Virus record (IMG/VR): IMGVR_UViG_3300025684_000016
Location: 1 to 64,000 of that record
DNA from: a virus
Strand: one strand, 5' to 3'
DNA length: 64,000 nucleotides
Shown here: positions 1-64,000 of the stretch, in pieces
Layout of the letters: every line of letters begins with the position of its first letter
Position numbering within the stretch: position 1 is the first letter of the stretch
The notes under the pieces: model-generated
What the model was told of the DNA's origin: nothing
The model's input: only the letters and a program-made list of their open reading frames with translations
Databases searched by the model: none
Made by a program: the position numbers and the translations under genes

Positions 1-108
1 ACATATAGAAATTCTTTGATTTTTTTCTTCTTGTGTACAGTAATCCGTTTCTTCGTTTGTTATCACATTATAAGTAATACCATTTTCTATATGTGTTTCT
101 GTTTTCAT
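1..108 (-). CDS. Partial hypothetical protein running off the window start (MKTETHIENGITYNVITNEETDYCTQEEKNQRISIC...)
   Basis: Manual translation: ATG at 108, 1 nt after the stop of 110..685, and open to position 1. Confidence 0.6.
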   Translation of the reverse strand, partial: MKTETHIENGITYNVITNEETDYCTQEEKNQRISIC

Positions 109-109
109 A

Positions 110-685
110 TTATTCTTCGTACCAAATATTAATATCTGTTATTTTTACATTGTGACCCACTCCACTACCTTGACACGCAGTTGAGTGGTATATACCAGCA
201 AGTTGACCATTTTCATCTCTTCTTCTCTTCATTATAAAAATTTTAGGGTCACCTAAATGGAATCCACTATGATAGAAATTATTACTACTATTATCACATG
301 CATGTACTCTACTGTGTGATTGAAACTGTGTATGTCCCCATGAATTGGTTGATCTACTTTCTGAAAAGAAATCATTTTGATTACTGTCGTAACCGTGTAA
401 ATTACCAGTAAAGGGACCTGGCCCCCAACCACTACTATGGTTAAATGACCAACAAGACGCATACCCATTGATAATAAACCTACACGATATTCTATTCCAA
501 TCAATAGTGTCTTTTAATTCAATATAAACCGCAGAACTATCACATCCCGCAACCGTTTTGTATCCCTCAAACACATATTGACCGTCAACATCGGCTGAAA
601 AGGTTTGTTGTGTGTTATGAACCGTAACTGAACTGATCATCGACGCATCTACTTTAGTTGATTTTGGTCCTCTCTTACTCGACAT
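110..685 (-). CDS. Hypothetical protein, probably tail-fibre associated
   Basis: 191-aa ORF whose start overlaps the stop of the tail-fibre gene; no recognised motif. Confidence 0.6.
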   Translation of the reverse strand: MSSKRGPKSTKVDASMISSVTVHNTQQTFSADVDGQYVFEGYKTVAGCDSSAVYIELKDTIDWNRISCRFIINGYASCWSFNHSSGWGPGPFTGNLHGYDSNQNDFFSESRSTNSWGHTQFQSHSRVHACDNSSNNFYHSGFHLGDPKIFIMKRRRDENGQLAGIYHSTACQGSGVGHNVKITDINIWYEE

Positions 686-3600
686 TATTTTTTGGTTAAT
701 TTTTTTTCTAATTCTTCAACTCTATTAAGAAGTTCTTTATTTGCTTCAATTAGTAATGCTGTTAATTTTTCATATCTAACACCTTTATACCCATCGTTTC
801 TTGTACTAACCAATTCAGGTAATACCTCTTCTATTTCTTGTGCAATAACACCAACATCATGACCTTCGTTCTTAGATTGTTCATTCCAATCAAACTCGTA
901 ACCACCAATCAATTTAATTTTATCAAGTGGATTAAGTATTGGTTTGATATTATCTTTTAATCTCTTATCCGATGAATGATATGCAATTACATCACCTTTA
1001 ACATGTAGAGTATCATCTACCGTAACCGTACCCGACGCATTAACCGTTAAGATTGGGACTCCTGATATATCTGAAACCTCAAATATGTCTCCTGTCATAT
1101 CATCCGATATCGAGAATAATGGTCCTTGTGTTCCATGTACCTCAAATACTGTCGCTCCGGCAGTTGTACCTTCAACATACAATGGTGTCGATGATGGTGA
1201 AGTTGTGTCTCCTTGACCAATAGATAAAGATTTTTTAATATTCGCTCTACCATCAGTGGTAAGTGCCATTGCACCTTGGTTGTCTGTATCACTACTTGTT
1301 CCCCACCAAAAACCCCTATCCGATGATGCATTCATTTGGAATGACATTGCGTAGTCATTACCGAGATGACCAAATTGATATCCACTCTTCATACCAATGG
1401 TGTATGCCCCATCAGTCCAAACTCTAATTTTATCCCTTGTTTGAGATCCGTTACCATCAATTAAACCAATATTGTAACGTGTGGAATTTGAGAACACATC
1501 AGGTAAAGTACCTGTTGTCATGTTACTTGCATTAAGGGTTGACGACGATGTTAAGTGACCTACTTGTGAGTAAGTGTATGCCGTATTCCAATTACCCGAA
1601 TTACCACCAGTGGCAGTAATGACATTCGCTATAAAGTCCTCGTAACCTGTTCCAGGATTATTTCTAATTGCTATTCTACCGCTAGCTTCCATCATAATAC
1701 TCGACGCAACAACACCAGACCAATGGAACGCCAATGTAGGTGCTCCATCTATTGCTGTATTACTTCCCGCACCATTGTTTTCTCTTATTTGATAATTATT
1801 TTGGTAGGAAGTTCCTGAAGAGTTAGATTGTATATACCCAAGACCGTAAAGATTAGTACTACTTGTGGCGGTTGTTGCATTTCCTGATAATGCTCCTACA
1901 AATGTTGCAGCTTGTACTGATGCATTATTTGTTCCTCCATCAGAATCAAAATGGAATCTACCCGCTCCGTTAGCATCATCATATCTAATGAAATCATTAT
2001 TTTGAAATTGAATTTTTGCTGAAGATCCTATTATTAACGTGTTAACAGTCAACTGTGTTGCTTCATCAGCCTCATCACTTCTTAAGAACTGAGTTGAGTC
2101 TAATAAGTCTAAAGTATCAGCATTACCACCATTTGGTGATGTTATATAACCAGCACCTGCGTGGTCACCCCATCCATATGCTGTGTCCCAATTTCCATTA
2201 TTATAAGAAGATGAATTACTATGTATAACCTCACTTAGTGTTAAACCTGTCCCACTTGTTGCATCTTTATACCCTATCATTACACCACCATTGTACGGTG
2301 CTTGAAGTATTACCTTATCTGTTGAGTCATTAGAAACTCCTATTACAAAGTTGTTTGCTTCACCTGATGTGTTACCATAACCATATGAATGAAATTGTAT
2401 GAAACCATAATCTGAAGGATCATTAATATTTGTACCGTCTTTTTCTGACTCAAAGAATATTCCACTTCTACCTATACTATCTCCTTTTAATATTATGTTA
2501 GTACCCGCACTTTGGTAATAACCCATGTCAGTAGCTCCTGAATCTACAGACCCTGCAATGGTTAGTCCACCTGTTAAAGTTCCACCTCCGATTGGTAAAT
2601 CATCGTCCTGTGAAGTTAAGTAACCAGCACTTGCGTGGTTACCCCATCCGTATGCGGTATTCCAATTACTGTCATTGTAACCCGATGCGGATAATGTACC
2701 ACTTGCGGCAATATCTCCAGTACTACCATCAAGCCAAATTCTTGCATCACCATCAGCGGCGACGTACATACCCCAACCACTTCCACTTGCGACTCCCATA
2801 AATGAAGCATCAGCCCTTGTATATCCAATACCATACATATTACCAAGAGTCGTTACCGCTGGAAGGTAAGAGGTACCAATAGTGAATATAGGGTTTGTTG
2901 CCGTTGCACTTGCACCTATATTATTATAACCACCCACTAAGTATCCATTATTGTGGGCACTTCTTCCAATATTTCCTGACATCACTCCACCCGCAAGTGG
3001 AAGTTTAGTTGCAATGGAAGTTGTGATCGTCGTTGCGAAGTTTGGATCATCTCCAAGTGCCGCGGCCAATTCATTAAGTGTATCTAAAGTACCTGGTGCG
3101 GAAGCAATAAGGTTATCTATTTGTGTTCCAACATATGTTTCAGTTGCATAACCACTTAAATCTTGGTCACCAGTATATCCAGCTAACGAATGATCTCCCC
3201 ATCCATATGCCGTCACACCATTTGCAACATCTGTTGTTGTGAAGTCACCTGCATGATGTACACGATTACCATTAACTTGTAATCTGTTATCACCTCTTGT
3301 AATATTTACAAGACCATTATGATCAATCGATATTGCGGTTTTTGAACCAGTAGCATAACTGTCGGTGGTTGCGATGTACATTTTTGTACCATAAGAACCA
3401 TCAGACTTTACATATATACCCGCTTGTGCATTATTTGCATCAGATGAGTTGAATGTAATTGCACCACCCGCATGGTCGGTATTAACACTCATTAAATGAA
3501 TATTACCTTCACCTAAACCTGGTGTGGTTGCATTCCATACATCAGAACCATTAGAGTGTGTTCTCCTCCCTCTTGCGGTTACAGTTGATAACGTATCGGT

Positions 3601-6600
3601 TTCACTATATCCTGTGATGTAACCAACACTTGCATGGTTACCCCATCCAAATGATGTCACACCATTTGCAACGTCTGTTGTTGAAAAGTCACCAGCATGA
3701 TGTATTCTATTGTCATTTAAATACGCAAGACCCGCTGTTGTAGTTATTTCGAATAGTGGTGTACCTAAGTTATCAATTGTTGGTATTGTTGAGTTCGCTG
3801 TTCCGTGAACCTTAAAGGAATTATCCTGATCGTCTATACCTAATGCCCAAGAAGCATCTCCGTGTTCTGTAAATCCAATCTGTGGACTACCATTCACACC
3901 GGTATTAATTACAATTTCACCTTCGTTGTTTACTGTGGATTTACCAAAGTAATTTAAATCATTACTAAATCTTACTGAAGTTGCTGTTGTAGCCCCTCTT
4001 GCTGTTACAGTTGCTAAAGTATCAACTTCACTATATCCTGTTATGTATCCTGCACTTGCGTGATCTCCCCAACTATAGGCAGTACCCCAATTATTTATTT
4101 CTGTTTGGTTGAAGTTACTATCTGTCCATATTTTATACCAAGTAACGTTGTTAGTGTTTTGTATTGTGTTACCATGAAAAAGTTCATTACCATTATAAGA
4201 TTGTAGTAAAGCTCCGTATCCACCACCAGCATCTCTTCTACCTAATATATGATAGTAACCGTGTGTGTTAGTAAGAGGGTTTTGGTAACTTGTGGGTTGG
4301 ATCATTGTGGAATATCCACTTGGTTTGTTATAATCCTCTAAAACACTAAATACAAGTGTTGACTGAACCATCTTATTTAATCGAAGACTATCTCTTTCCG
4401 AAGTGTATATTGGGTCGGTTTCGCTATATCCTGTAATGTAACCAGCACTTGCATGATCTCCCCACCCATATGATGTATTCCAATTGGATACATTCGTAGA
4501 TGTAAAATCACCTGTGGTCCAAACATCTTCATAAGAAGAGTACGCTGTTGCCGAACCGTAAGTTTGTTGCCAAATCCTCATACCAATACCTGACTTCTTA
4601 AACATTACTAAGTTGTCAGCACCACCCGATGTATCAGCATAAGATCGTAAGTGTAAGAAATCCGCGTAAGGGCCTGAATTATTATTATCCCATGACGTAA
4701 ACCCAAATTTCATCAGATTTGCACTGAGTTCACTTGGTGAGATAGTTCTATTATCTTGTGCCAATAATGTACCTGAATAACCACTAATGTTAGTTACTGA
4801 AGTAAGATATCTACCATCTAAATCAACGGTAAATGTATCTCCACCATTATTTCTTGTAAATGTGATAACACCGTTACCACTATTAAAAGTAGCCCCTGTA
4901 ACAAATTCATTTGTATCTGTAAATCCTGTAATATAACCTTCCGTTGAATGGTCACCCCACCCATATGCTGTATTCCAATTACTATCATTATAACCTGATG
5001 CTGATAATGTACCCGTTACAGTAACATCCGTATAGAAAGTAGATGTTGTGTCATTTATAAAGACACCATTTACCCCGTTACCTAAAGTTGTGTTTACACC
5101 TATTCTAACACCACCGTCTCCGAAGTTGTGAAGATATATTGGGTTGGTATTCCTATTACCTAACACACCAAATCCACTTACATTTAAATCGTCCACCCCT
5201 GGATTGGTATTATTGGTGGTTGTGAACTCACCCCATGTTGTGGTAAGTTTCCCAACTGTTATGTCGTTAGATGTGGTTGCTCCTCTTGTTGTTACACTAT
5301 CTAAAGTATCAACTTCACTATATCCTGTGATGTATCCAGCACTTGCATGGTTACCCCATCCGTATGCTGTATTCCAATTCGATATATTAGTATCGGTTAT
5401 TCCCGCTGAAGGTGATGCCGTAAATATCGGATCCGTCTCTGTAAATGATGTTAAGTAATTTGAATCATTAGTGAACATTGATATGTTACCTGTGACATTA
5501 CTTAAAACTCTACCACTACTTAATACTTGAGTTCCTCCGATTTGTAAACCAAATGCCGCGTTAACACCAGTGTCATCCAATATTTGGAAGTGTATTTTAT
5601 TACTATCCTCAGGTTCGTAAAAGTCTAAACCTTCAGGTGTTGCTTTGATTGCCATATCAACACCAACATCTGAAGTTCCGTTAAATAAAATCTCAGGGTT
5701 AGTACTGTTAAGTGTTAAATTACCTGTAAGAGTTCCTCCACCCAATTGTAGGTATCTATTGTCAATATCTACAGTCCACGTACCACCATCACTTCTTGTT
5801 CCTGTAATGACTCCGTTACCAGTATTAAATGTTGCTCCTGTTGTATACCAATTCACATCAGTATCAATTGCAAAACCTGAAACATCTACAGTACTACCAT
5901 CTGATTTGGTAAGTGTTAATATTTGTGTTCCTGATGCATATGTACCACCTGTAACAGTAACATCTGTTAAGGTCTCCAACATTTGGACATTATAAGTGTC
6001 CCCATCATTTCTTGTGAAAGTTAAGGTTGCAGTTGCCGCAGTCCATGTTACTCCTGTGGTGTATTCGTCATTATAACTTGTTAAATACCCTTCAGTAGAA
6101 TGATCACCCCATCCATATGCTGTATTCCACTGAGATGAGTTACCATTACTTGTAACGGATATTTGTGCTGGAAAGGTTGATGTACCATCCGCTTTATTTA
6201 TATGTGCAACATTCCTATCTAACCAACCATTACCTTGCCAATTATTAGGTGAAGAGTTTATTTCTAATCCTTGTTCTGCATTTATGTAAACATATTCATT
6301 TGTCTGTCCTGTTGCGTAAGAGTGAGATTCACCACCGTTTAAAACAAGTTGTTGACCACTCCCTCTTATGTATCCATTTACAATTAAGTCACCTGTAATT
6401 GTTCCACCCGACAGTGGTAAGTATTTACCATCAATATCAACCGTGAATGTATCTCCACCATTGTTTCTTGTGAATGTAATAATACCCGTAGTACTATTGA
6501 AAGTGGCACCCGTTGTAAATTCATTTGTATCTGTAAATGACGTAATGTATCCTTCTTGTGAATGGTCTCCCCATCCATATGCTGTATTCCAATTAGATAT

Positions 6601-9600
6601 ATTAGTATCGGTTATTCCCGCTGAAGGTGATGCCGTAAAGATTGGGTCCGTTTCTGTGAATGACGTAAGGTATCTACCATCTAAATCAACGGTAAATGTA
6701 TCTCCACCATTATTTCTTGTGAATGTAACAACACCATTACCACTATTGAAAGTCGCTCCCGTTGTAAATTCATTTGTATTTGTAAATCCTGTTATATACC
6801 CAACACTTGCGTGGTCACCCCATCCATATGCCGTGTTCCACTGAGATGAGTTACCACCCGTTGCGTTTATTATACCTGTTACACTAACACCTGTACTATC
6901 GGTCGTAAATTTAACAACGTTATTATGTCTTAAAGTAACACCCGCGTTTTCAGTATATTGAATACCTACCTCACCATTTGTACCACCAATATTAAGAACT
7001 GTGGATCCTTGTATATTTAAAACACCCGTTCCATTATCTTTTATGTAACTGTTAGTTCCGTCGTGGTACATTTGAAGATCTCCCGAACCTCCGAATAATA
7101 CCTTTTTATTGTCGGTGAAAATTGCATCTTTTTGGAAATTAATATTTTGTTGACTACCATCCAAGAAAAAATACGTCACTTCCCCCGTACTCCCATCACT
7201 TCCTAAAAATTTAAGGTCCCCATTACGACTACCGACATTTAAATCACCATTGTAGTTGAATACGTATGAGTTAGTTCCATTGTGCCAAAGTCTCAAGTCA
7301 TTATCAGTCCCCAATTTAAGTTGGTCACTATCTAAGAATCTAACATCACCTGTAATTGTACCACCACTTAGTGGTAAGTGACCTACGGTTGAGTAAGTGT
7401 ATGCGGAATCCCAATTCGTAATATTGGTTTCTGTTATTCCCGCTGAAGGGGATGCAGTAAATATTGGGTCTGTTTCTGTAAATGAAGTTAAGTATCTTCC
7501 ATCAAGATCAACAGTAAATGTATCACCATCATTTCTTGTGTATGTTATTACACCATTAGTACTATTAAAAGTAGCCCCTGTTGTGTACTCATCATTATAT
7601 TCTGTTAAGTAACTACCACTATTAGACTCTAATGAATCTAACCTACCATCAACTAAATTATAATTTGTGGTTCCTGTAATATCAATTTGTACAGAACCAC
7701 TAACGACTGTTTCAGTGTTTAATTTTGATTTTACTCCACCTAAGAAGTGTGCCGATCCCGTGTCAAGTGTTAAACTTCTACTCGTATCAATACTCCCTCC
7801 ACCACTTAGACCTTTACCACTACCAATAGTAATACTTGAGTGATCAATGTGTTCGTTTGCTACAAAGTTTGTTGTTGAATCGTGATCTATTTGTATAGAA
7901 CCACTTATTACACCTTCAGTGTTTAATTTACTTTTTATAGTAGTGTTTATACTACTCGTAAATGAGTTAAGTGATGAGGTTGATAATTCAATTCTATCTA
8001 ACCTATCATCATTTGATGATGTGAATGAATTTAAATCACCAACTAAAACAATACCATCTTCACTTCCTTTAACACCCGCTTTCCATTTATTGTCTGTACC
8101 ATCCCATATTAAAGAACCTGATAATATACCAGGTGATGTAACATCTCTTACTTCAATACCACCGTTAGCGGCACCACTACCATTTAATGAGATTACGTTG
8201 TCAGAAACCTCAACAGTTGTGGAATTAACTCTCGTTTCTGTTCCCTTTACTAATAAATTACCTTTTATTGTAACGTTCGAACCTGTTAGTTCAATTGCCG
8301 TTTCAGTATCATCTTTAAAATCAACTAAATCTTCAACTCTACTGTCATTTGATGCTGTATATGTGTTTAACGCCGATCTTACGGAACCACTTTCAGTTTC
8401 TAATGAACCGACTTGTCCTTCTAATGTTGATAAATCACTGTCGATTAAATAACTTCCTGTTTGTGACTCAATTGAATCTACCCTACTATCGTTTGATGAT
8501 GTATATGTGTTTAATGTAGACCTTACCGACCCACTTTCAATTTCTAACAAATCTAACCTACCATCATGTGATCCACTTGTGGTTTCTAATGAACCTACTC
8601 TACCATCATTTGATGATGTATATGTGTTTAATGTTGTTCTTACCGACCCACTTTCTGTCTCTAAGGATCCTACTTTACCCTCTAACGTAGATAAATCACT
8701 ATCAACTAAAAAACTACCTGTTTTCGACTCAATCGAATCAACTCTAATATTGTTTGATGAAGTATATGTATTTAATGTTGTTCTTACCGATCCACTCTCC
8801 GTTTCTAAGGAACCAATGATGGTATCGATTGATGATGAGAAAGAATTAAATGATACAGAACCACTTAATATACCTTCTTTCCAAGTTGGGACTCCACTTA
8901 AAGTAACAAGTGTTTTATTATCACTTGCTGTTGTTGTTGGTAATCCACCACCGACAGTCGCAGTTACATAACCAATTTGTGGAGAAGCAAAGGACACAAC
9001 TAATTGTGTTGTACTTACCGCTTCAATATTTTGTGGGATAATAACGTTGTTGTTACTATCAAATACCATAATAGATGGGTACTTTTCACCTAATCCATGG
9101 TTGAATGTCCATGTACTACTTGGTGTTGTTACCTCAATAAACTTTGTACTACCATCACCACCACCACTTTCAGATGCTACACCATCTAAATATATTTTTG
9201 CAATACCTGTTGAGGTATCTCCCTCGACTTTAATTCCTGTGGATTCATCGAAATGAATTTTTGTGAATAAACCGTTGTAATTTGTGGATGTGTGACTTGA
9301 CCCCGAAATGTTAACTGGAACATTTGTTAAACCTAATCCACTACCCGTTATTTCTGTTGCTGTTAGAGATCCGTCAATGACCGTATTAACGTTTATATCA
9401 AGTTGTTCCGCAGTGATTGCAGCAACTGCACCATCTGAAGATATTTGATCTAAACTAAGACCGACCACTCCTGATGCAGGAATGTTATATAACTCTGAAC
9501 CGTCACCTATAAATGATGAACTAACAACCGACGCGGTTAAAGCACCGACTAAGTCAATTGAACCCGTGTTTTGGGTGTTCGTAGTTATGATTTCTTCAAT

Positions 9601-9741
9601 CGAAGGTCCTAATGAACCCGATTTGGCAAAGAATAATTTCCCATCCGCCGTGTTTACTGATAATTCACCAAGTTGTAGTTGTGAATTAATTGGTACCCTT
9701 CCGGATACCGCGCTTCTACGCAGTTTAACTGTCTGTCCCAT
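685..9741 (-). CDS. Long tail fibre / receptor-binding protein with C-terminal peptidase S74 intramolecular chaperone
   Basis: N-terminus KLRRSAVSGRVP..LQLGELSVNTADGKLF typical of fibre attachment domains; P2 gpH-like APGTLDTLNELAAALGDDPNFATT; C-terminal SDKRLKDNIKPI..GVIAQEIE..coiled coil; many internal repeats. Confidence 0.9.
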   Translation of the reverse strand: MGQTVKLRRSAVSGRVPINSQLQLGELSVNTADGKLFFAKSGSLGPSIEEIITTNTQNTGSIDLVGALTASVVSSSFIGDGSELYNIPASGVVGLSLDQISSDGAVAAITAEQLDINVNTVIDGSLTATEITGSGLGLTNVPVNISGSSHTSTNYNGLFTKIHFDESTGIKVEGDTSTGIAKIYLDGVASESGGGDGSTKFIEVTTPSSTWTFNHGLGEKYPSIMVFDSNNNVIIPQNIEAVSTTQLVVSFASPQIGYVTATVGGGLPTTTASDNKTLVTLSGVPTWKEGILSGSVSFNSFSSSIDTIIGSLETESGSVRTTLNTYTSSNNIRVDSIESKTGSFLVDSDLSTLEGKVGSLETESGSVRTTLNTYTSSNDGRVGSLETTSGSHDGRLDLLEIESGSVRSTLNTYTSSNDSRVDSIESQTGSYLIDSDLSTLEGQVGSLETESGSVRSALNTYTASNDSRVEDLVDFKDDTETAIELTGSNVTIKGNLLVKGTETRVNSTTVEVSDNVISLNGSGAANGGIEVRDVTSPGILSGSLIWDGTDNKWKAGVKGSEDGIVLVGDLNSFTSSNDDRLDRIELSTSSLNSFTSSINTTIKSKLNTEGVISGSIQIDHDSTTNFVANEHIDHSSITIGSGKGLSGGGSIDTSRSLTLDTGSAHFLGGVKSKLNTETVVSGSVQIDITGTTNYNLVDGRLDSLESNSGSYLTEYNDEYTTGATFNSTNGVITYTRNDGDTFTVDLDGRYLTSFTETDPIFTASPSAGITETNITNWDSAYTYSTVGHLPLSGGTITGDVRFLDSDQLKLGTDNDLRLWHNGTNSYVFNYNGDLNVGSRNGDLKFLGSDGSTGEVTYFFLDGSQQNINFQKDAIFTDNKKVLFGGSGDLQMYHDGTNSYIKDNGTGVLNIQGSTVLNIGGTNGEVGIQYTENAGVTLRHNNVVKFTTDSTGVSVTGIINATGGNSSQWNTAYGWGDHASVGYITGFTNTNEFTTGATFNSGNGVVTFTRNNGGDTFTVDLDGRYLTSFTETDPIFTASPSAGITDTNISNWNTAYGWGDHSQEGYITSFTDTNEFTTGATFNSTTGIITFTRNNGGDTFTVDIDGKYLPLSGGTITGDLIVNGYIRGSGQQLVLNGGESHSYATGQTNEYVYINAEQGLEINSSPNNWQGNGWLDRNVAHINKADGTSTFPAQISVTSNGNSSQWNTAYGWGDHSTEGYLTSYNDEYTTGVTWTAATATLTFTRNDGDTYNVQMLETLTDVTVTGGTYASGTQILTLTKSDGSTVDVSGFAIDTDVNWYTTGATFNTGNGVITGTRSDGGTWTVDIDNRYLQLGGGTLTGNLTLNSTNPEILFNGTSDVGVDMAIKATPEGLDFYEPEDSNKIHFQILDDTGVNAAFGLQIGGTQVLSSGRVLSNVTGNISMFTNDSNYLTSFTETDPIFTASPSAGITDTNISNWNTAYGWGNHASAGYITGYSEVDTLDSVTTRGATTSNDITVGKLTTTWGEFTTTNNTNPGVDDLNVSGFGVLGNRNTNPIYLHNFGDGGVRIGVNTTLGNGVNGVFINDTTSTFYTDVTVTGTLSASGYNDSNWNTAYGWGDHSTEGYITGFTDTNEFVTGATFNSGNGVITFTRNNGGDTFTVDLDGRYLTSVTNISGYSGTLLAQDNRTISPSELSANLMKFGFTSWDNNNSGPYADFLHLRSYADTSGGADNLVMFKKSGIGMRIWQQTYGSATAYSSYEDVWTTGDFTSTNVSNWNTSYGWGDHASAGYITGYSETDPIYTSERDSLRLNKMVQSTLVFSVLEDYNKPSGYSTMIQPTSYQNPLTNTHGYYHILGRRDAGGGYGALLQSYNGNELFHGNTIQNTNNVTWYKIWTDSNFNQTEINNWGTAYSWGDHASAGYITGYSEVDTLATVTARGATTATSVRFSNDLNYFGKSTVNNEGEIVINTGVNGSPQIGFTEHGDASWALGIDDQDNSFKVHGTANSTIPTIDNLGTPLFEITTTAGLAYLNDNRIHHAGDFSTTDVANGVTSFGWGNHASVGYITGYSETDTLSTVTARGRRTHSNGSDVWNATTPGLGEGNIHLMSVNTDHAGGAITFNSSDANNAQAGIYVKSDGSYGTKMYIATTDSYATGSKTAISIDHNGLVNITRGDNRLQVNGNRVHHAGDFTTTDVANGVTAYGWGDHSLAGYTGDQDLSGYATETYVGTQIDNLIASAPGTLDTLNELAAALGDDPNFATTITTSIATKLPLAGGVMSGNIGRSAHNNGYLVGGYNNIGASATATNPIFTIGTSYLPAVTTLGNMYGIGYTRADASFMGVASGSGWGMYVAADGDARIWLDGSTGDIAASGTLSASGYNDSNWNTAYGWGNHASAGYLTSQDDDLPIGGGTLTGGLTIAGSVDSGATDMGYYQSAGTNIILKGDSIGRSGIFFESEKDGTNINDPSDYGFIQFHSYGYGNTSGEANNFVIGVSNDSTDKVILQAPYNGGVMIGYKDATSGTGLTLSEVIHSNSSSYNNGNWDTAYGWGDHAGAGYITSPNGGNADTLDLLDSTQFLRSDEADEATQLTVNTLIIGSSAKIQFQNNDFIRYDDANGAGRFHFDSDGGTNNASVQAATFVGALSGNATTATSSTNLYGLGYIQSNSSGTSYQNNYQIRENNGAGSNTAIDGAPTLAFHWSGVVASSIMMEASGRIAIRNNPGTGYEDFIANVITATGGNSGNWNTAYTYSQVGHLTSSSTLNASNMTTGTLPDVFSNSTRYNIGLIDGNGSQTRDKIRVWTDGAYTIGMKSGYQFGHLGNDYAMSFQMNASSDRGFWWGTSSDTDNQGAMALTTDGRANIKKSLSIGQGDTTSPSSTPLYVEGTTAGATVFEVHGTQGPLFSISDDMTGDIFEVSDISGVPILTVNASGTVTVDDTLHVKGDVIAYHSSDKRLKDNIKPILNPLDKIKLIGGYEFDWNEQSKNEGHDVGVIAQEIEEVLPELVSTRNDGYKGVRYEKLTALLIEANKELLNRVEELEKKLTKK

Positions 9742-9805
9742 ATATATGGATCTCTATGTGTGTTTAAGTGGTATGTACCACCAGTTTATTTTACCTATAT
9801 AGGTA
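9737..9805 (-). promoter_or_regulatory. Three tandem 5-bp hairpins with A(U/C)AU loops in the tail-fibre leader; the last covers the AUG
   Basis: Minus-strand TACCT-ATAT-AGGTA (9792-9805), GTGGT-ACAT-ACCAC (9768-9781), TCCAT-ATAT-ATGGG (9737-9750). Confidence 0.55.
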
Positions 9806-9813
9806 TTATATTA

Positions 9814-9820
9814 ATAAATA
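9814..9820 (-). promoter_or_regulatory. Putative late promoter motif TATTTAT (one of 12 copies found upstream of starts)
   Basis: Same heptamer at 11924, 16487, 22065, 25831, 27840, 39285, 42669, 43580, 44762, 45407, 60548, each just upstream of a minus-strand start. Confidence 0.65.
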
Positions 9821-9839
9821 CTACGTTACTATGATATAT

Positions 9840-9871
9840 AAAAAAAATCCCTCGATTTCTCAAGGGATTTT
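9840..9871 (-). terminator. Intrinsic terminator after 9898..11892
   Basis: Minus strand AAAATCCCTTGA-GAAA-TCGAGGGATTTT followed by more Ts. Confidence 0.8.
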
Positions 9872-9897
9872 GTTAATTAATTATATGTTACTTTTGA

Positions 9898-11892
9898 TTA
9901 GTAAGTTCCACCATCAATAACTGTTGAGAAAGTTAAAGAACCATCACTTGATTTGTAACCTAAGATACCATCTAAAACATCTGTTGTTTCAGTTGCAGAA
10001 ACATAACCAAGTACATTTGAACTATTCTTAAATGTAATTGTTGATGAATTAGATCCAGCATCTGCACCACCCGAAGATGAAAGTGTAACATTACCCGCAA
10101 TAAGAGTAGCACCGTCAGCCGAAGCCACAGTAAACTTATTCGTATTATAAGTTAATGTTGTACCGTTGTCACCTATTAAAGAGTCACCGATATTATTATC
10201 ACCTGTTGATTTTGGTACAGTGTTAGTTGTTAATGAAGTTTCACTTCCGTATGTTCCAGCAGTTGTTCCAATCAATTTACTTGATTCTCCCGATGCAGAA
10301 ACAAACATCCAATAATCTTCTTTTGAATCCCAAACAAGAGATGCCGAAACACCTGTTGAACCTGAGTCAATTACTTCAAAACCTGCGTATCTCTCAAAAG
10401 GAGAGTATGCATTTAATCTAATAATGTTATCGTCAATTTCTAATGTCTGTGATTGAATTGTCACAGAAGTTGCGTCCCCTAAAATTTCTAAGTTACCCGA
10501 TATTGACACATTACCACCTAAAGTTGTAGTTCCTGTTACAGATAAATTTTCTTCAATATCAACACTATTTTCTAATGTTGCAAGTCCTGTTACATTTAAT
10601 GTGTTATTAACTGTTACCGTACCTGTTGTTCTTGTGTTTCCTGTAACTCCTAAATTACCACCAATATCAACTCCACTCTTAAGTGTTGCAGATCCTGTAA
10701 CTAATAAATTAGAATTTATACCAACATTTCCTTTTAATTCAGATGTTGTTCCAACTACTAATGAACCACCAGCACTTACGTTAGTACCTACTGTTGTACC
10801 ATCAACTGTTAAAACATTAGTTGTTTTGTCATATGTTAACTCAGCGTCATCCTGAAGACTGTCTCCGTCAGCCGCAAATGAAATTCTATTTACTGTTAAT
10901 GGAGTTCCATTATTATCTACTAAGGTTTCACCTTGTACCCTTGAGTCTAACGTGTCTTGTACTAATTTGTTACTCCCATCTAAACCAATAAAGATTGTTG
11001 TATCTCCGTCAGGAACATTTGATAGTTCAATATATCCTGAATTTACAGTAATTGTATCTGAACTTGCATCACCTAAGGTAATGTTACCTTTTAAGTCTGT
11101 AGTTCCTGATACTGTTAGGTCACCTGGTAGTGCCAAACTGTTTACGGCTAACCCACCTTCAAGTTCTAAATCTTGAATGTGTGCCGTCCCACTTACGTAT
11201 AATTCTCTCCATGCTTTAGTTGTAGAACCTAAGTCATATGTATCGTTTACGTCGGGTATGAATGAAGATGCTATATCCGCACCGAACGAAACAAAGTCTG
11301 ATGATGAATCACCAACAGTAATATTTCCACCTAAGTTTATATTACCCGCAATGTCGGCATCACCTGTAAGTTTTAAATTAGAACCTGTGATTTCACCCGA
11401 AATAAGTTTACCAACTGTTGCCGTAGATGTAACACCTAAAGTACCTTCAATAGTTTGGTTTCCCGTTACCGTTACCGTACCACCTGTTATGTTAGTGATA
11501 GATGCGTTTGAACCCGTTAAAGATGTAATAGTTACATTGGAAATACTATTCCCTTCCATGTTACCTGTTAAATCAAGTCTTTGATTTCCAACACCATCGT
11601 TGTTAAGGATATATAACGACTGATTTCCCGAAGCGTGGAACGGTGTTCCGTCCAGAATTGATCCGTAAGTACCAGCGGCTATAGTTGGTGCCGTAGTACC
11701 TCCATAGATTTTTGATGTAGGTTTAAATGCTCCGGCAACTCCTTCGTCAGAAGAAACTGGGGAACCAATGAATACGAAAGGTCCCGACAAATCTGAGATA
11801 GATCCCGAAGCAACAAGGATTTCCCCATTACGTGTCGTCGTCGTCTTTAGACTATCAATCGATCCTCTCCTGTGTTTAATAATTTGAGCCAT
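9898..11892 (-). CDS. Tail fibre-like structural protein
   Basis: MAQIIKHRRGS N-terminus; G/N/T/V-rich beta-repeats; C-terminal IDGGTY; shares the DNxIxLN..S(G/A)SLxWD module with neighbours. Confidence 0.7.
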   Translation of the reverse strand: MAQIIKHRRGSIDSLKTTTTRNGEILVASGSISDLSGPFVFIGSPVSSDEGVAGAFKPTSKIYGGTTAPTIAAGTYGSILDGTPFHASGNQSLYILNNDGVGNQRLDLTGNMEGNSISNVTITSLTGSNASITNITGGTVTVTGNQTIEGTLGVTSTATVGKLISGEITGSNLKLTGDADIAGNINLGGNITVGDSSSDFVSFGADIASSFIPDVNDTYDLGSTTKAWRELYVSGTAHIQDLELEGGLAVNSLALPGDLTVSGTTDLKGNITLGDASSDTITVNSGYIELSNVPDGDTTIFIGLDGSNKLVQDTLDSRVQGETLVDNNGTPLTVNRISFAADGDSLQDDAELTYDKTTNVLTVDGTTVGTNVSAGGSLVVGTTSELKGNVGINSNLLVTGSATLKSGVDIGGNLGVTGNTRTTGTVTVNNTLNVTGLATLENSVDIEENLSVTGTTTLGGNVSISGNLEILGDATSVTIQSQTLEIDDNIIRLNAYSPFERYAGFEVIDSGSTGVSASLVWDSKEDYWMFVSASGESSKLIGTTAGTYGSETSLTTNTVPKSTGDNNIGDSLIGDNGTTLTYNTNKFTVASADGATLIAGNVTLSSSGGADAGSNSSTITFKNSSNVLGYVSATETTDVLDGILGYKSSDGSLTFSTVIDGGTY

Positions 11893-11939
11893 CTGTTTTT
11901 TTATTTAAAGTTTTAATTTTATTATAAATATCATCGTAA

Positions 11940-13148
11940 TTAGAAACCACCTAAATCCATGACACTATTATTCGATCTATCACCTATATTTCCTAAATTT
12001 TCAATATTAAGTGATGCTGATCTTATTTGATTATCTATTTGGTTCTTTAATATACTCATTGCTCCTGAAACAATTAAAGAGTCGTCACCTATGTTTTGAG
12101 ACTGTAATATTGTTTGTCCCTCAACCTTAAGATCACCTCTAATTATAACAGAACCTGTCACTTCTAAGTCTGAAGTTGCTGACCAATGTGATCCCGAGTT
12201 ACCCCATATAAGGTCTTCTCTCCTCGCAATTGGTAATTCCGAACCCTGTGGTCCCGCAATCCATTCATCGTTCACTGTGTCCCATAAGAGAGACCCTGAC
12301 ACTAAGTTTGGAGCTGAAGTATCTTTTATACTAATACCACCGAAATTAGACTCATTACCATTTAATTCAATTATATTATCATTAACAACTACTGTTTCGG
12401 ATAATGACGACGTAAAACTACCATGGACCGTAAAATCACCACCAAGACTTAAAGACCCTGTGATCTGTAAATCATTTGTTGTTGAATAGAAGGAACCTGT
12501 TGGTTTAAAAATGTCCTGAATACTATCAGGATTACTACTGTCAAGTTGCTCACTTAATGTTCTACCAACATATTGGTAAGCACTTAAATAAACGTATCTG
12601 TTTGAAGATGGTGTACCACTTTTAAATTGTACAACACCCGTCTTAAAGTCAAACGAGTAAGTTGATGGTTGAACTAAATCACTTGGTGATGGTGATGATG
12701 AATTTGTTGAAACATATAATTTAACACCGTAACCCGCAGTACCATCTTCAACTGTTGAGTTAGATAATGAGGAATCAGAATACTTTGGTGATATAAAATT
12801 AATCTCTTGGTTTGAGTCAATTAACTGAGCACCGATTCCGTTATCAACACCTACTGGGTTCAAAAAGAACCACACTTCATTGTTTAAATCTGATTTGGTT
12901 AGTTTATGTCTAAACCAATATTTCAACACATTGAATCCTGTTGTAGGATCCGCATATACACTTAAATGGTCACCCGAACTATTAAAAGGTAAGTTGTTGG
13001 ATGGGATAAGTCCCTGATCCACATAAATCTCATTACTATTCAAATCAAGTACGGACGTGAATGATTCTTGAGAATCACTTAAGTTGTTGTGAGTGTATCT
13101 CCTACCTTGTAGGAACCTGGAGGATTTTAAATTACTATCGTATGCCAT
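11940..13148 (-). CDS. Virion structural protein (fibre-related)
   Basis: Shared DNIIELNG..SGSLLWD module; C-terminal DLGGF; lies in the fibre cluster. Confidence 0.6.
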   Translation of the reverse strand: MAYDSNLKSSRFLQGRRYTHNNLSDSQESFTSVLDLNSNEIYVDQGLIPSNNLPFNSSGDHLSVYADPTTGFNVLKYWFRHKLTKSDLNNEVWFFLNPVGVDNGIGAQLIDSNQEINFISPKYSDSSLSNSTVEDGTAGYGVKLYVSTNSSSPSPSDLVQPSTYSFDFKTGVVQFKSGTPSSNRYVYLSAYQYVGRTLSEQLDSSNPDSIQDIFKPTGSFYSTTNDLQITGSLSLGGDFTVHGSFTSSLSETVVVNDNIIELNGNESNFGGISIKDTSAPNLVSGSLLWDTVNDEWIAGPQGSELPIARREDLIWGNSGSHWSATSDLEVTGSVIIRGDLKVEGQTILQSQNIGDDSLIVSGAMSILKNQIDNQIRSASLNIENLGNIGDRSNNSVMDLGGF

Positions 13149-13153
13149 TTTTT

Positions 13154-16100
13154 TTAATTAAAACTTACACTTATACTTGTTAATGGTGTTGGATCTCCTT
13201 GGTATCTCACTAATACCAATATCTCATCGTATGTTGCATTTAAGAACATACCATCTGAGTTTCTTATCGGTAGTGTCCAAGAACCACCAGAACCCGAACC
13301 ACCCGTATTACCGTAGAGATCAATATCACTACCAAATGGATTCGTACCGTCACCATTTGCGTTTATACTATAAATAAAATTTGATAGTGTCTTTGTTGGG
13401 TCGTAGAATCGTGGATTTGAATAAACATTTGTTGATGATGATTCAAACATAATAAGAACCGAAACTTTATTATTATTTTCTATATCATCCCAATTCGTCA
13501 ACGAGTTACCACCACAATTAATTGACATACTTGTCTTAGTTCCTGAAGTGGAGAATTTTCTAACGTAGTATTTGAAGTTACTATCACTATTTGGATTAGG
13601 TAACCAATATCCGTTGTTACCACCCGGTTTAACTAAACGGTTAGGTCTAACTTGTAAGTCTTTAGGACCCATAATATTATATTCACCGTACGAATTGTCC
13701 CACGAATCTTCACCGAAAGAAAGTAAACTATCGGTTAGTTTTAGTCTTCTACCTTCACCACTGAAATTCTCAGATGTGTTAGACGAACCATCATATGTTT
13801 GTGATCTACCATAATAATGTAAACTACCACTTGATGCTGGTTGACCAAAGGTTCCTGAGGTGTGTACGGATCTACTTTCAGAATCTGATCTACTTCCACC
13901 GAATCCAGTTCCATTTATTGAAACCGATTGGTTAGCTGAGGTACCATACGAATTACCAGCACTCCAACTCAAACCTGAATTAAGTTTTATTTTATCATTA
14001 ATGTGTGGAATCGTACCATTAGTTCTAAGATCTGTAAATGTTTCATCGTAAAAAACACCGTTTGTTGATATTCTACCGTTAGAAACACTTGCACTTCTTT
14101 GACCACTATTACCTGACATTGAACCGTGTGTACCGTTTTGGTACAACTTATTAAATGTACCCCCAATGGACCCACTTGCATTAAACGTTGCCGTTTGTAA
14201 GTATGGTGCCCCACTTAAAGATCTTGATGTTGCGGTTAATTGTTCCATAGAATCAATATTTGCCGAAACACCTAAATTAGTTGACCCTATACCACTTTCA
14301 ATTGTCGGCATTGGTCCATATAGTATCTCAGTATTACTCTCTATTGGTGTAGTAAAATCACTTGACCCACTTGCTATAGATATCGAACTTGATATATGGT
14401 AATACCCAATATCGTCTATAGTATTACCAGCATTTAGTATTGTTGGGTTAAATACGTTCGAATATTTACCATCTTGGTAACCAGCAGGGATTAATTCAGG
14501 ATTTGCAGATTCAATTCTACCAAGAGTAACTCCGTTGGTAGTTCCTGCGCCTGATTGTGTTATTAAATGATTAGAACTCGATTCTTCTAATAAAACCCTG
14601 TTATGATCAAACTTTTTAAATGTAAAAGAACCCGAAACTTTAAACGTTGTAGGTGTACCACTACTTAATCTACCTAAACCAAATAAATTACCATCGTTTG
14701 ACGATCGAACACTCGTTGAACCACCATATCTACTTGTAAATGAGTGTCTATAGTTACTATTTGTATAAAAAGTACCAAATGATCCTAATATTGTTCCACC
14801 AATAGACGCAAAACCCGCGTCAACTAACTCAAGTAATGTTGTATTTGTCGTTCCTGAAGGAAGATATCCGTTAATACCTGAATCTGTCGATGTATTGAAT
14901 GTGTTTTTGGTATATCCGTTATAATATTTTGTATTTGGTGATGCATCAGGTGCTGATGAGGATAATAACCCCGCCATGAACCTAATAATCTCCGAAACGT
15001 CTGTGTTTTCGTTAAAATTATTAAAATACGAACCATTCATGGTTCCCCACTCATTTGAGGTTGGTTGTCCCACGTTAATATTTTCAGCATGTAGTGATTT
15101 ATGAACTCTAACACCGTATTTACCAGTGATTGAACCATCAGGTGAATCTAATCCACTACCTGATATTTGTAGATTCTCCGCAGTTCCATAATACGATCCT
15201 GTTTGTTGGAATATGTTACTTGCTCCAATATCTATCTGAGCTTGTTCAATTGCATCACTTAAAGATGACGAAACATCGTCTAATTCTTGATCTGTTGCGT
15301 AAGTATCATCTAAAGAACTACTAAAAAGTTCTAACCCGTCAATCCTTGTTTCATGATCAGACCCTGTCGTTTCTAATTCGACTAACCTACCATCATGTAA
15401 TGTGAATGTGGAATCAACCGATTGTGATAATTCGTTTATCGAAGATGATAATGACGATGATAAATCAGTTAGGTCATTATTAACCTGATCAAAAGATGAG
15501 GATACTGACTGTGATAAATCATTTATTGATGATGATAATGAAGACGATAATTCACTTATTGATCCTGATAATGAAGACGATAAATCTGTTAATTGTTGGT
15601 CTGTCGCAAATGTCGCATCTAATGAAGAACTAAATAACTCTAAGTCAACCAACCTACCGTCATGTAGGGTAAACGTAGAGTCGACAGATGAAGATAATTC
15701 GTTTATTGATGATGATAATGATGAGGATAAATCTGTTAAATCCGTATTGACTTGGTCAAACGACGACGACACTGATTGTGATAAATCATTAATCGATGAC
15801 GATATTGAAGACGATAAGTCACTAATAAACTCACTGTTTTCGTTAAAGGATGATGAAACAGATTGGGATAATTCATTAATTGACGAAGATATAGAAGATG
15901 ATAAATCACTAATAAACTCACTGTTTTCGTTAAAAGACGAGGATACTGATTGGGATAATTCATTAATTGATGAGGATAGTGATGATGAAAGTGTTGTTAA
16001 TTCACTCTCAACCACTAAATTCTCTTCACTCCCTAATTGACCACCGATCCATCTATCGTTTGTCGTGTCCCATAATAATGAACCTGAAACAAGATTTGGA

Positions 16101-16468
16101 CTTGTTGGGTCTTTTATTAATAATCCACCATATTTTTCTTCACTACCATTTAATTCAATGATATTATCATCTAATATCACCGTTTCCGATTTAACTGATG
16201 TAAAAGTACCTAAAACATTAAGACCCCCTTTAACGGTTAAGTTTGAACCCGTAAACTCCAATGAGTTGGAGACAGACCCTGTAAATGAATTAAGACCCTC
16301 AAGACTAAATTTTACATCTAATGATTCAGAAATATTAGTCCCACCTATCACTAAATTGTCCGCGTAAACGGATCCCAAAGAAGATGATGGGTTACCTAAT
16401 GTAATATTAGATCCCGATACAACATTTTCAGTTGCAATTTGTTCCCAGTATATTTGTTGTAAAGCCAT
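13154..16468 (-). CDS. Large Ser-rich virion structural protein with coiled-coil repeats
   Basis: 1104 aa; DNIIELNG..SGSLLWD module; 29-aa Ser-rich repeats; TATTTAT motif upstream. Confidence 0.65.
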   Translation of the reverse strand: MALQQIYWEQIATENVVSGSNITLGNPSSSLGSVYADNLVIGGTNISESLDVKFSLEGLNSFTGSVSNSLEFTGSNLTVKGGLNVLGTFTSVKSETVILDDNIIELNGSEEKYGGLLIKDPTSPNLVSGSLLWDTTNDRWIGGQLGSEENLVVESELTTLSSSLSSSINELSQSVSSSFNENSEFISDLSSSISSSINELSQSVSSSFNENSEFISDLSSSISSSINDLSQSVSSSFDQVNTDLTDLSSSLSSSINELSSSVDSTFTLHDGRLVDLELFSSSLDATFATDQQLTDLSSSLSGSISELSSSLSSSINDLSQSVSSSFDQVNNDLTDLSSSLSSSINELSQSVDSTFTLHDGRLVELETTGSDHETRIDGLELFSSSLDDTYATDQELDDVSSSLSDAIEQAQIDIGASNIFQQTGSYYGTAENLQISGSGLDSPDGSITGKYGVRVHKSLHAENINVGQPTSNEWGTMNGSYFNNFNENTDVSEIIRFMAGLLSSSAPDASPNTKYYNGYTKNTFNTSTDSGINGYLPSGTTNTTLLELVDAGFASIGGTILGSFGTFYTNSNYRHSFTSRYGGSTSVRSSNDGNLFGLGRLSSGTPTTFKVSGSFTFKKFDHNRVLLEESSSNHLITQSGAGTTNGVTLGRIESANPELIPAGYQDGKYSNVFNPTILNAGNTIDDIGYYHISSSISIASGSSDFTTPIESNTEILYGPMPTIESGIGSTNLGVSANIDSMEQLTATSRSLSGAPYLQTATFNASGSIGGTFNKLYQNGTHGSMSGNSGQRSASVSNGRISTNGVFYDETFTDLRTNGTIPHINDKIKLNSGLSWSAGNSYGTSANQSVSINGTGFGGSRSDSESRSVHTSGTFGQPASSGSLHYYGRSQTYDGSSNTSENFSGEGRRLKLTDSLLSFGEDSWDNSYGEYNIMGPKDLQVRPNRLVKPGGNNGYWLPNPNSDSNFKYYVRKFSTSGTKTSMSINCGGNSLTNWDDIENNNKVSVLIMFESSSTNVYSNPRFYDPTKTLSNFIYSINANGDGTNPFGSDIDLYGNTGGSGSGGSWTLPIRNSDGMFLNATYDEILVLVRYQGDPTPLTSISVSFN

Positions 16469-16516
16469 CTCTAAAAGTCCTTTTACATAAATACTTTTGT
16501 TTATCTTCTTGAATAC

Positions 16517-16551
16517 AAAAAAGGAAGACTTTTTTTAAAATCTCCCTTTTT
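16517..16551 (-). terminator. Probable intrinsic terminator after the glutaredoxin gene
   Basis: Minus strand GGGAGATT..AGTCTTCC stem with G-U pairs, followed by a T run. Confidence 0.55.
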
Positions 16552-16553
16552 AA

Positions 16554-16817
16554 TCAGATATTATGTAAAATTTGTTCTATAAAGTGGTCCTCATCGTCCA
16601 CATTTAGACCCGGCATTAATAAAACACCTTTTCTTTTTTCTTCGTTTCTAAAGAACACAGTTGGTAAAGTGTCCATTTTTGTTTGTTCTATAATTTGACC
16701 CCATAAAAATGAGTGTTCGTCAATATCATACTCCTCATATTGTATATTCTCCTTACTTAATCTTTCTTTTAAGTTTTCACAATGAGAACAACCCTTTAAT
16801 GTGAAGACACAAACCAC
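16554..16817 (-). CDS. Glutaredoxin/NrdH-like protein
   Basis: FTLKGCSHC CxxC motif, EYDID, TLPTVF cis-Pro motif; GTG start overlapping the Trx stop. Confidence 0.8.
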   Translation of the reverse strand: MVCVFTLKGCSHCENLKERLSKENIQYEEYDIDEHSFLWGQIIEQTKMDTLPTVFFRNEEKRKGVLLMPGLNVDDEDHFIEQILHNI

Positions 16818-17125
16818 TACAACATACTATCTATGACCGTAGTATAATCACTGTCAGGTTTTGCACCAATACTTTTATTCATTATGGTCTCACCATTGTA
16901 TATGATTACGGTAGGTACGTTTCTAATACCCAATTCCATAGCAAAGTCTCCGTGTTCATCAACATTTACCTTAACGAAATGAACGTCAGGGTACTTATCC
17001 GATAGTGACTCTAATCGTGGTATTAATGACTTACATGGACCACACCATGGTGCCCAAAAATCAACTAATACTTTCTCACCTTTACTTAAAAGGGACTTTA
17101 CTTCTTGTGTTGTTAAATCTTTCAT
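16817..17125 (-). CDS. trxA: Thioredoxin
   Basis: VDFWAPWCGPCK active site, KVNVDE, IRNVPT. Confidence 0.95.
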   Translation of the reverse strand: MKDLTTQEVKSLLSKGEKVLVDFWAPWCGPCKSLIPRLESLSDKYPDVHFVKVNVDEHGDFAMELGIRNVPTVIIYNGETIMNKSIGAKPDSDYTTVIDSML

Positions 17126-17131
17126 TAAATT

Positions 17132-17431
17132 CTATTTTCCTTGTTTTATTATTTTAACCAAACCTCGTTCATCAATAAATATTTTAGGTTCGTAGAAAGA
17201 ATCAGGTCTTTTTGATATTTCTATTGCCCTCATTGTTTGTTTTACTGCTTCAAATTGTGGTAGGTCTAATGTTGGGTCTCCTTTTGTTGAAAAGTTTTTT
17301 TGTGCCAACTCTGTGACCATATCAAAAAATTTCTCCTCATTTAAGTTTTTTAAGAAATAGTTCTTAGCATTTTCGTTTTTCTTAAAGTACCCCCTTAGTT
17401 TGTTTATGTATATTATAATCTCAGGATCCAA
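17132..17431 (-). CDS. Hypothetical protein
   Basis: 99-aa ORF (TTG start) packed between the MTase and trxA. Confidence 0.6.
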   Translation of the reverse strand: MDPEIIIYINKLRGYFKKNENAKNYFLKNLNEEKFFDMVTELAQKNFSTKGDPTLDLPQFEAVKQTMRAIEISKRPDSFYEPKIFIDERGLVKIIKQGK

Positions 17432-17454
17432 CGTTATTTTGTGTTAAACATAGA

Positions 17455-18363
17455 TTATGAGTAATCTCCCTCACCAAAAAGTGTTAGTTGTTGACCAATC
17501 ACGTGGTTCGGGGTACCATAATTCATTATCAGGAGTTCCATTCCATCGTTTTGTGTTCCATCTTTTTTAGCTGCCGCTGATTTCTTGAATGCCTTCTCCT
17601 CCCATTTATATTCTGTTAGTGGGAACCATTCACGTAAAAGTGGGAAGTCGTAATAAGATAAACTAAATTTACCTTTGATATTCTGTAAACAATTCGCTAA
17701 CCTTTCATGATCTAATCGATCAAAGTCGTGATTAGAATAATAGTTTTCTGTTTTCCAATACGGTGGATCCACGTAAAAATATGTTGTAGGTGAATCATAT
17801 TTACAAATCACCTCACTAAAATCTTCATTCTCAACAAAGGTTATCTTGTCGAAATGTTCTCTGAATTTAGGATTCTTTAACTTATCCATAAATATTAAAA
17901 CCTTACAACGGTACTTACCTTTATAATCTGTGTAGTTAGATGATTCAGGTTTTGATCCTGAAAATATCTGTGTTAGAACATAAACGTATTTACCCGCAGC
18001 GTCGTAATTAGGTTCATCACCAATTACATAATCGGGGTGAAATACCTCCTCTTGACATGTATTAAAGAATTCCCTACATTTTGGTGGTGTAATCTCTTGA
18101 CCAACCACTTGTATATATTCACTGTATTTGTCCAATTCGTCCCACATCTTATCATAGTCTAAGGAACATTTAATTAGGTTTGCATTTAACCCATTAAAGT
18201 CATTGTAAACGACAGTATTAAGATTTGGGTACTCTTTTAAATCCATGTTGAAAAAGACCCAAAACATCCCTGAGAATGTCTCCACATATGTTTCAATATC
18301 TTTCGGTATAAATGGGACAATCCATTTCCCAATACGTGCTTTTCCTCCAATGTAACTTATCAT
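17455..18363 (-). CDS. dam: DNA adenine methyltransferase (Dam/D12 class)
   Basis: ISYIGGK, YVETFSG motif I, YNDFN, FYVDPPY catalytic motif, ELLIMNY end; target sequence unknown. Confidence 0.9.
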   Translation of the reverse strand: MISYIGGKARIGKWIVPFIPKDIETYVETFSGMFWVFFNMDLKEYPNLNTVVYNDFNGLNANLIKCSLDYDKMWDELDKYSEYIQVVGQEITPPKCREFFNTCQEEVFHPDYVIGDEPNYDAAGKYVYVLTQIFSGSKPESSNYTDYKGKYRCKVLIFMDKLKNPKFREHFDKITFVENEDFSEVICKYDSPTTYFYVDPPYWKTENYYSNHDFDRLDHERLANCLQNIKGKFSLSYYDFPLLREWFPLTEYKWEEKAFKKSAAAKKDGTQNDGMELLIMNYGTPNHVIGQQLTLFGEGDYS

Positions 18364-18391
18364 TTGCTTCTTATTAGATGTTCTTGTATAA

Positions 18392-18420
18392 AATATAACT
18401 AAAATAAGTCACGTTATCAA
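18392..18420 (-). promoter_or_regulatory. Putative early/host-type promoter TTGATA-N17-TATATT for the MTase operon
   Basis: Counted 17-nt spacer; the same architecture recurs upstream of several non-structural genes. Confidence 0.6.
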
Positions 18421-18430
18421 CCCCCCACTC

Positions 18431-18459
18431 TTGATTATTGGATAATTATTATATATATT
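18431..18459 (+). promoter_or_regulatory. Putative promoter TTGATT-N17-TATATT, divergent from the MTase promoter
   Basis: Counted 17-nt spacer; ends 5 nt before the ATG at 18465. Confidence 0.6.
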
Positions 18460-18464
18460 TAATT

Positions 18465-18626
18465 ATGGCGTGTAGTAAATGTAAAAAACAAAAACAGAGG
18501 GAAGAGGTTTTAGCTGAAGTAGCAAAGGTAGAACGACCAATTAAGATATTCCTTGTTGTCGTTTTTGGTTTAGGTATGTGGGGGTTAGTATCTTTAATTG
18601 GGTACGTAGTCAACTTGTTTGGTTAA
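18465..18626 (+). CDS. Small membrane protein with N-terminal CxxC (MACSKCKK...)
   Basis: ATG at 18465 follows the promoter; C-terminal hydrophobic helix; the track's TTG start at 18438 lies inside the promoter. Confidence 0.65.
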   Translation: MACSKCKKQKQREEVLAEVAKVERPIKIFLVVVFGLGMWGLVSLIGYVVNLFG

Positions 18627-19270
18627 TGAAGAAACGGAAGTATAAAATAATACTATTCTGTAATCAAAAGAGAAAAAAACTCATCTACCAAACAATTAGT
18701 TTACCAGCAATAAGAGATTTGTGGTATGAACTAAAAACTGAAAAAAAACCTCGTTATGTAAAAGAGTTTGGTGGTAAGAGGAATTTAAGTCTCTCATACG
18801 AACTTGCACTAATTTATCCTGATAATCGTTGGGCTAAATCTAAAACAATTACTAAACGAGACGAAATTGGAAGATTGATAAACGTCAGTGCCAGTGAAAA
18901 GGGGTATAGAATGAAAGAACTCATTCCTTATTGGGAAGAAGAAAAAGTTTATGATCATGACAATAAGAAAAGAATTCGTTACCATGAACTTCTAAAGATA
19001 TTTGACAAAGTCGATGAAATTGCACAAATTTTCACATTAAATAATAAGATATTTCTTCAGATTGAAAATGAAGTCAGGATGTTTGGTAATAAGAACCTAA
19101 GTGATTCTGAAAGACTATTCAACATTTTAAAGGAAGATCTTCTCGATAAGAGAAAGGGTAATTTTATATTTGTTAAAGATGTAACAACCACACAAAGAAA
19201 AAACCTTTATCCTCTATTAGAGAAAAAAGGTTATAAAAGAACTGATTTATTTAGACATTACTCTTACTAA
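18626..19270 (+). CDS. Hypothetical basic protein
   Basis: Likely ATG at 18626 overlapping the previous TAA (TAATG); 214 aa, Lys-rich. Confidence 0.7.
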   Translation: MKKRKYKIILFCNQKRKKLIYQTISLPAIRDLWYELKTEKKPRYVKEFGGKRNLSLSYELALIYPDNRWAKSKTITKRDEIGRLINVSASEKGYRMKELIPYWEEEKVYDHDNKKRIRYHELLKIFDKVDEIAQIFTLNNKIFLQIENEVRMFGNKNLSDSERLFNILKEDLLDKRKGNFIFVKDVTTTQRKNLYPLLEKKGYKRTDLFRHYSY

Positions 19271-19499
19271 AGACATATATACATTCTCCAATACCAACAG
19301 AGAATACTTCACCCTCATCATCTATCTTATCATTATACTTAGTTTTAAGGTAATCTCTCACTCGATCATACTCTTCAACATCAAGTTCAAATAGTAACGT
19401 AGGTTTCTTAACCTCTAAATTCATCTTTTCAGTTAAATCCGCAATTATCGCTAATTGGTTTAATAGGTCACCTTTTTTTTCTTTATTGTCTCCCATCAC
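19251..19499 (-). CDS. Hypothetical protein
   Basis: 82-aa ORF in a compact operon. Confidence 0.6.
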   Translation of the reverse strand: MMGDNKEKKGDLLNQLAIIADLTEKMNLEVKKPTLLFELDVEEYDRVRDYLKTKYNDKIDDEGEVFSVGIGECIYVFSKSNV

Positions 19500-19711
19500 A
19501 TACCCAATATTTTACCCACCCTAAGTAAGAGTATTTTTAGTTTACTTTTTTTCTTTATCGTTGGTGGGATGAATATATCCTCCTTCTTCGTCTTCAGTAG
19601 TTCCTGAATCATCTTCTTCTTGTGTGTCTCCACCAGTAGTTGATCCTTCTGCACTTCCTTCTCCAACCAAGCTAAGTCCTTCGTTTTCGATTTCTTTATC
19701 ATTCTTTTCAA
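19496..19711 (-). CDS. Hypothetical Lys-rich protein (start possibly 19702), overlapping the upstream gene
   Basis: Helical/coiled-coil-like sequence; stop overlaps the next start. Confidence 0.5.
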   Translation of the reverse strand: MKRMIKKSKTKDLAWLEKEVQKDQLLVETHKKKMIQELLKTKKEDIFIPPTIKKKSKLKILLLRVGKILGM

Positions 19712-20060
19712 ATTTTAAACTGTGTAATTCATCTAATCCTGTTCTTTCAAAAACTTCTCTCAACTCCCTCACTTTCTCATCAAACAGTTTACGTTTTTGT
19801 TCTTCCTCAAGGTTTTTAATCACGACTTCATTCGCACATTGGAATGCAGTGTCAAAACCATCTTCGTTAGCAATAGCAACAAAAGAGACTAAAACACTCT
19901 TATCGTTCTTGTCTTGTATTTTCACTTCTAATGTTTTATAGACTTGTACTATTTTTTCGTACTTCCACGTTACGGGTAGTTTTAGATCTAAACTAACGTT
20001 GCTCTTTATTTCTCTCAATGAGAAGAAATATGGTTGTAATGGTTTTATATTTTTGTACAC
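19542..20060 (-). CDS. Hypothetical protein with acidic tail
   Basis: 172-aa ORF, GTG start 2 nt after the upstream stop. Confidence 0.65.
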   Translation of the reverse strand: MYKNIKPLQPYFFSLREIKSNVSLDLKLPVTWKYEKIVQVYKTLEVKIQDKNDKSVLVSFVAIANEDGFDTAFQCANEVVIKNLEEEQKRKLFDEKVRELREVFERTGLDELHSLKFEKNDKEIENEGLSLVGEGSAEGSTTGGDTQEEDDSGTTEDEEGGYIHPTNDKEKK

Positions 20061-20062
20061 TA

Positions 20063-20242
20063 TTATATGATTATATATGTTATTATGTATGATATTGAAA
20101 TGTAAATAAACACTCTTTCATACTTATTTATTTCTAATGGGTTAGGTGTTGTTTGTAGTAGTTTAACCCCAAACTCACCAATGAATCTAAGTATATAGAC
20201 TGTACTTAGAACCAATACGAATAGTTCTATGTTATCTATCAT
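20063..20242 (-). CDS. Small two-helix membrane protein absent from the ORF track (MIDNIELFVLVLSTVYILRFIGEFGVKLLQTTPNPLEINKYERVFIYISISYIITYIII)
   Basis: Manual translation, 59 aa; exactly fills the gap between Hc1 and 19542..20060. Confidence 0.7.
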   Translation of the reverse strand: MIDNIELFVLVLSTVYILRFIGEFGVKLLQTTPNPLEINKYERVFIYISISYIITYIII

Positions 20243-20414
20243 GTGATTTAATTTCTTCTAATACTTCTTTCCTGTATACCGAAATTAGACTCTTTATCTC
20301 CTGAGCGTATTTACGAGCTCTTATGGATGCAGAACGATTTCCCTTGTCAAATACTTTATTAGTATCGACAGACATTTTCTCGACAAGATTTTTAATTTTG
20401 ATTAACGTTTCCAT
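20232..20414 (-). CDS. Histone H1-like (Hc1 family) nucleoid protein
   Basis: KGNRSASIRARKYAQEIK..YRKE resembles the KGNKAAGxRARK..xRK pattern of Bacteroidota/Chlamydia Hc1-like proteins; TTGACC-N17-TATATT promoter at 20438-20466. Confidence 0.75.
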   Translation of the reverse strand: METLIKIKNLVEKMSVDTNKVFDKGNRSASIRARKYAQEIKSLISVYRKEVLEEIKSHDR

Positions 20415-20457
20415 ACTTATATTACGTTTTTGATAGTAATATACGTAATTTTTTCTA

Positions 20458-20898
20458 TTAGGTCAAGTTCTTTTCTAATATTTTGTAGATTTCTGTTAGT
20501 ACACCTAACTCTGGTCTCGTTTTTTTGTGTTTGTAGTTAAATAACTTAAAAAGGTACTCTTTTAGATTAGTTTCTTCACCATCCATTTGTGCATGGTAGA
20601 AAGTCTCCATAAAAAAAGTCCAAAAATATTCATAGTGGATACCTCTTTCTTTAAAGACGATTCTTTCCTTTTTAAAATTGTTGATTGTTTTGTCCCAACA
20701 CCACGTAAAGTGTCCTTTTTGGTTGAGTTCCTCATCCATTACATCAACCCCCAAATAAGTCCTATCCATTAAAGTGTGGATGGAATCGAGGAAATCATAA
20801 AATAAAATGATTTTTTCTGTGGATATGTCGTAAGCACGGTACCAAACTTCAGTCTGTTTACCGTAATTCTCATTATCAATCAAATGGTTCTCATTCAT
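20458..20898 (-). CDS. Hypothetical protein
   Basis: 146-aa aromatic-rich ORF with TTGTTT-N17-TATATT upstream (20926-20954). Confidence 0.7.
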   Translation of the reverse strand: MNENHLIDNENYGKQTEVWYRAYDISTEKIILFYDFLDSIHTLMDRTYLGVDVMDEELNQKGHFTWCWDKTINNFKKERIVFKERGIHYEYFWTFFMETFYHAQMDGEETNLKEYLFKLFNYKHKKTRPELGVLTEIYKILEKNLT

Positions 20899-20958
20899 CT
20901 CTCTTATTTGTTTTCTATACTATAGAATATACACATAAAAGAGTTTAAAAACAATGGG

Positions 20959-22059
20959 TTATTGAGTCTTTTCGTTGTAAGAGAACATTTTTTTCATTTT
21001 ACTGATCTCTTCCTGTAAAACATTCCCAACCTCACTTGTTTCTTCTTTAAGTTCTTTTACTGGTTGTACATCCTTAACATACATAGGTGCCTTTTCTTTG
21101 ACCTCTTTTCTTCTTTCAGCTGTCTTGTGAAGATTCTTACCTGTTTCTGTTTCAATTGTATTTCCTCCGTCAGCATTACCCATAGTTGAATCACCCTCTA
21201 AAGATTTCTTAAGTCTTTCTTTAAATTCTTCACTTGGTTCATGATCATAATCTAAGTCTAATGGATTCTCACCTCTTGAGTTTTCCATTTCTTCATTTTC
21301 CTCTTCAGTATTATGAACTACTTTCTTATCACCTTTACCATTAGCCTTAGGGAATTCAGGATTGTCTCCACCTTCGATAGTTAATGTGTCTTTAATTTTT
21401 TTATCTACGGTTTTCATATGTTCCGCAGTTTCTTTTTTGTTCGCTTTATGTACGTCATCCACTTCTCTAACACCAGGTACATTTGACTTTGACTCTTTAA
21501 CCATTTTTGTTACCATATCAATCATTTGTGATTCTGTTAAACGTAAAACTCTTTTTCTACTTTCATTTACAGACTCTTCCTCTTCCATCGCTCCACATTC
21601 ACAAAGACCATTACCACACTTTTCACATTCGATTTCTGTAATGTCAAAATCTTCATTAGTGTCACCCTGTCTTATGTCTTCAAGATCAGACGCTTCGATT
21701 TTACCATCGTTATCAACATCTAATTTGTGTTGGTCACCATGTAACTTTTCTTCGATTGATTGGTTTTCTTTCATGTTTTCTATGTCTTTTTCTTCACCCA
21801 ACTCATCTAACCTACTGATTAGTTCTTCTTGGGATTCAAATGTTTCAACCTCAACAACATAATCTTTGTCAGGGTTATTTTTATTATATTCTTCACATTT
21901 TTGATCTGCTTCATCTTTAGATTCACAAACCTCAATATATTCACCCTCACATTTAATACAATGTGCGGTTTTTTCACCCTTACTTTCGTTAAGGATTCTA
22001 CTTTTAATCTCCTTAGAGATGGTTTCTTCGATAATTTTATCTAATTCTGAAACTTTCAT
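20959..22059 (-). CDS. Acidic protein with an EF-hand-like loop; possible head core/internal protein
   Basis: E/K-rich; DVDNDGKIEASD loop; CEKCGNGLCEC; RLTESQMIDMV helix; TATTTAT 5 nt upstream. Confidence 0.6.
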   Translation of the reverse strand: MKVSELDKIIEETISKEIKSRILNESKGEKTAHCIKCEGEYIEVCESKDEADQKCEEYNKNNPDKDYVVEVETFESQEELISRLDELGEEKDIENMKENQSIEEKLHGDQHKLDVDNDGKIEASDLEDIRQGDTNEDFDITEIECEKCGNGLCECGAMEEEESVNESRKRVLRLTESQMIDMVTKMVKESKSNVPGVREVDDVHKANKKETAEHMKTVDKKIKDTLTIEGGDNPEFPKANGKGDKKVVHNTEEENEEMENSRGENPLDLDYDHEPSEEFKERLKKSLEGDSTMGNADGGNTIETETGKNLHKTAERRKEVKEKAPMYVKDVQPVKELKEETSEVGNVLQEEISKMKKMFSYNEKTQ

Positions 22060-22060
22060 A

Positions 22061-22573
22061 TTATATAAATATACGTTTTATCTCTTTTATCACTAATTTC
22101 TCAACCTCTTTGAATGGTAATCCGTATTTTTTTGAGATTTCCTTCACCGATTCATTTAATTGGTCGTTTTCGTAAAATTCGAGGTTATTTAATCCAACAC
22201 CCTGATTACAGTAAGGAAACTTTTTACACTTCTCCTTAATTGACACATAAACACCGTCAGGTCCACCCCACATTGGGAATTTCTTTTTCCTCATGGTCTT
22301 CATTCTCTTCTTAATTGTCTTTTCACCACCGATTTTTAGTGGGTTACCACCTGACCCATCACCAAAAGGTGCATCGTACATAGCACCAGCAGATACTCCA
22401 GCAGTCATCGCTTCGGTGAACTCACCTTCCTCAACATCTTCCTCAACTTCATCTTCGTTGTACTTTTTCTTGTTGTGTACTTTATATATCTCCTTTTTAG
22501 TTACAAATCCCATAGGTGCTGAGAAGGATCCTGAAGATCCTGCCATTGTTTGTTCTGTTGATTCTTTTTTCAT
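22061..22573 (-). CDS. Hypothetical protein
   Basis: 170-aa ORF containing KCKKFPYCNQG. Confidence 0.65.
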   Translation of the reverse strand: MKKESTEQTMAGSSGSFSAPMGFVTKKEIYKVHNKKKYNEDEVEEDVEEGEFTEAMTAGVSAGAMYDAPFGDGSGGNPLKIGGEKTIKKRMKTMRKKKFPMWGGPDGVYVSIKEKCKKFPYCNQGVGLNNLEFYENDQLNESVKEISKKYGLPFKEVEKLVIKEIKRIFI

Positions 22574-22812
22574 TATCTAACGTTTTTAAGTGGTGATTCC
22601 CAAAAAGACTTACGTTGCCAAAGTTGTTTAAATAACTCCACAACCACTTTAGTTGATAATTCAACCACCTTACCGTTTATGTCTCTCGTACCCATTTCCT
22701 TTTTAATGACATCAATCACTATTTTATGTGCTTGAGTACCATCAAGGAAAGTTTTAATCTCTTTCTTGACAATTCTTTCAATATCTTTCTTATCTGTGTC
22801 TGTAAGTGCCAT
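22573..22812 (-). CDS. Hypothetical protein
   Basis: 79-aa ORF abutting both neighbours. Confidence 0.65.
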   Translation of the reverse strand: MALTDTDKKDIERIVKKEIKTFLDGTQAHKIVIDVIKKEMGTRDINGKVVELSTKVVVELFKQLWQRKSFWESPLKNVR

Positions 22813-22813
22813 G

Positions 22814-23323
22814 TTAGTCTATTCGTCTTTCAGAGATTAAGTCATTCATAGAATCAGAAAAGACATCTTCGAATTTTAAAAGTTTCTCAGTCGACTCTAA
22901 CACATCATAACTAACCTTTAACATACTCGTGTTTAAGTATGTGCCTTTATTTACACCCGCAATGATCACGAAATTTAAACCTACATCAGGTAGTACACCG
23001 TCTAACCTCACCGAACCACCCTCTATGGTGATGCCAGGTCTTAGATCACCCAAATCTGATACCTGAGTACCAAAGTTCTTTATAACGTCGGATATGACCT
23101 TCTTTTGTGGGTCCTTTAATTCTAAATCCTCTTTAGAGTCAGCAATTAACCTAACCTCAACACCGTCAACTACAATAACAGTGTCTTTCATTTGTTTTTC
23201 CTCTTCTTGTTCGTTTAAAGTTTTTACACCTCTACTCGACGACTCATTGAGTTGTCTAAGAGTATCTAACATTTTTTTTGTCTTATCGTAATTCATATGT
23301 GTATTATATTTCATTTTCCACAA
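22814..23323 (-). CDS. Hypothetical protein (true start may be a few codons downstream)
   Basis: 169-aa ORF in the same operon. Confidence 0.65.
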   Translation of the reverse strand: MWKMKYNTHMNYDKTKKMLDTLRQLNESSSRGVKTLNEQEEEKQMKDTVIVVDGVEVRLIADSKEDLELKDPQKKVISDVIKNFGTQVSDLGDLRPGITIEGGSVRLDGVLPDVGLNFVIIAGVNKGTYLNTSMLKVSYDVLESTEKLLKFEDVFSDSMNDLISERRID

Positions 23324-23909
23324 ACATTTTAAAATTGAATGATGGGTTTATATCTGTATAAATATTTGAAAAATTCGATTTACAAACAATTCCACCTAAT
23401 TTATCGATATTTTCTATAATTCCGTTAGTTGGAACTACGTGTTTTTTGATGTCATACTCCTCACAGAGGTGGTCACACAGGGAAATTAAGGTTTTTATTT
23501 GTTCAGGATTATATCGATCCCAATAAAACTTTTCTCTCCAACTCCTTATAAATGGTTCAGTTCTGTACGGATCTCCAATCCAATTTGAAAAAAACCCCGT
23601 TATTGTATTTTTATTTAACCACCCAAGATTCTCGATTGCAATCTTAATTTGCTGTCTGTCGATTTTGTCAATGTCAAAAGTCTTAGACGAATATTTTACA
23701 TCTAAGACTTTATATATGTCGCCCGACTTACTAATAATGAAGTGTGGAATATCTTCGTATTCACCATTTCTTCGAAATTTGATTTTTTTAACAAAATCAT
23801 CTATTCGTCTTTTAGTATCATATAATAGAATTTGTTTCTTCTTATACGATCTTTTAGAATGGTTTAGGTCGTCCTTATTAATTATTTCTACGTCTCGAAT
23901 TCCCAACAT
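23304..23909 (-). CDS. N-acetylmuramoyl-L-alanine amidase (Amidase_2)-like protein, apparently lacking the His ligands
   Basis: [37 protein letters not shown]; the expected His positions read LLYDT and VCKSN. Confidence 0.65.
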
Positions 23910-24198
23910 TTCTTCTAATTACTTTTTGACCAACCTTCATAAAAGGTTCTAATGGAATATCCCTATTTACCGTAGGTTCCAAATACAATTCATCAACATA
24001 AATAGTTGGTGTCGGAGTTGCACTTGGAAATGGAGTACTACTTGGTGTTGGTGTAGGGTTCTCCGTTGATTGTGGAGTGGACGTTGGTCCTTCAGTTTGT
24101 GAAGGTATTGGTGTTGGGTTCTCCGTTGGAAATGGTGTTGGACTACTGAAAGGTGTTGAACTTAATGTCGGACTTGGGGTTTCGGTAGTTTCTATTAT
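23878..24198 (-). CDS. Open -1 frame (106 aa, Pro/Thr/Ser-rich) continuing 24195..25508 through an A11 slippery site
   Basis: Manual translation [30 protein letters not shown]...[12 protein letters not shown]; bounded upstream by TGA just before the A11 run; no ATG until its last 20 codons. Confidence 0.65.
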
Positions 24199-25508
24199 TT
24201 TTTTTTTTCGGGATCATCGTTTGTGATGTCCTTAGTTGTTTCGTTGATTGGTTCCTTAAAAATGAAATTAGGTTCGGGGGTTGGTGGTTCAAACCTCACC
24301 TGTGGAACTTCTTTAATTTCAACATCAACACTAAACTCAGGACCATTATTATTAGGTAACTCGTCCAACACAACATTAACCTCTTTAAGTTTTTCTGTTG
24401 GTGTTGTTATTTGACCCGTATTTAAATCCAATTCTGCCGTTTCAACCACGTCAGGTAGTTGTTCCTTATTTACCTCTCTATATTTTTCTATAGGTACACC
24501 ATTAACGTGTTGTGGTGTCTTAGACGATAAAACCAAATTATAATCCTTATCAGGTTCTGTATCAGTTGTGTATTCTATATTTTCATTGAATTGGTGTGTA
24601 GATGGTTCTATTGTTTCTGGTTCATTAACTTCAATGTCTTTGACCATATCATTTAAAACCATATCCAACGCATGATCCTCATCCCACTTATCATCTACGT
24701 CAGTTTCAGTCTGACTATCTTCATATGGAATATCATCTAAACCATCATTAATTGTAGTGTCGAAATCTTTGTAGTCTTCTTCCGTTGGTTCAGGTCCATC
24801 ATTTAACCATGATGGTGGTTCAGGTGTTTTATTTCTTTCAGTGTCGTAATAGTGTTCACTTTTAGGTTCTTCTTCATCAGAGACTTTGGTCTTGGGTTTA
24901 GATAATATCTCATTTAATTTATCCAACTCCTCTGTTGTTGGTCGATATCTTGCAATCTCACCAACTAAATCAGATGCCTGTATTGGGTCTTCTTTAGGTT
25001 CGGTACTTGATTTGTCTTTTGTTTCATTAGAAAGTGTTCTCTCTTCATTAAACTTAACTAACATGTGAAGGAAAGATAACGATATCAGTGGTAACATACC
25101 CCCCGAAAATATAGCAAGAAAACGTCTATGTGATTGTAAATTATCTTGTTCAACACCAACATATTCCAATATTGGACCTGTTAGATCAACCCATGATAAA
25201 AATTGTGCAGATGAAATATCAATGTATTCGAATGCGAAGAATATATTCCCAACAAACTGAATTATTGTTACAATACCGAATGGTACGTAAACTTTAGAAC
25301 CCATATTGACCGATATTGCCGCCAATGCAGATAACGCAGCAATTTCAATACCTATTGAAAGATATAATGCCCACGACATAGGGTTTGACATTCCATACCA
25401 CCCCGTTACGTGTGATATTGACACAATTGCAACCGTAATGATAGGAACAAGAAACGCTACGTAGATAATTGTTTTAAAATTTCTACTAAACCAATTCGTA
25501 CCCTTCAT
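24195..25508 (-). CDS. Membrane protein (about 4 N-terminal TM helices) with long acidic tail
   Basis: Hydrophobic segments in the first ~150 aa, then D/E/P-rich; ends GAA AAA AAA AAA TAA. Confidence 0.8.
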
Positions 25509-25509
25509 A

Positions 25510-25812
25510 TTATTTTTTTAATTCACTTTCTAAGGATTCAAGTTCTTTCTCGATCTGACTTTGTCTTTGTAAATCAAACATTTTTCTGTCAGTTGCCTGT
25601 ATCATTCTATGTTCACTTTTTAAACCTTCAATCTTTAATCTAAGATCAATCTCATCCTTAGTAAATGTGTGATTTTCGTTATATTCTTTTAAGTCTCTCA
25701 TTTCTTTTTTGATTGAGGACATTTCTCTACTATCACCACAACCTCTAAAGAATGTAAATATTAGTACAACAAATACAATAACGTTAAAATACTTTTCTAT
25801 AAAATTTTTCAT
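25510..25812 (-). CDS. Membrane-anchored coiled-coil protein (spanin-like?)
   Basis: N-terminal hydrophobic helix ending FFRGCG, then predicted coiled coil; TATTTAT upstream. Confidence 0.6.
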   Translation of the reverse strand: MKNFIEKYFNVIVFVVLIFTFFRGCGDSREMSSIKKEMRDLKEYNENHTFTKDEIDLRLKIEGLKSEHRMIQATDRKMFDLQRQSQIEKELESLESELKK

Positions 25813-25828
25813 AATTCTTATTTTACCT

Positions 25829-26632
25829 TTATAAATAGTTTAATAGAGTAAAACTCTCATTTCTTAATTTCTTCATCGCCTTTTCTTTCAACTGTCGAAT
25901 ACGTTCTTTGGTACAACCAAACTGTTCACCGAGATCTTCTAAATTACATTCGACACCATCCAAACCAAAGTACTTAGTTATGATGATCTTTTCCTTTTCA
26001 TTCAACAGATCCAATAACTTTCTCACCTGTTCTTTTGTTTCGTCTTGATTAATAACATACGATTCAGGACTAAACGAGTCATGATTTACGATGATATCAA
26101 TTAATTCATCACCCTCATCATTAATGGGTGTGCTTAAATTTACACATTTTGGTATTGAAAGTGTAGGGATCTCGAGAAGTTTTTCGGGATTTTCATATTC
26201 ATCAAAGAATAACTTTTTAAGTTTCTGTTGTTCTTGTATAATATTAGATGGGATACGTATTGTTCTTGAGTTATCATTTAGAGAGGACATTATTGCCTGT
26301 CTTATCCACCACACCGCATATGAAATAAATTTGATTTTCCTTTTAGGGTCAAACTGTTCTGCCGCCTTAATTAAACCTATGTTACCTTCAGAAATTAAAT
26401 CAGGTAGATCCAACCCCTGATTTTGAAAGTTTTTAGCAACTGAGATAACAAATCTCAAATTACCTAATACTAACTGCTTTAAAAGATCCTCCCTTTCTTT
26501 TGACGAAATATTTGTTTTCTGTAATCCCTTTACTATTAATGTTAATCTTTGTTTATCAGAAACAGGTAATTTTTTGATGTCTTTAAGATAGAACTGGATC
26601 TCTTCTGTGTTTAGGAAATTTGTGTTTTGCAT
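25829..26632 (-). CDS. RNA polymerase sigma-70 family factor (RpoD/SigA-like, no region 1.1)
   Basis: NLRFVISVAK, DLISEGNIGLIKAA, KFISYAVWWIRQAI, region 4 LEDLGEQFGCTKERIRQL. Confidence 0.95.
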   Translation of the reverse strand: MQNTNFLNTEEIQFYLKDIKKLPVSDKQRLTLIVKGLQKTNISSKEREDLLKQLVLGNLRFVISVAKNFQNQGLDLPDLISEGNIGLIKAAEQFDPKRKIKFISYAVWWIRQAIMSSLNDNSRTIRIPSNIIQEQQKLKKLFFDEYENPEKLLEIPTLSIPKCVNLSTPINDEGDELIDIIVNHDSFSPESYVINQDETKEQVRKLLDLLNEKEKIIITKYFGLDGVECNLEDLGEQFGCTKERIRQLKEKAMKKLRNESFTLLNYL

Positions 26633-26691
26633 GAATGAACGGGTTTTTTTATTAGGTGAACGAAATATTATACTAAAATAACGATATTTTA

Positions 26692-27132
26692 TCAGTCCTC
26701 AAAATTATCTAAGAACTTTTTTTCATCAATTGATAAACTTTCAATACCATCCTTATTTATTTTTTCAAGTAGATCATCTATATCCATAGATATAGGTTGT
26801 TTTTGGTACTCAATCCGTAGGTATTGGTCTTCTATTTTTTCGAAGATAAATTCTTTTACTTTTTGAGGTAAGTGTGCCGCAACAACATCATTAATGTCAA
26901 ACATAAAATAGAACTTAACTTCTGGTGCCTCTAAAACTTTGTGAAGTGACTCAGCAAACTTATCAGTGTCAACCTCAGTTTCTACTAAAACTATTAAGTT
27001 TTTACTATTCTCCACTAAATATTTAACTGATTTTACCATTTCGTGTTCTCCGATTACTGAAAGACAGAAGAACTCAATATCTTCCATATCATCAAATAAT
27101 CCATATAGAAAGATTGTATACGTTTTTGACAT
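26692..27132 (-). CDS. Hypothetical protein with DUF6576-like C-terminal motif
   Basis: C-terminal IDDLLEKINKDGIESLSIDEKKFL. Confidence 0.6.
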   Translation of the reverse strand: MSKTYTIFLYGLFDDMEDIEFFCLSVIGEHEMVKSVKYLVENSKNLIVLVETEVDTDKFAESLHKVLEAPEVKFYFMFDINDVVAAHLPQKVKEFIFEKIEDQYLRIEYQKQPISMDIDDLLEKINKDGIESLSIDEKKFLDNFED

Positions 27133-27834
27133 TTATTTTTTGTTTAAATTAATTTTCCAAAAGATTCCACCACCGATGTAAGGTACCACACCATCTACTC
27201 CGTTGGTTTGTACACCTAAATTTAATTGATACAATTTATCAGACTTTGTCTTTAATATAAGACCACCTGATGCCGTTGAGAATATATCTTGTTTGTTTCC
27301 ACCAAGATTAAAACCATAGTAAAGTTGTGTTTTAGGTAAATCCTTCACTATTGTTGTGTTATATATAGTAGGAACTTCAAAATTCCAAACAACGTCCCTA
27401 CTTAATACTTTATTTTGTGTTATAGTATCAGTAATAACCCCAAAACCTAATGTTGGATTTGGTTTAGTACCAATCGAATCTATTGTGATTTCAGGTGCAA
27501 ACTCATAAGTTAACCTTAAGGTATCTTTAGTTACAAACTTAGAATAATAGTCCTTAATAATTTGTAGAGAGTCAACGTGTGTTGGTATTTTAACTATCTT
27601 CTCAACAACCCTGTCAACGTATTTAGGTACGTATGTAGGTACTTCAACACGTTTTTCAACAAAAACAGTATCAATGGTTTTATCCACCAATTCATACTTT
27701 TTACCATCCACCTTAACGATTTCTTTAGTTCCTTGTGGTGTATCACCACATCCCCTTAAGAGGAGGAATATAATAAGTCCGACAATGATTATTGTCTTTA
27801 TATCGAGTTTAAAAAAATTGTTAGATAGTCCCAT
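27133..27834 (-). CDS. Envelope protein / putative lipoprotein with C-terminal amphipathic beta-strands (spanin-like?)
   Basis: Hydrophobic N-helix ending LLRGCG; C-terminal YYGFNLGG..YQLNLG..YIGGGIFWKI; TATTTAT 5 nt upstream. Confidence 0.6.
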   Translation of the reverse strand: MGLSNNFFKLDIKTIIIVGLIIFLLLRGCGDTPQGTKEIVKVDGKKYELVDKTIDTVFVEKRVEVPTYVPKYVDRVVEKIVKIPTHVDSLQIIKDYYSKFVTKDTLRLTYEFAPEITIDSIGTKPNPTLGFGVITDTITQNKVLSRDVVWNFEVPTIYNTTIVKDLPKTQLYYGFNLGGNKQDIFSTASGGLILKTKSDKLYQLNLGVQTNGVDGVVPYIGGGIFWKINLNKK

Positions 27835-27848
27835 AACTTATAAATACA

Positions 27849-28523
27849 TTATTTTTTTTTATTAACAATGTCGTCAATAATTCCATACTTAAGTGCTTCA
27901 GTTGAAGATAACCACAAATCTCTTTTTGAGTCATTCTTTACTGTCTCAGCTGGTTTACTACAATATTCACCAAGTAGATCAAACAGTTGATCATTCAATT
28001 TCTTCCACTCAACCATGTCGATTTCCGCGTCTTGTATGTTACCACTAAAACCACCACTCGATTGGTGTAACATAGTTCTTGAGAACCTTAGAGAACTTCT
28101 TTTCCCTTTAGTTCCCGCACCTAATAGTATCGAACCCATTGATGCTGCCATACCTGTGTTGACGGTACGAATATCTGAGACCACATAGTCCATTATATCC
28201 ACCATAGATAAACCTGACTTAACAGATCCACCGGGTGAGTCAATATGCATTGTGATATCATTATTATCAATACTATCAAGGAACATTAATTGTGCTTGAA
28301 CTATTGTTGACATCTGATCATTAACAGGTCCTGCAACCCAAATAATCCTTTCCATCATTAGTCTTGAGAAGACATCCATTGCAGTTACGTTGAGTTGTCT
28401 CTCCTCAAGAATGTAAGGTGTTAGGTTGTTTTCAATTTGTTTATTATAGTAATGTAAGTCTAAAGAACTTATTTTGTGGTCTTTAGCATACAGATCAAAG
28501 TTTTTGAATTCTTTTGATATCAT
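27849..28523 (-). CDS. clpP: ATP-dependent Clp protease proteolytic subunit
   Basis: DVFSRLMMERII, IDSPGGSV, GMAASMGS (catalytic Ser), MLHQ (His), RDLWLS..EALKYGIID. Confidence 0.95.
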   Translation of the reverse strand: MISKEFKNFDLYAKDHKISSLDLHYYNKQIENNLTPYILEERQLNVTAMDVFSRLMMERIIWVAGPVNDQMSTIVQAQLMFLDSIDNNDITMHIDSPGGSVKSGLSMVDIMDYVVSDIRTVNTGMAASMGSILLGAGTKGKRSSLRFSRTMLHQSSGGFSGNIQDAEIDMVEWKKLNDQLFDLLGEYCSKPAETVKNDSKRDLWLSSTEALKYGIIDDIVNKKK

Positions 28524-28540
28524 AATTAATTTATTTGTTT

Positions 28541-28571
28541 CAAAGTTAAAATAATAATTCTATTATACAAG
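28541..28571 (-). promoter_or_regulatory. Bacteroidota-type -33/-7 promoter (CTTG-N19-TAACTTTG) upstream of clpP
   Basis: Exact TAnnTTTG at 28541-28548, with TTG 19 nt upstream. Confidence 0.6.
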
Positions 28572-28589
28572 TATTTTTTTAAGATTTTT

Positions 28590-30932
28590 TTAAGAGATTT
28601 TTGTGGTGATTGATTCTATAATGGATACGTTCTCTTCTTTCTTAACCATCAACAGGTTATCTGACCAAGTTCGTATTAATGGATTGTGAGAAATTACAAA
28701 AATATTTTCAAAATATTCTTTTATTTTTTTAAAAAACTCACCAACCATCTCCAAATTTTCATCCGCAATCTTACCAAATACCTCGTCCATTACAACAATG
28801 TTTGGTTTTGGAAGTGCAGAAACCTTAGTTAGAACCGCACGTAATGCAAGAGACGCAATTGTTCTTTCATAACCTGAACCTGAGTTTAGTGGTTTAACAA
28901 CTCTTGTATCACTATCAATCATAACAAAGTCCAATTCATTCCTCTCATTAATATTTACCTCCAATTTAAAGTAACAACTATCATCTAACAACATACTTAA
29001 CTCATTATTTAATAAAGGTATCATGTCTCGAAGTATGGTTTTTGAAATACCGTTCTTACCAAAAACAGAAAGATAAGTCTTATATGTTAATTGTACCTGT
29101 TCCTCATTTTTTATTTTGGTGATTAGTTCCTTATTAATTGCAATCTTCTCTTTTAAATTCTTTATTTCATTTCTAAACCTCTCAATTTGAATGTTAGATT
29201 GTTTTATATTAGAATCTGCGGTTTCTATTTGAGTCCTAAGGATGACTAATTCCTTATCAATTTGTATATTTCTCTCGTGTTTTATCTTGTTAGCTTCGTA
29301 ATAATTAATCTTTGTTATCTTAGCGTCTAATTCAAGTTTCTTTTGGTCTATTTCCAATTCATACTTAGCCGAGATAAGTTTATTTTTCTCATACTCGTCA
29401 TATTCTTTTTTAAGTGTTGAAAGTACAACCTCACTTTTAATTGATTCATCAAGAAGTGTTTGTGTTTTCTTTATTGACTCCTCCAATTCAACGATTGATA
29501 ACTTCTTAGTGTCAATCTCTTTAGTATGGTCAACATTCTCTAAGGGTCTCTTACATTCCGAACAGACACTACCGTCAGTTAAGTGTTTAATGTGTGTAGT
29601 GACTTTATTAATTGAAAGACCACCTTCTTTTATCTCATAATTAAGATCCCTAATCTTATCTTTTAAAGTGTCGTGTTTATCCTCATAGTAATATTCCTTA
29701 GGTTCCACAACAACAGTTGTTTTTAAGGTTTCCTCAATCTTTTTTATCTTAACGTTAATGTCACTAATCTCATTAGTTAAAGTCTGCACATTTGTTTTAA
29801 AGAGTGCTTGATCAATATCATTATGTTTTTCACTTAATAGACTTTCTTTTTTTTGAACTAACTCACCCGATTTAACCGTAGTGTCATTCAGTTTTTTCTC
29901 CTCAATAACAATAGTCTTGTCAACATCAATTATAGTATCACTAAAAGTTACATTCTGATTTTCTAATGTAAATGCATTGTGAGTGTTAGAGACCATGGTT
30001 CTTGAATACTCGTTATACATAACCTTACAGACCGATTCTTTTTCTTTTAAAGTGTCAAGACCCATAAACTTAGTAAGTATTGCACCTCTTGCCGTTGGTT
30101 TTGAATCAATTAATTCTTCAAGATTATAACCTGTTGTTAATATCGTAGATAAAAAATCTTCTTGGGTACCAATTGCCTTGGTAATAAATTGTTCAGTTTC
30201 CCTTCTTTGTTCACCAGCTAAATTCTGTATATCTCCATTGGGTAATACTTTAGAGAATTGTAAATCTGTTTTAACGGTATATTCATCACTCCTACCTTTT
30301 TTCCTTGTGATAGTACGTTCGATAATGTAATCATCCCCATCAATTGTTATTAATCCTTTAACCTCAACACTATCCTTATCGGTAAATCTGTTAAAGACCT
30401 CTGCATTTGTTTTGGTCTTTGTTGTAGTATTAAAAAATAGAAATAACAGTAAGTCCACCGTTGATGTTGATTTACCTCCGAAATTTTTAGGTGTTGACTC
30501 AACCACCGTAATTCCTTCTAATCCTGTGAAATCAATAACATTATTATCACCAAAGGAAAGGAAATTGGAGAACTCAACATTCTTTATATACCATCTATTG
30601 TATTTAACACGATTCTCTTCTTTGTTAAAAATCTCTTCATTAATTTTATTATCTAAACGATCAAGATAATCAATATTAGAATTAATGTTATTTTGTATAA
30701 CGAAATCCCTCATTAACGCTTTTTGGTAGTTAGGGTCTGTTATACTATCAGAAACTTCAAGAGATTTTAATTTTGCATTACTATTGTTACTGAGAATTTT
30801 GGTAATAATTTTAACATGACGAGTATTGTACTTGTCTTTAAAATATTCTTTTACCCTTTTAATTCTTTCTGGTGTAAATGCATCGGGTGTGTCTGCCCAC
30901 GTAACCTTAATCTGAGGATTTTTGTATTCCAT
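28590..30932 (-). CDS. sbcC: SbcC/Rad50/gp46-like SMC ATPase with extra N-terminal ~110 aa
   Basis: NFLSFG, Walker A NFGGKST, coiled coils, zinc hook CSEC, signature SGSGYE, Walker B VMDE, VISH. Confidence 0.9.
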   Translation of the reverse strand: MEYKNPQIKVTWADTPDAFTPERIKRVKEYFKDKYNTRHVKIITKILSNNSNAKLKSLEVSDSITDPNYQKALMRDFVIQNNINSNIDYLDRLDNKINEEIFNKEENRVKYNRWYIKNVEFSNFLSFGDNNVIDFTGLEGITVVESTPKNFGGKSTSTVDLLLFLFFNTTTKTKTNAEVFNRFTDKDSVEVKGLITIDGDDYIIERTITRKKGRSDEYTVKTDLQFSKVLPNGDIQNLAGEQRRETEQFITKAIGTQEDFLSTILTTGYNLEELIDSKPTARGAILTKFMGLDTLKEKESVCKVMYNEYSRTMVSNTHNAFTLENQNVTFSDTIIDVDKTIVIEEKKLNDTTVKSGELVQKKESLLSEKHNDIDQALFKTNVQTLTNEISDINVKIKKIEETLKTTVVVEPKEYYYEDKHDTLKDKIRDLNYEIKEGGLSINKVTTHIKHLTDGSVCSECKRPLENVDHTKEIDTKKLSIVELEESIKKTQTLLDESIKSEVVLSTLKKEYDEYEKNKLISAKYELEIDQKKLELDAKITKINYYEANKIKHERNIQIDKELVILRTQIETADSNIKQSNIQIERFRNEIKNLKEKIAINKELITKIKNEEQVQLTYKTYLSVFGKNGISKTILRDMIPLLNNELSMLLDDSCYFKLEVNINERNELDFVMIDSDTRVVKPLNSGSGYERTIASLALRAVLTKVSALPKPNIVVMDEVFGKIADENLEMVGEFFKKIKEYFENIFVISHNPLIRTWSDNLLMVKKEENVSIIESITTKIS

Positions 30933-31446
30933 TTATTCTCTGTTTGGTGTATTTTCCGTTTCTTAAATCGTAAGTTTCGACATGTTCCTTCCTAAAGGAT
31001 AACCATTCTTCAACTTCGTTACTATTTCTTGGTTTAAACTTTGATCTAACCAATTTGTCTGAGTCCCTAATAGTATTAGGTCGTATAACAATAAACTGTG
31101 TAAAGTCAACATTGGACCTTACAAAAATATTCTTCTCACTACTCTTATTTTCTCTTAACTTATTGTACGAATAGTATTGGTCTAACCAATATTTTTCCTT
31201 TCTACTTGGTATGTTAGCGGTTTGAAAACTTTGTTCTGAGATCAATGAGTAGTTTTGGTTATCCCAAAAATTACCGACCCATTTACCGTGTTCAACCTCA
31301 ACACCCAATCTTGAATCTTTAACCCCAACTAAATCAATTCTATTATGTACGTCATTATGCTTTAGATTAACCTTAAATTTAATTTTAAAGAATTCTATTA
31401 CTGCATTTCTTATTAAGGTATCATTAAACTTACCGGGTATAAACAT
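30907..31446 (-). CDS. Putative PD-(D/E)XK-type nuclease-like protein
   Basis: RIDLV..GVEVEH spacing resembles a restriction-like fold; overlaps the sbcC start by 26 nt. Confidence 0.4.
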   Translation of the reverse strand: MFIPGKFNDTLIRNAVIEFFKIKFKVNLKHNDVHNRIDLVGVKDSRLGVEVEHGKWVGNFWDNQNYSLISEQSFQTANIPSRKEKYWLDQYYSYNKLRENKSSEKNIFVRSNVDFTQFIVIRPNTIRDSDKLVRSKFKPRNSNEVEEWLSFRKEHVETYDLRNGKYTKQRINGIQKSSD

Positions 31447-31452
31447 TCATCA

Positions 31453-31764
31453 TCATTTTATTCTACTCTCTTCGAAGAATTCAATGACAGAGTTAAGTGC
31501 CCACACTGCACCAGCAGTGAAGAGACCGTCGAAAAAGATACCGAAGTATCCAACATTAAATAAATCCTTAGTTATTCCACCCAATGTAATAGATAGGAAG
31601 AACCCTACCCACGTTGCAGTACAAAGGGGACAGTTAATAAGTTCTCCAAAAAATTTAGAGTGTTTTGTAATCCACGTACGTAGTCCCTCAAAGATTGACC
31701 CGTATACAATTATGGTCGTCATTCCATACGCCATAAAAGTCCAAAATATTAATAATCCGATCAT
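31453..31764 (-). CDS. DUF1360-like membrane protein
   Basis: SIFEGLR..GELINCPLCTATWVG plus TM helices; TTGATT-N17-TATATT at 31770-31798. Confidence 0.7.
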   Translation of the reverse strand: MIGLLIFWTFMAYGMTTIIVYGSIFEGLRTWITKHSKFFGELINCPLCTATWVGFFLSITLGGITKDLFNVGYFGIFFDGLFTAGAVWALNSVIEFFEESRIK

Positions 31765-31801
31765 AGTAAAATATACAGATTATTAATTTAGTAATCAACC
31801 C

Positions 31802-32341
31802 CTATTCATCATATAAAGACCCCAAATTGGAACTCTTCATATACTTTGCTCGGTTGAAACCTGAAAGTGATGTTGTTATTTTATCGAGATCCTCGATAAG
31901 TTTCGCGTTTTCTACCTTTAACTTTTCAATCTCTTGATCGTCGGTTATGTAAATTGGTTTTTCTACAATGACTTCTTTTATCACTTCTTTAGTGACAACT
32001 TCCGTATCGGATTTGACAGGTACTTCTTTTATCACCTCAACAATCTTCTCAACGATCACCTCTTTGGTGATTGTCTTTGGTTTTTTACTAAGTTCTGTCT
32101 CTAATTTATCCACTTTTTGGGACAACTCCTCGATTTTTTTGGTGTCTTCAACCTCAACGACCTTCTCCACTTCTTTAATAACGTCTTTACCACGTGCAAT
32201 TGAAGGTGTCTCACCAAATTTTAATATAGTGTAACCTCTTTCAAACACATCGTGTGCCAATTCTTCAATTTTATCAATATTATTTAACTCACAATACTGA
32301 ATAAATTCTTTACTTAAAGTTAAGGAGTATTTCTTTTTCAT
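31802..32341 (-). CDS. Hypothetical protein with EVIKEV repeats and coiled coil
   Basis: Likely ATG at 32341 (track start 32362); FIQYCELNNI; V/E/K repeats. Confidence 0.65.
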   Translation of the reverse strand: MKKKYSLTLSKEFIQYCELNNIDKIEELAHDVFERGYTILKFGETPSIARGKDVIKEVEKVVEVEDTKKIEELSQKVDKLETELSKKPKTITKEVIVEKIVEVIKEVPVKSDTEVVTKEVIKEVIVEKPIYITDDQEIEKLKVENAKLIEDLDKITTSLSGFNRAKYMKSSNLGSLYDE

Positions 32342-33113
32342 CGTCAATGTCTTTAATATCACTTATTGAGAAATGAAGGAAAGGTTCTTCATTATCTATG
32401 TCATGAAATGTGTATTTATCGGTTGGTACATCATAAATTCCATATCCATGGTGTTGTACCGTTTCTCCAAAGTTTTGTTGGATCATCGACCCCACCATAA
32501 TTGCTTGACCACCTTCAGGTAATTCAAAAACTTGTCTCTTATGAATGTCACCACACAACAATAGGTCTAAACCTGTGAAACTTAGAGGTGAAAACGAATC
32601 TTCAAACTCATAACCAGTGTCCGTTGATAATCCCATTATTGGACTGTGGAATAATCCAACATATAAACCTTCCCCCTTTTCAAACTCAGGTCTTTGGTTA
32701 TGTTGATACAAGGAATAAACAACCCAATTGATGTTATCGTCTTCATACACACCACTATCCTTGTAAAACCGTATGTTATCGTTGTTTAATAATTCAATGA
32801 TTGGTGTTATACTGTCAATCCTTTCATGGTTATTCTCTAAGAAATCGTGATTACCTGGTATTATAACTACAGGTGATATTTGTTCTGCAATATCATTTAA
32901 GAACTTTGCAGTTATGATTAATTGTTCATTTGAGATATTAATCTTTTCATGTACTAAATCACCCGCAATAACAACACGGACTTCTTCATAACTATATCCA
33001 TCCATTTGACCCTTAACCTCTGTTAGGAATTTTTGAAATTGTTTTTCGTAGTTCTCATGGTATAGTTGTCTACGAATGTGGATGTCGGCGGTGTGTATAA
33101 TCTTCTTAATCAT
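32310..33113 (-). CDS. sbcD: SbcD/Mre11/gp47-like metallophosphoesterase
   Basis: HTADIH, AGDLVH, PGNHD, GLFH, GDIHKRQ, GSMIQQNFGE motifs. Confidence 0.9.
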   Translation of the reverse strand: MIKKIIHTADIHIRRQLYHENYEKQFQKFLTEVKGQMDGYSYEEVRVVIAGDLVHEKINISNEQLIITAKFLNDIAEQISPVVIIPGNHDFLENNHERIDSITPIIELLNNDNIRFYKDSGVYEDDNINWVVYSLYQHNQRPEFEKGEGLYVGLFHSPIMGLSTDTGYEFEDSFSPLSFTGLDLLLCGDIHKRQVFELPEGGQAIMVGSMIQQNFGETVQHHGYGIYDVPTDKYTFHDIDNEEPFLHFSISDIKDIDDEKEILLNFK

Positions 33114-33540
33114 CTAATTTCATTTTTTTACGATATTCATCGTGTATTAATTTTTTAAACTTAGTTGTACTCCAACCATGTTCCCTTCCAATATAATGTA
33201 TTGGTACCTCTAATTCAGAACCCGTAAAGTCAGTCCTATTTTTATAATCATCACCCAAAAACCTAACATCGGGGTTAAGATTTTTAATTAACTCTAAAAG
33301 ATCTTTCTCAAACGTATATATATGTACATCACTTACGTATCTAACAGAAAGTAATGTTTTCATTCTTTCCTCCACACTGAGTATTGGTTTTATTTTTTCT
33401 TTAGGTCTTTCAATTGATGGGTCTGTATGTAATAAAACCACAAACCGTTTACACATCTCACTACACTCCCTAAACATATGGATATAACCCGGATGGATTA
33501 CATCAAAATTACCAGCTATTATTCCTACTTCATATTTCAT
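33106..33540 (-). CDS. Cytidylyltransferase-like (TagD/HxGH superfamily), copy 1
   Basis: GNFDVIHPGY, KPILSVEER, LGDDY, REHGWSTTK. Confidence 0.85.
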   Translation of the reverse strand: MKYEVGIIAGNFDVIHPGYIHMFRECSEMCKRFVVLLHTDPSIERPKEKIKPILSVEERMKTLLSVRYVSDVHIYTFEKDLLELIKNLNPDVRFLGDDYKNRTDFTGSELEVPIHYIGREHGWSTTKFKKLIHDEYRKKMKLDD

Positions 33541-33837
33541 CTACAGTAAATTAATAAGTAATGGTGCAACTTTATAACCAACATATGCCCCGATTGCTGT
33601 TGGTACGGGAAACACAATAAATTTACCTAAATCCGTAACATACTTCGGTCGACTCACTATCTTACCTAAAAAAAAGTAATATATTAAATACGATAAAAGG
33701 ACGGCGATGTCTATTTTAATTGTTACTGAAACGATAACAACCGCACCCAATAAACCATATATGAAATTATAAAGGACACCATCTACCCATATTTCCTTTT
33801 TATCATTTTCACGATATTCATTAACTAACTTCTTCAT
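33541..33837 (-). CDS. Small multi-TM membrane protein
   Basis: Three hydrophobic segments; sits between the two cytidylyltransferases. Confidence 0.7.
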   Translation of the reverse strand: MKKLVNEYRENDKKEIWVDGVLYNFIYGLLGAVVIVSVTIKIDIAVLLSYLIYYFFLGKIVSRPKYVTDLGKFIVFPVPTAIGAYVGYKVAPLLINLL

Positions 33838-34294
33838 TGTTGTTTAAAATATTTGGGTTTTGTTTAATTGTTTGTTTTGTGATTAGATCTTTTATTTTTG
33901 TCGTTGACCAATCGTGAGATCGAGTAGTGTAAATCACTTTTATCGGTAAATAGTCACCCGTAAATGGTTTTCCAAGATAATCTTCACCTAAAATCCTAAC
34001 ACTTGGTTTTATAATTGAAATCAATTCTAATAACTCTTCCTCAGTCTGATATACAAATACCTCATCAATGTACCTTATTGACATTAAAGTCTTATACCTC
34101 TCATATAATGGTACCACAGGTTTGTATTTACTCTTTCTGTGAAGTGAGGGGTCCCTCTGTAAAAAAACCACGAACCAATCACAATGTTGTTTTGCTGTTT
34201 CAAATGTATATATGTAACCAGGATGTAGTAAGTCAAAATTACCAGCGGTAAAACCAACTACTTTTTTTTCGGGTTGAAATGACACAATTTCCAC
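33821..34294 (-). CDS. Cytidylyltransferase-like (TagD/HxGH superfamily), copy 2
   Basis: GNFDLLHPGY, KPVVPLYER, LGEDY, RSHDWSTTK. Confidence 0.85.
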   Translation of the reverse strand: MEIVSFQPEKKVVGFTAGNFDLLHPGYIYTFETAKQHCDWFVVFLQRDPSLHRKSKYKPVVPLYERYKTLMSIRYIDEVFVYQTEEELLELISIIKPSVRILGEDYLGKPFTGDYLPIKVIYTTRSHDWSTTKIKDLITKQTIKQNPNILNNNEEVS

Positions 34295-35148
34295 TATTTT
34301 AAGACTTTTTCCATATCTAATAGGTAAATCTTTTGAATCACATCCATCGGTACTTTATACTCTTCGAACTCACCATCTTCCTTCACAAGTACTACAATGG
34401 AACCTAATAGTTTTTTATTTTCAAACTCAGTACCCTCTAACATTTTATTTAATAACCTACCATAAAAGGGTAGTTGTAGATAATAATGTCCAAGTGCTGT
34501 ACTATCAATGTTATTGAAGGGTGGATACATTTTCTTAGTGTATCTTTGTTTTTTAAAGTTAATTGGTTTGTTTGTTTTCCAATCCGTAATTAAAATACCG
34601 TAGTCCGTACCTTGTTTGTTTTCAACCAACCATACTTTATCGGGTTGACCCACATAACCTAAGTCAGGATCACCTAAAACAATTTCAGTATCAAGTAATA
34701 CCGCGTTTCTCTCATGCATTAGATCGAGGAACTTATGACCCGCAGTAATCATGTTATTACTTCTTTCGATCTGTTCATCGTCACAGACGTAGATCGGTTC
34801 TCTTACTTTTTTATAATCACCATACTGTTCAATTAACTCTTTTTCTAAGATATAATGAACCCTACTTCCTTGATTGGTTGCATAAGTACCTTTATCCGCC
34901 CACTCCTGCAGTAATTCTTTTTGTTTTGTTCGGTCACCTTTTGACATCCTTAACGATATCGCATCTGACTGAAATTCCTCGTAAAATTTCTTTATAATTT
35001 TTGAGACTGATGGGTAGTTTGACCTAATCATACCATGTTTGTCTCTCATATAATAAATGTGGTCCTCTTCAATAAAAGAAAGATCTATATCTTTTCTTCT
35101 TCTATTTAATATTTTCCTAATCTTCTCCGCTTCTATTTTTAAATCCAT
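34294..35148 (-). CDS. PD-(D/E)XK exonuclease (Cas4/RecB-like)
   Basis: YPSVSKII, GSRVH, E..GQPD..ITDWKT, HYYLQLPFY. Confidence 0.85.
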   Translation of the reverse strand: MDLKIEAEKIRKILNRRRKDIDLSFIEEDHIYYMRDKHGMIRSNYPSVSKIIKKFYEEFQSDAISLRMSKGDRTKQKELLQEWADKGTYATNQGSRVHYILEKELIEQYGDYKKVREPIYVCDDEQIERSNNMITAGHKFLDLMHERNAVLLDTEIVLGDPDLGYVGQPDKVWLVENKQGTDYGILITDWKTNKPINFKKQRYTKKMYPPFNNIDSTALGHYYLQLPFYGRLLNKMLEGTEFENKKLLGSIVVLVKEDGEFEEYKVPMDVIQKIYLLDMEKVLK

Positions 35149-36083
35149 TAATCTAATTGTATTTCTTTAAACTCTGATAGATCTCCTTGCATATCCGCAA
35201 TATCCCTATCCATTGGTAACTTCATTACCCATATTTTTCCTAATAATTTTCCTGCATTCATTCTGTGGTATAACTTTTCGGTATCATTCCAAGCATCACC
35301 ATCTAAAACAATAACAACTTTCTTTGCCTTTCCGTAAAGAGTCATAAAAAGATGTTCGGTGATGAACTTACCTAACATTGGTATTGAATTATCTAAAAAT
35401 AGACTATCAAATACACCCTCAACTAAGTACACGGGTTTGGTCCAATCCACCATATGTTCATTCCAAATAAGACTATCCTTATCCGCTTGTGGGTTCTTAT
35501 ACTTCATTCGTGTCCAACTAAGGAACGATCGTGCAACAAAGAAATTTACATATCCTTTATTATCATACGATGGAATTATTATCCTATTTTCATATGGTCC
35601 ACTATCACAATACCCCATTCGATGTTTTATGATCATGTCCTTTGTGATGTTTCTTGACTTTAGATAATTGAATGCCTCCCTGAATTTATGTGTCATTTGT
35701 CGACCTTCGGACGATTTACTAAACTCAACAAACTCATATGGTAGTCGAACAATTGTGTCTCTTTTATCCACAACCATGACCAAATCTTCGGGAGTATAAA
35801 GTGTGAATTGTTTATACTGTCTCGGTGATGCGTACTTTCTAACCAACTTATTTAAATGACCTTTTGTGTTTTCAGTCTCCGCACATGACCAACATTTGTA
35901 CACATAATTCATATAATTAATCTCCAAATTACCTTTACCATCACCATCGTCTAACCCCTTCATGTCTGAACATACGGGACAGTCAAAAGAAATCTGACCC
36001 CTATAATCGTTGTGATTATGAGGTTCACCGAAAATATCCTGTAGGACATCAACAACTAATGAAAAATCTGCATCTTTGGTCAT
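35148..36083 (-). CDS. DNA primase (Zn finger + TOPRIM)
   Basis: CPVC, CWSC, YLKSRNI, RIIIPSYD, LVEGVFD, LDGD; start reassigned to ATG 36083 because the track's extension crosses a terminator. Confidence 0.9.
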   Translation of the reverse strand: MTKDADFSLVVDVLQDIFGEPHNHNDYRGQISFDCPVCSDMKGLDDGDGKGNLEINYMNYVYKCWSCAETENTKGHLNKLVRKYASPRQYKQFTLYTPEDLVMVVDKRDTIVRLPYEFVEFSKSSEGRQMTHKFREAFNYLKSRNITKDMIIKHRMGYCDSGPYENRIIIPSYDNKGYVNFFVARSFLSWTRMKYKNPQADKDSLIWNEHMVDWTKPVYLVEGVFDSLFLDNSIPMLGKFITEHLFMTLYGKAKKVVIVLDGDAWNDTEKLYHRMNAGKLLGKIWVMKLPMDRDIADMQGDLSEFKEIQLD

Positions 36084-36112
36084 TATACAATAATATACGA
36101 AAAAAAAATGAC

Positions 36113-36148
36113 AAAAAAAAGTCCCCAGGAACACCACTCCCCGGGGAC
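36113..36148 (-). terminator. Strong intrinsic terminator
   Basis: Minus strand GTCCCCGGGGA-GTGGTG-TTCCTGGGGAC then T8. Confidence 0.85.
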
Positions 36149-36240
36149 AACCAACTAACGTATTAAAATTAACAGAATCCAATGAATATATTTCATTTCA
36201 TTTTCCTCATTAACGTTAACTTCATACGTCCCGTCCTAAT
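36113..36240 (-). ncRNA. Putative ~125-nt small RNA or micro-peptide transcript
   Basis: Bounded by TTTACT-N17-TATATT (36245-36273) and the terminator; contains only 10-aa and 13-aa ORFs. Confidence 0.35.
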
Positions 36241-36280
36241 ATTAAATATAACGAATCATTTCCGTAAAGTAAAGACCCCT

Positions 36281-36889
36281 CTATGTATTTTCTGATTTTA
36301 TTTTATTAATATAACCGATTACTGCAGTTGCCGCATCACTCATATCATAACATTCTTTTTTTATTCTACCTGTTCGAGGTGAAATACCCCATTCAACTTC
36401 AGGAAAAAGATCATTAACGTGTTCCCACACTACATGTTTCTTATCAATATCTTTAGGATATCCACCAAACAACACATTCCTACCCTTAACGTTCTTACCA
36501 ACAAGATCAGGAAACGCAAATTTTCTTGCGTTATATGTTGAAATGAAATTTGGTACAACACCTAATATATCAAAACATGATTTTAAAACCATACTATTAT
36601 ATCTCAATAAGGTACCAACAGTGTAAACATTATTAGAATTTAACAATGGTTCTTCAATTATAATCTTAGTAATTCCCATGTTCTTGTATTTCTCAAGTTG
36701 TTCCGCAAACCCTTCCGATTTCTTCAGTAACTCCTCAATCTTATCTTCAGGTTGTGGTTTAATCTTAGGTGTAAAGTGTGTTAGTTCCAACAAATGGGAA
36801 CCTGTGATATCAAATAATGCCCAACCAATTGTCTTAGTTGAAACATCCAAACCCAAAATCTTAGGTTTATTTTTAAATTTACTATTCAT
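36281..36889 (-). CDS. ruvC: RuvC-like Holliday junction resolvase
   Basis: ILGLDVSTKTIGWA, IIIEE, ARK, DMSDA; TTTACT-N17-TATAAT at 36910-36938. Confidence 0.85.
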   Translation of the reverse strand: MNSKFKNKPKILGLDVSTKTIGWALFDITGSHLLELTHFTPKIKPQPEDKIEELLKKSEGFAEQLEKYKNMGITKIIIEEPLLNSNNVYTVGTLLRYNSMVLKSCFDILGVVPNFISTYNARKFAFPDLVGKNVKGRNVLFGGYPKDIDKKHVVWEHVNDLFPEVEWGISPRTGRIKKECYDMSDAATAVIGYINKIKSENT

Positions 36890-36953
36890 ATAATATTATA
36901 TATGTAATAATTATACATAATTAACATTCAATAGTAAACACTAATTAAATTCT

Positions 36954-39254
36954 TTAGAAGTCTATTTTTACTGATATTACCTGTGTTCCTTTTCGTTTAA
37001 CAGGTGATGAAGTTTTTGCAGTAACTAACACGTCCTTATTTTGGTCCAATAGTACAACTTCTGTAACAAATTTCTCGGTTGGAAGACCTCTTTGTGTTGT
37101 TACATATGTTGGGTTTTGTGTATTAGTGAATTGAGTGTGTGGTAGGTTTACCAAGAACCTCATTTCTTCAATATCTGTCGATCTAACAAGTTTTATACTA
37201 CCAGGGAATGGTTGTTCGTCACCAAATTGTGGTTGTATTGTTGAACCCGTGTACCCCAAATAATCAGTATCAGTGGTAATATAACTTTCCAAATCAAATA
37301 AAGATCCATTTTCAATATCAGAACCCGTTATAACGAAAGAGAAGTCTCTTAAGTTGGTTGGGTTAATTAATGAATTGGCTACGTGGTTTGGGATTCTACT
37401 TGTAATATCAATTTCCGTCCATAAATTTGGATCAGGTAATAAATCGGTGTTGTTGGTAGTTTCTTGTATTAATACTTTCAATTTGTCAGCGATGAATCCT
37501 TTAGTTGCACCACTAAACGATGTTTGTAAGTGTTGAAATGATCCAACACCGTTTGGATGGTCTGTTGATCCTCCAAATTTTAATGCAATATTAGATGGGT
37601 ATACAACGTCACATGCACCATCAACTTCATTTATCTGTACTTTAGAAAAGTTGTTACATGGTAATCCATTTAATGATTTATCACTCGAGTATTCTAACAT
37701 ATAAGTAACCCAATATGTTTGTGATGTACTTCCTGAGAAACACGCATCACTTATAGGTGTGTCACTTGGTATGTGGTATGCTTTAGGTGTTGGTAATGTG
37801 TATCTTCGGTTTGATCTGTAGTCAAGTAATGCAACTAATTCTTGATCGTCAAATACTATAACTTTTTTATCTACAAAAACTTTACCTACTTTCTCCCCCG
37901 TCTCATCTATTAAGAATCTATATTTTATATAGTTAGTTCTGATATCACCAGGTGTTCCCGCAAATGTAGAATCTATATAATAATCCGTAGTGTCCATTTT
38001 AAATTCAGCACCTATCGTAGTACCTGTACTATTTTCATAGTAGATGAATGGTAAATAAACATTAAAGAAATTTACGTCTTCAACAACCTCATCATCAACT
38101 AAGACACCTTCAGTAGTTGAACTACCTATATAATCATCATATTTAAAAAATCTATCAGGATCTTGGAAAATATGTCCTAATTCAGTGTAGTGAATTATTG
38201 CAACACATTTTTGTTCTTCAGGTAAGACCTTTATTGGTTCATCAAAAGAATTAGAGTATGTTACCCCTGTGTTACTAACCTGTCCATCAGATATACCATA
38301 ACCGAGGTATTCCATTGTAGATATGTGTTTACTACTGGTATAACCAGATACATTCTCGTCAATACCGTCAACATCTGCCCCTATTGGTTTTTCTTGCCAC
38401 ACAACATTTAATGACCATGGATCGTGTTGTTCTCTTGGATCAACTTGATTTGATACACAGTATGGTGATACTTTAGGTTCTAATGGATGTTCTATATTAC
38501 ACTTGTTACATATAACCTGTGCAAACCCACCTAATGTTGTGAAATCAGGTACAATCCTATCTATTGTTATTGTTGTTTGACCTGTAATGACAGTGTCACA
38601 CGATGGTGTCGTTGTAGATCCCGTAACCACACTTATATTAAGTATTTTATAAATTAAACTTGTTGAGTTACCTGTTACGACTTGTTCTTCTGAAACGAAT
38701 TGGTTGTTATATACCACAGTAACGTATTCACACCCATTAAATCTTGAAAGATTATTTGTGTCAATATCAGTAACCGCACCATTATTACAATCTAAGTACG
38801 CTAACGTCTCAGTAAATTGTATTGTAGTTCCTGTAATAAAACTTGTGGACGTACCACTTAATGGTATTCGAACACTCGTACATTCCACAGTAGTTCCTGA
38901 ACATTCACTACTATCATAAGGTTTATATTCTGTAATAAAACCAGCAGGTCCCATTCCGTTTTTAATGGTTTCTGTTATAGAATCCATCACAGGTACACCA
39001 TATGTTGTTGTACCATTAGTATCTAATAAGTAAGGATACTTAACTTGTGAGTCTTTATCAAAAGGTGCCAATACATTTTGTTGTGGATTATCCCCTATAC
39101 CATCTAACGAATCAAATGGTGTTGTATAGTCAAATTCAGAATCTCCTACTTGGAAGAATTTTATTTGAAAATCTCCTTGTGCAATTGATTTCCTACCCTT
39201 TTGGGTTAATCTCGCTGAGAGGAATTCCGCATTGTTTTGACTTAAAAAACTCAT
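36954..39254 (-). CDS. Baseplate/tail-fibre attachment-like structural protein
   Basis: N-terminal ARLTQKGRK..FFQVGD and C-terminal FVTEVVLLDQNKDVLVTAK..VKIDF resemble tail-collar/fibre-anchor motifs; TATTTAT upstream. Confidence 0.55.
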   Translation of the reverse strand: MSFLSQNNAEFLSARLTQKGRKSIAQGDFQIKFFQVGDSEFDYTTPFDSLDGIGDNPQQNVLAPFDKDSQVKYPYLLDTNGTTTYGVPVMDSITETIKNGMGPAGFITEYKPYDSSECSGTTVECTSVRIPLSGTSTSFITGTTIQFTETLAYLDCNNGAVTDIDTNNLSRFNGCEYVTVVYNNQFVSEEQVVTGNSTSLIYKILNISVVTGSTTTPSCDTVITGQTTITIDRIVPDFTTLGGFAQVICNKCNIEHPLEPKVSPYCVSNQVDPREQHDPWSLNVVWQEKPIGADVDGIDENVSGYTSSKHISTMEYLGYGISDGQVSNTGVTYSNSFDEPIKVLPEEQKCVAIIHYTELGHIFQDPDRFFKYDDYIGSSTTEGVLVDDEVVEDVNFFNVYLPFIYYENSTGTTIGAEFKMDTTDYYIDSTFAGTPGDIRTNYIKYRFLIDETGEKVGKVFVDKKVIVFDDQELVALLDYRSNRRYTLPTPKAYHIPSDTPISDACFSGSTSQTYWVTYMLEYSSDKSLNGLPCNNFSKVQINEVDGACDVVYPSNIALKFGGSTDHPNGVGSFQHLQTSFSGATKGFIADKLKVLIQETTNNTDLLPDPNLWTEIDITSRIPNHVANSLINPTNLRDFSFVITGSDIENGSLFDLESYITTDTDYLGYTGSTIQPQFGDEQPFPGSIKLVRSTDIEEMRFLVNLPHTQFTNTQNPTYVTTQRGLPTEKFVTEVVLLDQNKDVLVTAKTSSPVKRKGTQVISVKIDF

Positions 39255-39326
39255 AGTTATAATATATACATTTTAATCTTATTTATAAATATCTAATTAT
39301 ATTATTTCTAATTAAATCCCACATTT

Positions 39327-40811
39327 TTAAGCTACATATGTCGTTATCTCATTTTGTTCTGCTCTAACAAATGACTCATTAAGTGACCATGCGAATGTAT
39401 AAGATACATTTTCACCATCAGTAGAATAATAAGATGGGTGTATTCCAACCGCAACAGTACGAGTACCGATAGGAGGTATTTCTATAACCCATTGGGATCC
39501 ACCATAAGCTGGATTACCACTTGATATTGTGCTTTGATAGTTAGCATTTTGAGTTCCTCCCTGAATCCCCACATATATTTGGTCCCCATCTTGAGTCACA
39601 TTTGAGTACACAATTTTCGCCATAGCGTCAAAAGACTGATTACTTCCACTATATGTTTTAGCCATCATCCTAACGTAAATTGTTTCATCTGAACCATTGT
39701 AAATACTATGAACCTTCCCACTCCCTTGTGGAATGTTGTATTCCCCAATAGGTCCTTGACCATCGTAAACGGGGAATGAGGAACCCTCTGAACCCGAAAC
39801 AAAACCTTTAATTATAATATTTTGGTTGGTTGGAGGATTTGCTTCAGGAGTTGGTTGTGGTGTCGCTTCAGGGGTTGGTTGTGGGGTTGCGTTTGGTGTT
39901 GCCACTGGTGTCGCATCAGGAGTTGGTTGTGGCGTTGCGTTTGATGTTGGTATTGGTGTTGCGTTTGGTGTCGCATCAGGAGTCGCGTTTGGTGTTGTGT
40001 TTGGAGTTGGTTGTGGGGTTGGTTGTGGAGGACATGGGTCAAAATCCTCAATAAAGTTACCATTAGGACAACCATTATATAGTTCTTCTTCAGTGGATAA
40101 TCCCATATCTTTTATTATTCTAACCCAACTAACATCAGTATGACATGAAGAACCCACACAATTTTGATTAGCTCCAGACCATATACATGCACAATCAAAC
40201 GAAAAGTCAATAAATCCATTTGGGGAGTTAGCTGCAATACTCTGAGCTTGTTGTGATGTTATTGATAACGCGTTATACCTATCACCTGAGCTAGCACCAG
40301 GATAATTAGGGTAAGTAGGTGGTCGATTTACATCGTCATATATTCCACCCGCATTATTCATATTAACCTGACCAATATTTACATTATTCGCCATAATGTC
40401 GAACTTCGCCCTATTACATCCATGACCACCACTACAAGGTGATCCATTTAAACCACTATTATTATATTCAACAACAAACGTTAAGGAATTAATACAACTT
40501 TCTAAAACAGTTTGAGTGGTTTGGGGTGTTGGTGCAGGATTAAAAAATTCAACGAAATCCGCACATATTTCACAATCAACACTCGGTGATTTTATTAGTA
40601 AAACTTGATCTAAACAACCCGTACTAACTAATTTTAAACCAAACTCTATTATACTATCATCCACAGTAAAGGTAACAGGACTTGTTGTAACTCCCGCATA
40701 AACTAAGTTTGTGGCATTACCTGTGGTTGTTCCACTATATATATCAACAGGGAAATCAGTCAACGAATGACTATTATCTAAATTTATATTTACCCTTATT
40801 AATTTACTCAT
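39327..40811 (-). CDS. Modular virion accessory protein with PT linker and Cys-rich domain
   Basis: Small N-domain, Cys-rich middle, (A)TP(N/D/Q)ATP repeats, C-terminal domain. Confidence 0.7.
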   Translation of the reverse strand: MSKLIRVNINLDNSHSLTDFPVDIYSGTTTGNATNLVYAGVTTSPVTFTVDDSIIEFGLKLVSTGCLDQVLLIKSPSVDCEICADFVEFFNPAPTPQTTQTVLESCINSLTFVVEYNNSGLNGSPCSGGHGCNRAKFDIMANNVNIGQVNMNNAGGIYDDVNRPPTYPNYPGASSGDRYNALSITSQQAQSIAANSPNGFIDFSFDCACIWSGANQNCVGSSCHTDVSWVRIIKDMGLSTEEELYNGCPNGNFIEDFDPCPPQPTPQPTPNTTPNATPDATPNATPIPTSNATPQPTPDATPVATPNATPQPTPEATPQPTPEANPPTNQNIIIKGFVSGSEGSSFPVYDGQGPIGEYNIPQGSGKVHSIYNGSDETIYVRMMAKTYSGSNQSFDAMAKIVYSNVTQDGDQIYVGIQGGTQNANYQSTISSGNPAYGGSQWVIEIPPIGTRTVAVGIHPSYYSTDGENVSYTFAWSLNESFVRAEQNEITTYVA

Positions 40812-40836
40812 ATTTTTTTATTTTATTTCTAATTAA

Positions 40837-42648
40837 TTAGACAGGTTCTAAACCTTCATCACGACCACCGCCACATTTATTTGTGGTTCCATAATTACCA
40901 TTTTTTTGGAAAAGTAATTTTTCACTACCTTCTGTTGATTCATCTGCGACCATATATGTACCATCAGACGAATATCTAAAGACTGTTGGTGTTCCAGACC
41001 ATATAGAATTAGGGTGTATTGTGTATGCACCACCACCACCATTTATAATCTCATTATCTGATAGTGCAAATGTTGATTTAACTATATTTTTCCCATCTGC
41101 ATTGGTGGTGAACCATGATGTGTTATAAGTTACATAAACTCTATTTTCTAAAATACCATCATTACCTTCATCACAATTCGCGTTGTTTGGTGCTGAAGTT
41201 GTGTTAGATAATAAAATGGCAGATATCTCTGTCGTCTCTGTTGTAGGACTTGGAGTTGGTTGTGGGGTTGGACTTGGTTCTTGTTCATATGTACAATTAC
41301 GATTTTCAGTACATGACCCTCCACTTGGTGGTCTTTCTACACCGGATGGGTCTATCACTGCCGCACCTCCACCAGACTGACCGAAATCAAACCATAGTGG
41401 TGTTGTTTGAGAACATACACCATATACCGATCCACTCACCCCTTGATATACTGCAAGAGTAGCCAAAAGATTTGAGAACGGTGTAAGTATTGCTGTTTCA
41501 CCACCTTGGAAGTAATCTAATCCCTGATTAGTTGTGTCGACGTTATTAGGAACAAATACAAAGTTACAGGTTAATGCACTAACCTCTGTTGTGGGACTTG
41601 GAGTTGGTGATGGGCTCGGAGAAGGAGATGGGCTTGGTGTCGGATTAGGTGATGGACAAATACCTCCAACACAATCTGAACCTATACTATAACTTAATTT
41701 AGCGTCCGACACCGTTATATTTTGACCACTACCACACACACTAAATGTTTCTTGAGTATAAGTCGTTCCTGTTTGAGGGACTCCCGAACAATCATCGTAA
41801 CCGTAATATCTTGCTCCGCTTGAGTTATGAGAGAACTCTATACAAACACAAGGTCCTTCAGTTGGTGTTGGTGTAGGAGTTGCAATGTTAATATCAACAT
41901 CAAAGTCACAATTTTCTGTAACTGTTGGTGTAGGTGATGGAGATGGTGTTGGACTACTTGAAGGTGTTGGACTTGGTGTTGGACTTGGTGTTGGAGTATT
42001 ATCACAAACACCATCAGTACATGTTCCGTAAACGCCGTAAGTTACTTTTTCAGCAACTGATATTATACTTTGTGCACATACGTGAAATGTTATTTCCTCC
42101 ATTGGTGGAGTGTCAGACGTTGCATTTACTGTCACACCACTACAATCAACATATGAGTAACTGAAATAACCCTGACGATTACTATTAATTTCGAAACATT
42201 GACACGCCACCTCATCCGTAGGTGTTGGAGTAGGGCTTGGTGATGGGGTTGGACTTGGTGATGGACTATATTCCACAAAATTAACCGTGAAATTACAATC
42301 AGTCGTTGGTGTTGCGGTTGGTGTTGATGTTGGGCTTGGTGTGGCAACAGGACTAAATGGTGGACAGTTTTCACAATCAATATTAATTAACTTAACTTGA
42401 AAACCACCTTGTCTTTTAGGTAATTCAGATGGTGGTGGTGTAACGTAAAAATCACAGTGTACCAAAAAGATATATAAAGGACCTTCATATGTACCAACAT
42501 CAAATGTGTGTGGTAAACTATGTGATCCAATTGATTGTGCACTTACAGGTATTATATATGGATCACCGTTGTAGGTTGTACCCGTATATATTGTGAATTC
42601 ATCACATACACCATTTTCATATAGATTATTTACCGTTATAAGACTCAT
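40837..42648 (-). CDS. Modular virion accessory protein with PS/PT linkers, CxCxE domains and an NCDFDVD motif
   Basis: Several PS/PT tracts separating small Cys-rich domains; one exact [15 protein letters not shown]. Confidence 0.75.
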   Translation of the reverse strand: MSLITVNNLYENGVCDEFTIYTGTTYNGDPYIIPVSAQSIGSHSLPHTFDVGTYEGPLYIFLVHCDFYVTPPPSELPKRQGGFQVKLINIDCENCPPFSPVATPSPTSTPTATPTTDCNFTVNFVEYSPSPSPTPSPSPTPTPTDEVACQCFEINSNRQGYFSYSYVDCSGVTVNATSDTPPMEEITFHVCAQSIISVAEKVTYGVYGTCTDGVCDNTPTPSPTPSPTPSSSPTPSPSPTPTVTENCDFDVDINIATPTPTPTEGPCVCIEFSHNSSGARYYGYDDCSGVPQTGTTYTQETFSVCGSGQNITVSDAKLSYSIGSDCVGGICPSPNPTPSPSPSPSPSPTPSPTTEVSALTCNFVFVPNNVDTTNQGLDYFQGGETAILTPFSNLLATLAVYQGVSGSVYGVCSQTTPLWFDFGQSGGGAAVIDPSGVERPPSGGSCTENRNCTYEQEPSPTPQPTPSPTTETTEISAILLSNTTSAPNNANCDEGNDGILENRVYVTYNTSWFTTNADGKNIVKSTFALSDNEIINGGGGAYTIHPNSIWSGTPTVFRYSSDGTYMVADESTEGSEKLLFQKNGNYGTTNKCGGGRDEGLEPV

Positions 42649-42711
42649 TTAATAATTTCTGTATTTCTATAAATACTTTGGAATCAAATTAACACAAAGA
42701 GAATAGTATAT

Positions 42712-42739
42712 AAAAAAACCCCCACCATGGAGGGTTTTT
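42712..42739 (-). terminator. Intrinsic terminator after 42766..43563
   Basis: Minus strand AAAAACCCTCCA-TGG-TGGGGGTTTTTTT. Confidence 0.75.
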
Positions 42740-42765
42740 CAGATATTATAATACTTGTCTTTTTA

Positions 42766-43563
42766 TTACTCACCACAATGTAAAAAGTCATCACAACCAG
42801 GAACGATAGGTATACGTGATATGTATCCATTTTCACTTCCAGGAGGTGCAGTAAATGTGGTTGATATTACAGTTGCACAATACGTCGCACCACCACATCC
42901 ACTATTACTGGTCCCCCTAAACTGTACAACATCACCTATAGAATATCCCGGATCGGACACGACAGTAAGGTTACCATTCTCACAATACACAATCTTAGGT
43001 ACATGATAGTCCTGTGAGTCGTTACATCTCTCAAGTCTATAGTAAGTCTCAAGTTCGGTTGTTGGACTTGGTGTCGCACTTGGTATTGGTGTAGGTGTGT
43101 AAGTTGGCATTTGAGTTACATTTGGTGTTGCACTTGGATTAGGTGTTGCATTAGGTGTTGCATTTGGTGTTGCACTTGGATTAGGTGTTGGTTGTGGTGT
43201 TGCACCATTTGTTGGTAGTGGTGTTGCATCAGGTGTTGGTTGAGGTGTTGCATCAGGAGTTGGTTGAGGTGTTGCACCATTTGTTGGTTGAGGTGTTGCA
43301 CTTAATGTTAAGGGATATTCCACAATATTTGTTGGACAATCTTTTATCATAGTTGCATTATTATTATAAAAAATAACACTTGTTGCACTATCAGGTACCG
43401 TTATTAGTACACCTCCCTGAACTTGAGCTAATGTTAAATTAGTTGCCTGATTACTTGTTCCATAGAGGAGTGCTTGGTTACCATTCGTTGATGACGTATG
43501 GTATATTGTATACGGACCATTGTTGGTTCCTGAAGTTAACGTTACTGTGAAATGTCTTGCCAT
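42766..43563 (-). CDS. Modular virion accessory protein (N-domain, ATPQP/ATPN linker, Cys-rich tip)
   Basis: N-terminus similar to that of 45461..51598; has its own TATTTAT and terminator. Confidence 0.75.
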   Translation of the reverse strand: MARHFTVTLTSGTNNGPYTIYHTSSTNGNQALLYGTSNQATNLTLAQVQGGVLITVPDSATSVIFYNNNATMIKDCPTNIVEYPLTLSATPQPTNGATPQPTPDATPQPTPDATPLPTNGATPQPTPNPSATPNATPNATPNPSATPNVTQMPTYTPTPIPSATPSPTTELETYYRLERCNDSQDYHVPKIVYCENGNLTVVSDPGYSIGDVVQFRGTSNSGCGGATYCATVISTTFTAPPGSENGYISRIPIVPGCDDFLHCGE

Positions 43564-43617
43564 TTTATTACTTTTATATATAAATACTTTATTCTTTCTT
43601 ATTATCTATTACCTTAA

Positions 43618-44754
43618 TTAACAACTTGGTATACTATAACCTAAATTATTAATCGCCGTAATTATAAGTCCCATATAATATTGTGGACTACTCCCTGGTG
43701 TAACACCATAGGTATTATGCACTACAGATTTATCAGATAACCCATACACACCACTATAGTTACCTAAACCACCCTCAACCGCTTCCAATAGATTTTTAAA
43801 GTATAGATACTGACCTGTGGGTTGAGTTTGAACTTGAAAAATCTCACCAATAAGGTAATTGGTTGGATTATTATCAATGTTATTTCTTAAAGATGTTATG
43901 TCAGTATTAAAAGTACTGGTTCTGTTAGTGGTGTTGTTCCATCCAGAAGTAGAACCACCATGATATATTGAAGCCCCTTCGTCTTGGAATGATAAGTTTA
44001 TGACTTTAGTAATTGATGATGTAGTACCAGTCGTTGCTAAACAAGCGTAACTTCTTTCCCCGAAATTCAATGATGACATATTTAAAACTCTTACCCTACT
44101 ATCATATAATGCCGAATCATTGTTGTAAAACGGTAATAAACAGTTTTTAAGAATGGTAGATGCCATAGTATTTAATGGGGCTTCAGTGGTACCCATAGAA
44201 CCTGAATCATCAAAGAATATATTAATTTCAGTCTTGTCGTCTATGACCTCACCTGTTGGTGATGGGGTTGGACTTGGTGTTGCGTTTGGTGTTGCGTTTG
44301 GTGTTGCGTTTGGTGTTGATGCCAACGTTGGTTGTGGGGTTGGGGTTGGACATATTAATTGAAGATCTACCCCAAATTCAATCCTATCGTAACAATCAAA
44401 TGCCTTACTATCATGAATGTATATGTTATGAATAACATATCTACTCCTTAAATCATTCTCGTGAACATCAATATCATTTACGTTATCCTCCAACTTTATC
44501 CAATACTCAGTATCAAATTCTAATTCAGATACGACATTTTCACATGTAGTTCCCGATCCTGGTGGTGGAACAGTTGGGTCATCGTTAGTCATACATATCG
44601 GATTTGACATATAGTCTCTAACATTAGATGATGGCCACGCACCATTAACCTCAGGACCTTCAATTTTCTTGAAGTACCCGTAGGGTGATGTTCCAATACT
44701 TAAGTTAAACTTGTTTGGAGAAACAATATCATATAAACGTACAACTAATCCCAT
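43618..44754 (-). CDS. Modular virion accessory protein with vWA-like (DxSxS) C-terminal domain
   Basis: EINIFFDDSGSM; C-terminal ~205 aa paralogous to the C-terminus of 51644..59620. Confidence 0.75.
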   Translation of the reverse strand: MGLVVRLYDIVSPNKFNLSIGTSPYGYFKKIEGPEVNGAWPSSNVRDYMSNPICMTNDDPTVPPPGSGTTCENVVSELEFDTEYWIKLEDNVNDIDVHENDLRSRYVIHNIYIHDSKAFDCYDRIEFGVDLQLICPTPTPQPTLASTPNATPNATPNATPSPTPSPTGEVIDDKTEINIFFDDSGSMGTTEAPLNTMASTILKNCLLPFYNNDSALYDSRVRVLNMSSLNFGERSYACLATTGTTSSITKVINLSFQDEGASIYHGGSTSGWNNTTNRTSTFNTDITSLRNNIDNNPTNYLIGEIFQVQTQPTGQYLYFKNLLEAVEGGLGNYSGVYGLSDKSVVHNTYGVTPGSSPQYYMGLIITAINNLGYSIPSC

Positions 44755-44793
44755 ATGTTATATAAATACCCAATAATATAGATTACTTTAAAT

Positions 44794-44819
44794 AAAAAAA
44801 ACCCATCGAAATGGGTTTT
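44794..44819 (-). terminator. Intrinsic terminator (UUCG loop) after 44848..45381
   Basis: Minus strand AAAACCCAT-TTCG-ATGGGTTTTTTTT. Confidence 0.85.
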
Positions 44820-44847
44820 AATTAAATATTTAATTTTAATGATTTAG

Positions 44848-45381
44848 TTATATTTCATTACAATTGTCCCCTTGACTAATAGGTACATGTGTTACCGCCT
44901 TCGGTGTAGTACCATCAAATATCCATACATTCGAATTCTGGAAAGTACCTTGTCCATCTACTCTGATTGTATCTGTTCCACTTGGTAAAAACCCTCCACC
45001 ACTTATAGTATTCCATGCGGCTTCACTAATTATAACATTTGCCGGTGCTTCACCATCATTTCCACACTTATTGAATCTGAGATTTGAAACAGGGTCGTCT
45101 CCACCACCTTCAGTTGGTGTTGGAGTTGGTGCCGGTGTATTATTTAAACCTGTCCAACTCACTGAGTTATCACAATCACCTGTAGAAGTTACTGTACCAC
45201 CCGTTATCGTATCGGCCACTTGATATGTAACACCAGCCGTTAACTGTGCTTTAGTCACTGAAGTAGCAATTGTTGTATCCGAAGGACTCCCTCCCGAATG
45301 TTTCCCGATAATTGTGAAATTATCCGCTTGTGTTGTACCTGTGTACAATGCGTTTAATGTAAATGTTACTGAATATGCCAT
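44848..45381 (-). CDS. Small modular virion accessory protein
   Basis: N-domain ..ATSVTKAQLTAGV..VAD..STGDC, short TPAPTPTP linker, C-domain; own TATTTAT and terminator. Confidence 0.7.
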   Translation of the reverse strand: MAYSVTFTLNALYTGTTQADNFTIIGKHSGGSPSDTTIATSVTKAQLTAGVTYQVADTITGGTVTSTGDCDNSVSWTGLNNTPAPTPTPTEGGGDDPVSNLRFNKCGNDGEAPANVIISEAAWNTISGGGFLPSGTDTIRVDGQGTFQNSNVWIFDGTTPKAVTHVPISQGDNCNEI

Positions 45382-45460
45382 GTTTTCTTTTTTTTATCTG
45401 TTTATTATAAATATCGTGTTTTTTTAAAATATCACGATACTCGTATTTATTTTTGTATTA

Positions 45461-48400
45461 CTATATTACACCACAATCAAAATTATTATCACATGGCGAA
45501 CCGTTAGATGAAATATCTGCAAACTCTGAAATGAATGAATCACCACTTGGACCATATTTAAACATATTACTTAGTGTTGGTTTACTACAGAAATAAAAAG
45601 TATTCACACCTCCATTCTCCATGGATAGTTGTGAATTTAAGTTTACTGAGGTTTCACCTGCCTCACAATCGTTGTTTATATAGTATAAGTCTTGGTTAGA
45701 AGCGTTGGTTAAATAACTACTCGGAACCGAAACTTCAATACAATTACATTTACTTACTCCCTCATCACCAAACGTACTTTGTATTGGTGAAGTTCCCACA
45801 GGACATCCATTTGCGTCTGTAACAACAACATAGTAATATCCTTCCACCAAGTTACTAAATGTTTGTGATGGGTTACCCGATGTTACACCTGTAATGGTTG
45901 CAACTAATGTTCCACCACCTACCGTGTATGGTGATGTTGTGTCATTGTAAAGTCTGTAAGTTTTATTCCATGTTCCACCTGACGATGTAACTACTATGTT
46001 ACCATTAGGTCCCACAGTAAATGATGAAATAGTTGCAGTACCCGCAGTTGGTTGTGTCACATTTATTATATATGCTTTTTCACATCCATCACCATCTTTA
46101 ATTGTAATTACATGGTTACCACTACTTAATGAGGAGTATGTTTTAGGGAATGTTGTACTATAAGTTCCTGAACCTATTTTAGAATTATATGTTCCTCCGT
46201 TTCCACCCGTTGGACTTGAGACTGTTATTTCACCATCACTACCTCCATTACAACTCACACTACTCATTACAAATGTTGCACTTGGGTCTGTCTTATTAAG
46301 TTGTGCACTTCCTGTTCGAACACAATCAGAAGTGTCTTTAACCCTTATTAAATATATTGCTTCACTTAAAGTGGAAAAAGTATTACTCGCTTGGTAACTA
46401 AATCCATTATTTAAAGAATATGTGTATGATCCACTACCACCACTTGCGTTAATTACTATTTTACCATCATTATCTCCACTACATGAAGGGTGTGTTAATG
46501 TGGTAGTAAAACTAACCTGTGTTGGTACCGTTATTGTTCTTGTATATGTGCTTGTACATCCACTACCATCTTTAATGTATATGGTATATGAACCAGCAAC
46601 TAAACTACTATATGTTTTAGGGAATGTAGTCGTATATGACCCACTACCCAATTTTACACTATATGTTCCACCATTTCCACCTGATGGACTACTAACAGAT
46701 ATTGATCCCGTACCACCATAACATGTAGGGTTTGAATGAGAAACTATTGCAGATACCGCCGATTTAGATAATGTTCTACTAAGACTTTTAGTACATCCAT
46801 TTTCATCTGTTGCAATTAAAGTGTATGTACCTTCCTCTAAATTTGTTTGGGAAAGATCCGTAATTGCCACACCATTTTGTGTGTATGTTTTTGTTCCTGT
46901 TCCACCACCAACAGTCCATGTAATTGATCCATCACTACCTCCAATACATGTGGGGTTGGAGAATGTACTACTAATGGTAATGGCAGTGGGTTCTGTTATT
47001 GTTTTTGAATATGATCGAACACACCCCTCACCATCTCTTACTTGTATTGTATAAGAAGTGGCACCTAAACTACTATATGTTTTAGGGAATGTCGTTGTCC
47101 ATGACCCAGTATCTAATCTAACACTATATGTTCCACCATTTCCACCTGATGGACTACTAACCACAAAAGATCCTGTAACTTGTTTATTACACAATGGATT
47201 GGTAGTTACTATAGTTGCCTGTGGGAGTGATTTAGATAACGAATAACTTTGAGTGTCTATACATTGATTGGCGTCTTTAACGTATGCAGTTCCACCACCA
47301 ATAGTTAAACCTGTAAACGTACCTGATGTGTAATAATTTACACCATTTATTGAATATAACTTACTTCCTGAACCACCTGTTGAACTAATAACAATCTGTC
47401 CGTCAGTAGACGATGTACATGTTGGATCTGTTACCACTACAGAAGCAACTAAGTTTGTAGGTTGGGTAACTGTTACAGTATATGATCTACTACATAGTTC
47501 TGAATCCCTGACTTGTATTGTATAATTACCCGCAGTTTTAGTACCGAATGTGACAGGTGTACTGAAATTAGTCCAATTACCACTTGAAAATTTAAATTGG
47601 TACTGTCCCCCATTACCACCTGTTATAGATGCCAATGTTATATCACCATCATTTCCACCGTAACAACTAACATCATTATTATATATTGATGCGGAAACAA
47701 TTGATTTGGTTAAAGTTCTTGTTGATGACGAAGTACAGTTACCACCATCTTTAACTTTTATTGAATACGTTCCAGTACCTAAACTATTAAAGACATTACT
47801 ACTCTGATAGTTTGTACCACCATCTTTAGAATATACTTTAGTACCTGAACCACCAGACGCTGACACTGTTATTGAACCGTCGGTATCGTCACTACATGTT
47901 GGATTAACAAATGTTGTTGTATGAGTTAGTGTTGTTGGTTCTGATATGGTTTGTGTGTATGTTTTTACACATCCTTCACCATCTTTAATGTATATGGTAT
48001 ATGTACCAGGTACTAATGATGTATATTCTTCAATAGTGTTATTTGGTAGGTCTATATAGGTACCTAATTTATTAATTTTTACCTGATATATTCCACCGTT
48101 TCCACCCGATGGATTTGCCACCGATATAGTACCATCACCAGCCCCATTACATGTGACATTTGTAAATGACCACGTTAATATAGGTGCTGATTTTGATAAT
48201 GTTAAACTACTTGATCCTGTTGTTGTACATAAATTACTATCTCTAACGTCTAATGTGTAATTTCCAGTTGTTAAACCTGTGAAGGTTCCCGAAGGACCCC
48301 ACTGAAAACCATCTTTAGTGTATTCATACGTACCACTACCTCCCGTTGCCGTTATAACTATCTCACCATCCGAACCGTCCCAACATGTTGGGTCAGTATG

Positions 48401-51400
48401 TGTTGATGTAAACGATACTTGAGTTGGTTCTGTTATTGTTACTGAGAATTCTCTTTCACAGAAACTCCCATCCTGTATTGTTATCGTGTATGTACCCGCA
48501 GATAAATTACTTATTGTACGAGTAGTCCCATCATCATCTTCAAATTCTCCATCATCAAATTTTATCTTATACGGACCACCATTACCACCACCAATTTGAG
48601 TTATTCTAATTTCACCCGAACTGAGTCCATTACATAATGTATTTGTTTTGGATAGTGATAAAGTTATTGCCGACTTAGTTAGTACTACCGTTCTTGAACT
48701 TGTACACCCATTTTCGTCAGTTGCAACTAAAGTGTAATTACGTTCATCCAACCCTGTTTGGGAAAGATCCGTAATTGCCACACCATTTAACGTATATGTT
48801 TTGGTTCCTGTTCCCCCACCAACGGTGAAAGTAATTGTACCATCAGAATCACCATCACATGTTGGATCTGTATGAGTATCGGATATGAATATTGCTGATG
48901 GTTTTGTAATTGTTTTACTTATAGTACCTATTTCACCATTACTATCTTTTATGTAAATTGTGTATGTCCCTGAATCGAGATTTGAAAATGTCGTTGATGT
49001 TTGGTAATTAGTACCGTTAATTGAATATGTATATGGTGAATCACCTCCCGTAGTTGAGGTAACCTCAATACTACCATCCCTTAAGTTGTTACATGTAATA
49101 TTGGTTACATTCGCAGTACCTGATACAGATATATTTGTTATTGATATGGTTATTTTCTTTTCATACCATAACCCTCCTTGATCTGTCGATCTTACTCTTA
49201 TTGTGTATGAATTCTTGGTTTCATAATCAAAAACTTCTTTGCTTTTTAAGGTTGTTCCGTCTATATAGAATGAACCATTGTTGGTATCTCCAAGACCACT
49301 TACTAATGTATATGTAAATGTATTTCCTGCGTCAGGGTCTGTTGTGGATAATGTTCCTACAGTGGACCCTGTTACCACATTCTCATCAATAGATGAATTA
49401 GATAATGATATGTTTGTTGGAGTTTCATTAACATTAGTTACATTAATAGTAAACGATTCTTCTCTATATAAACCACCTTGGTCTGTTGATCTTACTCTAA
49501 CTGAATAAGTGTTCTTAACTTCATAGTTGAATACTTCACTACTTTGAATATTATTACCACTTATGTTAAATGAACTATTATTAGTGTCACCCACACCACT
49601 TACTAATGTATATGTAAATGTATTTCCTGCGTCAGGGTCCGTGGTTGAGAATTGACCAACCGTAGTACCCGTAGAACTATTTTCAGGAATATTATTATCT
49701 GATAAAATTATATCTGTAGGTGCTTCGTTTGCGTTGGTGATATTAATTGTTACTGATCTTTCGTGTGTTAAACCACCTGAATCTGTTGCTTTGACTCTTA
49801 TTGTATACGAGTTTTTAACTTCGTAGTTAAACACCTCGTTAGATGTCAGAGTACCATTACTATTCAAACTAAACGAATCGTTGTTGGTATCTCCAAGACC
49901 ACTTACCAATTCAAAAGTATGTGTATCGCCCGCATCAACATCGGTGGCGGTGAATGTAGTCACTGTTGTTCCTGTCGATTGATTTTCTTGAAATGACACT
50001 GTTGATGGTGTTATGTTAGAAGGGGTTTCGTTAAGATCTGTAATCAAAATCGTAAATATACCTATGTAGGTTAATCCCCCCGAATCAGTAGTTTTTACTC
50101 TTATAGAATAACTGTTCTTACCTTCATAGTTATAAACTTCTTTACTTTTTAGAACACCACCACTTGTTAATGTAAATGAATCATTATTAGTATCTCCTAA
50201 ACCACTAACAAGTTCATAAGAATGACTATCTCCCGAATCAACATCCGTACTACTGAAAGTACCTATTGTTGTTCCTGTAGATTGATTTTCCGCAATACTA
50301 TTACTTGATAAGGATAAATTTGTTGGTGATTCATTAACGTCAAGTACTGAAATTGTAAATGTATCCGTATAAGTGTTATTACCACTATCCGTAACCGTCA
50401 CTTCAATACTATAAGAGTTTTTAACCTCATAATTAAAAACTATTGCATTTTTGAGTACACCCGTACTTGATAAGGCGAACGCCGAATTATTATTACCACT
50501 ACCCGTTAGTGCGTATGTGAATGTTTCGTTACTATCAACATCTAACCCTGAAAAAATACCAATTGTTGTCCCCGTTGATGTGTTTTCACTTTGTGAATTA
50601 TTACTTAAGGTTAAACCGTATGGTGTTTCATTAACATCAACTATGTCTACCGTAAATTCTCTTGTATTACTTAAACCACCATCATCAGTTGCTTTAACAT
50701 ATAATGTGTATAAACTTTTTACCTCGTGATTAAAAACTTGTGCATTAGATAAAACCTCATTAGTTAACGTAAATGAATTATTGTCGGGGTAATTTGCACT
50801 ATCTGTAAATTCCCACGTAATGGTTCCACCCTCAGTATCGTCAGCAACTAAACTACCAATAGTAGTTCCTGTTGCAGTATTCTCTGTTTGACTAAAATTT
50901 GGTAATCTAATCCTTGGTGATGTATTTGTTGTTACGTCTACATCAAAGTCACAATTAATTGTTGGTGACGGAGATGGACTCGGTGTAGGGGTTGGTAATG
51001 CCGTTGGTCTTGGAGTCGCGCTAAACGTCGGAGACGGAGATGGACTCGGTGATGGACTCGGTGACGGAGACGGACTTGGGCTCGGTGATGGGGATGGACT
51101 TGGGCTTGGTGTAGGTGATGGACTCGGTGTAGGAGTTGGGGTCGCAATATCAATGTCAACATCGAAATCACAATTCGGAGTTGGAGTTGGACTTGGGCTC
51201 GGGCTTGGTGACGGAGACGGACTCGGTGACGGAGATGGACTCGGTGACGGAGACGGTGTAGGTGTAGGGTTAGGGGTTGAACTCGGTGATGGTGACGGTG
51301 TAGGTGATGCCGTTGGATTTGGTGTTGCACTCGGTGTTGCCGTTGGTAACGGAGTTGGTAATAGAATGGTGTCCTCAATTAGACACGAGTCGTTATATAA

Positions 51401-51598
51401 TAATACCGACACCGCACTATCAGGTATCTCAACCTTTACACCTGGTGACGTAATTAAATCATTATATGTAACACCAGTTGCTGGTAATGTGGTACTAACT
51501 CTTGTGGCAATATTTGACGGACCCACCAAATCATAGTAGATTGTGTAATCACTATGTGATGTCCCTGATGTAATTAATATGTTAAATATTCTTGCCAT
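45461..51598 (-). CDS. Giant adhesin-like virion protein: N-domain, PS/PT linker, 6 cadherin-like domains, ~13 SprB-like repeats, Cys-rich tip
   Basis: ENxxTG..DxD..(F/Y)(N/D)(Y/H)E..(D/N)xNE cadherin pattern x6 at ~100-aa period; xxxC.G..DG.I..GG..Y..L..G.Y...(K)D..GC repeats; no signal peptide. Confidence 0.85.
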
Positions 51599-51643
51599 TA
51601 TTAAAATATATACTTTTTATATTGTTTTATGTACTCATTATTC

Positions 51644-54600
51644 CTAACAACTTGGAATTGTATAACCTAAATTATTCATTGCGTTTACTATTAGATCCAT
51701 ATAATATTGTGGTGTACTTCCTGCAATCGTATCTTGAACACAACTAACTTCAGTTTTATCACTTAATCCCGCAGTTCCCGAATAATAACCCGTTCCACTA
51801 AACAACGCATTCATAAATGCTTGATATTGTGGGTATGCATCGTTTCCACCACTTAAAGTGTCCACTTGGAATATTATTCCTCTATGTGACGTTGAGCTGG
51901 TTGCGTTGGTCAAATTAGTTCTTAAGAGTGTAATATCACTATTACCCACTGTACTACCATTTGTCCAACCACTAACCGTTGGTGATTCTGCTTCGTATGA
52001 GTTACTCTCATCTGCGAATGCTAAATTCACCACATTCCTTGACGGATCTGATGGTTGAGTTGCAATCCAACTAATCGCCCTTTCATTACTAATACTTGTT
52101 ATTGTTACTCTTGAATTATATAAGTTAACATCATTATCATAGAATGGTAATAAACAATTCTGTAAAAGAGTACTCCTCATTGTATTAAGTGGACTTAGTG
52201 TTGAGTTCATTGAACCTGAACTATCAAAGAATATATTTATCTCCGTATCTGTACTAACCACTATCTCTTCCTGAATAACCTCAGTCGCTTGAACCTCAAA
52301 AGTACAATCACATAATATGTGTACATATTCTAAATCAAATAACGTCTGATTCCATTCGGCAACAACAAACACCGCATTATTATTAGAGTCAATAAATCTA
52401 ATTCCTGTGTCGTATAAAATATTTGTACCATGAGGTGTTAAATTACCTAATGAGTGATCCACACTACTAACTTGGGTACCGACAGGTGTTACGTGTTGTC
52501 CAACACAACTTGTGTTAGATCCACCAGAATAACCACGTACATAAACTAAACATGATGTGGAATCATACCACCATTCTTCACCGTCAGTATCAACACCAGG
52601 TGTCTCAGCACAATACCCACCTAAATCATATATTCCAGCTCCACTAACTCCTGTTCCTGTGGACACGAATAAACCACTAAAGATTTCAGTTCCACAATTT
52701 GGTGGACAACCTACCGATGTAGGACTTGGACTCGGACTCGGTGATGGACTCGGAGAAGGAGATGGACTTGGTGTAGGACTCGGACTCGGAGATGGACTTG
52801 GTGTAGGACTCGCAGTTGGGTTTGGTGTAGCACTTGGGCTTGGTGTTGGTGTAGGAGTTGCAATATCTATGTCAACATCAAAATCACAATTCGGAGTTGC
52901 CGAAGGTGATGGAGACGGTGATGGTGATGGTGTAGGACTTGCAGTCACACTTGGTGTTGGTGATGGACTTGGGCTTGGTGATGGTGTTGGTGATGGTGAC
53001 GGACTTGGTGTAGGACTCGCAGTTGCATCAGGTGTCACACTTGGTGATGGTGATGGACTTGCAGTTGGATTTGGTGTCGAACTTGGACTCGGCGTAGGAG
53101 TTGGTGTAGCAATATCTATATCAACATCGAAATCACAATTCGGAGTTGCCGATGGTGATGGGGTTGGAGTTGAACTCGCGGTCGTACTTGGTGATGGTGA
53201 CGGACTTGGTGTAGGACTCGCAGTTGTACTTGGACTTGGTGACGGTGTAGGTGATGGACTTGGCGTAGGAGTTGGGGTAGCAATATCTATATCAACATCG
53301 AAATCACAATTAACCGTTGGTGACGGTGAAGGAGATGGTGATGGTGACGGACTTGGTGATGGGCTCGGAGATGGGCTTGGCGTCGGACTCGCAGTCACAC
53401 TTGGTGATGGAGATGGACTCGGACTTGGTGATGGTGTAGGACTCGCACTCGGCATAGGAGTTGGAGTTGCAATGTTTATATCAACATCGAAATCACAATT
53501 TATTGTTGGTGTAGGAGATGTCGACGGACTCGGTGATGGTGTAGGAAATTGTGTAGCATCAGGTGTTGCCGGTGGTGTTGCAGTTGGGTCAGGTGTTGGT
53601 GCTGGTGTTGCCGAAGGTGATGGGGTTGCAGTTGGGGTAGCAATATCTATATCTACGTCAAAGTCACAATTCGGGGTTACCGACGGACTTGGGCTTGGTG
53701 ATGGTGATGGTGTAGGACTCGCAGTTGTACTCGGACTCGGTGATGGAGATGGAGATGGGGTTGGACTTGCAGTTGTACTCGGACTTGGTGATGGTGTAGG
53801 ACTCGCACTCGGCATAGGAGTTGGAGTTGCAATGTTTATATCAACATCGAAATCACAATTCGGGGTTGCTGATGGTGATGGACTTGGTGATGGACTTGGC
53901 GTCGGACTTGCCGTTACACTCGGACTCGGTGATGGAGAAGGAGATGGTGTAGGACTTGGGCTTGGTGTAGGACTACTTGAAGGTGCAGGTGTTGGTGTCG
54001 CAATGTTTATATCAACATCAAAGTCACAATTAGCCGTAGCCGATGGACTTGGGCTTGGTGATGGTGATGGTGATGGTGTAGGACTCGGGCTTGGTGTAGG
54101 AGTTGGGGTAGCAATATCTATATCAACATCGAAATCACAATTAACCGTTGGTGTAGGACTTGCCGTTACACTTGGACTTGGTGATGGAGATGGGCTCGGA
54201 CTTGGGCTCGGTGATGGTGTCGGACTACTTGAAGGTGCGGGTGTTGGAGTCGCAATGTTTATATCAACATCAAAGTCACAATTTTCTGTAACTGTTGGTG
54301 TAGGTGATGGAGATGGTGTTGGTGTAGGAGTTGCAATATCTATGTCAACATCAAAATCACAATTAGCGGTAACTGTTGGTGTAGGTGATGCAGACGGTGA
54401 AGGAGTTGGAGTTGCAATGTTAATATCAACATCGAAATCACAATTTTCTGTAACTGTTGGTGTAGGACTCGGGCTTGGCGTAGGAGTTGGAGTTGCAATA
54501 TCAACGTCCACGTCGAAATCACAATTTTCTGTAACTGTTGGAGTTGGAGATGGGCTTGGCGTAGGAGTTGGTGTAGCAATATCAACGTCCACGTCGAAAT

Positions 54601-57600
54601 CACAATTTATCGTTGGTGTAGGACTTGCAGTCACACTTGGTGAAGGGGTCGGAGTCGCAATGTTTATATCAACATCAAAGTCACAATTTTCTGTAACTGT
54701 TGGAGTTGGAGATGGTGTTGGAGTCGCAGTTGGTCCCGCAATATCTATATCCACGTCGAAATCACAGTTCGGTATATCTATATCCACGTCGAAATCACAG
54801 TTCGGTGTTGCCGAAGGTGATGGTGACGGTGTAGGACTTGCAGTCACACTTGGTGAAGGACTTGGTGATGGTGTCGGACTACTTGAAGGTGATGGTGATG
54901 GTGTCGGACTTGCAGTCACACTTGGTGAAGGACTTGGTGATGGGCTCGGTGTAGGAGATGGGGTTGGACTTGCGGTCACACTTGGTGTTGGTGCCGGTGT
55001 TGCAGTTGGTGGTTGTGTTGGTCCTGGTGTGGGTGTAGGTATGTCATTACAATCCTCAGTATAAATTGGTCGATTTAAATCTTCAATTGAAGGTATAACA
55101 GCACAATCTAATTGGTCTTGGAAATATTGTTGAGCACTTAATGATAAATCCTCAAATGTTTGTTGTGGATAGTGAACTAAAATACAGTCGTCATCATCTC
55201 CGTTATATAAAATAACCTGTGGATATGCCACTTCAGACACTTGTGTCATTGTTAAGTGATAAAATAATTCACGTTCACAATATTCTAAATCTAAACTCGT
55301 AACTTCAATTGGGAAACCAAATTCATTAATAAGATAATCACCTTTTATGAAGTAATCCTTATCATATGTACAACATGGGTCAACACCTTGTTCTAAAGGT
55401 CTAACAAATAAATCTTCAGGGTATTTTTCTGTAAATTCCCACAAACCACTCACTTTAGTTAATACCCTCACCTTTGTATTTGGTAGGATTCTAAAACGAT
55501 CATTAATGACGTTCATTTTAGTAGTCCCCAAACAATCAATATTATCTACAGTAACTTCAGTGTAGTTCTGACCAAATGAGAATCCATTTAAAACTGAGTC
55601 TCTAAAATCTTCAGAACCAAACGGACATGACAAATATTCACCCGACAACAATCTATCACCATCATTCACTTCTTGAGCCTTGATTCGTACTATATTATTA
55701 CCATTAATTAATGTCTGTATATCTTCCCATGTTGTGGTTGATGATATAACCACCGCATTGTCTACAATTTTTAAAACTGTACTATCTTGTTTTATTCCAT
55801 AATCAAATGTTGGTCGATACTGTACCTTAGGATGTATAGTATATCCAAGGTAATTATCACAATATGTTATACCACTTAGAGTCTCTATTGCCACATTACC
55901 ATTTTCTGGTAATTCACCAGGTAAAAAAGATTCTACAGAATATTCAACATAATGACTTTTTGGTTCTGTAACCGTATCATTAATTGGATCCCATTCTAAT
56001 TTTTGTTGTAACCCCTCAATTCTTACTTTTTGATCACAGTTTGCTGCGTCGGTGATTGATATATCAATGACATCATGTTCTCTTACATTTTTTACTATAA
56101 ATGTACAACCCGACACATAATCAACCACATAAGATGGTGGTTCTGAAATACCCTCATTGTAATCACCAAGACAATTAATGAATATGTTAACCGGCCAATC
56201 AGTATTGTATGGTGGACATGTATCACACACATCACCATTATCAACAGTATCTTCATTTCCAAATGTTATACCTGATACCTCAAAATAAACGTCTGACACT
56301 AACACACATTCGTCAGGATCTTCAGGTAATGTATACATTGTACCATCACCATATACCTTAACTTTAGGGTCACATTTTGTTGTTCCTGTTAGGTAAACCG
56401 AATCAAAATAGAAATCAAACGTACTCGGATCTAAACAATCAAAATCAACAGGTGTATATGTCACATAAGGTGATCCCGTTGCACTATATAATTGTAAATT
56501 ATAAACGTAGGGTACAATTGCAATTTTTTGAATACCATCCGTATCTGTAAAAATTCTATAATCTAATAAAGGTGCGTATTCATAATCATATGTTTCAGTC
56601 ACTTTCGCAACACCACTAACATCATCAGTTGTATCACTTAGTTCGTTTGTGAATGCCGTAGATATTGATGTATTACCACTTACTTTAAATTCTTCCCATC
56701 CAGCATGGTTGTTAATTAACCCACCATGACCAGTGTATTTTGTTTTCTTATAATATGTCTTATTGATTTGATTATCAATAATATCTTTTATTTCGTCAAT
56801 CCAAAGACATTCTAAAATCTCCAATTGTGGTTCTAAATAACATTTAAAATCACATAATAGTGGTAAGTGTACCGTTTTATCAAATTGGGTACCTCCACTT
56901 GTCACTGATTCTTGTGTTAATGTTGTTATCCCTGAAAATTCAAGAAACTCAACAGTTTGAGCACAATTATCATTATCAAAGTATACATTTTCAATGTCAG
57001 TACATTCAGATGTTATTGTGTATGGATCGAATAACCCCGCATGATTATGATTAACAAGTATTTCATCACATGTTGAACCAGTTACTGTTTGTGTCTCACC
57101 ACTAATGACAATATCAGTATCACCAGTAAATGTCAACCCATTAAAGTCAATATGAAGTGTGTAAGTCACACCACTTACAACTGTAAGTCCCCTGAAATTA
57201 TCATGGTCACCTAAAATTGTTTCTAAATCTTCTTCAATTACATCCTCAAACTTAGGAAAAAGGTTTTGTGTAAACTCATTTGGTAAACATGGTTTCTCAT
57301 ATTCAAACTTAGATCTTCCAATTCTACCGTTTTCAATGATATTACCACCAGTCCATAGTGTTGTGGCAGGAACAAATTGTTCAATCACTTGTGTCCAATA
57401 AGGACTCATTCGGTTTATAAATTCACTAACAGTAGGTAAACTATATGGATTGGACACCTTTGATAGGTAACCCTCATATATGTCTTCTAACTGTATATAA
57501 TTCTTTTTATATCGAATTATGTGTGTGTTACGTATTTGTTCGTTTAAAACGTGTTCAGTGTACTCAGCAAACGTGAATCCTGTCTGTGGTTCTAACGTTG

Positions 57601-59620
57601 CACGACCAAACGACACTTTTAATTCTCTACTTTGTCTGTATATGTCATTATCAACACCTTGTGACGATGAAAGATAGATTTGAATATTTTTTCTGTTAAG
57701 GATTCTTGAATCTTCATCTTCTAAAACTTCTGTCTTATCATTGTCAACCGTGTTATGTAATTCATAACCGTAATCTAAACCCGAAAACTGTCTATATAGG
57801 TCAAAATAGTCCTCACCATAGGTGAAATCTTTGTTTTTAGTCTTTATAACTTTAGGGTTCAAAGTCAAGTTTGAATTCTCAGTATCTAACTCAGTTGATG
57901 ATCTGTGGTCTAATGTTATATCATACCATCCAGCACCTTTTTGGAAGAATGTGTCTTGTTTTTCACTTTCTATACCCTTTATATCCCCATATTGTGATTT
58001 ACCCGACACAAGACTTACAGGGTATTCACCCTCACTATAAAGTGTGGAACCTGTGGTAGTTACACTATTGTAACTAAAACCTGTTGTTGATAATGATCCC
58101 ACTTTAAAGGTTTTATCACCTTGAATAAGGTCATAAACATCACTATCAATGTCACTCGTTGTCTTTTTTACTTGATCGTAACGGTAAACATATTCGTTAA
58201 TATTAATCAACGGTTCAGGTGCACCAATAAATCTTAAAAAGAATTCAATTGCTTTCCTTGTACCTTTTGATTTGTAAATGTGTGAAAGGTTGATGACAAG
58301 TCTTCTGTAAAACTCAGTCTCTGCTTCCACCATATTCATTCCAACACCAACACCATCGTACTGACTGTCAACTCTTGTGTAAAGTGAATCCTGTAGATTC
58401 TTTTCGTCAAATAGGTTTAAAGTGTCTAAACCAAGTGTGTTGGATAAGTTTTTTAAAAGTACGTCAGGTAGGTTATTAATACGATCATAACTCACATTTC
58501 TCATGTAAGCGATATTATCAATAAACTTCTTAACCTGATCAAAACTATGACCAAGTAACTGAGTTGCCGAGTCAAATCTTCTATCCTCAGTATCAAATTC
58601 GTATAATGATGCGGTCGTTAAAAATCTTGAAACTACATTCGATTTGTAATTATCAATACGTTCACCGAGTATACTTAACTCTTCAACATAATTTATGTAT
58701 GCACTTCCCGATATCTTTAAATTCCATTTATCCCTATATAGTGGCCACGAAATCTCATTAGTTTTTAGTTCTGTTTTTGAACCATCGAAACTATCTTCAG
58801 GTGCTCTGAACTTTGCGGTGTATTTTATTTTAGATTCACGATTTAATAAAACCGATTCTAAGTCATCTAACCCTTCAAAAAATTCTTCAACAACACTATT
58901 GTTCGGTCTTATTAAAAAACTATCGTCATATGTTGATGCCCCACCAAATGGAGACCCTTTTACCGTTAGACTTACTAACCCACTTAAATTAACCTCAGTA
59001 TAACTTATAACCTGATATGAAATCGAATTTACTTCTAATTCATATCTCTTAAAAGAATCGTAAAAATTCTTAATAGTGTTCGTTGTCTCAGGTAATGTAT
59101 TACTCTTTGGTTTTTCAAGAATAACATCTAACGGATTGAATATTTTACTATTTTCAATCTGAAATGAAGTTACATTGGTTTTCTTATTATATGTAGAATT
59201 TAACGCGGTAAATAACGTAGATGCCGTTGGGGTTTCTTTATCAATATAAATTCCAGCTGGAAACTTACCAATGATTCTTGATACGGATACCTGTAATCTT
59301 TGTTTTAGTGAACCAAATAAAGATTTACCACCATCTTCATTAGATTTTCTAAAGGTTACCTTATCCTTTCTTCTTTTAGTTGTAATTGTAGAGACACCAC
59401 TTTCAATTGGTTCCTCTTCTTTAATGTCCTCAAATGTGAGGTATTCAGAAAATGGTTTAGATTGGAATGATTTTTTATCCCTTTGGGGAATACTTTTATC
59501 CAATGCAAAGTTCGCAGAGGTCAGCTGACTTGTACCATCGGTAATTTGATTACCGACCAAGTTGTCATTAAAGGTTTCCCTCCCACTCGCCGCTTGACTT
59601 GGAACTTTTCTTTTCGCCAT
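51644..59620 (-). CDS. Baseplate wedge-like protein with mucin-like stalk and vWA-like tip
   Basis: [32 protein letters not shown] (P2 gpI/T4 gp7-like KGT motif); ~775-aa PS/PT region with 16 NCDFDVD motifs; C-terminal FFDSSGSM domain. Confidence 0.75.
52717..55040 (-). repeat. Coding low-complexity Pro/Ser/Thr repeat with 16 interspersed NCDFDVD(I/V)(D/N)I units
   Basis: 16 copies counted in the protein and again as STSKSQ in the antisense frame. Confidence 0.95.
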
Positions 59621-60534
59621 TATTCTTGGATATCATCAAAATTTTTAGTGTCATCAATTTCATCTCTCTCTTCTCTGATTTCATATAACGTTTCGTTAAA
59701 CTCATCTTTAACTTCAAATAAGTTAAACTGTTTGTAGATGTTATCGGATTTATCATAGATGGTGTATATACCATCAGAAACTGATTTAGACTGATTACCG
59801 TAAAGTGCGTATGCTAACGTAGTGTCATCATGTTCAACCATATCAACCTCAATCGTTGTTGGGTTGAAGAATGTATTTGTGAAAATAATATTCTGTGATG
59901 GTTCACCAATAAACGGAACCGTATTCGGTCTGTTTGTCGGTGCTGAAGATGGTGTCACTGTTAGATACAAAAGATTAGTAATCGAGTCGGTATATTGATA
60001 TCTAATAGCCTTCTGTGATGTACTTGTTAAATTTGATACTATTGGTGTACAATAGAATGAAGATGTAACTACCCTATAAAAATTAGGTATTTTTGATCCA
60101 TCATCGTTTAAATATTCTATTCTATACCCAGTTAATCCTTGAGGTGTGAATTTATTTCTGTCCCCTGATGGAACATTACTTAGATCTACAATAATCCCTC
60201 TCACTGATGGTAAGGACGCTAAGATCCCACAGTCAGTGATACTTGTTCTAATTTGTTTGGGTCTAATATGTAACGTGTACACACCTAACTCATCGAAATC
60301 AGACGAACTTAATTTAAGATTGTATAAACCACCTAATATCTCAGTATCAGGTGCATTAGGACTATCCGTAGTATCTGAATTATGATATACAGGTGTTAGG
60401 ACATCCTCCGAATTTAATTTTTTAAATTGCACTGGAGCCGTAGAGGTCCTACCCGATACATAGTGGAAGAAAATTTCCACATCGGATGGTGATACATCTG
60501 CCGGTCTAATTGTGCCATAACTACCTACTGCCAT
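59620..60534 (-). CDS. Virion structural protein (baseplate region)
   Basis: 304 aa; stop overlaps the wedge-gene start; TATTTAT upstream. Confidence 0.65.
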
Positions 60535-60559
60535 ATTCTTTTAATTAATAAATATAATT

Positions 60560-61672
60560 CTATTGTTTTTTTACATTAAAAAACCCATTTCCGTAAACAG
60601 ATATTTCTCCAACGTTGTCTAATTCACCTAACCTTAGATTCATTTCCAACACTCCTTGCTTTCCACGCTCAACAAACACGTCTGAATAAATAGACGGTTC
60701 ATCAATAAATCCGATGAAATGTTCGTTTCTGGTTAACATTTTATTGAACACTTCTTCTTGTTCAAATGATGTCGTTGTACCTGTTATTGTCGTATGACCA
60801 TCGTCGTAATCTCTATATGTTAGGTTATCAATAGTGTAACCTGAATATGTTAAACCAGCACTGTCAGTACCCGTTGTCACACCGTTATAGGTGTTTTGTC
60901 CATATTTTTTTAATTCTGATATTCTACTTCTACCCATCCCCGCAAAATATAATGTTGCGTCTGAATCATTATCAGTTATATCAAGATCATTGATATAATT
61001 TTGATTAGTTGTGATTGATTTGTAAGGAATTGTAAAAGGACCAAAAGTTCCGTTCGGATTACTCACAGAAATATTTTTGGGTACTGTAATCTTTTTTGTT
61101 GTTTTTTTATTTGCCCACACATTATTTAATGAAATTGAGACATTATAAGTCCCAACAGCACTAAAAGTGTGTTGTAAAAATGCGAGGTTATTGCCTGTAC
61201 CAACATTAATCGTATCGGTATTACCATCTCCCCAATCAACATCAAACGTTTCGTTTACTATTATCTTTAAACTGTCCCGATCAATTGAGTTATATAACCT
61301 AACAGTATTTCCACCTGTTATTGTATAATTAAAATTACATAATAATTCAACCTGTTGAATGTCACCATCAAAACCGACCATTCCACCCATTTCATCTGCC
61401 ATAGATTCTAAATAAACAGGAAGGTCGTAAGTGTCATATGCTTGTTCTCTTGTGATTGTGCTCCATGATGTTCCACCCCATTTGTAATATCCTTCACTAA
61501 GACTTCCTGAATTGTAAACAACTTCGTTTACTTCAGGACCAATATAAACCCCGTTGGATCCTGACCATGGAATGACATTATCATTTGGGTCGTACCATGT
61601 TTGATCAGTTAATGATGTTAACGATCCTGTCTGTATTGATTTTAATCTTAATGTGTATCGATTGTTTTCCAT
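60560..61672 (-). CDS. Virion structural protein with PKD-like domain
   Basis: VDWGDG..HTFSAVGTYNVSISL PKD signature. Confidence 0.65.
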   Translation of the reverse strand: MENNRYTLRLKSIQTGSLTSLTDQTWYDPNDNVIPWSGSNGVYIGPEVNEVVYNSGSLSEGYYKWGGTSWSTITREQAYDTYDLPVYLESMADEMGGMVGFDGDIQQVELLCNFNYTITGGNTVRLYNSIDRDSLKIIVNETFDVDWGDGNTDTINVGTGNNLAFLQHTFSAVGTYNVSISLNNVWANKKTTKKITVPKNISVSNPNGTFGPFTIPYKSITTNQNYINDLDITDNDSDATLYFAGMGRSRISELKKYGQNTYNGVTTGTDSAGLTYSGYTIDNLTYRDYDDGHTTITGTTTSFEQEEVFNKMLTRNEHFIGFIDEPSIYSDVFVERGKQGVLEMNLRLGELDNVGEISVYGNGFFNVKKQ

Positions 61673-61674
61673 AA

Positions 61675-62481
61675 TTAAGGTGTTGTGTCTTTCATTTCGT
61701 AAAAATTAATTGGTGATGCTGACGTACCAATTCGAGTACCCGCGACGTTGTTTACACTATCATATTCAGATATCATGTAGTTATATGTCGGAGCATTACT
61801 CTTATCCATCTCAACTATATAATATAAATCTTCCTCTTCTACGGGTATTGAAAGATCACTAATTGCGTTATTTGTGAATTGTGAACGTTCTCCGTTAAAT
61901 GCATTATGAAATTTAGCCGTCATATAAAACGTACCACCCGTTAAAAGTGTCTCCTCAAGTACGGTGTCATCTTCAAACCAAAAGAGATACATATTTTCTT
62001 TATTCTTAAATGGTGACCCATTAAAGACAGGAACTTTTATTTCTTGACCTGAAGTTAGTGTGACCTCTTCTCCAACCATTGGATTCAACATTTTAGAAAA
62101 AACCAATCTTCTATTTTGTCTATTAGGTGGATCATTGTCAGGTGTTTTATAGAATTCTAACTTAAAGAAACTATTTTTTAAATCTATCACGTTTTGATCT
62201 GTCTGTTCAATACCCACAATATTATAATCTAACCCAAGTGTATATGAGTTTAGTTTTTTGAAATAGAAGTAAAACCAAATATCACTCTGTTGAATACCAT
62301 TAGAGGTGTATGGTTTATGAATATACCTACACGTCTCATAATTCTCCACAGGATTAATTATGTCCTCTAAAACCTCCCTTTCGTACGTTTGGAATGATTC
62401 ATCCCAACCCGCATCAGTTCTGAAATTCTGATTAGTCCCTATAACCAATTTCTTATCTCCGTTTTCGTTTCTTAATTTCAT
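61675..62481 (-). CDS. Hypothetical structural protein (baseplate region)
   Basis: 268-aa ORF abutting its neighbours. Confidence 0.65.
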   Translation of the reverse strand: MKLRNENGDKKLVIGTNQNFRTDAGWDESFQTYEREVLEDIINPVENYETCRYIHKPYTSNGIQQSDIWFYFYFKKLNSYTLGLDYNIVGIEQTDQNVIDLKNSFFKLEFYKTPDNDPPNRQNRRLVFSKMLNPMVGEEVTLTSGQEIKVPVFNGSPFKNKENMYLFWFEDDTVLEETLLTGGTFYMTAKFHNAFNGERSQFTNNAISDLSIPVEEEDLYYIVEMDKSNAPTYNYMISEYDSVNNVAGTRIGTSASPINFYEMKDTTP

Positions 62482-64000
62482 TTAACAGTCATCATCATCA
62501 CTTGTAAAGTTTTTAATCCCAACTCCCTTATTAAGGAATCGTTCTTCATTTCTAAACAAAAAGTTTATGTCGCTATGGACGTAGTGTTGGCCGTTGGTAA
62601 AAGGGTGATTTGTTCCAAAATTGTCAGGATCAACATACCCATGATCGTATAAATCTCTCCATTTCCACACACCATTTAGTTCATCATATATTACATTTTC
62701 AGGTAAATTATGAATGTTATTTGTATTCGCAGTCTCAACATAAGGTGATAATTCCCTTAGTTTTATTCTGTGGTGTGGTTGGTAGATTAACCCACTCGGA
62801 TTAGTTTGACTAAGTCCCGCGAAAGTACCCTTCAAGGATGACTGACCGTGATTAAAAATGAGGACATCCGAAGATATTTTATGAAACCCCTCACTTAGTA
62901 TTGTTTCCTTAAAATCTTGTTCGTTATATTCGACAAATGCACCATCTAATACAGTTCCCACAGGTAACTCATCACCCTGTTTGAAGGTGAAACCACTACT
63001 ACTGACAGATGTAAATGGTAAATTCGTATCAGAACCCGAAAACGAGTCATCAAATTGTTCATCCACCCAACTATTATGAAAATTAAACTTCCATCCGTTT
63101 CTTGGTGGGTAATTAAAATACCCATTTCTATTTCTGAATGTAGTTGTCAGATATACCTCAGTTGGTGTATAATTAAGGTTATTTCTTAATCCTTTAATAT
63201 CTATTGCATTTTTAAAATGATACAATACCGATTCAGGTCTATTCTGTTCGATATAAACATCATTTCTTTGATCCGCAGTTTCAAATTGTAATTTCCTTTC
63301 AATTTCAAAAATCGGTGTCTCAAACCCACAATTATCAATAATACAATCATCCACGGTAGTTATTGTCTTATGTTTGTGTACGTAATATTTTGATGTGGTT
63401 TGTATAATGTTAGTTCTATCTAAACATCGTTGTCCGAAAACAACACCAATAGAATCCATAATTGTAATTTGACTCGTAGTGAATTCTGATTTTGATATGT
63501 TTATAACATATAATTCAGATTCATAGTTATTATCTCCAACAGAAGTAATATTAAAAACCCTGTCAGATTTATTTACGTTTGTTAATGTTGTTCCCGAAAG
63601 AACAATATGTTCACCTAAAGACATATTATGTTTTATAGGACTTATTAATTGGTATGAGGTATCGAAAACCTCAACTCTAAATGGTACTCCTGATTCAGCA
63701 GTGAAGTCGTACGTTGTGTTACCAGATAGGGTGTATTTCATTGGGTAAGTACTATCATGATCATAAACATAACTCACATGGTAGTTCCAATTCCACGTAG
63801 ACGAATCCAACACAGTTATTGTTGTATGGTCAGTTGTCCCCGTTAATGATATTGTTTGGTTGAATTGTCCAATTGTGGATCCTGTTGCGGTCGCGACTTC
63901 TCTAACCGTATCTCTCCTTATAAACGCAAATTCGTCATAGGGTAAATAACCCGTCCAATCACCATCTAATCCATCACCTAAATCGTATAAACTATTTTTA
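62482..64000 (-). CDS. Partial structural protein; N-terminus lies beyond the window
   Basis: The frame of track ORF 62482..63813 stays open to the window edge (KNSLYDLGDGLDGDWTGYLPYDEFAF...). Confidence 0.75.
   Translation of the reverse strand, partial: KNSLYDLGDGLDGDWTGYLPYDEFAFIRRDTVREVATATGSTIGQFNQTISLTGTTDHTTITVLDSSTWNWNYHVSYVYDHDSTYPMKYTLSGNTTYDFTAESGVPFRVEVFDTSYQLISPIKHNMSLGEHIVLSGTTLTNVNKSDRVFNITSVGDNNYESELYVINISKSEFTTSQITIMDSIGVVFGQRCLDRTNIIQTTSKYYVHKHKTITTVDDCIIDNCGFETPIFEIERKLQFETADQRNDVYIEQNRPESVLYHFKNAIDIKGLRNNLNYTPTEVYLTTTFRNRNGYFNYPPRNGWKFNFHNSWVDEQFDDSFSGSDTNLPFTSVSSSGFTFKQGDELPVGTVLDGAFVEYNEQDFKETILSEGFHKISSDVLIFNHGQSSLKGTFAGLSQTNPSGLIYQPHHRIKLRELSPYVETANTNNIHNLPENVIYDELNGVWKWRDLYDHGYVDPDNFGTNHPFTNGQHYVHSDINFLFRNEERFLNKGVGIKNFTSDDDDC

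Follow-up and report, generated by a model that had tools for sequence, protein, structure and literature searches.

Organization of the locus

The window analyzed here comprises 64,000 nt (positions 1 to 64,000) of the 75-kb IMG/VR record IMGVR_UViG_3300025684_000016. Its minus strand carries a module of eight ORFs: a gene for a giant 2658-aa protein is followed by six cassette genes (2045, 177, 378, 265, 603 and 494 aa) and a gene for a 766-aa protein. These sizes agree with an earlier sequence-only reading of the DNA, as does the organization of the six genes 3' of the giant into an N-terminal domain (N-domain), a PT linker and a tip. Upstream of the giant gene, on the same strand, lie a gp25-like gene (PF04965, 3.1e-9) and a gp6/J-like gene (PF04865; phrog_219, 3e-24), with five ORFs in between; RuvC-like and primase genes come after the module end. 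As judged from gene content, the assignment of the locus to the baseplate gene module or operon of an IMG/VR phage fragment is supported. A classical fibre protein of 3018 aa, ending in a Peptidase_S74 chaperone, is encoded by a different gene, which agrees with the proposed separation of the locus from the trimeric fibres. The N-termini of the module proteins were described as free of signal peptides, and inspection of the translations by eye, rather than by a predictor, revealed no signal-peptide-like hydrophobic stretch.

A promoter-like motif, RTATTTATA, precedes five of the genes on the minus strand. It takes the form ATATTTATA 5' of the 177-aa gene (45406..45414) and the 766-aa gene (39284..39292), and GTATTTATA 5' of the 378-aa (44761..44769), 265-aa (43579..43587) and 603-aa (42668..42676) genes. 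Four of the six cassettes thus have their own TATTTAT, as had been noticed. RTATTTATA occurs nine times in the window, always on the coding strand, a total not above chance (5.7 expected), and a copy is also present at a fibre-region gene (11923-11931). Terminator-like hairpins with a T-run lie 3' of the 177-aa gene (44798..44819, minus strand) and the 265-aa gene (42719..42733, minus strand), in keeping with the claim that two cassette genes have a terminator of their own. RNA libraries contain sequences matching parts of four genes, for which carried-over DNA is a possible source.

The 766-aa protein (36954..39254, minus strand) closes the module. It is conserved, with 150 IMG/VR relatives at 37-75% identity, and its gene comes after the cassettes in all contigs examined. 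Searches against Pfam, PHROG, PDB and INPHARED returned no match. The motif [ST]GxT is 8.5-fold enriched in this protein and about 9-fold enriched in the N-terminus of the giant.

The giant protein

The giant protein (51644..59620, minus strand) consists of a conserved N-terminal core, a variable middle, a PT stalk, a Cys-rich domain and a vWA-like tip. Its N-terminal 1200 residues are matched by 1028 cluster representatives at E<=1e-3. Among the more distant matches listed, the matched core spans approximately residues 10-485 and the proteins measure 650-3037 aa; the orthologues in six related contigs have 2064-2720 aa. A KGT motif region at residues ~433-495 (58136..58324, minus strand) is a candidate wedge core of the gp7 / P2 gpI type. 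It is the sole Tail_P2_I match within the 75-kb record, at E 0.009 and 11.6 bits (cut-off 20.6). An hhalign comparison with the gpI profile aligned the pattern R..I..KGT..AI..G with P2 gpI residues 68-104 (E 0.099). VIA-align superimposed residues 326-479 of the giant model, a helical region, weakly (Z 4.4-4.8) on the baseplate chains 7aeb_A, 6u5b_0 and 8kea_c, from pyocin R2, an Algoriphagus contractile injection system and cyanophage A-1(L). The KGT motif of the sequence-only reading is present. All of these scores lie below the thresholds used, and the giant is possibly a gp7/gpI-type wedge protein. Directly 3' of the gp6-like gene lies a 1271-aa gene that is an alternative candidate for the gp7 equivalent.

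The stalk, described earlier as about 775 residues with 16 Cys-bearing peptides, measures 777 aa (residues 1528-2304; 52709..55039, minus strand) and is composed of 30% P, 21% S and 17% T. It contains exactly 16 copies of the peptide NCDFDVD(I/V)(D/N)I, spaced 11-83 aa apart, and all 16 stalk cysteines sit inside them, one in each. The first two copies, at a spacing of 11, are adjacent in a hairpin-like arrangement. Within the peptide, a hydrophobic face (C, F, V, I, I) alternates with an acidic one (D, D, D, D). The DNA encoding the stalk holds the repeat families D2, D3, D5 and D7. Orthologues have 8-22 copies with varying wording (NCDFG.., NCDFE.., [ND]CDFD[IV]D[IV]D[VL]), and in more distant relatives PCNFTIEYTALISTPTP or NCDFVIDTVAVIATPTP takes their place. 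The consensus is x-[ND]-C-[DNE]-F-x-[VI]-x-[VLI]-x-[VI]-[VIA]-T-P-T. The Phe is kept in 251 of 257 stalk peptides, among which the invariance of the Cys is built into the search pattern. Recognizable stalk peptides were found in 34 of 81 loci and in 2 of the 150 best family representatives, counts to be read with the tendency of repeats to break assemblies.

Between stalk and tip lies a Cys-rich globular domain (52271..52708, minus strand) that ends with a peptide-like CDCTFEV strand and gave no match in a Pfam search. The giants of three relatives (L016, L017 and L022) terminate at this domain and lack the tip. In the window, the tip (51647..52270, minus strand) contains a DSSGSM motif, and over its last ~205 residues the giant shares 48% identity with the C-terminal half of the 378-aa cassette protein, so this head is present twice. 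The orthologous tip in L035 matches PF00092 (VWA) at 6e-11, and in an alignment with it the DxSGSM MIDAS-type motif of the window tips is invariant (D, G, S, M). Language-model look-alikes of the giant tip are mostly VWA proteins (scores 0.79-0.82), which serves as a lead only. The description of the tip as vWA-like is thus partly supported, through the orthologue and the motif, but the window's own tips have no match in Pfam.

Six cassettes with different anchors and heads

The 2045-aa cassette (45461..51598, minus strand) combines an N1 domain (HMM match at 4e-30) with PT linkers carrying the NCDFDVD peptide, six cadherin domains (Pfam Cadherin, 1.8e-51, six stretches), at least ten SprB repeats (2.1e-65, ten stretches) and a C-terminal Cys domain; a second N1-like domain occupies residues 797-848. 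The 177-aa cassette (44848..45381, minus strand) has an N2 domain, a short PT linker and an 86-aa tip that has no Pfam match. In the 378-aa cassette (43618..44754, minus strand), N3 and a PT linker precede the vWA-like tip; in its 194-aa orthologue in contig G001 the tip is absent and strand peptides take its place. The 265-aa cassette (42766..43563, minus strand) carries N1, a long PT linker and a 95-aa Cys-rich tip, the family of which recurs on N5 in both G001 and G002 and, in the latter, also on N2. The 603-aa cassette (40837..42648, minus strand) consists of N4, the strand peptide DCNFTVNFVE, two CxC domains, a second stalk-type peptide and two further domains. Finally, the 494-aa cassette (39327..40811, minus strand) has an N5 domain ending in a VDCEICADFVEFF strand, a middle domain, a PT linker and a C-terminal domain; it matches phrog_15511 (unknown function) at 6.8e-4. 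Most tips have no recognizable family in Pfam, and the label 'adhesin' consequently derives from cadherin, SprB and vWA only.

The six genes had been described as sharing one design. The succession of N-domain, linker and tip holds for all of them, but the N-domains form three families rather than one: N1 (2045 and 265 aa) and N2 (177 aa) are homologous (hhalign 97.7%), N4 (603 aa) and N5 (494 aa) are possibly related (hhalign 48%), and N3 (378 aa) stands apart. Material is also shared between genes, as claimed: besides the tip common to the giant and the 378-aa protein, NCDFDVD-type peptides occur outside the giant in the 2045-aa and 603-aa genes, and a 62-nt stretch of the 603-aa gene encoding peptide and linker (41891..41952) is identical to 54261-54322 in the giant gene.

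Exchange of heads among relatives

The gene order giant, N-domain cassettes, 766-like gene is kept in the six related contigs examined (G001, G002 and G005-G008), one of which is a 335-kb genome rated complete, and N-domain HMMs match ORFs upstream of most fetched homologues of the 766-aa gene. The locus is not invariant across these genomes: the window, G001 and G002 each contain N1 twice and N2, N3, N4 and N5 once, in different orders and with different tips. Within a genome, the peptide wording of the giant co-varies with that of the N1 gene. ORFs of 95-138 aa consisting of an N-domain only exist in relatives, which suggests a structural role for the anchors by themselves.

We collected 131 unique N-proteins, 99 of them with PT linkers. 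Their tips fall into 90 clusters, 27 of which have at least two members, and 12 of these 27 occur on at least two anchor families. The N4 proteins of L036 and L038 are 93% identical over residues 1-127 and unrelated beyond. Those of L038 and L040 agree at both ends (99% identity), L040 being ~205 residues longer and containing a ~225-aa non-PT domain inside its PT linker. Sea-water contigs from 2017 and 2024 runs cover the array and, in linker regions, show in-frame indels of 3-18 nt relative to one another. Tips are thus truly swapped, by replacement or insertion of whole domains within the PT linker between near-identical phages, and the proposed diversification by exchange at the linkers is borne out. 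The architecture was absent from cultured phages and PHROGs, in line with its not having been recognized from characterized phages.

A proposed polyvalent brush on the baseplate

We consider it reasonably probable that the region forms a distal, fast-evolving attachment module within the baseplate operon, and that the phage is an uncultured, myovirus-like jumbo phage of marine origin with a host that probably belongs to the Bacteroidota. In this model, the giant would be anchored in the baseplate through its conserved N-terminal ~485 residues, possibly via a gp7/gpI-type wedge core, and would extend a long, proline-stiffened PT stalk that leads to the Cys-rich domain and, at its end, to a binding head of the vWA type that depends on metal. 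Each cassette would supply a small conserved beta-sandwich anchor (families N1/N2, N3 and N4/N5), presumably sitting at its own site on the particle and bearing a PT spacer with one or more exchangeable heads, which are vWA-like, small and Cys-rich, or built of cadherin and SprB repeats. We infer the virion location, the binding function and these anchoring sites for giant and cassettes alike. Together they may form a flexible, polyvalent brush that attaches first and reversibly to the host surface or to particles, alongside the classical trimeric fibre. The repetitive linker DNA would serve as the crossover site for gain, loss and swap of heads. The anatomy, the gene order in six contigs, the swapping across anchors, the linker breakpoints and the in-frame linker variants are the observed part of this model.

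Two other readings of function and location were weighed. The brush may be a decoration with which the phage clings to marine particles, to the surfaces of algae, or to mucus or host exopolymer, leaving host recognition to the trimeric fibres, by analogy with the 'bacteriophage adherence to mucus' model proposed for the Ig-like Hoc. Heads with generic adhesion folds (cadherin, SprB, vWA) in place of trimeric spikes, long flexible linkers and the separate fibre with its Peptidase_S74 end are consistent with this, but the genes lie within the baseplate operon, away from head genes, and head turnover between near-identical phages is typical of host-range determinants; we regard a purely decorative function as rather unlikely. 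It is far less probable that the proteins are late products that leave the cell at lysis or remain inside it, for example as aggregation, decoy or exclusion factors, with an incidental baseplate neighbourhood. The lack of visible signal peptides and the promoter-like motifs and terminators of several genes would fit such products. However, the position between baseplate genes and the 766-aa gene is kept in all six related contigs, [ST]GxT, a mark of outer tail proteins in relatives, is enriched ~9-fold in the giant N-terminus and the 766-aa protein, and RTATTTATA is common to the cassettes and the fibre-region gene. Moreover, Cys-rich heads lacking a signal peptide would not reach an oxidizing compartment before lysis.

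The brush account alone does not explain the role of the 16 stalk peptides. They may pair within or between copies of the giant and the peptide-bearing cassettes as small beta-sheets, bundling or knotting the stalks into a defined fibre or a bottle-brush of PT loops, with the sheets stabilized by disulfides and by Ca2+ or Mg2+ bound at the acidic face. The alternating faces, the hairpin-like first pair, the single Cys per peptide with none elsewhere in the stalk and the common wording in giant and cassettes of one genome are consistent with self-association, as are two proteins of G001, one of 156 aa with three or four tandem peptides and no PT spacers, and the 194-aa one with at least two. 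Although the PT stalks of some relatives have no recognizable peptides, we regard this as a possible, if tentative, explanation. Docking, a sharper form of the scaffoldin-like arrangement in the sequence-only reading, appears less likely still. Here the sandwich of an anchor such as N4 or N5 would be completed by a stalk peptide acting as its absent final beta-strand, with a disulfide possibly fixing the pair, so that the cassettes hang along the giant stalk like enzymes on a cellulosome scaffoldin. AlphaFold predicts residues 1-140 of the 603-aa protein, comprising N4, linker and peptide, as a seven-strand beta-sandwich with the peptide as last strand (118-124), at low confidence. The fold matches are transthyretin/CnaB-like at Z 6-8 (8bdw_A CnaB2: Z 6.5, rmsd 3.8, 88 aligned); the top ones cover model residues 1-129 and hence include the peptide strand. 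The N4 ORFs of L054, L077 and L078 (95-96 aa) end before that strand, and genes further upstream in the same locus encode 8-10 stalk peptides in L077 and 2-4 in L078. A similar C-x-x-x strand terminates N5 and N3, and the conserved Phe (with a Cys fixed by the search pattern) and the 8-22 copies per giant would also fit. Against docking, the model derives from a 19-sequence alignment, has a peptide pLDDT of about 57-70 and pairs the strand in cis rather than in trans; N1, N2 and N3 possess their own terminal strands; six anchors face 16 peptides with no obvious stoichiometry; no cohesin or dockerin family was detected with Pfam; and cassettes (the 2045-aa, 603-aa, 156-aa and 194-aa proteins) bear peptides too, which homotypic association fits equally well.

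Comparison with known systems

The giant resembles T4 gp7 and P2 gpI (Tail_P2_I) in the alignment of its KGT motif and in sharing an operon with gp25-like and gp6-like genes. In contrast to these proteins, it scores below all thresholds and lies five genes away from the gp6-like gene; it is also 15 times longer than P2 gpI, and no wedge protein is known to have such a stalk and head. By analogy only, the locus recalls the cellulosome scaffoldin, a long protein with a repeated short module and Pro/Thr linkers, whose neighbouring genes share a small domain and carry different functional parts. The repeated unit of the giant, however, is a strand of 10-15 aa, whereas a cohesin has 150 aa, and Pfam detected neither cohesin nor dockerin families in the window proteins. 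Strand complementation is known from donor-strand exchange in chaperone-usher pili and from split CnaB2 (SpyTag/SpyCatcher). The N4 model, a transthyretin/CnaB-like sandwich with a detached peptide as its last strand, is analogous, but its Z of 6-8 is within common beta-sandwich resemblance, an isopeptide triad is not evident and the pairing is modelled in cis.

The closest parallel in logic may be the branched sets of several receptor-binding proteins in large phages: TSP1-4 of Ackermannviridae phage CBA120, the sets of Klebsiella phages PhiK64-1 and RaK2, and gp63.1/gp66 of G7C. No sequence or family match to proteins of these sets was found for the window proteins in Pfam, PHROGs or cultured-phage searches. 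The anchors of the window are small beta-sandwich domains of three families; its connectors are long disordered PT/PS tracts, theirs trimeric coiled or beta-helical shafts; and its heads are small Cys-rich, cadherin/SprB or vWA-like domains, theirs trimeric depolymerase spikes. In these sets, neighbouring genes likewise combine a conserved N-terminal attachment part with an exchangeable distal part, the number and identity of heads vary between close relatives, and the genes end a baseplate or fibre module. Calling the locus a new system was too strong: a conserved N-terminal anchor with a variable distal binding part follows the logic of known modular and branched receptor-binding proteins.

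Genomic setting of the cassette array

The window covers positions 1 to 64,000 of an IMG/VR virus record that is 74.8 kb long and has a completeness rating of 22%; the phage genome is therefore probably near 300 kb in size. The genes of interest are all encoded on the minus strand. Their order of transcription begins with a DnaB-like helicase and two ribonucleotide reductase subunits, continues with a gp25-like protein (PF04965, 3.1e-9), a gp6/J-like wedge protein (PF04865; phrog_219, 3e-24) and five ORFs without assignment (1271, 587, 268, 370 and 304 aa), and leads to the 2658-aa giant protein, the six cassettes (2045, 177, 378, 265, 603 and 494 aa) and the 766-aa protein; RuvC-like, primase and exonuclease genes follow. 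The giant gene shares one strand and one operon with the gp25/W-like and gp6/J-like genes, from which the five ORFs separate it. This gene order places the array from the giant gene to the 766-aa gene at the distal end of the baseplate operon.

A fibre protein of 3018 aa, ending in a Peptidase_S74 intramolecular chaperone (1.2e-16), is encoded apart from the array at 685-9741. A short SLT_beta match within it (PF02258, 36 bits) covers only 26 residues (1082-1107) and likely represents a small sugar-binding-type repeat and no toxin. Between the fibre and the replication genes lies a D12-class N6-adenine DNA methyltransferase gene (17455-18363; PF02086, 1.6e-18). A tRNA scan found no tRNA genes in the window.

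Anatomy, shared elements and expression signals

The countable statements of the sequence-only reading on the locus all hold on recount. Residues 1528-2304 of the giant form a stalk of 30% Pro, 21% Ser and 17% Thr, in which exactly 16 NCDFDVD peptides account for all 16 cysteines. An 835-aa plus-strand ORF at 52557-55064, rich in Gly, Val and Asp, is the antisense of this Pro/Ser/Thr (PT) stalk; we rejected it as a gene and regard it as a by-product of codon repeats. The proposed sharing between genes is borne out at three levels: peptide copies also occur within the 2045-aa and 603-aa proteins, an exact 62-nt identity exists between 41891 and 54261, and the last ~205 residues of the giant share 48% identity with the tip of the 378-aa protein.

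The cassettes had been described as all having a small N-domain. N1 (the anchor of the 2045-aa and 265-aa proteins) and N2 (177 aa) are homologous (hhalign 97.7%), but overall there is more than one family: N4 (603 aa) and N5 (494 aa) are possibly related (hhalign 48%), and N3 (378 aa) stands alone. HMMs of these N-domains gave no significant match to the giant, the 766-aa protein or other baseplate proteins, apart from two cases. A second N1-like domain sits inside the 2045-aa protein between its cadherin and SprB parts (residues 797-848, 49055-49210; E 2.2e-11). The C-terminal part of the 370-aa protein (60560-61672), encoded two genes upstream of the giant with the 304-aa gene in between, bears a weak likeness to N4/N5 (E 0.0025-0.007) and also has a weak PKD match.

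The motif [ST]-G-x-T is enriched about 9-fold over the shuffled expectation in residues 1-1527 of the giant (55040-59620; 13 versus 1.4) and occurs 10 times in the 766-aa protein (36954-39254; 1.2 expected from shuffling). RuvC, primase, exonuclease and SbcC lack this motif.

The TATTTAT elements noted before four cassettes extend to RTATTTATA, found 5' of the 177, 378, 265, 603 and 766 genes. Each of the window's nine copies lies on the coding strand, although their total number is not above chance. The others are at 11923-11931, 22064-22072, 23357-23365 and 27839-27847, again on the coding strand in every case; those at 11923, 22064 and 27839 are just upstream of ATG codons, for instance that of a 664-aa gene. 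RTATTTATA may serve this group of phages as a late promoter element. A sigma-70 promoter scan performed at chance (70 found, 71 expected). Both predicted terminators were recovered as a hairpin plus T-run, one after the 177 gene and the other after the 265 gene.

Heads of the cassettes

The 2045-aa protein carries six stretches of Cadherin (PF00028, 173 bits) and ten of SprB (PF13573, 216.5 bits; ten or more repeats), both above the Pfam cut-off. The vWA-like reading of the tips of the giant and the 378-aa protein was upheld in part. Pfam VWA does not match either window tip at E<=5, but both begin with a MIDAS-type DxSxS motif (FFDSSGSM and FFDDSGSM), and the orthologous N3 tip of an IMG/VR locus (L035) is a canonical VWA domain (PF00092 at 6e-11). 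Across eight aligned tips, the canonical VWA tip included, the residues D, G, S and M do not vary. Most of the language-model neighbours are VWA (0.79-0.82), a weak lead. We base the vWA reading on the invariant DxSGSM, the alignment with the L035 domain and these neighbours. Beyond cadherin, SprB and vWA-like heads, Pfam assigned no known family; for nine tip and middle domains it returned only sub-threshold matches to End_beta_barrel (E 0.0066) and Cerato-platanin (E 0.05).

Distribution among relatives

In a search of 1.8 billion proteins, the N-terminal 1200 residues of the giant retrieved 1028 cluster representatives. The more distant matches, among those listed, align over about residues 10-485 only and belong to proteins of 650-3037 aa; judged from these alignments, the pattern is that of an anchor kept constant and a distal end left free. 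In IMG/VR, the giant is present at 26 loci and the 766-aa protein at 150. The order of giant, N-domain cassettes and 766-like protein is kept in six contigs examined, including one complete 335-kb genome. HMMs for the five N-domain types match ORFs upstream of most of the fetched 766-aa homologues; these ORFs range from 95 to 1872 aa, and some consist of an N-domain only. In a 183-kb relative (G001), a 148-aa ORF at 11408-11854 of its locus L031 lies inside the cassette array, lacks an N-domain or PT linker and is unrelated to the cassettes.

The architecture had not been recognized from characterized phages, and our searches agree: among 50,697 phage records, neither blastn with 56001-64000 nor tblastn with the N-terminus of the giant or with the 766-aa protein found a match, and no INPHARED cultured phage or PHROG family matched the giant, any cassette or the 766-aa protein. 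The gp6-like protein alone reaches distant isolates (Flavobacterium phage immuto, 26% identity; Microcystis phage Mel-JY01, 25%). The nearest of these isolates and the SprB repeats point to marine Flavobacteriia as candidate hosts. PHROG searches at E<=1 with the giant and the 1271-, 587-, 268-, 370-, 304- and 766-aa proteins returned nothing meaningful. PDB sequences, searched by phmmer and by profile, contained no match to the N-terminus of the giant (as single sequence or alignment), the 766-aa protein or either vWA-like tip. In the ESM Atlas, the 766-aa protein retrieved unnamed viral clusters only. A literature search on PT-linker or vWA phage appendages found nothing relevant.

Heads are exchanged between anchors

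The cassettes are swappable. The window and two related contigs, G001 and G002, each contain N1 twice together with N2, N3, N4 and N5, and the order and heads differ. A 95-aa Cys-rich head is carried by N1 in the window, by N5 in both relatives and additionally by N2 in G002. The vWA-like head is found on N3 and the giant in the window, on the giant only in G001 and on N3 only in G002. All loci together yielded 131 unique N-proteins, of which 99 have PT linkers. The heads fall into 90 clusters; 12 of the 27 clusters having two or more members occur on at least two anchor families.

Head breakpoints between close phages are sharp. Two N4 proteins (loci L036 and L038) share 93% identity through 127 residues and are unrelated beyond. 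That of L040 is 99% identical to the L038 protein at both ends and contains ~205 additional residues (a ~225-aa non-PT domain) in the PT linker, at the site of an NCDFDVD-type peptide in L038. Finer variation is seen in sea-water contigs from 2017 and 2024 runs that cover the window array and differ by in-frame linker indels of 3-18 nt. Those of 2024 (39586 +3, 41963 -12, 42221 -18, 43138 -12 and 43187 +6 nt) fall, within cassette genes, mostly in DNA encoding PT linkers. Joints seen when metagenome contigs are compared with the array are mostly repeat-derived and were set aside. Parts of four genes (766, 603, 265 and 177) have 100% matches in contigs from RNA libraries, which may stem from carried-over DNA.

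The locus clearly varies across relatives. Invariance, which the sequence-only reading had named as a refutation of its proposal, is contradicted by these differences, and the comparison thus speaks in favour of the proposal. Most likely, the low-complexity linker DNA doubles as the recombination substrate for head exchange.

The giant as a putative baseplate wedge

Tail_P2_I (PF09684) is the sole Pfam family touching the giant, and the giant is this family's sole place in the 75-kb record. The match covers residues ~433-495 at 11.6-11.9 bits, below the gathering cut-off of 20.6. When an alignment of the giant family (A2) was compared by hhalign with one of 14 P2 gpI relatives (A5), 36 columns containing R..I..KGT..AI..G were paired at E 0.099, with a probability of only 0.6%; against the single P2 gpI sequence, the probability was 0.1%. 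AlphaFold produced a good model of residues 1-520 (pLDDT 80.8), for which Foldseek found no PDB match at E<=0.001, the top rows being Hsp90 noise. VIA-align of the helical part (residues 326-479) retrieved baseplate chains within the noise range only (Z 4.4-4.8): 7aeb_A of an Algoriphagus injection system (Z 4.8, rmsd 3.8, 110 aligned), 6u5b_0 of pyocin R2 (Z 4.5, rmsd 2.4, 62 aligned, 23% identity) and 8kea_c of cyanophage A-1(L) (Z 4.4, rmsd 3.1, 111 aligned). The hints at the wedge-like character proposed earlier, of which the Pfam and gpI-profile matches fall on the same KGT region, are mutually consistent, but every one lies below noise thresholds; we put the chance that the giant is a baseplate wedge at a little over one half.

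Stalk peptides and the N4 anchor

The wording of the stalk peptide varies by clade: it is of NCDFDVD type in the window and NCDFG.., NCDFE.., PCNFTIEYTALIS or NCDFVIDTVAVIA elsewhere. The skeleton is constant, with one Cys, an almost invariant Phe and alternating hydrophobic positions followed by T-P-T. Each giant has 8-22 copies, and the giant and the N1 gene of one genome carry the same variant. We dropped the notion that anchors exist without peptides in distant relatives, since these carry variant peptides.

Residues 1-140 of the 603-aa protein, which contain N4, were modelled by AlphaFold as a seven-strand sandwich (overall pLDDT 69.8). A detached peptide, DCNFTVNFVE, 17 linker residues away from N4, was modelled as a further strand, in cis within a single chain and with a pLDDT of about 57-70. 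In fold comparisons the top-scoring chains, at Z 6-8, a level common among beta-sandwiches, resemble transthyretin, prealbumin and CnaB (9c7v_B, Z 8.0, rmsd 3.2, 90 aligned; transthyretin-like 2h0e_A, Z 7.0; CnaB2 8bdw_A, Z 6.5); they span model residues 1-129 and therefore include the peptide strand. In all, 112 chains reached Z>=5, and BFVD gave no match at E<=0.001. Within N4 (residues 1-98 of the 603-aa protein, encoded at 40837-42648), N8, G23, T25, F61, H64, D66 and Q80-G81-G82 are invariant in an alignment from 19 phages (A4); the motifs H-C-D-x-H and Q-G-G suggest a metal site or a fixed interface.

The model makes N4 a first concrete, low-confidence candidate partner of the strand peptide. 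On a broader view, the NCDF-type stalk peptides would be a phage-borne docking code that completes anchor beta-sandwiches in trans, perhaps with a disulfide as a lock; a scaffoldin-like line on the baseplate would in that case hold as many as 16 interchangeable adhesin cassettes on each chain. N4 ORFs of only 95-96 aa in three loci (L054, L077 and L078) end before the peptide strand, and the stalk genes upstream encode 8-10 peptides in L077 and 2-4 in L078. Pairing of the peptides with one another fits at least as well as docking: the first two copies in the giant are adjacent, and a 156-aa protein of G001 has tandem peptides without linkers. We consider docking in trans unlikely. If true, it would represent a categorically new principle of virion assembly by strand complementation, which to our knowledge is not known from any virion; should the peptides prove to be docking sites, they would also offer a natural, genetically compact peptide/domain coupling kit.

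Significance and comparison with known systems

The anatomy of the locus is real, non-random, conserved and demonstrably modular. Its most likely function is that of a flexible brush for polyvalent attachment, borne by the baseplate and exchanging its heads via linker DNA; the locus proteins are presumed to sit on the virion, the giant may be a wedge, and docking is an unlikely further reading. The module is conserved across a large, entirely uncultured clade of jumbo phages from marine and fresh waters, with a giant family of about a thousand 50%-identity clusters. Heads turn over even in phages with flanks that are 99% identical, and the module looks like the main host-range toolbox of these phages.

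The appendage design differs from the trimeric fibres and spikes that present understanding is built on, having monomer-sized anchors, disordered PT tethers and small heads that are disulfide-rich or of cadherin, SprB or vWA type. Unlike cellulosome scaffoldin, the locus proteins contain no cohesin or dockerin modules (Pfam). Unlike CBA120-type receptor-binding proteins (RBPs), they show no homology to known tailspike anchors and no trimeric beta-helix heads (Pfam, PHROG, PDB and INPHARED). What they have in common with these branched multi-RBPs is several adjacent genes, a conserved N-terminal anchor and an exchangeable distal part. Modular and branched RBPs are known to follow the principle of several neighbouring genes that each join a conserved anchor to a variable distal binder, and the locus is therefore a variation on this anchor/binder principle.

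Follow-up and report, generated by a model that had tools for sequence, protein, structure and literature searches.

A stretch of 64,000 nt from an uncultured virus (IMG/VR record IMGVR_UViG_3300025684_000016, positions 1 to 64,000; hereafter the window) encodes a giant protein in which one ten-residue peptide recurs 16 times along a stalk of Pro, Ser and Thr. The locus raises the question of what so short a peptide does in so many copies, and whether it acts by pairing with itself, with other proteins of the phage or with the host.

Architecture of the giant protein

The giant protein is a tail-base protein of an uncultured marine phage, in which a stalk links the body to an adhesive tip. Its gene sits downstream of the gp25-like and gp6-like baseplate wedge genes, and its parts are the following.

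51644–59620, minus strand: gene for the 2658-aa giant baseplate-region protein (P0001), from the ORF list and translation
55043–59620, minus strand: N-terminal body, aa 1–1526, conserved, Cys-rich and non-repetitive, delimited by homologue coverage
52718–55042, minus strand: Pro/Ser/Thr stalk of 775 aa, aa 1527–2301, with all 16 motif copies, delimited by composition and tandem-repeat structure
51647–52717, minus strand: C-terminal payload, aa 2302–2658, a Cys-containing domain ending in DCTFEVQA, then a domain with an FFDSSGSM motif

More than 170 homologues matched the first 1500 aa. The homologues of the body are 38–88% identical over 100% of its length, with differing C-terminal payloads. 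No Pfam or PHROG family was found for the body, which also had no tblastn match among isolate phages, and the payload had no Pfam or PDB sequence match. Searches of Pfam, PHROGs, PDB sequences and the ESM Atlas returned nothing for any of the three parts (body, stalk and C-terminal domain). Within the window, the last ~210 aa of the payload are 51% identical to the C-terminus of a 378-aa ORF.

The GC content climbs to 0.46 across the stalk region, and the linkers without the motifs consist of 38% Pro, 27% Ser and 21% Thr (86% together). The limits set by composition are essentially those originally predicted (52717–55040). An 835-aa ORF on the plus strand (52557–55064) was dismissed as a shadow of the repeats, the true reading frame being on the minus strand.

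Copies of the peptide in the window

As the original prediction had stated, the pattern NCDFDVD(I/V)(D/N)I occurs exactly 16 times in the 2658-aa product, at aa 1607–2253 (window 52862–54802). The stalk has 16 cysteines in total, and every one is a motif cysteine. The linkers between these copies (hereafter beads) are, in order, 1, 17 (six times), 37, 27, 47, 53, 47, 53, 47 and 73 aa long, so that the range of about 1 to about 70 aa given earlier was measured as 1–73 aa. The following copies and variants were located by motif matching.

54740–54802, minus strand: copies 1 and 2 (aa 1607–1616 and 1618–1627), with a single Pro between them
54254–54688, minus strand: copies 3–8, with a constant period of 27 aa (54659–54688, 54578–54607, 54497–54526, 54416–54445, 54335–54364, 54254–54283)
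52862–54142, minus strand: copies 9–16, with linkers of 27–73 aa (54113–54142, 54002–54031, 53831–53860, 53642–53671, 53471–53500, 53282–53311, 53111–53140, 52862–52891)
52289–52309, minus strand: loose variant DCTFEVQA, at the end of the Cys-containing payload domain of the giant protein
51146–51175, minus strand: copy in the PT linker of the 2045-aa cadherin/SprB-repeat protein
50933–50956, minus strand: truncated copy NCDFDVDV, running directly into the first cadherin-like domain of the 2045-aa protein
42280–42300, minus strand: non-acidic variant DCNFTVNF(VEY), ~20 aa past the N-domain of the 603-aa protein
41884–41913, minus strand: copy in the 603-aa protein, disordered in AlphaFold

The extra copies expected in the 2045-aa protein (two, one of them truncated) and the 603-aa protein (one), as well as the two looser variants, were thus all located, and the motif had no match in any other gene or frame of the window. 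The 2045-aa protein has Pfam cadherin and SprB matches, and the position of DCNFTVNF is kept in 18 of the 20 homologues of the 603-aa protein. TRF described the region of copies 3–8 as 6.5 copies of an 81-nt period with 76% matches. Copies 1 and 2 lie in a perfect 33-nt tandem duplication (54741–54806), and their 1-aa linker is therefore probably recent and no designed feature. Furthermore, a 62-nt stretch at 41891–41952, which covers most of the motif copy of the 603-aa protein, is identical to 54261–54322 in the stalk.

Conservation of the peptide

Among the 16 copies, pS was 0.73 and pN 0.029 (pN/pS ~0.04, synonymous divergence near saturation). This result agrees with the claim that the peptide is nearly invariant despite synonymous changes, and we conclude that selection acts on the peptide.

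For comparison across relatives, 199 distinct Cys-led variants were collected from 78 homologues of the giant protein. Nearly all hydrophobic islands in the PT linkers contain exactly one Cys, and their pattern is a Cys followed by hydrophobic residues at +2, +4, +6 and +8, mostly acidic residues between them, and then Thr-Pro (T-P-T). The Cys is present in all 199 variants, Phe at +2 in 83%, hydrophobic residues at +4, +6 and +8 in 98, 86 and 80%, and acidic residues at +1, +3 and +5 in ~55–65%. A lack of conservation in relatives had been named beforehand as a refuting outcome, and it is clearly contradicted. The Cys and the hydrophobic alternation persist in lineages in which the motif sequence has otherwise changed. 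The acidic face has been lost in several lineages (for example CDFEVTAFV and CEFVIDTVAV), and because such variants exist, Ca2+ binding by four Asp residues cannot be the core function. The residue before the Cys varies across lineages (N, D, V, I, T or Y), and cleavage at Asn-Cys as in inteins was rejected for this reason.

Close relatives carry from 1 to 16 copies; P0002, with a body 88% identical, has five. This variation suggests that each bead is an independent, additive unit. Array length was also followed in seawater runs, in which the short-read contigs break inside the array and have unreliable joints in the repeats. The copy number is often odd, which makes an obligatory pairing of the cysteines within a chain unlikely.

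Judged by its sequence, the peptide is a selected, family-wide module, a predicted amphipathic beta-strand of about ten residues led by one invariant Cys. As a strand it would present C, F, V, I and I on one side and N, D, D, D and D on the other. The beads are isolated islands in otherwise pure Pro/Ser/Thr linkers, which join a baseplate-region body to swappable adhesin-like tips.

Spacing of the copies

The spacing of the beads widens from the N- to the C-terminus in all 44 arrays with at least five copies (mean rho 0.76), including all 18 arrays with clean linkers. The gradient also holds where lineages differ in their motif variant, and in another protein, P0122. In the giant protein of the window rho is 0.92, with repeat periods of 11–83 aa as compared to 17–130 aa in the relatives. 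This widening of the bead spacing towards the tip is a new observation, and the bead-on-string design shows it throughout a large family of related phages. A neutral origin, with new copies arising at the base and linkers lengthening with age, was rejected on the DNA identity of proximal versus distal copies (0.80 versus 0.83), which is a weak test.

These data bear on the view that the beads bind nothing: they would be leftover strands from the ends of domains, which slippage and gene conversion copied together with linker cassettes and which are kept merely to break up a low-complexity linker. The 62-nt identity between two genes and the 33-nt duplication show that both processes are active, and module boundaries in these proteins often start or end with Cys-led strands. 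However, mere punctuation is difficult to reconcile with the low pN/pS at near-saturated synonymous divergence, with the Cys and hydrophobic alternation kept where the motif has changed, or with the conserved gradient, and the proximal copies are no more alike than the distal ones, which argues against the neutral origin above in its simple form. We consider this explanation highly improbable.

Structure predictions and proposed self-association

AlphaFold models of the 603-aa protein, made with an alignment, folded the N-domain and the Cys modules at pLDDT 70–90 without the motif. Both motif copies of this protein were disordered and undocked, although cis docking is sterically possible; neither bead was placed on a neighbouring domain, and docking in cis thus gained no support. 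A segment of the stalk with eight tightly spaced copies, in the region of the 27-aa period, modelled from a single sequence, adopted a stacked, solenoid-like form with pLDDT 56 and pTM 0.49. Foldseek searches with both models gave nothing at E < 0.001, and the top rows for the stacked model were beta-solenoids and functional amyloids, none of them significant. The disorder of the single copies is in keeping with the claim that the peptide is too short to fold on its own. The further proposal, that it is a beta-strand that stacks with other copies or completes a partner domain, held in part: the strand signature of the 199 variants and the low-confidence stacking speak for it, while docking in cis was not seen in the 603-aa protein.

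We tentatively favour, at a little short of even confidence, a reading in which the beads act as "stickers", strands that associate with one another, and the Pro/Thr linkers as "spacers"; in seawater, disulfides and divalent cations would probably lock the strands together. A bead alone would be unable to fold and would become structured when its hydrophobic face (C, F, V, I, I) pairs with other beads. The pairing could take place between chains of the giant protein that are related by symmetry in the baseplate, a possible, if doubtful, arrangement, or inside one chain, which seems fairly improbable. Disulfides between the cysteines would lock the pairs once the virion meets oxidising seawater, and in acidic variants bridging of the Asp face by Ca2+ or Mg2+ may help to do so; we infer this locking from the marine habitat together with two traits of the bead, its one invariant Cys and its acidic face. 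The widening spacing would set a gradient from stiff and tight by the baseplate to loose and far-reaching by the adhesin, and the stalk could hold length in reserve, to be released on binding of the tip to a host.

The sticker reading is supported by the strong purifying selection on a peptide whose DNA drifts, and by the AlphaFold models, in which single copies are disordered and eight tight copies stack. The Cys and alternation kept in all lineages, the additive copy number, the conserved spacing gradient, the marine habitat and the homologues that do without a stalk also count in its favour. It is weakened because the sole stacked model is of low confidence and comes from a single sequence, and because several lineages have lost the acidic face. 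In addition, the non-fibrous N-terminal body could be a monomer in each wedge, and the same stickers on different proteins would risk cross-tangling.

Several known systems share features with such a string. In the PTS regions of mucins with their CysD domains, and in plant extensins, Pro/Ser/Thr spacers are interrupted by Cys- or Tyr-bearing hydrophobic cross-linking elements, and the phage stalk likewise consists of extended spacers broken by short hydrophobic elements. However, CysD is a multi-Cys domain of ~110 aa, extensins cross-link through Tyr, and both are glycosylated secreted eukaryotic proteins, whereas the phage element is a single-Cys 10-mer in a virion protein assembled in the cytoplasm. 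Beta-solenoids and RTX beta-rolls also consist of short stacking strands, acidic and alternately hydrophobic, and may fold only outside the cell, but their coils have a fixed length whereas the phage periods range from 11 to 83 aa, and the stacked model is of low confidence and had no significant structural match. The tandem GGxGxDxUx of RTX proteins is absent: the bead has no Gly, and its units are 1–73 aa apart. A designed synthetic peptide with alternating hydrophobic and Asp residues between prolines, as in the bead, self-assembles into beta-sheets and binds calcium; it is free in solution and has no Cys, and the likeness is chemical and says nothing on how the phage peptide behaves.

The bead-on-string design matches no described protein module in Pfam, the PDB or the literature. 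For the stalk motif, Pfam to E 5 gave nothing relevant and phmmer against the PDB gave low-complexity matches only, and a full-text literature search for CDFDVD found no paper. To the eye, the bead looks like the FxVxIxDVNExP ends of the cadherin-like repeats of the phage itself; an origin as a relic of the cadherin G strand was rejected, as an HMM of 5/6 cadherin-like repeats with filters off scored at most 0 bits and the bead did not fall on the G strand. Inspection of the bead likewise showed neither an N-glycosylation sequon nor the Bacteroidota O-glycosylation motif D(S/T)(A/I/L/V/M/T).

Possible docking onto neighbouring proteins

The main rival to the sticker reading is a plug-and-socket arrangement, which we regard as rather unlikely. 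Here the beads would be donor or edge strands that dock onto the small N-terminal domain of the downstream accessory proteins (2045, 265, 177, 494, 603 and 378 aa). The giant protein would be scaffoldin-like, and branches would arise at proteins that carry plugs as well as a socket. The N-domain of ~85 aa invariably occupies residues 1–85 of its protein, and its last element, directly ahead of the PT linker, is in every case a strand with a single Cys. In some lineages this terminal strand is motif-like (NCSFDVTYSV), so that a Cys–Cys lock between N-domain and bead is conceivable. The motif variant of the giant protein also changes in step with that of the next gene, with lineage-specific variants common to both products (L038, L074), which fits a shared partner as well as gene conversion.

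The layout also favours docking in that it recalls cellulosome scaffoldins, with one large anchoring protein, Pro/Thr linkers between its numerous repeated sites, and several cargo genes, which in the phage share the N-terminal module and vary in payload. A cohesin is ~150 aa long as compared to 10 aa for the phage repeat unit, and no Pfam family, cohesin and dockerin included, was found on the stalk, the 603-aa protein, its orthologue P0122 or the 177-, 265-, 378- and 494-aa proteins. Donor-strand complementation in pili (chaperone-usher and type V) similarly uses a short, alternately hydrophobic strand without its own fold, and the bead could likewise complete the sheet of another subunit: hydrophobic residues at 0, +2, +4, +6 and +8, as in donor strands, occur in 80–100% of the 199 variants. 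As in the pilus systems, several phage proteins pair a small N-terminal beta domain with a strand. Pilus donor strands differ in having no invariant Cys, whereas the phage strand occurs up to 16 times per chain in long PT linkers. The phage counterpart of the pilus acceptor domain that misses a strand is putative, and AlphaFold did not dock the strand onto it in cis. Pfam or PHROG scans of 23 proteins from the window and the locus revealed neither a chaperone nor an usher, and searches of the literature for donor strands in phage baseplates and for baseplate structures of Flavobacterium phages turned up nothing relevant.

The confident folding of the 603-aa protein without the motif, with its cis copies disordered, argues against such docking. 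N-domain proteins also occur in loci with no bead ORF in a 25-kb stretch (L084) or with just one (L070, L085), which suggests that the N-domain is able to attach without an array. Furthermore, polymerisation would be uncontrolled for a protein that combines one socket with two plugs, the stoichiometry of 16 plugs to ~6 socket genes is not obvious, and the spacing gradient is not predicted.

Habitat, host and the adhesive tip

Near-identical DNA was found in at least 14 seawater studies, which indicates a marine habitat. The same gene set is present on a MAG contig, and the closest homologues of the baseplate wedge proteins are in Flavobacterium phages; the hosts are probably Flavobacteriaceae.

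Such hosts bring in a third partner. The beads could add onto the edge strands of a repetitive host surface protein, such as the SprB-like or cadherin-like adhesins of Flavobacteriaceae, as a tandem beta-zipper, with the stalk as a capture tentacle. The fibronectin-binding repeats of Gram-positive adhesins are disordered, multivalent and beta-strand-forming, and the phage array can be likened to them; its plastic copy number is what avidity tuning would give. However, receptor-binding elements usually diversify fast between strains, whereas the peptide is near-invariant within a clade while the payloads are swapped, which makes the payloads the more probable specificity determinants. Host binding would also leave the invariant unpaired Cys unexplained, and we consider it very unlikely.

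Returning to self-association, the graded stalks of the baseplate proteins might join once they are released into seawater, through paired strands and disulfides between beads and perhaps between beads and N-domains. The result would be a defined net or branched canopy that surrounds the tail tip and bears dozens of adhesin modules, with a mesh that widens outward. We think this extension unlikely; if true, a ten-residue element would build a supramolecular host-capture organ of a kind undescribed for any phage.

Phage fibres are usually pictured as folded trimeric rods. In these widespread uncultured marine phages, the link between baseplate and adhesin consists of very long mucin-like strings, punctuated by a single-Cys strand that is minimal and under strong selection. 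Should the beads serve in assembly, they would rank with the smallest protein–protein connectors in nature, possibly switched on by oxidation and Ca2+ and hence attractive as protein-engineering tags. They would also explain the building of hairy or tentacled baseplates by large uncultured phages, whose reach and valency could be changed simply by repeat expansion. The conserved spacing gradient provides a concrete, testable geometric rule. Finally, some homologues of the giant protein have no stalk at all and carry the payload joined directly to the body, which suggests that the stalk is an optional device for reach and presentation.

Bead peptide and stalk of the giant protein

The repeats originally predicted lie inside a minus-strand gene (51644..59620) encoding a giant protein of 2658 aa, in which a stalk separates the body (aa 1-1526) from a C-terminal payload:

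52718-55042, minus strand: stalk, aa 1527-2301

The stalk holds exactly 16 matches to NCDFDVD[IV][DN]I (aa 1607-2253), the number that had been claimed, and the linkers between these beads vary in length as described, measuring 1, 17 (six times), 37, 27, 47, 53, 47, 53, 47 and 73 aa. Pro makes up 38% of the linkers, Ser 27% and Thr 21%, in agreement with the proposed Pro/Ser/Thr stalk, and all 16 cysteines of the stalk are located within motif copies. A perfect 33-nt tandem duplication (54741-54806), probably recent, has given rise to a bead pair with one Pro between, which is the 1-aa linker. No other very recent expansion is visible in the array. The 835-aa plus-strand ORF opposite the array (52557-55064) is a by-product of repeat composition and not a gene. 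In the region 52300-55400, contigs from seawater metagenome runs X2, X3, X4 and X7 end near 52717 and 55026, at the stalk edges, and also within the stalk. Since short-read contigs break at or inside the stalk, the array length in natural populations cannot be read from such assemblies.

The claimed invariance despite synonymous changes was borne out: among the 16 copies, synonymous differences (pS) were nearly randomised at 0.73, as compared to 0.029 for nonsynonymous differences (pN). In a pool of 118 copies from the window genome and the related loci L001-L010, the residues C, D, F, D and D were fixed, and all codons able to vary synonymously did so. It is the peptide that is kept, not the DNA. 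The conserved unit extends beyond ten residues: T-x-N-C-D-F-D-[VI]-D-[IV]-[DN]-I-A-T-P-T-P.

A six-frame scan of the window recovered the two additional copies predicted in the downstream 2045-aa protein, which has six cadherin-like and about ten SprB repeats (SprB detected by Pfam), and the one in the 603-aa protein. Both looser variants, DCNFTVNF (42280-42300) and DCTFEVQA (52289-52309), were found as well; the peptide was absent from the window outside the giant, 2045-aa and 603-aa genes. The 603-aa gene (41891-41952) and the giant gene (54261-54322) share, without a single difference, a 62-nt segment covering a linker and the beginning of a bead, which indicates recent gene conversion between the stalks of different genes. 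Within a genome, beads are borne by the same gene trio, and in loci L038 and L074 the giant protein has lineage-specific bead variants in common with the gene that follows.

Conservation across the protein family

Searches with the first 1500 aa of the giant protein identified more than 170 metagenomic homologues, with identities down to 38%, but no homologue in isolate phages. The C-termini differ among homologues, with precomputed Pfam labels including discoidin, BspA-type LRR, DUF285, LamG, cadherin plus SprB, a beta-propeller DUF and Fib_succ_major. Thus, the body is conserved across the family, and the adhesin-like tips are swappable. Payload swaps between lineages were seen in homologues P0015, P0017, P0021, P0054, P0065, P0082 and P0101-P0106. 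Pfam and PDB sequence searches gave no match backing a vWA assignment for the giant protein's own payload; its last ~210 aa (51647-52285) are 51% identical to the C-terminal end of the 378-aa protein (43621-44235), and in both a hydrophobic strand is followed by an FFDxSGSM motif that looks like a MIDAS site.

Many family members have a Pro/Thr-type stalk with beads, while some are stalkless. Close relatives carry the exact peptide in 1-15 copies, and copy number is plastic: homologue P0002 has only 5 copies, yet its body is 88% identical to that of the giant protein. More distant lineages have versions such as CDFEVTAFV, CEFVIDTVAV, CDFDYVITI, CDFGIDVNVV, CAFDFNVVI and CDFTVQVNY. When 199 distinct islands from 78 proteins were aligned on the cysteine, Phe occupied position +2 in 83%, positions +4/+6/+8 were hydrophobic in 98/86/80% and positions +1/+3/+5 acidic in approximately 55-65%, with T ahead of the strand at -3 and T-P-T following at +10 to +12. 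Hydrophobic islands in the linkers contain exactly one cysteine each, almost without exception. The pattern marks the island as an amphipathic beta-strand with an invariant, putatively essential cysteine; its acidic face is common, not universal.

The bead was absent from Pfam, PHROGs, PDB sequences and the searchable literature, and it lacks the features that define cohesin-dockerin, RTX and cadherin-strand systems. The module is real, under strong selection and undescribed, and it follows a conserved architectural rule.

Spacing of the beads

The distance between beads widens from the N- to the C-terminus in all 44 arrays with at least five copies, which are related and so do not represent 44 independent trials. 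Spearman's rho was positive in every array, exceeded 0.5 in 38 and averaged 0.76; it was 0.92 for the giant gene's own array. The gradient was present in 18 of 18 arrays with linkers free of hidden islands, in lineages with differing bead sequences, and in P0122, a ten-bead orthologue of the 603-aa protein. Absolute spacing depends on the lineage (19 to 51, 27 to 83, 29 to 75), the trend being kept. DNA identity was 0.80 among proximal and 0.83 among distal copies; proximal copies are no more alike, and there is thus no sign that the gradient stems from young copies at the base. We consider this widening a newly recognised regularity.

Structure and possible function

The 603-aa protein was modelled whole by AlphaFold with an alignment. 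Its N-terminal domain (aa 1-90) reached a pLDDT of mostly 62-81 by 10-residue block, and two ~70-aa cysteine modules mostly from the high 60s to the low 90s. These modules (aa 146-218 and 264-334; gene 40840-42648) each open with a C-x-C strand and reach a pLDDT of up to 92; Foldseek gave no significant PDB fold match for the model, modules included. Both beads (aa 118-127 and 244-253) were disordered, as expected of a peptide too short to fold alone. Neither was attached to the domains of the protein, so that in the AlphaFold model isolated beads complete no neighbouring domain in cis, which lends no backing within the chain to the suggestion that they complete a partner domain.

For aa 1600-1800, a segment with eight beads and 17-aa linkers, single-sequence AlphaFold predicted a regular stack with two strands per unit (pLDDT 56, pTM 0.49). 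The top Foldseek matches were ice-binding proteins, left-handed beta-helices, FapC and bactofilin, all with E >1. The predicted stack and this ranking serve as a lead only.

Our preferred, still tentative reading is that the stalk is a sticker-and-spacer array, in which beads would gain their fold solely through pairing, most probably with other beads. Paired beads may be locked by disulfides once the virion is in seawater, divalent cations could add to the lock in acidic forms, and between baseplate and adhesin the graded spacing might adjust stiffness, mesh or hidden length. Mucins and extensins cross-link in a sticker-spacer manner, and these, together with strand-mediated pilus connectors, appear closest in working. 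Chemically, the bead resembles designed (Phe-Asp)n peptides, which assemble with calcium (PMC9078708).

The main rival is a plug-and-socket scaffold, in which beads dock onto the N-domains of accessory proteins. A jackhmmer search that started from the N-terminal 85 residues of the 2045-aa protein placed this ~85-aa domain at residues 1-85 only, and only in proteins adjoining the giant gene:

45461-51598: N-domain occurrence in the window
42766-43563: N-domain occurrence in the window
L002, L004, L005, L008, L009, L010, L038, L070, L074, L075, L084, L085, L091: related loci with the N-domain

The last element of the domain is invariably a single-Cys strand just ahead of the linker, bead-like in L070 and L085 (NCSFDVTYSV), which keeps docking alive. 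However, L084 has an N-domain protein and no beaded ORF within 25 kb, and L070 and L085 have such proteins with only one beaded ORF in 25 kb, suggesting that the domain can attach without an array. We regard docking as rather unlikely; behind it rank a host-binding beta-zipper, which is improbable, and passive punctuation, more improbable still.

Genomic context and host

The window covers the opening 64 kb of a linear viral contig of 74.8 kb, and its genes are mostly on the minus strand. Upstream of the giant gene are gp25-like and gp6-like baseplate wedge genes, a ribonucleotide reductase and a DnaB-like helicase; genes elsewhere in the window encode a tail-fibre protein of 3018 aa and a tape-measure-like protein. 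The best wedge homologues (25-29% identity) belong to an uncultured phage record, Flavobacterium myophages and a Microcystis phage. Near-identical DNA occurs in marine/seawater metagenomes from at least 14 studies (2011-2024), and the same gene set is present on a contig of 248 kb that was binned with a Flavobacteriaceae MAG (L009/L010, CBFHJJ010000001.1). Thus, the window is a piece of a large uncultured marine myovirus that probably infects a member of the Flavobacteriaceae. The complete bead-bearing trio on CBFHJJ010000001.1 either hints at the host, through a prophage or an infected cell, or reflects an artefact of binning.
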